Assembly (NCBI RefSeq): GCF_022045235.1
Contig: NW_027266266.1
Coordinates: forward strand, 47,554,001 to 47,618,000
Reading direction: 5' to 3'
DNA length: 64,000 nt
Origin: Haliotis cracherodii
Taxonomy: Eukaryota
Part shown: positions 1 to 64,000 of the stretch, one piece after another
Layout of the letters: each line of letters begins with the position of its first letter
How positions within the stretch are numbered: the stretch's first letter is position 1
The notes under the pieces: generated by a model
Database searches by the model: none
Seen by the model: the letters and a program-made list of their open reading frames with translations, nothing else
What the model was told of the DNA's origin: nothing
Position numbers and translations under genes: made by a program

Positions 1-381
1 GCCACAACACTATCTCAGTGATCTATAAGCTCCACACACCCTCAATCAATTACCATTGTGCCACTACACTATCTCAGAGATCCATAAGCTCCACATACCC
101 TCAATCAACTACAATAGGTGCCATTGCGCCATCACTCTCCTACCCAACACTTGAGTGATATCCCTGACTTAAGATGTCGTAAGCTAGTTACAAGTGTCCC
201 CAACCTATCGTAGGTTAGGTGGCGTCTTACGATGGGGTGTAAAGTTAGGGGGTCTTTGTGAAACAGCACAAATGTTTAAGAGGTGGTTTACGAGGTGGTT
301 TAGGAGGTCGTAGCGCTAAGAGGCTTCAGTGCTATGCTAAGTCACTGCATAGTGAGTGTGACTGCGCTATCTGATGATTAC

Positions 382-1825
382 CGTTGGTGTCGAACCTTCC
401 GACAAACTCGATCAGCAGCTCCAGGTCGGAGATGTAGCGGTCTTTGTTGGTGTCCATGTCGACCATGACCATTTCGATGACGTTGTCTGCAGTCAGCTTC
501 TCAGCGTTGGAGTGGATGCAGTGCTGTATTGTGCCCTGCCTGTTGACGCAGGAAGAGGAAGATGTCATACCTTGACCACACCGTTACCATCGTTACCACA
601 GTATGACCACGCTGTTACCATCGTTACTAAAGCATGACCACGCCGTTACTATCGTTACTACAGTATGACCACGCCGTTACTATCGTTACTACAGTGTGAC
701 AACATCGTTACCACAGCCTGACCACGCCGTAACCATCGTTACTATAGTATGACCACACCGTTACTCATCGTTACTACAGTATGACCACATTGTTACCCCA
801 GTATGACCACACCGTTACCATCGTTACAAGAGTTTGACCACACCGTTACCATCGTTACTACAGTATGAACACATTGTTACCCCAGTATGACCACACCGTT
901 ACCATGGTTACAAAAGTACGACCAAATCGTTACCAGAGTATGACCAAATCGTTACCAGAGTATGACCACACAGTTACCATCGTTACCATAATATGACCAC
1001 ACCGTTACCATCGTTACTACAGTATGACAACATTGTTACCACAGTATGACTACACCGTAACCACAGTATGACCACGCCGTTACCATCGTTACTACAGTAT
1101 GACCACATTGTTACCCCAGTATGACTACACCCTTTCCTCAGCATGACCACCCGATCCATCTAGTCACCACTTACGACAAGCATGGTTTTCTGGAGACCTA
1201 TTCTAACCCGGAATCCCCACTGGAATATTATTCTCCAAGGTATCAAATCTACAATATTATACCTCCAAATATAAGGGAGCTAAATTTCAATATAATTTGT
1301 ATATTGTAGCCATATACATGATATAGCCAGAACATTGGGTTTCAAATTATATTTGTACAATATCATACCCCCAAATATAAAACACAACAGTTTCTCTTCT
1401 TGAACATCATCGTGATGCATCTGTTTGGTTGGGCATGCCTTATATATTTTAAGTGTAAGCTAATGTTGTGCTGTCAGGTTGACGGACTTTTTAAGAAAGA
1501 TGAAGGGCATCCTGATGGAATAGTTTGTTAATCGTTTCAGTATATATCCTCCTCCTATGGTGCGTTCAATCAGAAACATCGCCCCGATTGTTTCTAGGTT
1601 TGTCAGCACCATACCCGTGCTCGTGGGTTTCACCGAAGTGGTAAACGTCTGAGACCTGCATCACTTCGGGCTTTCCTCCCACATTAGCTGACACGCCGTG
1701 ATATGACTTGAATACTGTTAAAAGCGGCGTTAAACCCAACTCGCTCATTCACTCAATAAGAAACAGGCCAAGGTCACTCACCCGTAGGCCGACGCTGCGA
1801 GGAGAAGGACGCCGAACAAGAACAT
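382..1825 (-). CDS. Gene 1 (partial, runs off the left edge): secreted EF-hand Ca-binding protein. Exon 1 1782-1825, exon 2 382-539
   Basis: Exon 1 reads MFLFGVLLLAASAYG with a GG|GTGAGT donor. Exon 2 follows a tcaacag acceptor and reads QGTIQHCIHSNAEKLTADNVIEMVMVDMDTNKDRYISDLELLIEFVGRFDTN, ending G|GTAATC. Intron phases (2, 1) match genes 2-6. Confidence 0.88.
570..1150. repeat. Irregular minisatellite (core cagtatgaccacaccgttaccatcgttacta) in gene 1 intron 1
   Basis: Directly visible tandem units of about 20-31 bp starting ~30 nt upstream of the exon 2 acceptor. Confidence 0.9.
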
Positions 1826-1862
1826 GATGCTGGAAGATCAAGGTCAAGGTCATTGGCGATTT

Positions 1863-1870
1863 CTTATATA
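1863..1870 (-). promoter_or_regulatory. Candidate TATA box (TATATAAG) of gene 1
   Basis: Lies about 40 nt upstream of the ATG at 1825. An acceptor-like ttccag also sits 4 nt before the ATG, so an upstream non-coding exon is possible instead. Confidence 0.45.
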
Positions 1871-2067
1871 CTGATGCGACCGGTATACAATTTAGAGAGA
1901 CTGCATGAACTTTAAGAATGTCTAAACGCTATCGAGTGTACAAGTATGCTATGCTAAAGAAATGTCTGCCACAGAACCATATTTTTCTGAACACATAGGC
2001 GATGAAGGGAAAACAGTTTGTCAAACATCAATGGCGATTGAGGGTCAGTGTTATATGAAGTGAGGAG

Positions 2068-2236
2068 TGAGTGAGTGAGTGAGTATGGTTTTCCGCTGCT
2101 TTTAGCAATATTCCAGCAATATCACGGCGGGGGACACCAGAAATGGGCTTCACACATTGCACCCATGTCGGGAATCGAACCCGGGTCTTCGGCTTGACGA
2201 GCGAACGCTTTAACCACTAGGTTACTCGACCGCCCC
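2068..2236 (-). mobile_element. tRNA(Asp)-like SINE, family A. Other copies at about 5497-5661(-), 7808-7977(+), 11112-11277(+), 29788-29948(-), 33520-33676(-), 34652-34826(+), 52368-52522(+), 58095-58260(-)
   Basis: Head has A box TAGTGG and B box GGTTCGATTCCC around a GTC-anticodon-like arm (GTCACGC in most copies). Tail is (ACTC)n. This copy has a 16-bp TSD tatatgaagtgaggag (2052-2067 and 2237-2252). Confidence 0.9.
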
Positions 2237-2517
2237 TATATGAAGTGAGGAGCAAATGAAATTATAAACTTGAAAAGTACAAACAATTAACACTTTTTTC
2301 CGAGTCCATGAAAGTCACGTGACATAGCATAAGTAAACCTCGAACAGCTGTATTCTATCAATTTTGAATTTGTTTTAATTCTTTTACAATGCCATATCGA
2401 AACATGTCGGTAAGATGAATTCATTGTTGCAGGATAACTCGTGGTACATGGGGTTTTGTGCGTCCCTCTTTCGGTTCGTGGTATAAAACCTAACGAGGGG
2501 CTAATAAAATCCCACGT

Positions 2518-2872
2518 GACCGCCTCCGTGGTCTAGTGGTAGAGCGTCCGCCCGGAGAGCGGAAGGTCCGGGGTTCGATCCCCAGCCGCGTCATACCAAA
2601 AGACGTTAAAAGATGGTACTTGTTGTTACCCTGTCTGGCGCTCGGCATTAGGGGGCTAAAACAAGGACTGGTCGGCTCGGAGTCAGTATACTGTGTCTGA
2701 GTGGGGTATTCATATTAAACTGCGGCATGGTATCTCAGTGTGCTAGCACTATAAATCGGCATCAGTCCGGACTAGTACAAGCAGCCACACACACCCACGC
2801 GTGCATGCACGTCGCTATATAAGTGCAATAATCTTGGACGCGACGTTAAACCCAATTTCACCTCACCTCACC
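2518..2872 (+). mobile_element. tRNA-derived SINE, family B, with a Meta/MESC-like central domain. Other copies at about 4180-4362, 16684-17037, 40768-40875 plus 41595-41675, 53032-53290
   Basis: A/B boxes TGGTCTAGTGG and GGTTCGATCCC; central CATACCAAAAGACGTTAAAAGATGGTACTTG; tail (TCACC)n; TSD taaaatcc(c/t)acgt. The Meta-domain assignment is from memory of that consensus. Confidence 0.8.
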
Positions 2873-3869
2873 TAAAATCCTACGTACCCCGTGTACTCCT
2901 GCTACAACTTATATTATCTATCGAGGTAATGAAAATGTATTCATTCCAAATTTTAATTCATTGATGGAAGTGGAACTGCAACCTACCTGGATATGGCCAA
3001 GAAGTCAAATGTTGGCTGCCAAACAATTGTTTATCTAAGTTTTGATATATCCGGACACCTGTCGTGGTCTCACGGTGTCAGGGATGGGATTGGGCGGGGT
3101 CACTGGAAGGATAATCTACGATAGCTTAGAGAAGTACCTTGGGAAAACAATCATTATGTTGACGGTGCTGTTGCTTAAACGAACGGTCGCCTATGACGAA
3201 CAGTCGCTTGTATCAAACTGTCCGACATAACAAATCTTCATATTAACGAACAGTTGGCAATAACGAACACTCGTATATAATGATTATACGGTTATATCGA
3301 ACAGTGAATGAGTGAGTTGGGTTTAACATTATTCCAGTTATATCACGGCGTGTCAGCTTAATGTGGGAGGAAAGCTCGAAGTGATGCTGGTCTAAGACGT
3401 TTACCACTTCGGTGAAACCCACGAGCAGGGGTATGGTGCTGACAAACCTAGAAACATAATTGGGGCGAACCGGGATTCGAACCCACAATCATAGGTTTCT
3501 GGCGTCCCCAAGGGACGCAACTGTGCACAGCGAATCGCGGCGCCTTAGACGACTGGGCCACCCGTGCCCCCCTATTATGAACAGTCGGATATAACAACCA
3601 TACGGACATGCATGTAACGAAAAAAAATAAATTTCCACGTCAATATCCCAATTGCCCGAAAGCTTTATGAAAAAGTGTAATTTCTCGACTGTGGGACAAG
3701 TACCGTCAAAGGGGAAGGGTTGCAATGGGACCTGGGCGTGGCAGGCCTGAAAAAAGGCACCTAGGCATGATCGTCTTATCACATTAATTGCACTACGCCA
3801 TAGATTCAAACCTGCTCCTGTTATCAATAGAGAACTCGGTACAAGAAAAGGAAAGTGAATTTTAACATC

Positions 3870-4560
3870 TACTGTTAAAGGCGGCTTATGCAGACCGCCT
3901 GAAGGCAGGGCGTCCTGTGAAGGATGGGACCTTAACAGTTGACCATAGGCGACAAGGATTGGGGTGGGCTAGGCAATACCAGGGGCGGGCTGTGTGCCAT
4001 TGGTGTTACACCATGTTAACAGACAAATCAAGGTTTTGCCTTTATTTTGGGTCATTTGGACATTTGGCTGGCCAGCGTTGACGAAACTTTGCGTCCCTTC
4101 TCTAGAGTTATCGGCAGAAATTTGGAACTGCAACATGACGATGCCAGACCTCTTCGTGACAAGGTCGTCACCCATTATGTCCGTTAAAAGACGTTAAAAG
4201 ATGGTACTTGTTGTTACCCTGTCTAGGGGCTAAAACAAGGACTGGTCGGCTCGGAGTCAGTATACTGTGTCTGAGTGGGGTATTCATGTTAAACTGCGGC
4301 ATGGTATCGCAGTGTGTTAGCACTATAAATTGGACGTTAAACCCCATTTCACCTCACCTCACCCAATAGAGCATGTGTGGGAGTTCTTCCGGCGGAGAGT
4401 GTACGCCAGAGACCCGTCAACGTGGCTCAGCTCGGGGCGGAATGGTGGGCAATACCAATAGCAGCCATACGCAAGATAATGCACAGAATGTCACCAAGGA
4501 GTGCTTGCACGCCCAACATGGTAGACGCATTAGATACGGATCTACACACCAGAAATTCAT
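3870..4560 (+). mobile_element. Decayed Tc1-like transposase, interrupted by a family B SINE fragment
   Basis: Frames read LKAGRPVK..LTVDHRRQGLGWARQY..MLTDKSRFCL, then LQHDDARP, then PIEHVWE...IRKIMHRM. Confidence 0.75.
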
Positions 4561-4631
4561 TTTACAGACATTTATCATCATTACACCTTTACCAGTCTGT
4601 CATTTTCAGAGGTCCCAATATTTTTCGTCGG

Positions 4632-4930
4632 TACGAGAGGCGTTCAATAAGTTTTGCAACTTCAATATAAGACCAAGTCGTAGAATATCTTTTGCCCTTT
4701 TATTTTTCAATATAATCTCCATTCACCTCTATACACTTATTCCATTTGTCCCTCAAACTTTTAATACCACTTTTATAGAAATCCGCAGATTGGCCCTCTA
4801 ACCACGCCTCTGTGACAGCCGTTATGTCCTCGTCATCCTGGAAGCGTCTTCCACCTAAGGCAGATTTCATTTGCCGGGACAGGAAATAGTTACTTGGGGC
4901 TAAGTCTGGGCTGTAGGGTGGGTGATTTAA
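4632..4930 (-). mobile_element. Mariner transposon 3' end (transposase C-terminus plus TIR)
   Basis: Minus strand reads LNHPPYSPDLAPSNYFLSRQMKSALGGRRFQDDEDITAVTEAWLEGQSADFYKSGIKSLRDKWNKCIEVNGDYIEK*. Terminus TA-CGAGAGGCGTTCAATAAGT at 4632. Confidence 0.9.
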
Positions 4931-4950
4931 CTGTACAGCCCAGACTTAGC

Positions 4951-5080
4951 CTGATCACCTGATGAATGATGAAGAGTAAGCATATACTCCGAAACGTTGT
5001 TTTCCTAATAATAAAGAAGATGGCATCCATCAATTCTCTTCCTTATGTGTATCACTTCTAAATGCCTTTCAAAGACCTCA
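4951..5080 (+). mobile_element. Penelope-like pseudo-LTR remnant with a minimal hammerhead-like motif
   Basis: TGATGAA-GAGTA(agcata)TACTC-CGAAACGTT followed by AATAAA. The 3' part resembles 11895-11920. Confidence 0.55.
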
Positions 5081-5340
5081 TCTGGAAAGTATATATGTAG
5101 ATACAGAAAGGTTTTGACAAACAGTGCGAAAGGGCTAAACGTGTTTATTTGAAGGCGCCTCATCGGTAGGTAAAAAACGAAACAAAAATGACATTTTTAT
5201 TTGACGGTGATGCGGGTATCGCATGCAGCATTCCATGCATCATATCAATGAGTATCTATCAACCAGTTTTAAGTAAGTATTTCTTTTATCAAATCCAATT
5301 TCCAAGTGAATACTTTCTTTTGCTCAACAGCTAACGGACG

Positions 5341-5343
5341 TGC

Positions 5344-5392
<49 letters not shown>

Positions 5393-5393
5393 T
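5341..5393. repeat. (GCGT)n microsatellite
   Basis: Directly visible. Confidence 0.95.
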
Positions 5394-6469
5394 CTCCACC
5401 CTGGACTCACAGCCAGCTGTCTATTCTTTCCAACTAAATCAACACGGCTGATCACATATTATTTCAATGGATAATCGTTATGACAGCAAATGTTCAAGAG
5501 TGAGCGAGTATGGTTTTACGCCGCTTTTAGCAATATCACAGCAATATAACGGCGGGGAACACCAGAAATGGGCTTCACCCATGTACCCATGTCTGGACTC
5601 GAACCCGGGTCTTCGGCGTGACGAGCGAACGCTTTAACCACTAGGCTACCCGACCGCCCCCTAAAACACAACTGTGATACCCGTATCAAATACATCACCA
5701 TCGAATAACCATTTCTTGTTTGTCTCATTCGTAGCCACCGTCAAACATGTGTCTACTTTCTTTTGTCCGGCAGTGTACTTCATATGCATGTAACTTTTAT
5801 AAATGTATATGCACTTTTGCACATCTCGGTGAGGGGTGCCTTGTTACTATGTATACCAGTAAATTGAATTTAGTTTACTTTGTATGTGTTGTTTATCATT
5901 TATTATGTTACGAGGTGAGACTGTCATAACATAACAGGATGCGTTAGCATAAGATTTCAACCATAATGCCAGCTCCTAAATTTAGTACTATCGTTCTAGG
6001 TCGTGGGCCAAAGTTTTTCCAAAGGCCGCGATAACCCGGTTTTTTCTATTGTATTTAAGGTGGGCAAATTTAAATGTCTGACACTGTGATAAGCTTATGA
6101 CATGGTGACATTGGTATCTTTGAAAGTACCATGTAATCTTGATAAACTGATCGGACTGAGAGAGATTTACATTAAGGTCAATCTGATGGATTGTATCAAA
6201 ACAAAAAGAAACTTCAACCGCGATTCGCTTTCCTGCGAATAACTCAAACTAAAAGATTCCTTCGTTATCTGATATGTGCTGATGCGGCATAAAGCACTAT
6301 TCAGGTGCTCGTGAAAATGTAATCTATCGGTGGCAGCCTTCACAAACACATGCAAAGGCAAGGCAATTGGTAACCCAAAGAACATGGGTGCATACGGTAC
6401 AAGCAGCCTTCACAAACACATGCAAAGGCAAGGCAATTGGTAACCCAAAGAACACGGGTACATACGGTA

Positions 6470-6845
6470 CAAGTCAAAATAGGGAATTGTATCAGACATA
6501 ATTGATGTGTCAAATTTGGAAATGTCCTCCACATGTCTACCATAAATCGTTTAAAAAGCTAAGTCATTGAATATTGTAACCCTGATGAAACACCTTTTAA
6601 TCGAGTCATTGACGCTCTTTGAAATCTTCGTGTAAAGAGCCTGTACGTCAAAAGTTGTGAAATGGCGACACCAAAGGCTGCTGTAAAATTGCTCGACATA
6701 AAGGTAAAGTTGACTATTAGAGAATTATCCTTCTTGTCACCAAGTCTTGTGGATAGTTTTTGTCACGGAGTCTCACTGGTCTCCTTTATTTCTTGTTCGG
6801 GTGGGTAATAACTCAGTGGAAGGGAATTGGCTATTTGATGTTCAT
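6470..6845 (-). mobile_element. Decayed Penelope-like reverse-transcriptase C-terminal fragment. Related pieces at about 56375-56720(-) and 60060-60510(+)
   Basis: Reads YYPPEQEIKETSET, DKKDNSLIVNFTFMSSN..AAFGVAISQL and EDFKER. The 56.5-kb copy reads SSVSYLDL, MYEKRNDFNF and NNIPAAP. The 60.1-kb copy reads DFKERHTTLAQKLLDQGY. Confidence 0.7.
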
Positions 6846-6930
6846 ATATAAAAGCACAGTATAAAGTTCTAACTCTTCGGTACAATATAGTTATAATTAA
6901 ATAAGTGGAGTAAGATTGAACACAGTTTTA

Positions 6931-6980
6931 ATTGTCTAGCGCTTTCAACTCGTACCACATACGAGTCTCATCAGGCAATA
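6931..6980 (-). ncRNA. Minimal type I hammerhead ribozyme motif inside a Penelope-type inverted repeat (arms about 6891-6941 and 6999-7050)
   Basis: Minus strand: ATTGC-CTGATGA-GACTCGTA(tgtgg)TACGAGTT-GAAA-GCGC-TA-GACAAT. It has an intact core, an 8-bp stem II and a palindromic AGCGCT stem III. Confidence 0.7.
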
Positions 6981-7077
6981 ACTGAATAACGGACATGTCC
7001 GCTAGCCAATTAAAACTGTGTTCAATCTTACTCCACTAATTTAATTATTACTATATACCAAAATATATTTGATATCA

Positions 7078-7342
7078 NNNNNNNNNNNNNNNNNNNNNNN
7101 NNNNNNNNNNNNNNNNNNNNNNNNNNNNNNNNNNNNNNNNNNNNNNNNNNNNNNNNNNNNNNNNNNNNNNNNNNNNNNNNNNNNNNNNNNNNNNNNNNNN
7201 NNNNNNNNNNNNNNNNNNNNNNNNNNNNNNNNNNNNNNNNNNNNNNNNNNNNNNNNNNNNNNNNNNNNNNNNNNNNNNNNNNNNNNNNNNNNNNNNNNNN
7301 NNNNNNNNNNNNNNNNNNNNNNNNNNNNNNNNNNNNNNNNNN
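7078..7342. other. Assembly gap (other gaps at 21308-21560, 21570-21779, 61981-62117)
   Basis: Runs of N. Confidence 1.
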
Positions 7343-8584
7343 CTTTGTTTTGATTTTGCCAATCCCAATGAATGTCGGAAAGAAAAGTCGTCTACCATGT
7401 TACCGAGTTTCCTAATGTTATATATGTTACTGTGACAAGATACCGCTGGCAATTCAGATAAGCGCAATCTACAACCACATGTTTAAAAGCTTGTCAAGGT
7501 AAGGCTTTAGGTACATGTTTATAAATAAGGTGTGTTTTTTCCTTGTGAAATATAGCTTGATTCATGGTCACCATGTCAGATTGCTGGTCGTGATTGTGAA
7601 CGCGTCAGTTTGAGGTGTGGTCTCTCAAACGTGTCACACTATCTAAATCCTTTCAACCAACGCATTGTCAGACATGATTCCGTTTCGTTTGTTTAATAAT
7701 CTGTCCACTATGTAATAATCTATTGGACTTGCCCCCCCCCCCCCCCCCCAACACGTGTAGCTGCACGTGCCTTTATACCCTACCTGATATACCGTTCCTA
7801 TATCCATGGGGGCGGTCGGGTAGCCTCGTGGTAAAAGCGTTTGCTAGTCATGCCGAAGACCCGGGTTTGATTCCCGACATGGGTACAATGTGTGAGGCCC
7901 ATTTCTGGTGTCCCCCGCCGTGATATTGCTGGAATATTGCTAAAAGCGGGGTAAAACCATACTCATTCAGTCAGTCATATATCCATGGATGTACAATGCA
8001 TTTGTTACAACCGGGATCGGGTGGTCAGACTCATTGACTTGGTTGATGCATGTCATCGTATCCAAATTGCGAAGATCAATGCTCATGCTGTCAATCACCG
8101 GATTGTCTGGTCCAGACTCGATCATTTACAGATGGCCGAAAAATGGCTGGAATTTTGCTGAGTGCGTCGTTAAACAACAAACAAACAACTTTTGACGTCA
8201 GATGTCCGGATGCCTTTGTTGTTTATAGCGTTGCACTAGAAGTATTTCCATGGAATCAGCGTGGAGACATATACTACTCATTATACATGATAACCTTCAT
8301 ATATCAAAACATACCCACTAATAATCATTCGCCATTCATCAAAACACTCGGTTGACCAACTCACCATAACGTAATGGTCGTTTTTTGAATGTAAATATAA
8401 TACGTCAGTGCCAGAGAGTAACCAGTCTCAATTATCCACCGAAACAAATTCCACTGAGCGTAAAAGACAAAGTCGTGTGAACATTATATAGTTGATTCCT
8501 GAAAATATGTGATAAAGGTAAGGATGCCCTGCCCTGCTGGTACCCCTCGTCACTCAGACAATACATTATTTGCAAAAATATGTA

Positions 8585-8901
8585 CCGTATTTCCTCTATT
8601 AGACGCCCGGGCTTCTATTTATTTAGGACAAGCCTTTGACCCGGCGTCAATTAGAGGCCCGGCTTCTATTAATACCCCCATTTCACTATGACCACGAATG
8701 TCCCGAATCGTCACGAAATGGAAATATTTTGAGTCCTCATTGTGTAATTTAGGTCCCAAAAAGGGATCATTAATTGTATCAATTGATCGACCCGGCATCT
8801 ATTAGAGGCACGGCTTCTATTTTTTGCACTGAACAATTGACCCGGCTTCTATTAGAGGCCGGCGTCTATTAGAGGTCCGGCGTCTAATTGAGGAAATACG
8901 G
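8585..8901. mobile_element. Tc1/mariner/pogo-type MITE
   Basis: TIRs CCGTATTTCCTC(T/A)ATTAGACGCC at both ends, TA flanks, and internal repeated ccggc(t/g)tctattagagg. Confidence 0.85.
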
Positions 8902-9057
8902 TATGTGTATGTTGCCTAAAGCCTAAAGCAGTATAGTACAGAAATAAGAAAAGCACACATGGTACTGAACCTATATTTTATTTCAACTTTCTTTATGAAA
9001 TACTGAGGCATGAATAATGAAACTGTTGTCCACACCGGAAGTGACGTCACAGGACGC

Positions 9058-12000
9058 TCAGGCAGTGTTTTGATGTGAGAATGGCACACAGTCTTGATAC
9101 AGCTGAAACAACATGGCGACAATACACATCCTGCACATTATCTACCAAATGTATTGCGTCCTGGGTTACGCCGACTGTAACAATCTTCCCTGAGTACGCA
9201 TCCTCTGTATCTCCAGGGTTCGCATTTCGGTAAACCTATACTAACTCCTGGATCCAAATTCTCGCGATCTCAAATTACCTGTCCTTGATTTTCATAAGCC
9301 AATCTGATTTGTTACGCTACTCAGTCCAACGGACCAATCAAAATGCGAGTTAGAAAACAGCTGCAATGTTGGGTTGGCGATAGCATCGACATGGCTGCCA
9401 GTCCCATTGATTACGAAAGAATTGGCGAGAAATTCAACATTGAAATGCTACTGACTCGCAAAAGAAAGCCCTCGCAATTTTTTTAATGGAAACAGAGACC
9501 ATATACCGGTATATGGTCTCTGATGGAAAGGACGTCTCCCTGCCCAACTGGCGGTCACTTTGGTTTCTAGGCAATACGAGTTACCTGCCTTGCCCATTTC
9601 CTTTTGCCTTGATTGGTCGGTAAAAAGGTAATGGAACTCAAGGGCAGGTAATTTGAGATTGCGAGAACCATGGGATTTGGATCCAAAGCTGTACTGGAGC
9701 ATCACTTCTGGGGCGTGATTCCCAAAAGATGACAAAGTAGTGAAAATTATATGAATAGATCACCGAAAATCAGTGATGACACTAGGCTCTGGCCAAGGGT
9801 TAGGCATACCCTGCCCTACCGGTAGCACCCGCCACTCACGCAGTTAACATAAGAAACTAAGTGTTTTGTTGCCTGACTCCCCACAGCCATACGATCCAGT
9901 CTTATTTGGGGATTAAGCAGTCCTTGGAATGAACGCCCATTGATTACATTTAATGATCCAATTTTCTGCATCACAACTTTCTTCCATAAACCGTGAATTA
10001 TGAGATAATCATGATGTATTTCCTGATTTGCGGGTGTTTTTTTTACCCTTTCTTCGCCAACTGGACTTGACACGCTTATACCCAAGCACGGGTATGGTGG
10101 TGACAGACCTAGAAGCGTAATCTTGGCGACCCGGGATTCGAACCCACAAGTATAGATTTCTGGCGTCCCCAAAGGATGCGCAGCAAATTGCGTCGCCTTA
10201 GAGGACTGGGCGACCCGTCTCCCAAATTACACTGAAGAATTCAGGCTGTGTGTTGATACTCACGTGAGTCAAATATATAGTGAACTCAACGTCCGACACT
10301 TTGCCGTCATCTGGAAAGAAACAACAGGCAAATCACGAATAAGCACCAAACTTAAGTAGAGTGGATACCATGACATAGATAGACCCAGGTAGTAGATGGT
10401 AGTAATAAACACACGACAAAGATAACACCTTGATGTAGACGGTAGTCATAGAAACGGAGGATAACACCTTGATGTAGACGGTAGTCATAGAAACGGAGGA
10501 TAGCACGACATAGATAACATCTTGATGTAGAAGGTAGGGTAGTCATAGAAACGGAGGATAGCACGACATAGATAACACTTTGATGTGAACGGTGGTCATA
10601 GAAACGGAGGATAACACCTTGCTGTAGGCAGTAGTCATAGAAACGGAGGATAGCACGACATAGATAACACCTTAAGGTAGACGGTAGTCATAGAAACGGG
10701 GGATAACACGTCCTTGATAACACATGGATGAATATGTAGTCATAGAAGTTATATCTACTGGAAGGAGCTATTTTAATTCACTTTTGAAGGACTACCAGCG
10801 TCTCCAGTGAACAATATTAATTTTGTGTAAAACCTGACATTAAATATTATTTTCATTTATTTACTGGAAGACTACTCACGGTCCAGGTCCATAATGGCCT
10901 GGAGAGGAACGAAGTCAAACAGTCCGAGGAAATCATCGTTCGTTTGGTCCAGATGCTGGAAGATGTAGTCGGCAAAGTCCGGAACGTCACGGTATAACGC
11001 GTGCCATTTTGCAACAAACTCTCTCCTTGTGATCATACTGTCCCCTGGGGGTAGAAAGTAAATTCATGAATATATATGGTTCCATGTCATATCCTGTTTG
11101 TTAACCAGGACAGGGCGGTCGGGTAGCCTAGTGGTTAAAGCGTTCGCTCGTCACGCCGAAGACCCGGGTTCGAATCCCGACATGGGTACAATGTGTGAAG
11201 GCCATTTCTGGTGTCCCCCGCCGTGATATTGCTGTAATATTGCTAAAAAGCGGCGTAAAACCATACTCACTCACTCAACCAGGACAATTGTTTGTTTGTT
11301 GTTAATCGCCGCACTAAGCAATATTCCAGCTATATGACGGCGGTCTGGACCGGACAATCCACTGCTTGACACCATGAGCATCGATCCACGCAATTGGGAT
11401 TCGATGCAAGCATCAACCAAGTCAGCGCGCCTGATCACCCGATCCCGTTAGTCGCCTCTAACGACAAGCATAGTCGCCTCTTACGGATAGCATGGGTTGC
11501 TGAAGACCAAATCACGGTGTGTCAACTTGAGGTGTTATGAAAGCCTTGGCCAACTGGGACACACTTGCCCCTCTATTGACTATGGCATTGACTTCAGACG
11601 AGTACATATCAGTAAAGATCGGCTGGAAAACAAATAATGATTAGGACATATCATCTTTTATATCTCAAAAAGATACCAGTTTAGTGTTATTATACACTAC
11701 AGTATCAGTTGCAAAGCCGTTCAGTATCCACAAGCAACAGCAATATAGGTTGTTTTTTGTCTTAATTTCTGTTGAAGAAAGACAAGTTCTATGGATGAAC
11801 AACTTCTTTATTACAATTAGTGCGACATTTCGGTGTAGATCCTAACACCTTTATCAAGCAAGTGATGTTCATCCATAGAACTTGTCTTTCTTCATCACAC
11901 CAACTTCTAAATGCCACTGAAAGAACTGTTATCACTGAATGTTGGCGACCACATTTGATACCACAGGAATTCAAAATTCTGATTAAAACAATTGTGTCTT

Positions 12001-14676
12001 AAACTATCTACACCCTCCTTATGTTTTGTTCAGAGTGGGCTGTGTGATGGTAAAAGGCACACGAGTACAATATTTTAAGCAAAACTTCTGAATCGTGTAG
12101 TCAATAAAGATATCCATATATTTACCATTTGTATCAAACTTGCCAATAAACTCAATAATGACCTCAAGGGGTGAGAGTTCATGGTCGCCGTTAATGTCGG
12201 CGTCAGCAACGACCTTCTCGATGACGTTGTCAGCTGCCAGACTGTCCACGTTGCTGTGGATGCAGTGTTGTGGCCCCTGACTGTGGAGAGGAGATATGTA
12301 CAGACATGTAGACCTGGACATACTTCAAAATATGGCATCATGTTGCAATCTCAGTAAGATCAGATCTAAGTTAAAGATCCGCTCAACAAAGATCTGAGGA
12401 CACCCCATTACGGGTTACGCCAGAACGACCTTCCATCCGGCCAATCAGAGCCTCGCTCACCAGATCATGACAGTGACAGTCGGAATGCGTTTTCTAATCA
12501 TGCAGCCTCGAAACGGTCAACACGGGGTATTCCGAACTACAGCTACGGGCTTTAACGAATCCGTCAAAATCATCTCTCGCGTTAATGGAATTAATATTTA
12601 AACGGAAAGGAGGTACTGCCATACAATCTAGGCCATCTAATGGACATTTCAGAAGGTTCTTTTGTTCAGTTTTCGAATTTCGAATCGAGAACTTTGTCAA
12701 AATACTTTTCAAAGCCTTGTCGCCAGTTTGAAACTAGTGTTGTATTAGTTGCTTTCTAATTGGCTAATGTCGATTTCATGTTAGACATTTCATTGGTCGG
12801 TTAAAGTTCGCGAATGGTCGTTCTGACGCGATCTGTAATGGGATGTCAAAAGATCTTTGTTTTGCGGTAGTGCATTAAGTGCAGTATATGACATCATGCA
12901 TGATGCATTATATTAGTAGTGTATGTAGTGCAGTATGTAAAAACATGCATGACGCTTTATATTAGGCTTGGATGTAGGACAGTGTATGAAAGCATGCATG
13001 ACGCATTATCATATACTGATTCTGCTTATCTTACACTTGTTATATACTTGATTTCATTCATTGTTTGTGTATGGGGCTGTAATTTCCAGGCTCGACCCTA
13101 GCGCCACCAGTGGCTGTTACGAGTTATGTCCCTTCAATGTCCCTCCTACTGACCAATCTGATTCCATCTCTCATATCACTTGCATTTACTTTAAACAAAA
13201 TGGCGGCGCCCAGTCAAGACGATCTGATTTGTTTGTTTGTTGTTTAACGCCGCACAATATTCCAGCTATATGACGGTGGTCTGTAAATAATCGAGTCTGG
13301 ACCAGACAATCCAGTGATTGACATCATGAGCATTGATCCACGCAATTGGGATCAATAACATGCATCAGCCAAGTCAGCGAGCCTAACCACCCGATCCCGT
13401 TAGCTGCCTCTTAGTATAGTCGCCTTTTACGACAAGCATTGCTGCAGACCCATTCTACCCCGGATCTTCACGGGTCCAGGACGATCTGATTGATAATCAA
13501 GATCTATATTGTAATAAAACGGGTCTTACCCCGCGAAGTGCACCTTGATTAAAAGCTTGAAAAGTTTGCAAAATACCCGTCGACCGAAATCAGCACGTTG
13601 AAATCCATGTCGCTTACGAACCGGATGTGTAGTTCGATTTTGATTGGACTATGCATAGACTGGTTAGTCCAGCCGAAAAGTAACTCCATAATTACAGCCT
13701 AGTTCCGCAAAGGTGGAAACTTCCTTGCCTCGGGAAGATGGCAACGCGCGGAGAGCCAGTGGTCTGCTGACATGCTGGAAACTGGCATCAGTCAGCGTGC
13801 AGTCGCCAAAAAGTTCAATGTTTCTCAGTCTGTGATTAGTAGACTATAGAACGGGTACCAACAAATCCAAAATGTTGACGATGGACCCCGTTTAGGGCGT
13901 CCAAGGTCAACAACAGGAGCACAAGATCGATTGATCCAAAAGCAGGCTGTACGAAATCGAGCTCAATCAACAGCAAATCAAATTGCTGCAAACTTTTATT
14001 AGGCTACTGGAGTATGAATTACAGGTCAGACGATTAGACATCGTCTCCATACAGTTCATGTCCATGCTGGACGGCCACGTGTTGTGCCGCCCCCTACAAA
14101 TCGCCATATTGCCAACACACGGCAATGGTGTACACAACGTCGAAACTTGGGTAATCGTCGCTGGTTCCGATTCAGTCTGCACTTCCTTTGAAGGCGCGGT
14201 CGTATCAAGCGACATCGAAGTGAACGTCAAGCCAATATCAACCTGAAGGTGGCCAGGCCCTATAAGAGGAGTGGTAGCGACTCCCTCAAATCGCCATCAA
14301 AAGATTTCACTATTTCGCAATTCCTTATGTGAGACTTAGAACGTGCGAATCAACCATTTAACCTACTAATTCACACCTGTCGTTAAATGCTTCATACACA
14401 CGTCCCCCGTGAGAATTCCGGACAAGAATATTGCAGGCTCGGGGACTTGGTTGAGAGCGTGTCATCGAACCCAAACGGTGTGCGGATCGTTCTTCATAAT
14501 ATCGATCACTTGGGTGTCTGGTTCAGACTCAATTATTTACAGGCCGTCAAATAGCTGGAATATTGCAAACAACAAACACACAAAAAACACATTTACATAA
14601 TATGCTCATTATAAACCTAATTAACCACTCACCCGTACACGCCAACAGCGAGGAGAAGCGTTATAGCGAGGAACAT
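9058..14676 (-). CDS. Gene 2: secreted four-EF-hand protein, 151 aa. Exons 14633-14676, 12126-12280, 10880-11044, 10264-10310, 9058-9102
   Basis: All introns are GT-AG and the frame is continuous: MFLAITLLLAVGVYG QGPQHCIHSNVDSLAADNVIEKVVADADINGDHELSPLEVIIEFIGKFDTN GDSMITRREFVAKWHALYRDVPDFADYIFQHLDQTNDDFLGLFDFVPLQAIMDLD HDGKVSDVEFTIYLTH LYQDCVPFSHQNTA*. AATAAA at 8977-8982. Confidence 0.92.
10370..10745. repeat. Minisatellite (39-54 bp units, core ggtagtcatagaaacggaggata) in gene 2 intron 3
   Basis: Directly visible. Confidence 0.9.
11773..11950. mobile_element. Penelope-like pseudo-LTR inverted repeat with a degenerate hammerhead-like motif
   Basis: 29-bp inverted arms at 11773-11801 and 11866-11894. 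Minus strand reads TGC-TTGATAAA-GGTGT(taggatct)ACACC-GAAATGTC-GCA...AATAAA. Confidence 0.55.
12346..12870. mobile_element. Long-TIR MITE, older copy of the 44800-45299 element
   Basis: Colinear similarity over about 500 bp, including both TIR regions. Confidence 0.8.
13770..14245 (+). mobile_element. Decayed Tc1-like transposase N-terminal region in gene 2 intron 1
   Basis: Reads MLETGISQRAVAKKFNVSQSVISRL*...GPRLGRPRSTTGAQDRLI (paired-like HTH plus GRPR), then frameshifted TIRHRLH..HAGRPRVVP. Confidence 0.85.
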
Positions 14677-17235
14677 TGTCAGGGAGTACCGGTACTACAC
14701 TGCTGAGTTGTCTGTAAATGATGAAGTCAAGAAATCAAAGCACCCGCAGTCACATCTCAAAGCATCTAGAATTACGTTTAAAGGTCTTTATCATATTTAC
14801 CACACTTTGAGCGAAGACCACAATTGTTCGGATGGTGTAACGGCAGTTTGCAGTGAAGGAATTTACAGCTTTTATAATTATTTATCGCAAAAAAGTACAA
14901 AACCTGATCACCAAGCTTGAAAAATGTTCTCAGTGTAGTTGAATATGTGGCACAGATTGTCACGCACATGGTTACTTCCCATGGTCGGATGATTGATCCA
15001 GCTGATGTTCTCTTATCGTCCTATCTTCAACCAAGGGACGCAACAACCCTGCCGTGTTGGCCTTGAGACGTGGAGTGAAATACGAGATGGGCCATAAGAA
15101 ATGGATAATACAGAGACTACTTATTGATATTTTTTGCGTTTAAATAAGTTTATTTGTGTAAATTTAATTGAGCCTTGATTGTTCTGCAATGTATGCATTC
15201 CGTGACTGGAAGAGGGACAGACCGCACTTCCAAATTTATATACTATAGTTTACTGACGGAAAATAACTGTGCTTCATAAGTGGTGTGAATATTATGTTAT
15301 TGAAACTAATATTTGGTTATTCGTCTGATCAATGTTTTATCATATTAATAAATGACATTGACAAAACCCATACATGACACGTCCTAAAACGGGGGTGGTG
15401 GAACAACATGCCTACAGGCGAGGCAGTGACTGCAGATTATTGAAAACAGCCTAGGAGATGTTGTTTCAAATGTAAATCAAAGACTGCCCCAACTGAGCTT
15501 GTTTTATTCCCCGGATTCTCATCCTGTCGAAGGCCTCCTCCCATCCTATCCTATCCTATCCTATTCTGGGGAAGAGGCCAGGAGACACAGCCGGCCATGG
15601 CAGTACAGCAATGTTATGCAAGGGTGGGCGGGTTTCAGGTGCGACAAGCGCGTGATTTACCTACTTGATTATTTCATCGCCCCAAATGAAAAACGACACT
15701 TTTGTTCAGAGAGCTATTATCATTCCCTTTACAAGATAAAACTATTATGGTCAGCTAATTATAGCGCATGTTTCATAACCTTGGCTGATTTTGGCACAGA
15801 CAAACATAAACTTTACATTCAGTCCATTATGTTATTGTGGGAAGTCATTGCTGTGAATTTAAAAGGACGCCTAACCACCACAATATGTTAATTATAAGTT
15901 GTCCATCGGCCTCGAGGGGGACATGGGTTGATTAACTCTATGTTAGTTATTGTTAAACCCACGGACAACGATTTTATCTTACCGCACACCTAATTACATT
16001 GTAGGTATGTCTTATGCCTTTGAATCGGTAAGAGTACCACAGTTAGGCATTTATCCACTTCTAAACAAACTTGGATTTATTCCCTTAGATCTAGTTCATT
16101 CGGAAAATATCATACTTATCCAGAATGCCGTCTAACATATTTAATTCGTGATACAAAATTAAGGTTGTTATGTTGCAAATGTAATGTCAACAGTTCGGCA
16201 ATTCGAGCGGGGAACATAAAAAATGTAACTTACATGTCAGCTGGGTACACTGAAAATAATAAAATGGGTCTCAGCCAGTCAGAATTCGACATGCATGTGG
16301 AATGTAAGATAATAAGCATTACGTCGTCAAATTCACGCACCTGTCAGACGCTCTTGATAAAATCTCTTATTTCCACACAAGAATGCAGATATTCCAGTTA
16401 TATCACGGCGTGTCAGCTTAATGTGGGAGGAAAGCCCGAAGTGATGCAGGTCTAAGACGTTTACCACTTCGGTGAAACCCACAAGCACGGGTATGGTGCT
16501 GAAAAAACCTAGAAACATAATCGGGGCGAACCGGGATTCAAACCCACAATCATAGGTTTCTGGAGTGCCCAAGGGACGCAACTCTGCACAGCGAATCGCG
16601 GCGCCTTAGACGACTGGGCCACCCGTGCGCCCTGTGAATAGAGTGGAATGCTGGGAGAGGTTAAAAGACGTAAGCTCTGCAAGAGCCTCCGTGGTCTAAA
16701 GGTAGAGCGTACGCCAGGAGAGCGGATGGTCCGGGGTTCGATCCCCGACCGCCTCATACCAAAAGACGTTAAAAGATGGTACTTGTTACCCTGTCTGGCG
16801 CACGGCATTGAGGGGCTAAAACAAGGACTGGTCGGTTCGGAGTCAATATACTGTGTCTGAGTGGGGTATTCATGTTAAACTGCGGCATGGTATCTCAGTG
16901 GGCTAGCACTATAAATCGGCATCAGTCCGGACTAGTACAAGCAGCCACATACATACATACACGTGCATGCACGTCGCTATATAAGTGCAATAATCTTGGA
17001 CGCGACGTTAAACCCCATTTCTCCTCACCTCACCTCCCGAGGCAAGGGAGTAACCTGATCATAAAAGTCTGGTGGTTGCGGTGTGGTGACATCATGGTTA
17101 AAGTGCGAATTGGGCCAGCTTTGGCCAAAATGATCGACGATCTCATTCCCATGTATTTTGTGACAAGTTCAAATTCTTCTGCAAGAGCATTTGCTTTCTG
17201 ACTTTTTGTAATTCCCCAGAGTCTCCAATTACAGG

Positions 17236-17510
17236 TGGCACGGGTGGCCCAGTCGTCTAAGGCGCCGCGATTCGCTGTGCAGAGTTGCGTCCCTTGGGCA
17301 CTCCAGAAACCTATGATTGTGGGTTCGAATCCCGGTTCGCCCCGATTATGTTTCTAAGTTTGTCAGCACCATACCCGTGGGTTTCACCGAAGTGGTAAAC
17401 GTCTTAGACCTGCATCACTTCGGGCTTTCCTCCCACATTAAGCTGACACACCGTGATATAACTGGAATAATGTTAAAATCGGCGTTAAACCCAACTCACT
17501 CACACTCACC
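17236..17510 (+). mobile_element. SINE family C with a Leu/Ser-tRNA-like head and a V-domain-like body. Other copies at about 1580-1755(+), 3303-3572(-), 10075-10225(-), 16388-16632(-), 22528-22682(-), 29016-29288(-), 39495-39730(+)
   Basis: TGGCCCAGTCGTCTAAGGCG ... GTGGGTTCGAATCCC; body GTGGGTTTCACC...GGGCTTTCCTCCCACA; tail (ACTC)n; many near-identical dispersed copies. Confidence 0.85.
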
Positions 17511-18309
17511 AATTACCGGTAAAGACGATCAAATATTAGTTCCAATGATTGTTTTCACCCTGGACCAGATATTGGTTAATGGTGTTAATCAATTGATATT
17601 AAAAACATATCCTCGCCAGCCTATCAACAATACGCTGGAACATGGCTTGTTTTTTAGGAAAGTCAGCTAAATCACATGGTAGTGAAGAGTGACATTGTAT
17701 GTTTTTGTTCTTACGATGTTGGCCTTTTCACATTTGTCATTCCACCAAGGCGTTGGAGAGAATGTCGATTTCTTTCACAGATTCTATTCCAGTGGTCACT
17801 TCCGCAATTTTAATTATTTGAGTTGTGACATTTCCATTTGACATATCAACATCACCGTTTATAAGATCAGATGTGATGTGTTCAGAGCACCATACAAGAA
17901 AAAGTGCCCATTTAGCTTTCTTGAACTTCCACCAAGGGGCATTATCACAAGAAACACGAAGGTGTCAGGACCCAAATTTCAGCAAAAAGGGGAAATGGTC
18001 ACTACTTAACGCATCTTCTTGAAATACATCGCAGTTGTATTTCCTGGCTATTTACGAGGATATCATCGACAGATCTAAAGGTGAAAAGGTCCATTTGCCG
18101 AGTTCCATGTAGGTCGTTTTGTCATCATTTTTTTGGGACAAGGCCTATTTCATCCAAAATGTGTTCAACGGTTTGACCATTGTAATCCGTTTTGTTACTT
18201 CCTAAAGCACACTGTGGCGGTTAAAATCCCCACATATAAAATAAGGGCCTTCGTTGGGATCAACTTATTTCAGATATTCATCTAGGTTTGGTTTACCTGT
18301 ATTATGAAT

Positions 18310-19060
18310 ATACTCACCGACAAAAGAAACGCAAAAAACCCCACATCTGCTGGTTAATATATGAAGACTAACTCACATTCAAGACATATTAGATTGGTTC
18401 GATGCGCAAACGAACATACTGTTACGTTGTGGGAACCGATGATCATGAACGCATCACATGTGACGTCATAGATCCGTGACTCGAGTAGGGTTGCGACGGG
18501 TACTCGAGTACCCGATAACGGGTCAGGTAGCTTAGGACTCGAGTCCAATTTTCAGGACTCGAGTTTCCGTTCAGGGAAGATAACTCTAATCGCCTTTCGT
18601 AACTAGTAAGTCACTTCAAAATGGACGACAAAGCGGACAAACGTTCAAATGTTTTAGGTAAGCCATGCAGGCATTTAATAAAAAACATAATACCTTAGAA
18701 CAGATCAATAGATGTTTGATGACCTTTTATTCGCAAAAGCATTACAAACAAGTGGGACAACATTGAACTACGGGTACTCGAGTCCGGTTCGGGTATTGTC
18801 TGCCGGGTACTCGAGTTCAGTTTGCGTACCCGGTCGCAACCCTAGACTCGAGATGCACCCTTTGTCTCGTGCAAGATTAGCGTGTAAAGTTTGGAAAGAA
18901 TAAAGACACTCTGACACACTTGACCGATGGTTAGTTTTGTCATTAATCGGTACTCATCGGAGAAGATCTCTCTTAACGTGCATACTTCTCTATATGTTTC
19001 TATGTTCGCGTGTCTTTTGGTGGTGAGTATGTGAACAATAGAAATAGTTTGACTTAAGGA
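18310..19060 (+). mobile_element. Non-autonomous Tc1-like DNA element end; second copy inverted at about 43830-44022
   Basis: Starts TA-TACTCACCGACAAAAGAAACG, similar to the Tc1 terminus at 26538. About 170 bp aligns to the reverse complement of 43850-44022. Right boundary approximate. Confidence 0.6.
18486..18844. mobile_element. hAT-type MITE
   Basis: TIRs TAGGGTTGCGAC(C)GGGTAC and a perfect 8-bp TSD GACTCGAG at 18478-18485 and 18845-18852. Confidence 0.9.
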
Positions 19061-19558
19061 ATTTTTACTGCATTAGCCTCACACACTGTTTTTGGTAATT
19101 TGTGAACCTTATACGACAGATCAGATTAAATAAATATAGCACACCCGCCTTTTTGGTATTCCGATTGGTTGTTATAATGCCCCCATAGTCAATCCTGTCG
19201 AACACCAAGATAATCATTAATTCTGAAATGACTCCCTGGCCAAAGAAAAGTTTCCTGTACACAAATAACATTTTGCCGCTGAAACAAGGCGATTGGACTG
19301 ATCTTCCTTGGTAGTTGCATTAAGCATCCGGCAATCACCTTCAACAAGATCACTAGAAAGGTTTCAGGGGAAGTACCATGGATGGGACTGGCTACCTATG
19401 GAGTGTTGACTTGAGCTGTCACAGGAGGATTTGATTCTGACACTTGTAGCTTACATTTACAAACTCAGGTAGGGCTGGACCAAGATCTAGAGGTGACAAG
19501 AACAGGGCGGGATTCAACTGTTGTTTTAGTGGCTTGTAAAGAATTGGATTTTGAATTC

Positions 19559-19560
19559 TG

Positions 19561-19603
<43 letters not shown>
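19559..19603. repeat. (CAG)n microsatellite within LINE ORF1
   Basis: Directly visible. Confidence 0.95.
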
Positions 19604-19604
<1 letters not shown>

Positions 19605-22029
19605 TATAGGATAGGGTAGGAGTAGACTTAACCATACGAGTTGCTTCAGCAAAAGAGATTGTATTCTCTACTCGTACCTTTTTCACAGACACTGCCTCCT
19701 TGTATTCTTGAATACGCATCACTGTAGTTACCTCCACAATTACAACATCTGGAAATATTTTCCGAAAATAGTTTTCTTTTTTGTCCTCACCACTGCACCT
19801 AGGACATTTGATTTTTGTATGCATCGAGTTGCCACATGTCCAATTTCTGGCAGCTGTAACATCTGAAAGCTGGTGGGATGTAGAGGTGAAAGGACCGATG
19901 GTACATCCTGACACGGTCAGGCAAGTGTGGGTTGAAAATGTAAGAAGGATTGACGTAGTTATCTCCCTTTCTTTTCCATTCCATGCATAAGTCGTTGAGC
20001 ATGTTTGACCTTTTGACCCTTCAATTGCTCAACTATCTCATCCACATTCAACATTGTAAAAAACTCCCTGAGATTCACCAAGACTCTTTGAGATCGAACT
20101 CTTGACACGAAAGTCACAGATGCATGGATGCTACATTCAGAGCAAGGTTAAGTTGATCCGCCATCTTGCAGTGTGTCACCAAATCTCCCTTTTGCATATT
20201 TTCATGTGCTCCTCATCGCCAATGATTTTGAATATCTCGAGCCAAAGCAATTGGACTCGAGTTTGTCAAACGTAATCTCGGGTCAACAGAAGTACATGTG
20301 ACAACAAAATTGATTGGGAAGGCAAAAGTCACGCCATTCATAACACTGTCATCCTTGTGTTTGGGCTTCCAAAGTTTCAGATATCATAGACTCGTATCTC
20401 TCGGCAGATTCAGGATCCTCAAATGAGGTTGAATAAATATAATCATCCCCGCCCCCATCAGCGTCGCTTTCAATACCCAAATATATCTATCAGAGGCCAC
20501 GTGGTGCAAGAAGTCCGTGCGTAAGAATGAAATACACAAATATGACACAATAAACCAGTATTTGACACAAGTATTCCACAAGCACATATCTTAATGGCAA
20601 TACAGCCAGTATAAACCAAAATAATTGATATATATACAAGCAGCCGTTCACACGTCATCATATTATTGCAGTACTCGTAAACGCGGACCTGTGAAGATCC
20701 GGGGTAGACTAGGTCTTCAGAAATCCATGATTGCCGTAAACGACTATGCTTTTCGTAAGACACGACTAACGGGATCGGGTGGTCAGGCTCGCTGACTTGG
20801 TTGATGCATGTGATCGTATCCACATTGCGTAGATCCATACTCATGATGTCAATCACTGGATTGTCCGGTCCAGACTCGGTTAATTACAGACCGCGGTCAT
20901 ATAGCTGGAATATTGCTGATTGCGGCGTTTAACAACAAACAAACAAAACTCTTAAACGCGAAGTTAAACCGCTTCAATCTTAATGTAGATAGACGTATGA
21001 GCCAATGTTACTTAAGTTCCTTTGTAACATAACGTGGTAAGGCCTGAAGTGCTTTGCCTGTTATGTTTAAACGTTTTGAGCATGAACGAGAACTGTGCAC
21101 TGAGTACAGAAAGATGTGACCAGTCTGTGTGACGTAGCGAAATAGCAAAATAAGGAATATTTTGCACTTTCGTGTGCATGTTAGAGTAGAAAGAAACAGA
21201 ATGTATTGTCTATGTTGATTACAAAATCAAGGAAACCCCTAGCATTTCCGTTGTTCAATATTTAATGAAGAAGGAAGAATGTTTGTCCCATGCTGATTAC
21301 ATAATAANNNNNNNNNNNNNNNNNNNNNNNNNNNNNNNNNNNNNNNNNNNNNNNNNNNNNNNNNNNNNNNNNNNNNNNNNNNNNNNNNNNNNNNNNNNNN
21401 NNNNNNNNNNNNNNNNNNNNNNNNNNNNNNNNNNNNNNNNNNNNNNNNNNNNNNNNNNNNNNNNNNNNNNNNNNNNNNNNNNNNNNNNNNNNNNNNNNNN
21501 NNNNNNNNNNNNNNNNNNNNNNNNNNNNNNNNNNNNNNNNNNNNNNNNNNNNNNNNNNNNGATAGGCAGNNNNNNNNNNNNNNNNNNNNNNNNNNNNNNN
21601 NNNNNNNNNNNNNNNNNNNNNNNNNNNNNNNNNNNNNNNNNNNNNNNNNNNNNNNNNNNNNNNNNNNNNNNNNNNNNNNNNNNNNNNNNNNNNNNNNNNN
21701 NNNNNNNNNNNNNNNNNNNNNNNNNNNNNNNNNNNNNNNNNNNNNNNNNNNNNNNNNNNNNNNNNNNNNNNNNNNNNNNAGTCTTTCATTCAGGCCTCCC
21801 TCATTCAGTATTTCAAATACACCATGGTGGGTCAGCCCACCTGTCGCTTGATGCATAGCCATTTCCAACAGTGTACTGTACTTTTTACGAAAGATAATTA
21901 TCATGCAATGATTTTATAAATAATTACAAGGTGTTGAATTCATACTAGTACTTGTAGGGAAAGTGTAAGAAACATGTTGACAAGTTGGTTTGAAACATTT
22001 ATTTGTCAGAAGGCTACATGACGATCTTC

Positions 22030-25000
22030 TCAGACGGGAGCCTGGTGGGTCTGGACACACTCGTTGTAAGCCTGGAACAAGACCGGAAGTGAGTGAGTGT
22101 GTTAAAACTTAACGTCGCATCGGCATTATGTCAGCCATATGGCGACGAGAACAAATAAATATCTACCCAGTGAGTCATGAATACAAAGTTATATTGGAAA
22201 CCAAATCTGTCAAACGTATTTGGGCACAAAAATATTATTCATACAGTATAAAATACGGGCTACATGCAAGACCGGAAGTGTTGGGCTTAAGACCCACCGA
22301 TTTCGGCAGCTGTATATCATCATCGTCGTCGTCGTCGTCCTCGTTTATTATTATTATTATTATTATTATTACGTACGTTTTCCAGGAAAATGGTGAACTC
22401 CACGTCAGTGATCTTGCCGTCATCTGTAAAGGGAGACAACTATGTCATTCCTATTAATGCATAACATATTCATGACACCGTGGACCCTTGGACAGTTTGG
22501 GGCAGTCAGGTAGCCTCGTGGTTAAAGCCACGAGCACGGGTATTGTGCTGACAAACCTAGAAACATAATTGGGGCGAACCGGGATTCGAACCCACAATCA
22601 TAGGTTTCTGGCGTGCCCAAGGGACACAACTCTGCACAGCGAATTGCGGCGCCTTAGACGAATGGGCCACCCGTGCCCCCTGTAGCTGAGACACACTGTA
22701 TGTGGTCCTGGGTTTGGTGTCCATTCTTCGTCTGAAGATAAAATGTCCTTTGTGCACTTAAGGACATGTTTCTACGTATTTTTGTTATTAGGGTATTTGA
22801 AGTTTCATATTTTGAAGTACACTCTTTAAAAAAAGAAACTCACAGGTAGTATGTAGTTCACTGAACCTGACTACAAAAACAATCCGGTATATAGATTATA
22901 TATTATGTTATTGGAAAATGTTGGTAGCCTGATATTCGACAAACGGTGCGTCAAAACGTAGCCATTGTCGATTTGCAATCATGTCTTTCACACTTGTTAA
23001 GAAAATGTCATGGAGGAAAACAAAAGCAAAATGCACGTGCCGAGGAGATGCAGAGCCGTGCTGCTGCCCGGGGCGGTCACACGAGATACTGAGTTCAGCG
23101 CAACCTTGTGGCTTTATGTGACATGACAATGAACAGTTTTCAATGCCTTTGTACAACGACAACATGTGACTATAGAGCTCCAAAATTTAATATTTGTATC
23201 TATGATATTAAATTAAATATATCGACTTTATTAGGTACAATAAATTTACAAAAAATCTACCTGTGTGTTGTTGTTTTTTTTAACAGTGTACATCATGAAA
23301 CTTTAGGTGGTTTATATGAATTTAAAGGTTCCTAATTATTGCGTAATTTTATTGAATCAAAACACAATGGCGTCCGTGAAGGGGAGATAACTAATGAAAA
23401 CTGTAAAACTGTACCGTTAAAACTGGGATAAAAAAACTAATTATCAAAGCCCTAATATATCACATCAAAATGCCCAGGACTCACGGTTGATGTCGACCTT
23501 GCCCTTCAGTCCCATCACGTCAAACAGGCCAAGGCTGTCGTCGCCGTTGGTGTCGAACTTGGTGAAGATGAAGGCGGCGAAATCGGGAGCGTCGTGGTAG
23601 GTGGCGTGCCATTGTGTAACAAACTCAGACTTGGAGATGGACAGACTACCTGTGAGAGAGAATCGGACGACTGTTAGTGAGAGAGTTGAAGGCCACTTTG
23701 AAGAGTATGTCGGTTGTATCATGTTTGTTTGTTTTTTTGTTTTTTAACGCCGCAATATTCCAGCTATATGACGGCGGTCTGTAAATAATCGAGTCAGGAT
23801 CGGACAATCCAGTGATTGACATCATGAGCATCGATCCACGCAATTGGGATACGATGACATGCATCAACCAAGTCAGCGAGCCTGACCAACCGATCCTGTC
23901 AGTCGCCTCTTACGACAAGCATAGTCGTCTAACTACTATGTTAACTACTGTGGTGAACTCCACGAGCACTGGTATGGAGTTGACAACTCCATCAACACAG
24001 GGATGGTGCTAACACACCCAGGAACACGAGTATGGTGTTGACAAACCCATCAACACGGATATGGTGAAACGTTGAAAAACATGTCATGCGATTAAAATAG
24101 GTTCAACAAAGAATTTTCAATGTGTATTGAACATAACCTACCGTCGTGATCGAAGTTTGTAACGAACTCGTTGAGGATTTCCATGTCTTCGACGATGCCG
24201 TCATTGTTGGAGTCCATGTCTTTGAGTGCCTGTTGGACGACGACGTCGGCGGTGTGTTTCATGGTGTTGCTGTGGATGCACTTTGGGTTGCTCAGCTGGC
24301 TGCAAGAGTTTCATGGTGTTATACTTTAGCTTTACCAAGCCGGCTGGAAGAGTTACATGGTGTTATACTTTGGCTGTATCAAGCTCGCTGGAAGAGTTAC
24401 ACGATGTCATACTTTAGCTTTACCAAGCCGGCTGGAAGAGTTACATGGTGTTATACTTTGGTTGTATCAAGCTGGCTGGAAGAGTTACATGGTGTTATAC
24501 TTTGGCTGTATCAAGCTCGCTGGAAGAGTTACATGGTGTTATACTTTAGCTTTACCAAGCCGGCTGGAAGAGTTAAATGGTGTTATACTTTGGTTGTATC
24601 AAGCTGGCTGGAAGAGTTACATGGTGTTATACTTTGGCTGTATCAAGCTGACTGGAAGAGTTACATGGTGTTATACTTTGGCTGTATCAAGCTGGCTGGA
24701 AGAGTTAAATGGTGTTATACTTTGGTTGTATCAAGCTGGCTGGAAGAGTTACAAAATGTTTTCCTTTGCTTGTATTAAGCTGTCTGGATGAATTTCACAA
24801 TGATTTACTTTGGTTGTATTAAGCTGTCTGGAAGAGTTACATATCGTTTTACTTTAGTTGTATTATGCTGGCCGGAAGAGTTGAAATATGTTTTACTTTA
24901 GTTGTATTAAGCTGTCTGGAAGAGTTACACCATGTTTTAGTTTGGTTGTATCAAGCCTGCTGGAAGAGTGACAAAATGTTTTCCTTTGCTTGTAATAAGC

Positions 25001-38611: not shown

Positions 38612-38677
38612 CTGTGTGTGTGTGTGTGTGCAAGAATGGAGTGTGCATGCTCCGCAGTATTGGCAGGGTGTTTTATA
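38612..38677 (-). promoter_or_regulatory. Putative promoter and non-coding exon 0 of gene 4
   Basis: TATAAAA at 38671-38677 is followed by a consensus CAG|GTAAGT donor at 38612/38611. An acceptor (tttcgacag|cagcATG) precedes the start codon. Confidence 0.6.
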
Positions 38678-38914
38678 GACTCGATCAGCTGTTTGGTCAC
38701 ACACGCAAGGAGGTATGGGAGCGACTGGGAGACAACAATCTGATGTACACAATCTGACGCGCTTTCACCTATATTTTAAAATTTGAAAGTGATTATTTTA
38801 CCTGACATGTTAGAAACTGGAATTTTCTCCTCAGAATAACAGTGTGTAATGTTAAAAGGTGTATTGGGTGTTCATGTTTGCATCTGAATTTATTCTGGGC
38901 ATCTGTTGACCTGA

Positions 38915-38996
38915 ATACATTTTTTATGGACGTTTCAAAAACTACTTCTTGCTCCTTCACCAGCATTCGCCTGATGAAGAAACAAGAAGTAGCTCT
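38915..38996. mobile_element. Head-to-head Penelope-like hammerhead remnant
   Basis: Plus strand CCTGATGAAGAAACAAGAAGTAG mirrors minus strand CTGGTGAAGGAGCAAGAAGTAGTTTTTGAAACGTC. Confidence 0.5.
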
Positions 38997-41900
38997 GGAC
39001 CTCGTGACAAGGAATGAAAGAAGTTGCTATCCATAAAATAGTTTTAAAATAATCATGTTCTGAATGCTTATCAAAGACCTCATCTCATGACCTGCTCACC
39101 GACTTCTTTTAACAATCAAGGACGCTTCAGCGGGGCCCCTCGGCTGCTCTTGGACAGTTTGCTGAGCATGCGCCCGCGACCCTGTTTTCGTTGGTCAAGT
39201 GCAAACCCCTACGGGTACCTAAGAAACTTCAAACTCTAATTCAGTGGTCATATTTTTGATCTTAAAGGCTGCTAAGCAACATTTCTAGCCCTACGTCAGT
39301 GGTCATGTGTCAGACCCTTCAGGTTTCCAAAGGATGCTTCAGGTTTCTAAGCAACTTTCCATGCTCTGCTTCACTGGTCATGTTAACAACACAAAAGGTT
39401 GCCAGGGGACACCAATAGGTTGCTAAAGACCACTCCGAGATTTGCTTCAATAGGTCATGTCCATGGGTAATGGTTATGAGTACTTTAAGCATCAGAATCG
39501 CTGTGCAGAGTTGCGTCCCTTGGGCACGCCCGAAACCTATGATTGTGGGTTCGAATCCCGGTTCGCCCCGATTATGTTTCGAGGTTTGTCAGCACCATAC
39601 TCGTGCTCGTGGGTTTCACCTGCATCACCTGCATCACTTCGGCTTTCCTCCCACATTAAGCTGACACGCCGTGATATAACTGGAATACTGTTAAAAGCGG
39701 CGTTAAACCCAACTCACTCACTCACTCACTCTTTAAGCATCAGCACGAGGTCCAGGTCTGTTACAGACATAATGTTCATATATTCGCTAGAGAATCACCA
39801 AGAGGGCCGTTTCAGTGGTAATTTTGAGATATTAGCTAAACATCACCACGAAATTTGTTTTAGCGGTAATGTGTATATATTTGCTAAGCACCACCACGAG
39901 GTCTTTTGACAAAGCAAGATTCAAAAACTTCAGCTGGCATTAGATGTGTTACCCTAAGGGTCGCAATGATATAGAATTCTGCTTCTTTGTGAGAAGAAGG
40001 ACGTGGGTGGACCAATCGCCGCGATGCGCAGAGTTGCGTCCCTTAGCCGCGCCAGAAACCTATGATCTAAACTGGCTTCACTCTTTGTTCGCGCAACAAA
40101 CGTAGCGCTTTTGTGGTATAACTCTTCTCCATATGCGGCTATAGTTTGGATGCGTAGCGTAGTTTCGTCCAATCGCAGCCTACCAGAAATCGACCAACGC
40201 CTGCCCTTCGTTTAGGTTGACGGAGCCCAGTCAATGATCGAATCCTGGTAATACTTCTTCATTTGTCAGTACCATACACTTTGGATGCGCGGGGAGGGGG
40301 TGGTGTGATGTGCGTGTCAAGTGTGAGGGCATTGGTTTGTTAGATTCTGACTCAGTATCTTAGTATCATCATCAGAGGTTGAGTGCTGTCGATTTATAAT
40401 AATTTCTTTGGAGATAATATTCGGAAACATTGTGCCTCTAGTTTGAAAAAAACTTTCTGAGCGATGGAGATGTTAGAAATGTTCTGACGATTATGTGTTG
40501 GGCAAAAACTTGTATTTCAATAAACATTGTATGTCTTTAAGAAATGACCGAAAAAACATTCTGTTCCAGTGCTCCTCACCTAAATTTAAGTGACATGAAT
40601 TATCTTACAGCACACATGCTGTTAGGCGTCAGATTGCTGACCTAATTTAAATATTTTCTCTAAGAGCTAGCACACTTTTGATTATGTGTAAGAGGCCACA
40701 GTGTTTGAAGGGTGTTTCTGAACCAAGATATACTATTTGCAAGACAAAAATGTCTCAATCAAATAATGGACCGCCTACGTGACCTAGTGGCAGTGCGTCC
40801 GCCCGGAGAGCGGAAAGTCCGGGGTTCGATCCCCCGTCATACCAAAAGACGTTAAAGGATGGTGCTTGTTGTTGGATGGTGGAAATGAAAAACCCCCTGT
40901 TTTGCTGGATTTAATAATCGACACAAAGCATTACGTAGATGTAAATACGAAATAACAAAACAACTGGAAAAGTACTAGTCTGGATTTGCTAGTTTTATCT
41001 CAGTGCTCAATACAAAATGTACTTTACAGGAGGTAATTTGTAGGCACTTTCAACATTCAAAAATAAACCTAAGTCTAAATTGACATGGCAGAAACAGGCT
41101 ATAGGCATTATGCAAATTAGCCTGGAAAAAAGGTATCAAAACAACAACAAAAATAACAGCTATGTTTACCTACATAATAATGATGACATGTAAGTTGTTG
41201 TTTGAGAAGGGAATATGTTACGTTTACGTTCTGATATTTTGACGATGATTCACTATCCCACAATGCCACTCACAAATCACTAACCACTGACAAATCACAT
41301 GCACGTGGATTTCAAGCACCTGTTTTCACCTGTCGTCAAGGTGTCATAGGTCATGGACATTCACCTTGATCTAACACCTGGTTATGCTCAGTTTCACAAT
41401 AGTCTGTTTTGTTCATATTTTTACACACTTTTACCTGTAAAAAGAAATAAAAACATTTGATACGCTGTATTTGTGCAATGCCCAATTAGTACTAATTGAG
41501 TTGTTTGAATATTTATATATTTTGTATATTAACTGCATTTATTTAAACTCTGAGATCGAAAAAACATTTTTTTTTTCATTCCCGTGAGTACTTAAATACA
41601 AGCAGCCACACACACGTTCATGCTATATAAGTGCAATAATCTTGGACGCGACGTTAAACCCCATTTCACCTCACATCTGTCAAATATTGAGATAAATGTA
41701 GAAATGTAGAAAACGTCAACGCCAGAGAAAAATCGGCCTCGATTATCGAAACAGTTTCCATTCAGCGTAAAAGGCAAACTAGCGGTGAAAATCATATGAA
41801 TGGATCACTGAAAATCAGTGATGACACCAGGTGTTCGCAAAAAAGGGTAAGCACCTACCGGTCGCTCTCGCCACGCAAACAATTTGAATTAAAAGTGAGT

Positions 41901-42449
41901 GTGTGTTTGTTGTTGACGCCGCACGGCAGTAGTTCTGTCATATAGGACGGCGACCTGGAAACAATCGAGTCTCGACCAGACAATCAAGTGACACGATAGT
42001 GCATTACTGACTTTGTTGAAAATATAACGCTATATTAATTTTGAACGTCTAATGCGTACACCTGCAGAAAAGGAATCACTCCACTGAAAAACCAAGGCTC
42101 CTCCATATTCTAGTGTCCATTAAACGTGGGTTTAGGAGGATTTTAGTGTTGAATCACCCGAGAATTGCATCTCGCAACTCAAACTTAAAATACATTTTGT
42201 TGTTAAAGATTTGTTAGGGAAATATGATATTAGTATTAGTATTTCCCGAACACCTGGTATCATCACCATTTGATAATAGCTCATAAACATATGTTCATGC
42301 CATAGTATGAATTGTACAATTGATTCTGTTCACAGTAGAATTTTCTTAGGATTATAAAAATGTATTTTGTCGTTTTCATTTGCATTTTTCAGTAAAATGA
42401 CTGTTGTGATTCTGCTGTGACTTTAGCTTTATATCGATATTGTTTTGTG

Positions 42450-43827
42450 AGGAGATGTTCCTCTCCAAAGTTGGTTGTTTTCACAACACGATTACCTTTC
42501 TTGAATTCCTCTTCCATTGCGGGATGGTTGGGAAGATTCAAAATCAGTGGCCATGGTTAGCCAAGGGCCTTGTCAATGATCTGAATCCATGTTCAGATGA
42601 AGAAGCTGACACAAGACTCTTTTTTGCACATGTCTCCTGCTGCCAGGTATGGGTCATGATAGGATTTTGATTCCTGCAGTAGATACTGATGTCACTGTCC
42701 TGTCCATTGCATTGTTTGACAGAATAGATGTGTCTCACGCTTTTTGAACTGGCACACAATTCACATGTCCTTGTCGGATTCCACGGACCAGAGAAACCCT
42801 GTCACTTCCAGCTTTACTGGCTGTGGGCAGACATCTTTCTTTGTGGGAAAAGGCTAACATAAAAACAGCTCAGGAACCATCGAATGTGTATGACGAAGCA
42901 ACCAAGGCTTTGGTGATGTACCAACCAAACAGGATGGGAAGAACATGATGTCAGTCATTCAGCGTTTTGTGTGTGGTATTAATGAATGATTGGGTCAGTA
43001 TAAAAGTCGATGAGGCACGCAAAGACTTACTTAGTAAGAAAGGTAGAGCAATTGATTCCATCCCTCCCACATCAGCTGCTATGGACCAACGTGTAAAAAA
43101 AGCTGCATTTCATGCTGGCCACTGTTGGAGCCGAAGTCTGGAGGCCGAAACAGACCTATTTACACCTACTGAGTGGAGATCAGTAGCACACGGCTATGAG
43201 TCTTTGTGGGCTACACTACCACAAGCTTCTAAGTCATGCCAAGAGCTTCTGAATATAGTTGTAAGTGTGAGAGGGGTTGCAGAGCTAGGTGTGACTGTTA
43301 TGGCACATGTAATTGGTACAATACTTTGCACATGTGGTGGCAACTGTGGTCACATTTAATTGTCCCTAACCAACCAAAATTATTAGCCATTTATGGTATA
43401 TTTAAAAAAAATACAAATTTATTTTTTTAAATATCATGTTGTTGTCGTAGTATTCACCATATGAGTACACAATATTGATATAGTTAATTAGCCTTCATGA
43501 AGTAGGAAATGCATATTTTTATATTTTGTTCACATTTCAGTTAACCTAAATCAAGATAGATTATCAATTATGATAAAATATTTACATTACACATGTCATG
43601 GTTGGTAAATACATTCCAAAATATTCATTTTTCTTTATATATATCGACTCACCACCAAAAGAAACCCTAGGAATATATAGAGAAGTAAGTACGGTAAGAG
43701 GAGATATTTCCAGTGTGTATCAATTAATGACACAACTAAAAATCTATCAAGCGGAACCACAGAGTGTCTTTATTCTTATCAGGATAAATTATAAGGTTGC
43801 ACACGATTTCCAAACTTGACGCCCTTA
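42450..43827 (+). mobile_element. Decayed Academ(X)-like DNA transposon 3' part (XPG/FEN1-like domain plus Cys-rich C-terminus)
   Basis: Fragments read CSDEEADTRLFFAH, VDTDVTVL, FTGCGQTSFF, VDEARKDLLSKK..SIPPTSAAMDQRVKKAAFHAG, LWATLPQASKSCQELL and CKCERGCRARCDC..CTCGGNC. Frameshifted. Confidence 0.7.
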
Positions 43828-44638
43828 TCAGGCACAAGACAAATGATGTGACGAGTCATGGATCTATGACGTCACATTTGATGCTTTCATGCCCGTCGGT
43901 TCACATAACATACCAGTATGTTCGTTTGTGCATCAAACCAATCTAATATCTCTTGAATAAACGTAAATCTTCATATATTAACCTCCATATATGGTTTTCG
44001 CGTTTCTATTGTCGGAGAGTATATTTAGGTTGTGGGTCATGTTCACAAAGAGCTTCATTCCGCCATTTCGGCCTTATTGGCTTTGACAGTCATATTGGAT
44101 TTGTTTGGGTGGCCCCATATCTGGAAATGTTTGGAATGTCATTACCTACAACTGTGCCAAGTTTCATGCTTTTATCACAAAGTGATCCTATATCTGTCAC
44201 GAAACGGCGCCACAATATCGGGATCGGGTGGTCTGGCTCGCTGACTTGGTTGATGCATGTCATCGTATCCCAATTGCGTAGACCGATGCTCATGATGTCA
44301 ATCACTGGGATGTCTGGTCCAGACATAATTTTGAACAGACCGCCGTCATATAGCTGAAATATTGCTGATTGCGGCGTTAAACAACAAAACCCCCCAAAAC
44401 AAACAAGCAAATAAACAAACAAACAAACAAAACAGATTCCCAAACGCGTGTATTGTCACCCGATATTACAAAAAAACCAGGTTAGTTAGATTTAGTTAGT
44501 TAATGAATGAATGTATGTTTCTTTCAACATGAGTCGAAATTGTGTTATAATCTATGCGATTTATACTGTAATATACATCGCTTCGTTGGTAATGTTATCT
44601 AGACACGGCGTTGTTTAAAAATAATTTTATTGTCTTTT

Positions 44639-47600
44639 CTAACTTCCAGGAACACAATTCTTGTAGATCTGAAACCAGGAACACATATATGAAGATAAAT
44701 TCTAGGTTAATTAAATATTTTTAATTGTATGTGTGTTTATTTATGGTAAAGTATATGAAGAAATGCGGGAGTCTGTCTATACAGAAAGCCCTACAAACCC
44801 AATCTCATTAAAATCAGATCTTAGTTCTCGCTATCGCTAAACAAAGATCTGAGGACATCCCATTAAGGGTCACGTCAGAATGACCTTTCATCCAACCAAT
44901 CAGAGCCTCGCTTACCAGATCATGAAAGTGACAGTCGGAATGTGTTTTCTAATCATGCAACCACGAAATATTTAACACAGGGTATTCCGAACGACAGTTA
45001 CGGGTTTTATGATTATACACATACAATCTATAAGTTTCCAGAATGTTCTTCTCATCAGTTTTAATTTTTTGTAATCGAGAATACGTCAAAATATGTTTCG
45101 AAGCGTAGTCGCCAGTTTGAAACTAGTGTCGTAAAGCTCGAGGAATCTGCCTTCTGATTGGCTAATGTCGATTTCTTGTCAGTCATTTCATTGGTCGGTC
45201 AAAATTCGCGAAAGGTCGTTCTGACGTGACCCGTAATGGGATGTCCTCAGATCTTTGTTTAGCGGTAGCGAGAACTAAGATCTGATTTTAATGAGATTGC
45301 CACAAACCAGTCCACATGATAACATCATTTAAGAAGATATTTCTGTTGTTGATGAAGCCGAATATGTCATCAAAAGTAATTTGCTCTGAACCAGACAAAC
45401 CAGTGATCGATATTGTGAGCGATGTTCATAAACTATTTGTGACTAATCTATGACGTCATTGACGTCCTTATGACGTTATTTTGTACTGAGAGCATGTTGT
45501 TACTCACGTCGAGCATAAATGTTTGGAACTCGGCGTTAGACAATTTACCGTCACCTGAAACATAAGGGTGTACTTTGAACTTGGGGTGAGATCGGGTGAT
45601 CGAGTGGGTGAGGGAGTGTTTGTCGATGGCGCACTCAACAGTAGTCCAGCCATATCACGGCTTTATTAAAAGCTCGTGCTCGTGGGTTTCAAGTTGTAAA
45701 GTCTGAGACCTTCATCACTTCGGGTTTTTCCTCCCACGTTAAACACTGGGTGAAAAGCTAGATATATTTTCTTATCGGCGTAAAAAGATTAATATGGATG
45801 TTAAGTTACTATTTCATCGCTCAGCATATAATCCGACTTACCTTTCATTGCTAAAAGAATCATGTCGGTTATCACAAGCTTCACTTTTGCCTGCACATCC
45901 GAACACGTCATATTCCACTTGATAGTGGTGGCTATACTTACAGACGTAGACAAGAAACCAAGTACGATTCACGTTTGTTTGCTTGTTTAACGTCGCACTC
46001 GGCAATACTCCAGCTATATGACGGCCTGTAATTAGTCCAGTTTAGGCAGACAATCCAGTGATCGATATTGTGAGCTACGAACCTCGCCGTCAGGGTATGC
46101 TGACACGCAGTCAACCAAGCCACGGAACCTGACAACCCGATCCAATACGTCGGCATCGGTGGCTGATATTCAGTTGTAACCCGGAATCCCCACGGGGTCA
46201 GTGCGATTCAACCTGGTGGTGATTTTGTTTGTTTGTTGTTTAACGCCGCACTCAGCAATATTCCAGCTATATGACGGCGATCTGTAAATAATCGAGTGTT
46301 GACCTGACAATCCAGTAATTGACATCATGAGCATCTATCAACGCATTGGTGATACGATGACATGTATCAACCAAGTCAGCGAGCCTGACCACCCGATCCC
46401 GTTGGTCGCCTCTTACGGCAAGCATGGGTTGCTGAAGACCTATTCTAACCCGGATATTCACGGGTCGTATCTGTGGTGAGGATCTTTGGCTGCAATAGTT
46501 TCTAACAGTGGATGAAGTGGCCACAACTCTCACCGTTGCTGTCAATCTCTGCTTGAAGACCGAGGAAGTCGGCAGATGTTAGTTTCAGGTCATCGTTCTT
46601 GTCGAAGTGGTGGAAGAGATAGATGGCGAAGTCGCGCCCGTCATGGTACCGCAAGATCCACTGAATCACAAATTCCGCCTCCGAGATCTCACTGTTGTCT
46701 GTGAATTTGTGTCATCATTATAGAGATTGCTGCACTAGTACCCGTTAGATACCGTTTATATCACAACCAGTGTGTTTCAAGACGTATCTAACCACCCAAA
46801 CGTTTTATTTGTCTGTTTTTCGTCACTGATCTGAATCATACAATTATCTTCTCAGTGGCGAGGAGCCAACAGTACGTACATTGTACATGGTGCCACATTG
46901 CATTTGCTCCGGGCATCCATTAAACAATAAATAAAAAAATATATTTCAGTACGTTCTGGATCAAATTGTTATTCCAAGATGACCCCATTGGTCTTATCTC
47001 AGAAGAAGGTGGGGACACTGAAATTATATTTGTTTGATAGTTGTTCAACTCCGCACGTATGACGGCTGCCTATAAATATTAAAATTTTAAAAGACAAAAT
47101 GAATAATGCATTTCCCCTGCATCCCCGATCCGCCAGCACGTGCTATACATTCACACACCACATGCTTACACAACAATCACCTCCGGGATGTTACATTGAC
47201 ACTCTAACAAGCACAACAAAGAACTACACAACCATCAACTCAAAGAGATTACATTGCCATTCTAAAATGCACAACAAAGAACTACACAACCATCAACTCA
47301 AAGAGATTACATTGCCATTCTAAAATGCACAACAAAGAACTACACAACCATCAACTCAAAGAGATTACATTGCCATTCTAAAATGCACAACAAAGAACAA
47401 CACAACCATAAACTCAAAGAGATTACATTGCCATTCTAAAATGCACAACAAAGAACTACACAACCATCAACTCAAAGAGATTACAATGCCATTCTAAAAT
47501 GCACAACAAAGAACATCACAACCATCAACTCAAAGAGATTACATTGCCATTCTAAAATGCACAACGAAGAACTACACAACCATCAACTCAAAGAGATTAC

Positions 47601-50466
47601 ATTGCCATTCTAAAATGCACAACAAAGAACAACACAACCATCAACTCAAAGAGATTACATTGCCATTCTAAAATGCACAACAAAGAACTACACAACCATC
47701 AACTCAAAGAGATTACATTGCCATTCTAAAATGCACAACAAAGAACTACACAACCATCAACTCAAAGAGATTACATTGCCATTCTAAAATGCACAACAAA
47801 GAACAACACAACCATCAACTCAAAGAGATTACATTGCCATTCTAAAATGCACAACAAAGAACAACACAACCATCAACTCAAAGAGATTACATTGCCATTC
47901 TAAAATGCACAACAAAGAACTACACAACCATCAACTCAAAGAGATTACATTGCCATTCTAAAATGCACAACAAAGAACAACACAACCATCAACTCAAAGA
48001 GATTACATTGCCATTCTAAAATGCACAACAAAGAACTACACAACCATCAACTCGAAGACTTTACGTTGACATTGTGAAGTGCACAACAGGAAACAACACA
48101 ACCATCAACTCATAGATTTTACGTTGACATTGTGAAGTGCACAACAGGAAACTACACGACCATCAACTCGAAGAGTTTACGTTGCCATCCTAATATGCAC
48201 AATGCACGTTACATATCAACAAACGTGTTTGCACACTAACATTCTACACAACCGTCAACCCGAAGATTTTACGTTTGCATTCTTAAGTTCACATCACAGA
48301 ACTACACCACCGTCAACCCGAAGATTTTACGTTTGCATTCTTAAGTTCACATCACAGAACTACACAGCCGTCAACCCGAAGATTTTATGTTTGCATACCT
48401 AACTTCACGTAGGAGAAAAACACAATCATCAACTCGAAAATATTTACATTCTCAAATTAAAATCAAAGAACTACATGACTATCAACTCAAAGATTTTACG
48501 TTTACTTCTTGAATTCACATCAACGAACTACGCAACCGTCAACCCGAAGATTTTACGTCTACATTAGTAAATCACACCCCAGAACTATGCAACCACTAAC
48601 CCGAAGATTTTAGGCTTACATTTGCAATGCACAAAATAGCCACTCAACCATCAACACGAAAGCTTTAGGTTTAAATTCTTAAATGTAAACTACACAGATG
48701 TTTGCACAGGAAAGATTAACACAACTACCAACTAGCAGATTTACGTTCCCATTAACAAACACATCAATGAACGACACAGCTGTCACATGGAAGATGTTAC
48801 GTTTACGTTCACACGTGCAGATGGGCATCAGTGTGTAGCATCTTTACGGGTGTTGGGAAGATTGCAGTATGTTATATGTGTTCAGATGATAAACAATGCG
48901 TACTGTCACTGTCGTATCTTGTGACGAACTCGGAAACGACTTCACTCTGCTCCAATGTGCCGTCGCCATTTTTGTCCATGTCATTGATGATGTTGCGGAC
49001 GGCGAGGTAAGGGGAGAAATTAAGGCTGGTTTGGATACAACCCTGCTGGCGGAGATTGTGAGCAAGGCTGGCGAAGAATCATATAAACCTTTTAGACAAA
49101 AGACACAGATTTATAATGACGGAATATTGAAGACTTAATCAGAGAGAAATGTCTTTTGTGAAACTGACTCAACATCATCCAATTTCCGAAACACCACCAT
49201 GTGTCACTCAACCACACAGTGTGACAGATCCGAGTCTCCATCACGTGTCACACAACCATACTGTGCTACAGATCCGAGTCTCCACCACGTGTCACTCAAC
49301 CACACAGTGCAAGAGATCCGAGTCTCCATCACGTGTCACTCAAACAAACAGTGCTACAGATCCCAGTCTATATCACGTGTAACACAACCATACTGTGCTA
49401 CAGATCCAAGTCTATATCACGTGTCACACAACCACACAGTACTACAGATCCGAGTCTATATCACGTGTCACACAACCACACAGTACTACAGATCTGAGTC
49501 TATATCACGTGTCACACAACCATACTGTGCTACAGATCCGAGTCTTCATCACGTGTCACTTAACCACACAGTGCAAGAGATCCGAGTCTCCATCACGTGT
49601 CACTCAAACACACAGTGCTACAGATCCCAGTCTATATCACGTGTCACACAACCATACTGTGCTACAGATCCAAGTCTATATCACGTGTCACACAACCACA
49701 CAGTACTACAGATCCGAGTCTATATCACGTGTCACACAACCACACAGTACTACAGATCCGAGTCTATATCACGTGTTACACAACCATACTGTGCTACAGA
49801 TCCGAGTCTTCATCACGTGTCACTTAACCACACAGTGCTACAGATCCGAGTCTTCATGACGTTTCACTTAACCACACAGTGCTACAGATCCGAGTCTATA
49901 TCACGTGTCACACAACCACACAGTACTACAGATCCGAGTCTATATCACGTGTCACACAACCATACTGTGCTACAGATCCGAGTCTTCATCACGTGTCACT
50001 TAACCACACAGTGCTACAGATCCGAGTCTATATCACGTGTCACACAACCATACAGTGCTACAGATCCCAGTCTCCATCACGTGTCTCTCATCTCAACCAT
50101 ACTGTGCTGCAGATCCGAGACTCCATCACGTGTCACTCAACCACACAGTACTACAGATCCGAGTCTATATCACGTGTCACACAACCATACGGTGCTACAG
50201 ATCCGAGTCTTCATCACGTGTCACTCAACCACACAGTGCTACAGATCCGCGACTCAACCACCTACCACTCAATCTTACAGTGCTTGCCTTTGCATGTGTT
50301 TATGACGGATGCCCCCGGTTGAGGGATACGAGATACCGTCCCCATTTTTGCGAACACCTGGTGTCATCCCCAGTTAACAATGATTCATATACACGTGTTC
50401 ATGATTGACTCACCCATGCACTGCTGCAGATCCGAGAAGTAGAAAGACAAGGCGGAGATCAGGCAT
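44639..50466 (-). CDS. Gene 5: secreted four-EF-hand protein, 152 aa. Exons 50414-50466, 48904-49067, 46534-46698, 45508-45554, 44639-44668
   Basis: MPDLRLVFLLLGSAAVHG LAHNLRQQGCIQTSLNFSPYLAVRNIINDMDKNGDGTLEQSEVVSEFVTRYDSD NNSEISEAEFVIQWILRYHDGRDFAIYLFHHFDKNDDLKLTSADFLGLQAEIDSN GDGKLSNAEFQTFMLD IYKNCVPGS*. AATAAA at 44626-44631. Confidence 0.92.
44800..45299. mobile_element. MITE with ~90-bp TIRs and a probable 9-bp TSD (Mutator-like) in gene 5 intron 4
   Basis: CAATCTCATTAAAATCAGATCTTAGTTCTCGCTA... at both ends in inverted orientation. Flanks are ctacaaacc and ccacaaacc. Confidence 0.85.
46224..46466 (-). mobile_element. Non-tRNA SINE-like retroposon, family D. Other copies at about 8012-8190(+), 11288-11510(-), 13228-13477(-), 20686-20946(+), 23722-23930(-), 30211-30432(+), 30964-31142(+), 35874-36040(-), 44220-44430(+), 45975-46197(-), 61500-61737(-)
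   Basis: Dispersed ~245-bp repeat, often 5'-truncated, with an (AAAC)n tail and the same 3' end as families A-C. No A/B boxes in the head. Confidence 0.85.
47210..48800. repeat. 58-bp minisatellite in gene 5 intron 2; homogeneous to ~48050, then degenerate
   Basis: Unit gaactacacaaccatcaactcaaagagattacattgccattctaaaatgcacaacaaa. Confidence 0.95.
49198..50260. repeat. 44-bp minisatellite in gene 5 intron 1
   Basis: Unit acgtgtcacacaaccatactgtgctacagatccgagtctatatc. Confidence 0.95.
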
Positions 50467-50611
50467 TGTTCTGGAGATGATGAAGATATATCAGTTGGAG
50501 AAAATTGCTCACAATATTATGTCATGCATTCAGTGAAAAAGTGAAGACCATATGTCATTGCTACTTCATTGTCAGTTACTCGTGTCACTCTATGGTTCTT
50601 TTAACAGATAA

Positions 50612-51700
50612 AACAAACGTCCAAATGCCAGCTGTGATACGTGATGCGTCAACATATAAAACGTCCTAATGTCAGCTGTGATACGTGATGCGTCAACATA
50701 TAAAACGTCCTAATGCCAGCTGTGATACGTGCTGCGTCAACATATAAAACGTCCTAATGGCAGCTGTGATACGTGATGCGTCAACATACAAAACGTCCAA
50801 ATGCCAGCTGTGATACGTGCTGCGTCAACATATAAAACGTCCTAATGCCAGCTGTGATACGTGATGCGTCAGTTACTCGTGTCACTCTATGGTTCTTTTA
50901 ACAGATAAAACGTCCAAATGCCAGCTGTGATACGTGCTGCGTCAACATATAAAACGTCCTAATGCCAGCTGTGATACGTGCTGCGTCAACATATAAAACG
51001 TCCTAATGTCAGCTGTGATACGTGCTGCGTAAACATATAAAACGTCCTAATGTCAGCTGTGATACGTGATGCGTCAACATATAAAACGTCCTAATGTCAG
51101 CTGTGATACGTGATGCGTCAACATATAAAACGTCCTAATGTCAGCTGTGATACGTGATGCGTCAACATATAAAACGTCCTAATGTCAGCTGTGATACGTG
51201 ATGCGTCAACATATAAAACGTCCTAATGTCAGCAGTGATACGTGATGCGTCAACATATAAAACGTCCTAATGTCAGCTGTGATACGTGATGCGTCAACAT
51301 ATAAAACGTCCTAATGTCAGCTGTGATACGTGATGCGTCAACATATAAAACGTCCTAATGTCAGCAGTGATACGTGATGCGTCAACAGATGAAACGTCAT
51401 TATGTCAGCAGTGATACGTGATGCGTCAACAGATGAAACGTCATTATGTCAGCAGTGATACGTGATGCGTCAACAGATAAAACATCATAATGTCAGCTGT
51501 AATATGTGTTGCATAAACGGAAAAAAACGTCCTAACGTCAGCAGTAATGCATCAACAGCAAACAAACGTCAGCTGTGATACGTGATGCGTCAGGAGGAAA
51601 ACGTCATATCGTAAGCTGAAATACGTGATGCGCCAACAGAAAAAAAACCCGTCACCCGTTAGCTGTGATCCGTGATGCGTGAGCAGAAAAACGTCAGCTG
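50612..51700. repeat. 44-bp minisatellite upstream of gene 5 exon 1
   Basis: Unit cagctgtgatacgtgatgcgtcaacatataaaacgtcctaatgt. Confidence 0.95.
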
Positions 51701-53291
51701 TAGGGAAGTAGGGAAGTCTAATTCTGCATAATTCCTATCATAATTACTATGTATACAAAAAAGAGAAGCACGGTTGACGATATTCGGCACAGAATAGGCC
51801 CTTGGGGCATCTTGTCGGAATAGATCGCTAGTTTGTCATATTTGTCACAAGAACCCAATCGGAAATCAATATCGCTGACTCGACAGATTGTGTGTATTCG
51901 TGCCCCGATTGTGTGGATCATTGCGTGTGCTGTCAGTCACTGGTTTGCCTGGTCCGCCTTCTAGCTCGGACATAACAGATTGCTGCATTTACTCACTCAC
52001 TCACTCATTCGCACAGGATATACCAAATAACTCCCGGTGTGATTATCTCACAATATGCATATTGCAAAGACGGCAGCCATATTTGTTTTCATTTTTGGAA
52101 GATGCCTTGAACACAACAGGTTCAGTTCTAATATGTTATCCTACAACAGTTGTACCAGTTATGGCTCAATCAGTTTACCCGTTTAGGAAATGCCAACGGA
52201 ATCGAAGTGAAGTCAACAATGCCCCTGCCGACTGATAACGCGCAACACACACACACACACACACACTCACTCACTCACTCACACAAACGCACACACATGC
52301 ACACGCACACACGCACGCAAACACCCACGCCCGCCCGCACGCACGCATAATCCTGTTTATGAGTATTGGCGGTGTGATAGCCTTGAGAGTAAAGCGTTAG
52401 CTCATCACGCCGAAAAACCGGGTTCGATTCCCCACATGGATACAACGCCTGAAGCCCATTTCTGGTGTCCGGCGCCGTGATATTTCAGGAATACTACCAA
52501 AAGTGTCGTCAACCTTACTCAGTATAACGGAGAACATGAACCACGTGAGTCATAACGATAAGTTATCTTTGTGAAACAGTTTCAGGTTTTTTATACTAGG
52601 TGAGCTAAATATTGTATTTCTCTCAATATACTTTTGATCACAACTTACGAATCTATACACAAGAGCATGGCGAGCTGAGCAATGATAGTGTTACTGTGTG
52701 CATTACCTTGTTCACAGAGGACCACACGGCTGACGGCGGTAATCCTTCTAAACAAAATATTACATATATTGCCTGACAAATGTTGTTTCCCATGCATAGA
52801 CATTTTTAACGGTTTAGATTTAATTGAGCCATTTCAAGCTGATAAACTGCAAGGCATGACTTAAGAAACATAATGAATTTCTTAACATCGGAATAAGAAT
52901 TTTCTATATAAATAATTTCTGCACAAAATGAAATTACATGACAGTCGAACTGCGACCTGTACTGGTATTTTCTAAAAACACAGATTTACATATACATGTT
53001 AATACGACCCACATTTCTCTACATAAATATAAGACCGCCTCCGTGGTCCAGTGGTAGAGTGTGTATGGTCTGGAGAGCGGAAGGTCCGGGTTCGGTCGAT
53101 AAAAGATGGTACTTGTTGTTACCCAAACATTGGAGGGATAAAACAAAGACTTGTCGGTTGGAGTCAGTATACTGTGTCTAAGTGGGGTATTCATGTTAAA
53201 CTGCGGCATGATATTTCAGTTCGGCATTAGTCCGGATAAGTACTAGCAGTCAGTCACACTTTTTCTAGGATGCGGTTTTAAACAACAAACA

Positions 53292-56200
53292 CATTTCTCT
53301 GTTTTGCACATGTCTACATGACCCTCATTTCTCTATTGGTACATGTCTATGTGGCCCTCATTTCTCTATTTGTACATGTCTATATGGCCCTCATTTCTCT
53401 ATTTGTACATGTCTATGTGGCCCTCATTTCTCTATTTGTACATGTCTATATGACCCTCATTTCTCTATTTGTACATGTCTATATGGCCCTCATTTCTCTA
53501 TTTGTACATGTCTATGTGGCCCTCATTTCTCTATTTGTACATGTCTATGTGGCCCTCATTTCTCTATTGGTACATGTCTATGTGGCCCTCATTTCTCTAT
53601 TGGTACATGTCTATATGGCCCTCATTTCTCCATTTGTACATGTATATGTGGCCCTCATTTCTCTATTTGTACATGTCTATATGGCCCTCATTTCTCCATT
53701 TGTACATGTCTATGTGGCCCTCAATTCTCTATTTGTACATGTCTATGTGGCCCTCAATTCTCCATTTGTACATGTCTATGTGGCCCTCATTTCTCTATTT
53801 GTACATGTCTATATGGCCCTCATTTCTCTATTTGTACATGTTTATGTGGCCTTCATTTCTCTATTTGTACATGTCTATATGGCCCTCATTTCTCTATTTG
53901 TACATGTCTATGTGGCCCTCATTTCTCTATTTGTACATGTCTATGTGGCCCTCATTTCTCCATTTGTACATGTATATGTGGCCCTCATTTCTCTATTTGT
54001 ACTTGTCTATGTGGCCCTCATTTCTCTATTTGTACATGTCTATATGACCCTCATTTCTCTATTTGTACATGTCTATATGGCCCTCATTTCTCTATTTGTA
54101 CATGTCTATATGGCCCTCATTTCTCTATTTGTACATGTCTATATGGCCCTCATTTCTCTATTTGTACATGTCTATATGGCCCTCATTTCTCTATTTGTAC
54201 ATGTCTATATGGCCCTCATTTCTCTATTTGTACATGTATATGTGGCCCTCATTTCTCTATTTGTACATGTCTATATGGCCCTCATTTCTCCATTTGTACA
54301 TGTCTATGTGGCTCTCATTTCTCTATTTGTACATGTCTACATGACCCTCATTTCTCTATTTGTACATGTCTATGTGGCCCTCATTTCTCTATTGGTACAT
54401 GTCTATATGGCCCTCATTTCTCTATTTGTACATGTCTGTATGGCCCTCATTTCTCTATTTGTACATGTCTATATGGCCCTCATTTCTCCATTTGTACATG
54501 TATATGTGGCCCTCATTTCTCCATTTGTACATGTATATGTGGCCCTCATTTCTCTATTTGTACATGTCTATATGGCCCTCATTTCTCTATTTGTACATGT
54601 CTATGTGGCCCTCATTTCTCCATTTGTACATGTCTATGTGGCCCTCATTTCTCTATTTGTACATGTCTATGTGGCCCTCATTTCTCTATTTGTACATGTC
54701 TATATGGCCCTCATTTCTCCATTTGTACATGTATATGTGGCCCTCATTTCTCCATTTGCTATTGGTACATGTCTATGTGGCCCTCATTTCTCTATTGGTA
54801 CATGTCTATATGGCCCTCATTTCTCCATTTGTACATGTATATGTGGCCCTCATTTCTCTATTTGTACATGTCTATGTGGCCCTCATTTCTCTATTTGTAC
54901 ATGTCTATATGGCCCTCATTTCTCTATTTGCACATGTCTATATGGCCCTCATTTCTCCATTTGTACATGTCTATATGGCCCTCATTTCTCTATTTGTACA
55001 TGTCTATATGACCCTCATTTCTCTATTTGTACATGTCTATATGGCCCTCATTTCTCTATTTGTACATGTCTATATGGCCCTCATTTCTCCATTTGTACAT
55101 GTCTATATGGCCCTCATTTCTCTATTTGTACATGTCTATATGGCCCTCATTTCTCTATTTGTACATGTCTATATGGCCCTTATTTCTCCATTTGTACATG
55201 TCTACATGACCCTCATTTCTCTATTTGTACATGTATATGTGGCCCTCATTTCTCCATTTGTACATGTATATGTGGCCCTCATTTCTCTATTGGTACATGT
55301 ATATGTGGCCCTCATTTCTCTATTTGTACATGTCTATATGGCCCTCATTTCTCCATTTGTACATGTCTATATGGCCCTCATTTCTCTATTTGTACATGTC
55401 TATATGGCCCTCATTTCTCTATTTGTACATGTCTATATGGCCCTCATTTCTCTATTTGTACATGTCTATATGGCCCTCATTTCTCCATTTGTACATGTCT
55501 ATATGGCCCTTATTTCTCCATTTGTACATGTCTACATGACCCTCATTTCTCTATTTGTACATGTATATGTGGCCCTCATTTCTCCATTTGTACATGTATA
55601 TGTGGCCCTCATTTCTCTATTTGTACATGTATATGTGGCCCTCATTTCTCTATTTGTACATGTATATGTGGCCCTCATTTCTCTATTTGTACATGTATAT
55701 GTGGCCCTCATTTCTCTATTTGTGCATGTCTATGTGGCCCTCATTTCTCTATTTGTACATGTATATGTGGCCCTCATTTCTCTATTTGTACATGTATATG
55801 TGGCCCTCATTTCTCCATTTGTACATGTCTATATGGCCCTCATTTCTCTATTTGTACATGTCTATGTGGCCCTCATTTCTCTATTTGTACATGTCTATAT
55901 GGCCCTCATTTCTCTATTTGTACATGTATATGTGGCCCTCATTTCTCCATTTGTACATGTATATGTGGCCCTCATTTCTCCATTTGTACATGTATATGTG
56001 GCCCTCATTTCTCTATTTGTACATGTATATGTGGCCCTCATTTCTCCATTTGTACATGTCTATATGGCCCTCATTTCTCTATTTGTACATGTCTATATGG
56101 CCCTCATTTCTCCATTTGTACATGTATATGTGGCCCTCATTTCTCTATTGGTACATGTCTATATGGCCCTCATTTCTCTATTGGTACATGTATATGTGGC

Positions 56201-56368
56201 CCTCATTTCTCTATTTGTACATGTCTATGTGGCCCTCATTTCTCCATTTGTACATGTCTATATGCCCCTCATTTCTCTATTTGTACATGTCTATGTGGCC
56301 TTCATTTCTCTATTTGTACATGTCTATATGGCCCTCATTTCTCCATTTGTACATGTCTATGTGGCCCA
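53292..56368. repeat. 33-bp minisatellite, ~3.1 kb (~93 units)
   Basis: Unit gtacatgtctatgtggccctcatttctctattt. It has few plus-strand stops, which explains the 1051-aa and 674-aa pseudo-ORFs. Confidence 0.97.
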
Positions 56369-57113
56369 ATATCCGCTTCCATAAACCTTTGTGAAAGCTT
56401 TGCTGAGGTCTTGAATGTTGAAACAACTTTGAGCAAGATTCGTGTGCCACTTTTTAAAATCTTCGATAAATGATCATACTTGATTGTACCTTGATTGAAA
56501 CGTAGACATCTAAGGTTGGAGCTGCTGGAATATTATTCAAAATAAAGGTAAAATTGACTATAGTTGAAAGTTGAAATCATTCCTCTTCTCATACATGTCA
56601 CTTTGAAACTTTAGATCTAAATATGAAACTGATGAGGCGGTTTCAGTAATCTTTTGTACTTTTGGGTAAAAAAGTGGAAGGGATTTGGCTATTTGACCAT
56701 TGTTGAACAATATCAGACCATTGATAGAACGGTAGAAACTAACACTTTTAGTCCACTAGTCCTCATAATGATAACATATAGCAAAACCCTTAAAACTGGG
56801 AAATTTCTTCTCGTCGTTATGATTCCGTAACTATTGGGCAGTTTGGCAAGGACTACAGGACTTTTGCCAATTTCTAATGCTATGATATGCCCGACGCTTA
56901 AGTTAAACTTCTTGCTGAATGCCCTTGTTTTGACCTTGACAATCTCAGCAGACATCTCGATTCCAATGCATTAAGAAACACATCAGCAAGAAGGGGGACA
57001 CGGTTGGTGCGCATGGGGATGCCTACTTCCTGCCTAAATGTCTTACCCCCAAATTATACCTAAAGGAAGAGGAAACACGGCGTGATAGGAAGTGTTTTTA
57101 TTAAATAGCGGTT

Positions 57114-60100
57114 CTACCGCCCATGATGAGTAACACAGTTTGTGTAGAGCTGAAATGTGAAATGTGAAACAGTTAGTATATCTCCAAGAAAGGGTGGGAG
57201 ACACAGACAGTCGCCCACTTTGTCGTCATAAACATCGAAACACTTATTATATATACATATTTCATAGCAATAAAAAAAAATCGATATGTTATTCAATCAT
57301 TACATCCCCCAACCTCAATGAAGAAATCTATACAATGTCATCATAAATTCCTATCTGTACATTTCCCTCCATATTAATACATCGATACTATGGCGGGATA
57401 ATGAGGCAGCATCGCTGCTTCCCTTTCTTGACATGAAGAGTACGTTTTGAATCTAAAATAAATAATAGTTCACGTGACTTACGTTGGTCAAATAGGCCTG
57501 GAACTCTGAGACTGAGACGTTACCATCACCTGTAAGACATTATCAGGAACCATGTCTAAGATGTATAGAGATATATGATATCCTAATCATCACGGGACTC
57601 GCAATATGTCAGTGAGGGAACGTTCACCAGAAATTTCAGGAGGGGAATTGTGACCAATTGCAATGGTCTTAAGACGAAATATCTTAATTTCATGTTAAGA
57701 AGGAATGTCAGACTGCCACCCAAATCCAGATTATTAAGCACATACCATCAATGTCAAGGGACAACTCCAGAGCGGCGATGTCACCGTCGGTCAGTTTCAA
57801 GTCGTCGTTTATGTCGAAGTGGTGGAAGAGGTAGCTGGCGAAGTCGTGTTCGTCGTGGTAGTGCTGATGCCACTGCTTTACAAACTCATCCTCGGAAATC
57901 TCGCCGTTACCTGTAACCATATCAACACCATCGACATACGTTGGACTTATACACTGGCTATAGCTCACCTTCACGAAGTCATTCGTTCGTCCCTCAACCT
58001 GATCTGTGAACGTCATTGTCTTTGGCTTTGAGCAAGTAGAATTGCCATTGTGAAGTCTTCATAAAATATGTCAATGAACACATAATCGTATCAGAGTGGG
58101 TGAGTGAGTATGGGTTTACGCCACTTCTAGCAATATTCGTGCAGTATCACGGCGGGAGACACCTGAAATGGGCTTCACACATTGTACCCATGTCGGGAAT
58201 CGAACCTGGGTCTTCGGCGTGACGAGCGAACGCTTTAACCACTAGGCTACCCCACCACCCTTGTTGTATCAGAACGATGGGCGGCATAGGTTTAGGACAT
58301 ATCGAACGCTTACATTTTTATCCACTATAGGTGAGCTTCTGTACCTCTGGTACTATGGGACGTTATATATCACCGCTGCCTGGACGATACAAGAATAACC
58401 GACACGACTGTTCATGAATATACAAAACTAACAAAAGCATGTCGATCTGACTTCTATATCGGTCATACAGTGACACCTCATTGGTCTGGACAGGACCGTT
58501 CCCAGTGAAGACGCCAGATTAAAGAGTGTCTACATAAATGTAGACGTACCCGCTAGTAAACATCCGGATGACATCACTCGGCCAAATCACACAGTCTATT
58601 CCCATTTAGTCAGCTCATAAGACAAGCATGGGATACTTGGATTTAGTTAGAGACCTTTTTCTCTGCTTCTAAGCACACCATTTCAATGTCTGAGAAAGGG
58701 GAAGTCGAATAATTTAATTCATTCACAATGCAATTTTTCAGGACATTCCTATTTCGTAAATATGAGGAAGTAATATTGTTTATCAGCATTATCGAAATTG
58801 AATAAATATTTTAAAATAAACAAACCCAGCTTCCTCCCAACCCCCTACTCCAACCGCCACCCCCATCCCTCCCCCATTTCGAACATTAAATTGTCTCTCC
58901 TTTACCGTCATGGTCGTATTTGGTGACGAATTCAGCCATGACTTCAGCCTGTGTCACAGCGCCGTCGCCATCTTTCTCCATGTCGACGATGACGCTGGCG
59001 ATCACCTGGTTTGCCGTCATCTGCTGGTGGTTGTTATGGATACAGGAGTGCACGTGACCGTGACCGTGACCATGACCTTGCCTGAAGGTAGACGATGTAT
59101 GATTGTCTCTGGCAATGACAGATACATATAGAACATATAGATACACGAGTTGATTGATAGCTTCTGAGCCTCACATCGAAAGACTTGACCAAAAGACATT
59201 AACATATAGTTTTCAACATACATCCCATTCCACATTGAAACATTTTGCCAACGATATTGGAAGGATTCTATCCCAGCTTCTCTTGGCTGTCCAAAATGTG
59301 TTCCACAGCTGATATGACGTCATTGTTCGAGCCGATATTGGTTCTTTATGTTTAGGAACAGATGAAAGTGTGAAGGCGCCATCCCAGGAGAATAGGTAGG
59401 CGCTGAAGGGCTGTGGTCATAACAGTAATTGATTTGTGCACTGGTGCATTGTTATGATGGAGGAGCGCACCTATTCTACAGCTTCATATGTCTCTTAGAC
59501 TTAATTTCCCGTAATTGACTCACAGGTGCAATATCATATGCTCCGTTTATTGTTTGATCGTTTGGAAGATAGCCCACCATGATGGCGCCCTCGGCATCCC
59601 AGAAAATGGGGGTCATAACTTTTCCCCCTGATGGGACAGTCATTTCCATGCTTCCAATGGTCTGATTGTTGGTTGGACTTATGCTGAAGGAGGTGAACCA
59701 AGGTTTTATAGATTGTCAAAATTGTTGCAAGAACCTTTCTGGATCAGTTTCAAACAGAGATACATTATCTTGAGACACGTTGTGCCTGGTGTGTTTTTAG
59801 ATCAGCTATAACATCCGACGAGCTGATAATTTCTTCATTGACAAATTATCTGTGATAATGGATTCGACTCTCTCCTGGAAAATGCTATTGAACTAACCGT
59901 ATGACGCTCATTCATTCGCCAGTCGGCCATCATCATATCGTGGATTCTCGGGATCATTTCTGGGTTTGCTGACGTGACGGGCCTTTCAGGACGGGAAACT
60001 CCTACCTCGTTTCGAATGCATATAGAGGGGCTTCCTTCCCTGGTGTTGTACTCATATCTTCATGGGTGTTTTCCAGCAGCTCCAGCCTTTGGTGTTTACA

Positions 60101-61452
60101 TTTCGTAACTTTTGAGATACAATTTAAGTATAATTCTTCTACCAAGATTTCAAAGAGCGTCATACGACACTTGCTCAGAAGTTGCTTGATCAAGGTTACA
60201 ACATTCAAGGCCTCGGTAAAGCTTTCAGGTTTATGGTAGACATGTGGAGGACATTTCAAACTTTGAAGCATCCGTGACAAAAATGATGTACCATACGTTC
60301 CCATGTTCCAAGGAACAGTTGACTTGCCTTTGCATGTGTTGGGTGGCGGGTGCCACCGGTGGGGCAGTATACGCTCACAGTTTCGAGAACACCTGGTATC
60401 GTTACTATTTGATAGTAATTCATAACCACATGCTCATGATATAGTCGGAATTGTACAATCGAGTCTGCTTTATGGAGAGATTTCTACTGGATATGGAAAG
60501 GGGTTTGTCGCTTTATTTTTAGGTTTGAGCCCTTTTTCTACAACTACTTGATCACTGTACGTTCCTTAAGTTTGTTCATTTTCCAAAGGTCACAGACCCC
60601 TGAATACTTTACTAAATATTTATGTGACTTGTCACAGTGAAACAATTTGCTTAGTGGAGATGCTTCTATGACATCCCACAGATGACACCCTTACCTTGTC
60701 AGCTTCAGGTTAACCTCTTTGGTCATGTGGACAAGGCGTCCGACCTCTGCTCAGAAGGTCCGTGGTTCCAATCCCATCACGGGACTCGGAAATCTTATGG
60801 CCGCTACATTGGTGCCCAACATGGAGCTGAGCGCGTTCACATTAAATTTGAGCAAAATAAGTCTCAGTACCCTACTATGCGGTCCGGGACGTGCCTTCTG
60901 TTGACGGGAAAGTATGGAGCAGGGCGTGGTGTCATCCCACAGATGACATCCTTACCTTGTCAGCTTGCTGACGGGGTTAACCTCTTTAGTCATGTGGACA
61001 AGGCGTCCGACCGATGCGCAGAAGGTCCGTGGTTCGAATCCAATCACGGGACTCGGAAATTTATGCCCGCTACACCAGATTTCGCAGTTCCTTCTATGTT
61101 AGGCGCAGAACTTATCAACGTGAGTGGGCAGCTACTGATCTACTCCACCCTTAGCAACAATCCAGCCATATATCTGGCAGACATGAAAACTGAAATCCGA
61201 ATCTTCATTTAGACGGGCGGCTGCTTCAACCACTGGGCTATCCCAATGCTCCATCATAATGTTTTATAGTAACTGGCCTAATATTTGATATAATTGCCTC
61301 ATACAATTTTGAAATGTTGGACATTGTAGTATATATAATTCACCCAAATATCGACACATTGCCGACTACAACAGTTTGGTTTTGCACATTATACCATGGA
61401 ACACTCACCCATATACTGACGCAGCTCCGAGTAGAAGAAGGAATACTGTCAT
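57114..61452 (-). CDS. Gene 6: His-rich secreted four-EF-hand protein, 155 aa. Exons 61409-61452, 58906-59081, 57746-57910, 57483-57529, 57114-57149
   Basis: MTVFLLLLGAASVYG QGHGHGHGHVHSCIHNNHQQMTANQVIASVIVDMEKDGDGAVTQAEVMAEFVTKYDHD GNGEISEDEFVKQWHQHYHDEHDFASYLFHHFDINDDLKLTDGDIAALELSLDID GDGNVSVSEFQAYLTN LYTNCVTHHGR*. AATAAA at 57097-57102. Confidence 0.93.
60669..61074 (+). mobile_element. Miniature non-autonomous LTR retrotransposon (TRIM) with tRNA-like LTRs (Helenus-like)
   Basis: Direct repeats TG...CA at 60669-60808 and 60930-61074. PBS TGGTGCCCAACATGGAGC at 60810-60827. Purine-rich tract just before LTR2. A and B boxes inside each LTR. No TSD seen. Confidence 0.8.
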
Positions 61453-62989
61453 GGTTGCTGAAACACATGATGGACATCAATCTAAGAATATATGATTTAT
61501 GTTTTTGTTTATTTGTTGTTTAACGCCACACAAAAGCAATATTCCAGGTATGTGACGGAGGTCTGTAAATAATCTGGAGTCTGGACCAGACAATCCGCTG
61601 ATTGACATCATAAGCATCGATTCACGCAATTGAGATTCAATGACATGGATCAACCAAGTCAACTAGCCTGATCACTCGATCCCGTTAGTCTCCTCTTACG
61701 ACAGAGCATGGGCTGCTGAAGACCTATTCTAATCCGGTGTTTATCCCAATGAATTGTGACCCCAGTGAATGTGAGTGTTGTGGTCTAATGTCTGCCGTGA
61801 TTATGTTCATGGAGTGACACAAAAGGAGCACGTTTTGGTATAATGGACTGAATCAGCGCAGCTAGCAGTATTCTGTTCATAACATGAAACGGTATCGTGC
61901 ACGTTGCTTCAAGGTTTGAAGATTGCACATGGGACGTGCGCACACAGTAAAATTGGTTGAACTACAAACCCGGTATAAGTNNNNNNNNNNNNNNNNNNNN
62001 NNNNNNNNNNNNNNNNNNNNNNNNNNNNNNNNNNNNNNNNNNNNNNNNNNNNNNNNNNNNNNNNNNNNNNNNNNNNNNNNNNNNNNNNNNNNNNNNNNNN
62101 NNNNNNNNNNNNNNNNNCAATAACAGTTCACGTGGTGTTAGAGAAGGTGACGGGGTTTGGGTATATACAAGAACTAGCAAGTGTTGACAGTACACGTGGT
62201 TTTAAAGTGAATAGGTAAATATTGCTTGAAGCCTCATCAACAATATTGCAATGTAACCCTGTGTACAAGATCTAGCACGTGTTGACAGTTAACGTGGCGT
62301 TAGAGGAGGAGACGACATCTGGGTATGTACAAGAACAAGAAAAACCTAAATTCACATTGCAATTGGTGGATGTGGTCAAGCGGAGCTAACCTGAAACAGA
62401 CGTTTGGATCTCTACGTGCACACATTACCTTTTGAAAGAGACAAAAACAATGTAAAAATGGATGTTTCACTGAGACTATTATCTCTTGGCTTGATAAAGG
62501 AGTGTTGCATGGAGTACCATAGTTCATAGCTGATTTGATATTCAGGTCACGAGGTCAGGTCATGGACTACAAGATAAGATAGAAGAAAAATGCTGCTGAA
62601 ACATCTATGTGGTCGGGTAAGAAACATGGTTTTGGAGCAGGGTACGAAGCCTCGATATGCACAAGAAGTATCTAGGCATCAGCTACAATTAAGGCTTAGT
62701 ATTTGCTTCGGTAAAGGCGGCATGGGCCTATTATAACATAATGCGCCAGACAATATATAAAAGAAGTTGACATGTGTTTCTTTCTTGGATAAATACTTGG
62801 CTAAATGGTTGATTATATTAGGGTTGCTGGACGAGTTTATGGTGAGTGGGAAGAATGATAATGTTCTTCGGAAGAATGCTATTTCCTACAGTTTCCTAGA
62901 GAGGACAAAGCATACCAAAGTGACTCTATCAATGGAATAATACCAAAAGGGATGTTTCAGTTTTCCGGTGTAATATGATGTATTTATAT

Positions 62990-63560
62990 TCTCTACATGC
63001 ACGTGTGTATGTGGCCCACAATTCTATACATTAACGTGTGTATGTGGCTCACATTTTTCTTCATGCACGTGTCGATGTGACCCACAATTATATACATTAA
63101 CATGTGTATGTGGCCCACATTTTTCTTCATGCATGTGTCGATGTGACCCACAATTCTCTACATGCACGTGCCGATGTGACCCACAATTCTATACATGCAC
63201 GTGCGTATGTGGCCAACATTTGCCTTCATGCACATGTCGATGTGAGTCATAATTCTCCTCATGCACGTGTGTATGTGGCCCACATTTTTCTTCATGCACC
63301 TGTCGATGTGACCCACAATTGTCTACATGCATGTGTCGATGTGACCCACAATTCTATACTTTCACGTGTGTATGTGTCCCACATTTTTCTTCATGCACGT
63401 GTCGATTGGTCCCACAATTCTTTAACTGCACGTGTTGATGAGGCCCACATCTTTCTTTATGTACGTGTCGATGTGACCCAAAATTCTCTACATATACGTG
63501 TCTGTTGCTCATATTTCTCTTCATGCACATGTTGATGTGACAAACAATTCTGGACCTGCA
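62990..63560. repeat. Degenerate 33-bp minisatellite
   Basis: Unit gcacgtgtgtatgtggcccacatttttcttcat. Confidence 0.9.
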
Positions 63561-63811
63561 CGTGCACGTGTCACCCTGCTACTTTTTATGTACGTGTCTA
63601 TGTCATCCAGGTGAGCTAGTTCTCGATACAGACACAGACACAAACACGCATGTACGCACGCACGCATGCACGCGCACACGTGTGTTTTCACAGACGCACA
63701 TACGCAGTCACCGTTGCTAGTATGTACGTTGCTATATGGTGATGGATACATTAACTAAATAAAAAGGAAACATGTTGTGATTGTAAAATAAGTGCTTTAA
63801 TATCTCTGTTG

Positions 63812-63844
63812 TCACCCATGAAAGCTGACACAGTTTTTGTAGAG
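63812..63844 (-). CDS. Gene 7 (partial): terminal exon LYKNCVSFHG* of a further paralogue lying beyond the right edge
   Basis: acatttcag|CTCTACAAAAACTGTGT is nearly identical to the gene 6 exon 5 junction. TGA stop; ATTAAA at 63796-63801. Confidence 0.8.
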   Translation of the reverse strand, partial: LYKNCVSFHG

Positions 63845-64000
63845 CTGAAATGTAAAGAAATATAATGTGTAAGAAAGCGATATTGTATTTCCAGAAAAGC
63901 ATATTCGTCACAAGGATAATAACACATATTCCAAAATGAAACATGTCATTAAATTTGCACAAAAGTAATGAAATATGATATTTCATCGCACACGCACATT

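Follow-up and report, generated by a model that had tools for sequence, protein, structure and literature searches.

A 64,000-nucleotide stretch of the Haliotis cracherodii genome (C3:47554001-47618000, referred to here as the window) raises the question of what a row of similar EF-hand genes encodes, and to which known proteins their products belong. The sequence proves to be a genuine part of a tandem array encoding small, acidic proteins that are predicted to be secreted and to bind calcium.

Gene models and splicing

The window contains seven co-oriented paralogues on the minus strand, of which A-E are complete whereas F and G are cut by the window edges yet complete in the genome; these had been proposed in a sequence-only reading of the window and were recovered when the models were rebuilt independently. 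That reading placed the array between 382, the donor of F exon 2, and 63844, in the last exon of G. The complete genes, all on the minus strand, are A (61452-57114), B (50466-44639), C (35675-30822), D (25237-22030) and E (14676-9058). Each gene has five coding exons, all introns are GT-AG, and the intron phases (2,1,1,0) are identical in 5/5 complete genes. No internal stop or frameshift was found in the window copies, although these are only 37-81% identical to one another, and a polyA hexamer follows the stops (AATAAA at 8-76 nt, with the variant ATTAAA for gene G), as the same reading had it. Since a splice acceptor lies 4-5 nt ahead of the ATG in most copies, these probably possess a sixth, 5' non-coding exon. 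The exons are as follows.

Gene A exon 1, 61409..61452, minus strand: ATG, signal peptide MTVFLLLLGAASVYG, phase-2 donor
Gene A exon 2, 58906..59081, minus strand: (GH)4 stretch, first Cys, EF1, start of EF2
Gene A exon 3, 57746..57910, minus strand: remainder of EF2, EF3, start of EF4
Gene A exon 4, 57483..57529, minus strand: remainder of EF4
Gene A exon 5, 57114..57149, minus strand: second Cys, stop; AATAAA 12 nt downstream
Gene B exon 1, 50414..50466, minus strand: 18-aa signal peptide with HG end
Gene B exon 2, 48904..49067, minus strand
Gene B exon 3, 46534..46698, minus strand
Gene B exon 4, 45508..45554, minus strand
Gene B exon 5, 44639..44668, minus strand: stop; AATAAA 8 nt downstream
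Gene C exon 1, 35632..35675, minus strand
Gene C exon 2, 34841..34989, minus strand
Gene C exon 3, 32954..33118, minus strand
Gene C exon 4, 32260..32306, minus strand
Gene C exon 5, proximal copy, 30822..30854, minus strand: AYNECVQTHG, then stop; end of the H. rubra orthologue (P0152) identical except for S in place of the last G
Gene C last exon, second copy, 30578..30619, minus strand: AYNECEVTHHRPE, then stop; own acceptor, stop and AATAAA
Gene D upstream exon, 25907..25974, minus strand: probably a 5' UTR exon; reading frame continuous with exon 1, and part of H. rufescens isoform X1 (P0151)
Gene D exon 1, 25194..25237, minus strand
Gene D exon 2, 24142..24299, minus strand
Gene D exon 3, 23485..23649, minus strand
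Gene D exon 4, 22377..22423, minus strand
Gene D exon 5, 22030..22071, minus strand: stop; AATAAA 27 nt downstream
Gene E exon 1, 14633..14676, minus strand
Gene E exon 2, 12126..12280, minus strand
Gene E exon 3, 10880..11044, minus strand
Gene E exon 4, 10264..10310, minus strand
Gene E exon 5, 9058..9102, minus strand: stop; AATAAA 76 nt downstream
Gene F exon 1, 1782..1825, minus strand
Gene F exon 2, 382..539, minus strand
Gene F exons 3-5, C3:47553825-47550851, minus strand: left of the window, intact
Gene G last exon, 63812..63844, minus strand
Gene G exons 1-4, C3:47626865-47618696, minus strand: right of the window, intact

The assembly gaps in the window overlap none of the exons or coding introns. 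They lie between E and F (7078-7342), from about 250 nt 3' of the D stop and past its polyA hexamer (21308-21779), and between the last exon of G and the ATG of A (61981-62117), where the 5' non-coding exon or promoter of A would be expected, and may hide an unread gene copy.

Extent and annotation of the array

A search of the H. cracherodii genome with an exon-3 profile, which found each of the five window copies at E values of 1e-26 to 4e-29, identified 18 copies of exon 3, every one on the minus strand, over ~307 kb (C3:47553662-47860481). The array thus runs beyond both window edges into adjacent sequence, as had been predicted; it spans 47.55-47.86 Mb near the end of the 49-Mb contig C3, and the window is its left third. 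The copy number is a lower bound of at least 18, with at least 14 genes intact in the sequence read, and the part to the right of 47,798,000 is represented by three exon-3 loci only (L012, L014 and L018). Inside the array, and continuing rightward, is a higher-order repeat of roughly 36 kb with at least five units, which carries genes of the H type. Two incomplete copies lie outside the window, I1 without exon 4 and I3 without most of exon 3. The proposal of a lineage-expanded family also held, with at least 18 copies in H. cracherodii compared with a pair of neighbouring genes in Lottia and single matches in Patella, all of these counts being lower bounds. Among weak matches elsewhere in the same genome, L019 corresponds to exon 3 of a paralogue present as a single copy (C3:23.3 Mb; P0025/P0155 type), and L020 and L021 were rejected as family members, being other EF-hand-like exons.

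Contrary to what had been suggested, the array is not hidden, because its genes are already annotated in RefSeq: the models of genes B and E are letter-identical to the H. cracherodii proteins XP_071093552.1 (P0002) and XP_071093548.1 (P0154), respectively. The RefSeq names, which are automatic, include "uncharacterized", "calmodulin-like" (gene B) and "calcium-dependent protein kinase 27-like", of which the latter two are misleading for array genes. Literature searches by LOC/XP identifiers found no paper naming these loci, and Lottia gene numbers used as search terms gave nothing useful.

Protein features

The encoded proteins are 145-155 aa long, with a computed mature pI of 4.3-4.8. In the complete genes, they begin with a hydrophobic segment of 15 aa (18 in B) that ends in YG or HG, with A/V at -3 and G at -1. 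A hydrophobic N-terminus with this -3/-1 cleavage motif is present in every copy and in the aligned gastropod relatives, and is taken as a predicted signal peptide by the -3/-1 rule. Each complete protein has exactly two cysteines, spaced 120-121 residues apart. The C-termini are THHGR, CVPGS, QTHG, HQAPV and HQNTA, so none is KDEL/HDEL, and neither a transmembrane segment nor a domain other than EF-hand was found in the family proteins. Together, the signal-like N-terminus, Cys pair, acidic pI and lack of a retention signal give these proteins the look of secretion, in agreement with the sequence-only reading.

Four EF-type loops occur in all copies, at a spacing of about 21/35/20 residues (starts at ~49, 70, 105 and 125 in gene B); a loop was taken as 12 residues whose ligand positions are 1, 3, 5 and 12, in most cases with Gly at position 6 and a hydrophobic residue at position 8, and every protein has four. 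One deviation from the proposed Dx(D/N)x(D/N/S) pattern is that loop 1 begins with Glu instead of Asp in the A-, G- and H-type proteins. Another departure, shared by all window copies, is Asp at position 12 of loop 3, and not every site need bind calcium. The strict PROSITE pattern PS00018 matches the window seven times, always on the minus strand; 100 shuffles gave a mean of 0.04 matches and at most 1. Searches and fold predictions used the exons and the letter-identical database proteins of genes B and E, which score 47.6 and 37.0 bits, respectively, with Pfam EF-hand_1 (PF00036; cutoff 25.4) and hence belong to the EF-hand superfamily. The EF-hand matches of single exons are all below cutoff because introns split loops 2 and 4.

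Relatives and selection

One-to-one orthologues of array genes were identified in H. rufescens and H. rubra, and more distant relatives in H. asinina, other gastropods and bivalves; these were placed in a tree with patellogastropod and bivalve outgroups. Among the paralogues, dN/dS is mostly 0.1-0.5 and below 1 throughout, dS being saturated for deep pairs. The family is under purifying selection, and its members are old and retained, as shown by the one-to-one orthologues together with these ratios.

The proposed link to insoluble shell-matrix EF-hand proteins holds at the profile level. The family profile matches a Lingula protein automatically named "insoluble matrix shell protein 5-like" (P0171) in hhalign (98.3%, E 1.3e-14), over 97 collinear columns that include all four loops with one 1-residue gap, which establishes homology across the multi-loop module. 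A homologue search with the oyster member P0156 returned unnamed fragments only, with no named "SMP5".

Predicted fold

The AlphaFold2 model (pLDDT 81.8) exceeds 90 across most of the mature part, falls below 50 for residues 1-4 and 18-23, and shows six helices and four loops. We interpret it as one EF-hand pair made of EF1+EF4 and another made of EF2+EF3, which would have two helices in common. A calmodulin lobe (68 residues) superposes at 1.6-2.3 Å on model residues scattered between 36 and 143, and an EF pair also fits the contiguous stretch 52-129. Foldseek found no match in the PDB at E ≤ 0.001, the best by TM-score being the lanmodulins (8dq2 and 8fns; TMt 0.43-0.46, probability 0.99, E ~0.01).

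The predicted helix-sharing, four-site fold is without a solved representative. Taken furthest, it would be an undescribed EF-hand architecture in which pairs are interlocked via two shared helices and an N-to-C disulfide, an extracellular animal analogue of lanmodulin whose His-tagged paralogues were amplified in the 36-kb repeat to supply a secreted metal or calcium carrier in bulk; we consider this combination unlikely. If true, the interlocked architecture could give unusually tight or selective metal binding, and the fold, if confirmed, would matter for EF-hand structural biology and for metal-binding protein design.

Proposed role and alternatives

It is proposed that the signal peptide of 15-18 aa would be cut after (A/V)-(Y/H)-G to give an acidic mature protein of 14.5-16 kDa (pI 4.3-4.8), in which four EF-hand loops would be carried on only six helices as two pairs with two helices in common, and that these pairs are probably held together by a disulfide linking the conserved cysteines near the two termini. 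Released into a seawater-like fluid with about 10 mM Ca2+, the protein would be permanently calcium-loaded, which is why we read the array products as acidic, soluble proteins of the extracellular space, either calcium-binding or matrix components, of the lophotrochozoan IMSP5-like (SMP5) kind. They would act in shell-forming or other secretions and not as calcium switches. This is the best explanation, and we give it, taken whole, about an even chance of being correct. The abalone shell is a classic biomineralisation model, and to our knowledge few of its soluble calcium-binding components are known at the gene level. The array offers a defined gene set (at least 14 intact), conserved across Haliotis, for the expression, assay and localisation of predicted-secreted proteins.

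The proteins could instead be extracellular transition-metal or pH-responsive binders, in which a His-tagged EF scaffold would bind Zn, Cu, Ni or others and amplification of the H type would reflect selection on dosage. This is suggested by the His runs of A (GHGHGHGH, 16 His in all), G (GHGHAHAH) and the H type (HHHHH directly past the signal peptide), which provide naturally His-tagged members among compact, predicted-secreted calcium-binding proteins, by the presence of the H type in the recently amplified 36-kb repeat (dS 0.04 between H1 and H4), and by the lanmodulins leading Foldseek by TM-score. However, the tags are confined to one clade and missing from B, C, D, E and F, the EF loops are of the ordinary calcium type without the lanmodulin loop proline, and lanmodulin is absent from the 50 best VIA-align rows and reaches a Foldseek E value of only about 0.01, so that this explanation appears improbable. 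A small chance is also given to secreted proteins of defence, mucus/adhesion or chemical communication, unrelated to shell. Immunity and secretions typically involve large secreted families that are tandemly amplified and diversify fast, and the N-terminal segment of the mature proteins is hypervariable in the paralogue alignment, but there is no sign of an arms race, given that dN/dS never reaches 1 and Haliotis species retain one-to-one orthologues; moreover, EF-hand is the only domain present and a search of the mucus-proteome literature found no mention of such proteins.

The automatic NCBI names imply intracellular calmodulin-like sensors or calcium buffers of the ER/secretory pathway, and the family does match only generic EF-hand models, with calmodulins as the closest PDB sequences among the matches listed. 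The hydrophobic N-terminus with its cleavage motif in every copy and in the gastropod relatives argues against such a location, as do the conserved Cys pair, the C-termini, the absence of a transmembrane segment, the six helices instead of eight, the different loop spacing and a whole-chain TM-score of ~0.2 against calmodulin, and we regard it as very improbable. That the array is largely silent or decaying, its frames open through youth or gene conversion only, would fit the two incomplete copies and the youngest pair (dN/dS 0.9) but is extremely improbable, as reading frames, splice sites, loops and the Cys pair are all preserved in diverged window copies with saturated dS, dN/dS is mostly low and one-to-one orthologues are conserved in other species.

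Comparison with known EF-hand proteins

Resemblance to the CREC family (reticulocalbin, calumenin) was considered and rejected, since its members have ~300 aa or more, six EF-hands and an HDEL-like end whereas the array proteins have 145-155 aa, four loops and C-termini of another type. Calmodulin likewise has four EF-hand loops in about 150 aa and Pfam EF-hand matches, and either half of the model can be laid over a single calmodulin lobe at 1.6-2.3 Å. In contrast to calmodulin, whose loops are spaced about 36/37/36, the array proteins show a spacing of 21/35/20, a predicted signal peptide and a Cys pair. A calmodulin or calmodulin-like identity was rejected on the signal-like N-terminus, helix number, spacing and TM-score, and a two-lobe, target-clamping mechanism is unlikely because the array proteins have no central linker. 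Lanmodulin, a bacterial periplasmic lanthanide binder, is similar in being compact, exported (predicted here for the array proteins) and roughly 12-15 kDa, with four close EF loops and shared helices. Its loops are uniformly spaced at about 24 residues and contain prolines, whereas Pro at loop position 2 occurs in no loop of the array family, and no lanmodulin was among the 60 best PDB sequence matches. With the different spacing and the modest likeness in fold, homology was rejected and lanmodulin is kept as an analogue.

The closest known proteins are those of the IMSP5-like/SMP5 kind, small (about 130-160 aa) acidic proteins that have several EF-hand loops and a signal peptide; the array products are likewise small and multi-looped, and are predicted to carry a signal peptide and to have an acidic mature form. 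The Lingula protein shares the collinear four-loop module, at a spacing of about 20/35/20. EFCBP of Pinctada fucata, which reportedly has two EF-hands, is likened to the array family by description, both being mollusc EF-hand proteins that are secreted (predicted here for the array). EFCBP is described as extracellular and has been proposed to help form the shell (Huang et al. 2007, cited in PMC6231486). In H. discus hannai, Hdh-SMP5 is a secreted, acidic EF-hand protein of 134 aa (pI 4.31), whose expression is highest in mantle, trochophore and veliger and is induced when the shell is repaired (PMC10741955). Its loops, reported at 36, 56 and 112 (PMC10741955), are compatible with the spacing of the array family, a likeness drawn from the reported description. 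The term "EF-hand" was absent from the abalone shell-proteome papers matched by text search, and literature searches for IMSP5 and abalone mucus proteomes found no link to the array. Within this kind, the array family is a distinct gastropod subfamily, set apart from IMSP5-like proteins by its conserved pair of N- and C-terminal cysteines, absent from the aligned bivalve members, by the His-rich tags of some members and by its at least 18 copies; it is a sound new subfamily of already known secreted EF-hand proteins.

Gene models and their annotation

Seven strict PROSITE EF-hand matches were found in the window (64,000 bp, G+C 41.7%, four N runs), all seven on the minus strand, against a chance level of mean 0.04 and maximum 1 in composition-preserving shuffles. 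Gene D was read base by base and used as the seed for tblastn and splice-site scans of the window, which yielded complete models of five genes (A-E) together with exons 1 and 2 of F and the final exon of G. The predicted splice junctions of D are 25194|24299, 24142|23649, 23485|22423 and 22377|22071. Of the two end coordinates given by the sequence-only reading, 382 is the splice donor of F exon 2 and 63844 the splice acceptor of the final G exon. The introns are GT-AG throughout with phases 2,1,1,0, and every stop is followed at 8-76 nt by a polyA hexamer. The proteins, of 145-155 aa, each carry four EF-type loops, two cysteines separated by 120-121 residues, and a hydrophobic N-terminus of 15-18 aa whose last two residues are YG or HG; a KDEL/HDEL ending was found in none of the rebuilt proteins. 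Gaps at 7078-7342, 21308-21779 and 61981-62117 fall between genes; the one at 61981-62117 lies about 530-660 nt upstream of the ATG of A, near the place where one would look for a 5' non-coding exon.

The array of EF-hand paralogues in the window is confirmed: seven minus-strand copies with shared phases, a signal-like N-terminus, two cysteines and four loops, as first described, could be rebuilt from the sequence, and B and E are RefSeq proteins. The array had also been called hidden, a term that does not apply, since the spliced model B is letter-identical to XP_071093552.1 (P0002, 'calmodulin-like [H. cracherodii]') and model E is identical to XP_071093548.1 (P0154, 'uncharacterized protein'), and these genes are therefore already annotated. 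P0002 was recovered with the exon-3 profile A1 from 1.84 billion representative proteins, and protein-level searches were made with exon references and with P0002 and P0154 as stand-ins for the spliced models.

A 5' non-coding exon is likely in these genes, because an acceptor, (t)ttcag, precedes the ATG by 4-5 nt in almost all array copies and because H. rufescens isoform X1 (P0151) includes the counterpart of an upstream exon of D. The D exon is in frame, and its inclusion would add 24 residues before the signal peptide, as in P0151. The last exon of gene C occurs in two tandem copies, and the C-terminal end of its H. rubra orthologue (P0152) matches the proximal copy bar the final residue.

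25974-25907, minus strand: upstream exon of gene D
30578-30619 and 30822-30854, minus strand: tandem copies of the gene C last exon, each with acceptor, stop and AATAAA

Extent of the array

As the sequence-only reading had proposed, the array extends past both window edges, F and G being completed just outside. A search of the 1.18-Gb, 80-contig assembly with the exon-3 profile returned 18 exon-3 copies, all on the minus strand of the same contig (C3:47,553,662-47,860,481). The 258 kb read contain 14 intact genes (F, E, D, C, B, A, G, H1-H5, I2 and I4) and two incomplete copies, I1 without exon 4 and I3 without most of exon 3. To the right of G lies a higher-order repeat: a unit of about 36 kb with one H-type and one I-type gene, present in five or more copies that share 91-99% identity. 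The H type carries HHHHH right behind the signal peptide.

G000:C3:47630001-47798000, right of the window: 36-kb repeat region (loci L025-L041)

Repeats and other elements in the window

In the window, the majority of the longer introns and of the spacers between genes contain a long minisatellite (23-58 bp units, 17-93 copies); the repeats differ between gene copies at comparable positions and, in several cases, produce long spurious ORFs on both strands. A transposase fragment lies between genes D and C. Short dispersed elements, whose translations contain the recurring strings '...QSCVPWA.QKPMIVGSNPGSP...' and '...GSLVVKAFA.HAEDPG..PDMG...', look like SINE-type repeats.

24294-25046, 49201-50249, 47191-48202, 33770-34533, 32324-32833, 31604-32180, 53292-56367, 36794-37867 and 50615-51542: minisatellites
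26858-27202, minus strand: DDE_3 (Tc1/mariner-type) transposase fragment (Pfam PF13358, 38 bits)
16333-16808, 22557-22757, 39457-39664, 5516-5728 and 7723-7923, both strands: examples of short dispersed elements

Evolution of the array

The window paralogues share 37-81% identity. Among the array copies dN/dS is mostly 0.1-0.5, with dS saturated in deep pairs, and reaches 0.9 only in the youngest repeat copies (H1/H4, dS 0.04). For each of B, C, D and E, H. rufescens or H. rubra has a one-to-one orthologue with about 80-100% amino-acid identity. In the tree the array splits into two clades. One, with A, G, H, I and B, also includes H. asinina P0007; the other comprises C, D, E and F and is adjoined, with only moderate support and on long branches, by two Gigantopelta proteins. 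Lottia, Patella, bivalve and single-copy Haliotis (P0025/P0155 type) sequences fall outside the array clades. The black abalone representative of this single-copy type, a distant paralogue on the same contig, shares the Cys pair and is orthologous to H. asinina P0025 and H. rubra P0155 ('calcium-binding protein E63-1-like', 144 aa). Both cysteines are kept in the gastropod members aligned, and the aligned bivalve members are without the C-terminal one. The duplications therefore date far back and have been retained; the H/I unit expanded in a burst of recent date.

G000:C3:23304768-23307890 (23.3 Mb): exon 3 of the single-copy distant paralogue (L019)

Predicted structure

The AlphaFold2 model of B, built from B and 22 family sequences, has a pLDDT of 81.8, with most of the mature part above 90, and contains six helices (37-48, 58-69, 79-90, 94-104, 114-124 and 134-147) with four loops between them. 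In Foldseek, the whole chain matched calmodulin poorly (TM about 0.2), and the top TM-scores, 0.43-0.46, were those of lanmodulins, but with E about 0.01. VIA-align placed one calmodulin lobe (68 residues) onto residues scattered across 36-143 at 1.6-2.3 A, and the unbroken stretch 52-129 likewise matched an EF pair. The model may be read as an EF1+EF4 and an EF2+EF3 pair with helices 58-69 and 114-124 common to both; with this pairing, the Cys pair would then be in position to join the two ends of the protein through a putative disulfide.

Proposed function and relationship to known proteins

The array had been interpreted as a lineage-expanded extracellular calcium- or metal-handling family, which is partly supported. 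Signal cleavage after (A/V)-(Y/H)-G would give an acidic protein of 14.5-16 kDa; in a seawater-like fluid the mature protein would be constitutively loaded with calcium, and its role would then be that of a soluble, acidic calcium binder or matrix component, not a switch. Four rival readings were also weighed: the proteins would handle metals, serve in defence or mucus, or act inside the cell much as calmodulin does, or the array would be silent. The A, G and H types bear His-rich tags, which suggest that they could in addition handle metals or respond to pH.

At full length, B and E exceed the Pfam EF-hand thresholds, PDB sequence matches are of the generic calmodulin type only, and the nearest ESM Atlas neighbours of B are mollusc EF-hand clusters of 133-145 aa. 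The genes are annotated and belong to a mollusc secreted EF-hand kind that is already known, which limits their novelty; the size of the array, the predicted Cys-stapled, helix-sharing fold and the amplified His-tagged paralogues are of continuing interest. The sole abalone protein of the 'insoluble matrix shell protein 5-like' (IMSP5-like/SMP5) kind so far studied is Hdh-SMP5 (GenBank UYL69037), a 134-aa protein of pI 4.31 with a signal peptide, with peak expression in mantle, trochophore and veliger and induction upon shell repair (PMC10741955). Its kinship to the abalone array, compared by description alone, is a lead rather than a result. Lingula P0033, matched by the exon-3 profile, clusters with the IMSP5-like protein P0171, to which the family profile A3 aligned across all four loops (hhalign 98.3%, E 1.3e-14), and P0171 has the same short loop spacing as the abalone array proteins.

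Follow-up and report, generated by a model that had tools for sequence, protein, structure and literature searches.

Canonical EF-hand pairs have about 36 residues between the starts of their paired loops. In the window analyzed here, a 64-kb stretch of the Haliotis cracherodii genome, five complete genes encode EF-hand proteins whose four loops follow one another at much less regular distances. The loop starts lie 21, 35, and 20 residues apart in 5/5 genes, leaving 9, 23, and 8 residues between loops, as a sequence-only reading of the locus had noted. How do four such hands pair, is their arrangement held by the conserved cysteines, and what might the proteins do?

The gene array

The window lies within an array of about 20 neighboring EF-hand genes. 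The members complete within the window, genes A to E, are all on the minus strand and have five exons each, assembled from GT-AG boundaries. In gene E, exon 1 (14633..14676) carries the start codon and a signal-peptide-like hydrophobic stretch, in agreement with the N terminus of P0001, the Haliotis rufescens ortholog. Exon 2 (12126..12280) encodes the N-terminal arm with Cys21 (codon at 12262-12264), helix A, loop 1 (12163-12198), shared helix B, and the first residues of loop 2. Exon 3 (10880..11044) completes loop 2 and continues through helices C and D, loop 3 (10914-10949, Asp12 included), and shared helix E into the start of loop 4. Exon 4 (10264..10310) finishes loop 4 and adds most of helix F. 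The coding part of exon 5 (9058..9102) supplies the end of helix F, the Tyr-x-x-Cys142 motif (Cys142 codon at 9088-9090), and the stop. The interval given earlier, 9058-12280, correctly takes in exons 2 to 5 but omits exon 1 and with it the signal peptide.

Gene E is spliced as modeled. All four splice joints were found in assembled contigs of public runs, three in 4/4 runs and the exon 1-2 joint (12280-14633) in 3/4 (the RNA nature of these runs is guessed, none being recorded as RNA, and their sample labels are coded). Some joints of gene C (30822..35675; 48% identity to gene E) are also present in public contigs. The other complete paralogs are gene D (22030..25237), which is 81% identical to gene C; gene A (57114..61452; 41% identity to gene E), with a His-rich N-terminal arm; and gene B (44639..50466), whose exon 1 is 50414-50466 and whose 35% identity to gene E, like its row in the relatives, tree, and loop comparisons, was obtained with an alternative exon 1 at 52052-52092, a candidate that proved wrong and that affects only the N-terminal 14 residues. 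At the window edges lie exons 1 and 2 of gene F (382..1825, minus strand), with exons 3 to 5 directly to the left, and exon 5 of the next array gene (63812..63844, minus strand), with its remaining exons to the right. The array also contains a two-gene unit of ~36 kb repeated at 93-98% identity, a recent expansion, adjoining seven divergent genes.

All five proteins have exactly two cysteines, one in C-I-H/Q ahead of EF1 and one in Y-x-x-C past EF4, and loop 3 ends in Asp12 in 5/5 window genes and in 18/18 exon-3 copies found in the array; both features had been read correctly from the window. Shuffling mature chains yielded four loops in 0/20,000 cases. The proteins are acidic (21-25 D+E versus 5-10 K+R), and gene A encodes 16 His. 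Their N termini resemble signal peptides, and the C termini of the five genes contain no ER-retention tail of the KDEL/HDEF type, the mark of CREC-type ER-resident multi-EF-hand proteins; secretion appears likely from these sequences. Within gene E's gastropod branch, Cys21, Cys142, Asp86, and Tyr139 are invariant in 18/18 members and Asn25 is kept in 16/18; the aromatic core F59, F76, W80, F90, and Y139 is likewise invariant.

Pairing of the EF-hands

The sequence folded was P0001, which is identical to the gene E protein at 146/151 positions. Its AlphaFold2 model (pLDDT 87, pTM 0.78; five models agree at pLDDT 83-87) has helices A to F at residues 31-42, 52-63, 73-84, 88-98, 108-118, and 128-141, with lone beta bridges at residues 25 and 86. 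One helix (B) is common to EF1 and EF2 and one (E) to EF3 and EF4. Helices B and E would each serve as the exit helix of one hand and the entry helix of the next, so that a canonical EF2-EF3 pair would sit nested in the stretch joining the two hands of an equally canonical EF1-EF4 pair. Penta-EF-hand proteins likewise share helices; one of them, ALG-2, aligned to the model by Foldseek only at an rmsd of 15.5 Å.

Structural alignment and natural variation point to the same pairs. Each predicted pair superposes on one calmodulin lobe, best with calmodulin residues 80-147 on model residues 30-137 (68 residues, 1.6 Å), the EF1-EF4 pair; by arithmetic from the first and last aligned residues, this alignment would skip about 40 model residues. 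Most top VIA-align matches listed show the same skipped segment, while 8th8_I covers the EF2-EF3 pair, with 73 residues aligned to model residues 50-123. No solved chain aligned across the whole domain among the VIA-align matches listed (best Z 8.3, 75/151 residues), and the viral structure library gave no match at E 0.001. Among 75 single-domain relatives, cysteines at loop position 7 occur as L1+L4 in 5/5 rows with an L1 cysteine, all from one Mytilus cluster, and as L2+L3 in 6/7 rows with an L2 cysteine; the combinations L1+L2, L3+L4, L1+L3, and L2+L4 are absent from these relatives. Each pattern may stem from a single evolutionary event, so the support amounts to two to three events rather than eleven. 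Exon 3 has 165 nt, and the introns on either side of it are in phase 1 and interrupt loops 2 and 4 at position 4. It is exactly one 55-codon repeat unit, which bears out the pseudo-two-fold repeat proposed earlier. The EF1-EF4 / EF2-EF3 topology with two shared helices, also foreseen in that reading, is very probably right.

Two other arrangements deserve consideration. Pairing of EF1 with EF2 and EF3 with EF4, as in calmodulin-like sensors, might be expected from four canonical-looking loops, from the Pfam EF-hand matches, and from calmodulins being the top PDB sequence matches to the family profile. In those sensors, however, the paired loops start ~36 residues apart, whereas here the distances are 21 and 20; the 9 and 8 residues between these loops leave room for only one helix, which is what the model contains. 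Calmodulin pairs stand in series and those of the model are nested, and whole-calmodulin Foldseek alignments give an rmsd of 14-21 Å and TM of 0.2. With the cysteine-pair pattern excluding L1+L2 and L3+L4 as well, calmodulin-like topology is scarcely credible. The monomer model could instead mislead, the hands pairing between chains by domain swapping or the cysteines linking chains into gel or matrix polymers. EF-hand pairs can indeed form between chains, and cysteine pairs can permit dimerization (PMC5983762), but the agreement of the five models, the joint retention of both cysteines in one branch, and the modeling of tandem eight-loop relatives as two self-contained domains make this highly improbable.

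The N-to-C cysteine pair

Conservation in the sequences makes an intrachain Cys21-Cys142 disulfide probable. In the sequence-only reading this bond replaced a missing EF4-to-EF1 linker and closed the fold, a role that the relatives do not bear out. In the tree, the pair of N-terminal-arm and helix-F cysteines is confined to one gastropod branch, where both are retained together in 19/19 rows (19/61 overall), and the remaining 42/61 rows lack it. Because a cysteine-free eight-loop oyster protein models with the same EF1-EF4 pair, the disulfide is, on the models, not needed for the pairing. The EF4-to-EF5 connection of that oyster model is one continuous helix rather than a closing linker, and ring closure through EF4-EF5 and EF8-EF1, considered for eight-loop relatives, is absent from it. 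We suggest that the N-terminal arm would act as a latch, tied to the end of helix F by Cys21-Cys142 and to the C-D turn by a predicted Asn25-Asp86 bridge, and that it would close off the clefts opened in calmodulin for target binding.

Relatives of the window genes

By sequence, the window genes belong to a wide lophotrochozoan family whose database labels are uncharacterized or IMSP5-like, with members in gastropods, bivalves, a chiton, Lingula, a nemertean, an annelid, and a bryozoan. The IMSP5-like proteins share the short-long-short loop spacing and the profile match. Named members include Biomphalaria P0258, Lingula P0255, and Haliotis rufescens P0102, the last matching P0001 at E 2.5e-4 and the family profile, which had included it, at 108 bits; P0045 (E 4.6e-7) and P0012 (E 1.1e-13) cluster with IMSP5-like records. 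This likeness is to relatives that carry the IMSP5-like name in databases. In contrast to the window branch, with its 21/35/20 spacing and cysteine pair, the IMSP5-like rows bearing that name have no such pair, and eight loops occur in some of them. IMSP5-like genes have been reported in oyster mantle epithelial cells, which does not imply membership of the window branch (10.64898/2026.05.15.723513).

A PDB sequence search with P0001 returned nothing under E 0.001, and the family profile found only generic calmodulin-type matches there. In the ESM Atlas, the closest clusters consist of mollusc EF-hand proteins that have no models. The profile also found the metagenomic proteins P0146, P0162, and P0197; they have short-long-short spacing (24/28/24 and 24/32/24) and a hydrophobic leader. 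On the LanM HMM their 37-83 bits fall below lanmodulin and above the abalone family, a likeness only.

Possible functions

We favor, with a probability of roughly 0.6, secreted acidic lanmodulin-fold proteins that are constitutively calcium-loaded in mucus or shell secretions and do not act as calmodulin-type switches. EF-hand chemistry would keep loops 1, 2, and 4 filled at extracellular millimolar calcium and make loop 3, with Asp12 and Gly9, a weak or magnesium-shared site. A calcium buffer or matrix role is somewhat better than an even bet; the 20-copy array with paralogs 35-48% identical suggests a role beyond bulk buffering.

A rival proposal is a carrier or recognition molecule with the same nested fold, in which the latched helices would surround a pocket suited to small hydrophobic ligands or paralogs would bind different partners in chemical signaling or defense, calcium being structural. 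The invariant aromatic core, the recent two-gene expansion beside divergent genes, and the lineage-specific cysteine pairs added repeatedly among relatives fit this proposal, but conserved aromatics are expected of any EF-hand core and the fold searches gave no ligand-binding match among those listed, and we regard it as unlikely. Chelation in secretions is a further candidate, of lanthanides or other trivalent ions through a lanmodulin-like function or of Cu/Zn through His-rich ends. The topology shared with lanmodulin and a signal peptide like that of exported lanmodulins speak for it, as do the His-rich ends of gene A and oyster relatives and the rise under copper of a gene named IMSP5 in Mytilus larvae (PMC8696127), a link by name. 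Yet Pro2, a lanmodulin hallmark in at least one loop, occurs in 0/20 window loops and in only 2/75 relatives, both in loop 4; position 9, Asp/Glu in lanmodulins, is Ser/Thr/Gly and mostly Ser/Thr in the abalone family. The LanM HMM (NF053806, cut-off 135 bits) gave no P0001 match at E 0.01 and placed P0005 (24 bits) and P0073 (18.6 bits) below the cut-off, and a disulfide latch is at odds with lanmodulin's disorder-to-order switch, which goes with picomolar lanthanide affinity. Chelation is accordingly quite doubtful. The bolder proposal of an animal lanmodulin counterpart in function as well as topology, in which lophotrochozoan-wide secreted chelators, possibly derived from bacterial short-long-short EF-hand proteins, prefer lanthanides, other trivalent ions, or transition metals to calcium, with abalone paralogs metal-tuned and disulfide-latched, strikes us as more doubtful still.

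Comparison with lanmodulin

Should the model hold, lanmodulin-type pairing, with a longer middle linker, is in use in a large family of secreted animal proteins. To our knowledge, lanmodulin's fused, nested EF-hand arrangement has been regarded as a bacterial oddity. The model would also provide a fold for many of the proteins that mollusc mantle and shell studies meet under the labels "uncharacterized" or "IMSP5-like" and offer natural disulfide-braced scaffolds for comparing calcium with rare-earth selectivity. In the open-licence literature we found no published link of the abalone/IMSP5-like family to lanmodulin or to a shared-helix fold. Foldseek matched lanmodulin 8fns to the P0001 model weakly (E 0.031, TMq 0.35, TMt 0.46, rmsd 5.2 Å), its query TM-score being the highest among the matches listed; lanmodulin is not among the best 50 VIA-align matches in either list, which excludes nothing.

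Lanmodulin pairs EF1 with EF4 and EF2 with EF3, with one helix joining EF1 to EF2 and one joining EF3 to EF4 (PMC10232371, PMC13738343). The pairing predicted here is not new but equals that published topology (PMC10232371). Lanmodulins of Methylorubrum extorquens and Hansschlegelia quercus (8fns) and the abalone proteins are small and built of four EF-hands, a lanmodulin hallmark (PMC10232371), and the abalone proteins are probably exported as lanmodulins are; a further hallmark, EF1-EF4/EF2-EF3 pairing through fused helices, is found in the P0001 predicted model with support from the cysteine pairs. The two differ in their spacers, 12-13 residues throughout in lanmodulin and 9/23/8 in 5/5 abalone genes, and in helix number: lanmodulin is a three-helix bundle, whereas the abalone model has six helices, with a full two-helix hairpin between EF2 and EF3. 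Loop 3 Asp12, the cysteine pair, and animal origin also set the abalone proteins apart. On the predicted model, they are a new variant within the known lanmodulin-type fold, with calcium-loaded secretion products as their inferred function.

Predicted topology of the domain

Loop starts lie 21/35/20 residues apart in all five complete genes (A to E) of the window, a four-loop arrangement that arose in none of 20,000 shuffles, and each encoded protein has two cysteines, a hydrophobic leader, and a net negative charge, with no retention tail. The sequence-only reading was correct in what it observed, including loop 3 Asp12 (18/18 exon-3 copies), and the genes that it described are real. It had also proposed that adjacent hands share a helix and that EF1 pairs with EF4 and EF2 with EF3. 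An AlphaFold2 model, lobe superpositions, and natural cysteine pairs agree with this proposal.

The model, built from 35 sequences for P0001, the Haliotis rufescens ortholog of the gene E protein, has a pLDDT of 87 and shows six helices downstream of the leader. One helix (52-63) connects the end of loop 1 (43-54) with loop 2 (64-75) and another (108-118) connects loop 3 (99-110) with loop 4 (119-130), so that each is shared by two hands. No solved chain covered the whole domain: Foldseek returned none at an E of 0.001, and the best Z scores in two other structure-alignment lists were 7.3 and 8.3. Single calmodulin-type lobes, in turn, align in full over a long range of the model. Residues 80-147 of 2w73 align at 68 positions (1.6 A) over model range 30-137; since this range of 108 leaves about 40 residues out, corresponding to loop 2 to loop 3, we infer from the range ends that EF1 is paired with EF4 in the canonical way. 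The chain 8th8_I covers model positions 50-123, the EF2-EF3 pair.

Position-7 residues of paired EF loops are close enough to bond. Independently of the model, among 75 four-loop relatives, cysteine at loop position 7 occurred in loops 1 and 4 together in 5/5 rows having the loop 1 cysteine (all one Mytilus cluster) and in loops 2 and 3 together in six of the seven having the loop 2 cysteine; no other combination was found. Each pattern may be a single event. Prediction and natural cysteine pairs together leave the proposed topology well supported.

Gene structure and organization of the array

Six-frame scans and splice-site searches found genes A to E to be five-exon, minus-strand genes, accompanied by the beginning of a sixth gene and the final exon of another, the seventh. 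The gene E exons (14633-14676, 12126-12280, 10880-11044, 10264-10310, and 9058-9102, minus strand) encode a protein differing from P0001 at 5 of 151 positions, with 98% identity in exon 3. All four introns were joined at CT..AC ends in public contigs guessed to be RNA, three of the joints in 4/4 runs and the first in 3/4. The gene E introns also contain high-copy interspersed repeats (11113-11500 and 13080-13700) found in thousands of contigs.

Exon 3 is 165 nt long in all five genes, is flanked by phase-1 introns that interrupt loops 2 and 4 at position 4, and makes up precisely one 55-residue unit, which fits an internal duplication. Across the 384 kb around the window, every one of 20 exon-2 copies encodes C-I-H/Q/F, all 18 exon-3 copies encode Asp12 in loop 3, and 20 exon-5 copies, plus one spare, encode Y-x-x-C (25 candidates, less 4 set aside for want of a matching gene). 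Much of the array is a two-gene unit of ~36 kb repeated at 93-98% identity; about 13 array genes lie in this unit at C3:47623000-47864000 of the assembly. No exon-3 match accompanied two of the array copies, those whose exon 2 lies at 47801163 and 47727136; they may be broken or mis-assembled. Beyond the array, at C3:23291637-23306438 and C13:18029732-18032761, the family is represented by a P0018-like cluster and by an ortholog of P0102, an IMSP5-like protein.

Another exon-5-like sequence (30578-30619, minus strand) lies 235 bases behind gene C exon 5; it encodes Y-x-x-C, has an acceptor of its own, and is a possible alternative C terminus for that gene. An ORF fragment at 26858-27202 (minus strand) resembles the catalytic region of a Tc1/mariner transposase. 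Long ORFs at 33702-34563, 36767-37799, 49199-50305, and 53318-56473 arise from DNA repeated in tandem within introns and spacers and were rejected as family genes. In gene A a His-Gly repeat arm directly precedes the first cysteine (59044-59081, minus strand); histidine runs occupy the same place in several genes of the array further right, and the C termini of oyster and limpet relatives are rich in His. From their sequence, these arms and ends are possible Zn/Cu sites.

Distribution of the family

Searching 1.84 billion representatives yielded 121 matches at an E of 0.001. The 30 looked up came from Haliotis, Lottia, Patella, Gigantopelta, Pomacea, Littorina, Biomphalaria, oysters, Mytilus, scallop, clams, Sinanodonta, a chiton, Lingula, Lineus, and Watersipora; Owenia is likewise a source. 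Filtering 267 proteins by length and score retained 80; four loops were present in 75 of these, the other 5 being fragments and one protein with an inserted loop. Within search ranges that we chose, spacing was 21/35/20 in 36/75 and 20/35/20 in 19/75, and loop 3 ended in Asp12 in 66/75. P0035, a relative of 97 amino acids, keeps both cysteines and two loops and lacks exactly the exon-3 unit. Because exon 3 is frame-preserving, this reflects either skipping of that exon or an error in the gene model.

The N-to-C cysteine pair

The two cysteines (Cys21 and Cys142 in gene E) are invariant in 18/18 aligned members, at paralog identities down to 35%. In the lobe on which EF1 and EF4 superpose, the first helix meets the last, which would place the chain ends near each other. 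Lone beta bridges in the P0001 model at Asn25 and Asp86 (conserved in 16/18 and 18/18) suggest that the N-terminal arm also contacts the C-D turn.

Both ends were present in 61 rows, of which 18 had both cysteines, 31 neither, 10 only the N-side residue (including signal-peptide-end cysteines and Littorina rows with a second cysteine further out), and 2 only the C-side residue. A tree was built from 61 rows, after removal of 16 near-duplicates and fragments from 77 candidates, and its groups were assigned manually; the 19 Cys-pair rows formed one side of an unstarred branch with support of 90/95, every named row being gastropod. The Cys-free, eight-loop oyster protein P0017, modelled from 15 sequences (pLDDT 87), has the same EF1+EF4 pair (70/70 aligned to 2rob at 2.3 A over range 25-133), and in it one unbroken helix (122-145) runs from EF4 into EF5. 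Because 42/61 tree rows lack the pair and P0017 models alike, the disulfide appears to be a lineage-specific brace, likely to form but accessory, and its proposed role as the element closing the fold is not sustained. Different pairs occur elsewhere: between helix C and the tail at the C terminus in clams (P0088, P0135-P0138, P0141), at other N-to-C positions in Littorina (P0109/P0252), and between helices C and D in Lineus (P0042).

Possible function

Calcium is millimolar in seawater and haemolymph. At such extracellular concentrations the canonical loops (1, 2, and 4) would remain occupied, making switching unlikely. Asp12 has been described as shifting selectivity toward Mg (PMC5983762), so loop 3 is likely a weak or Mg-shared site. 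A calcium-loaded secretion or matrix role is our first choice, at a probability of roughly 0.55; we rank a ligand-carrier or recognition role second and a lanthanide or transition-metal role third.

Several papers place genes bearing the IMSP5-like name in oyster mantle epithelial cells (10.64898/2026.05.15.723513), at a low level in mantle transcriptomes (PMC8933548, PMC6641155), and, as a copper-induced gene, in Mytilus larvae (PMC8696127); these genes may belong to branches other than the abalone one. EF-hand proteins, possibly unrelated to the family, are also reported from snail eggshell, mucus, and immune transcriptomes (PMC6573481, PMC11940790, PMC3299671).

Comparison with lanmodulin

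The highest query TM-score among the Foldseek matches listed, 0.35, belonged to lanmodulin, a bacterial rare-earth binder (8fns; E of 0.031, rmsd of 5.2 A). Searches of open-licence literature found no report tying the family to a lanmodulin-type fold; relevant work may exist in subscription papers or closed supplements. Metagenomic proteins have spacings of 24/28/24 and 24/32/24, and three of them (P0146, P0162, and P0197), with lanmodulin HMM scores of 37-83 bits against a cut-off of 135, are by sequence possible intermediates between lanmodulin and the family. According to PMC10232371, neighbouring hands in lanmodulins are 12-13 residues apart, at least one loop has Pro2, and EF2 pairs with EF3 and EF1 with EF4; PMC11879702 and PMC13738343 concur, describing a single helix between EF1 and EF2. 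The EF1-EF4/EF2-EF3 pairing therefore has a precedent and was already known. The abalone proteins have the same predicted pairing but differ from lanmodulin in spacing, Pro2, and HMM score; they share its topology and are not members of its family.
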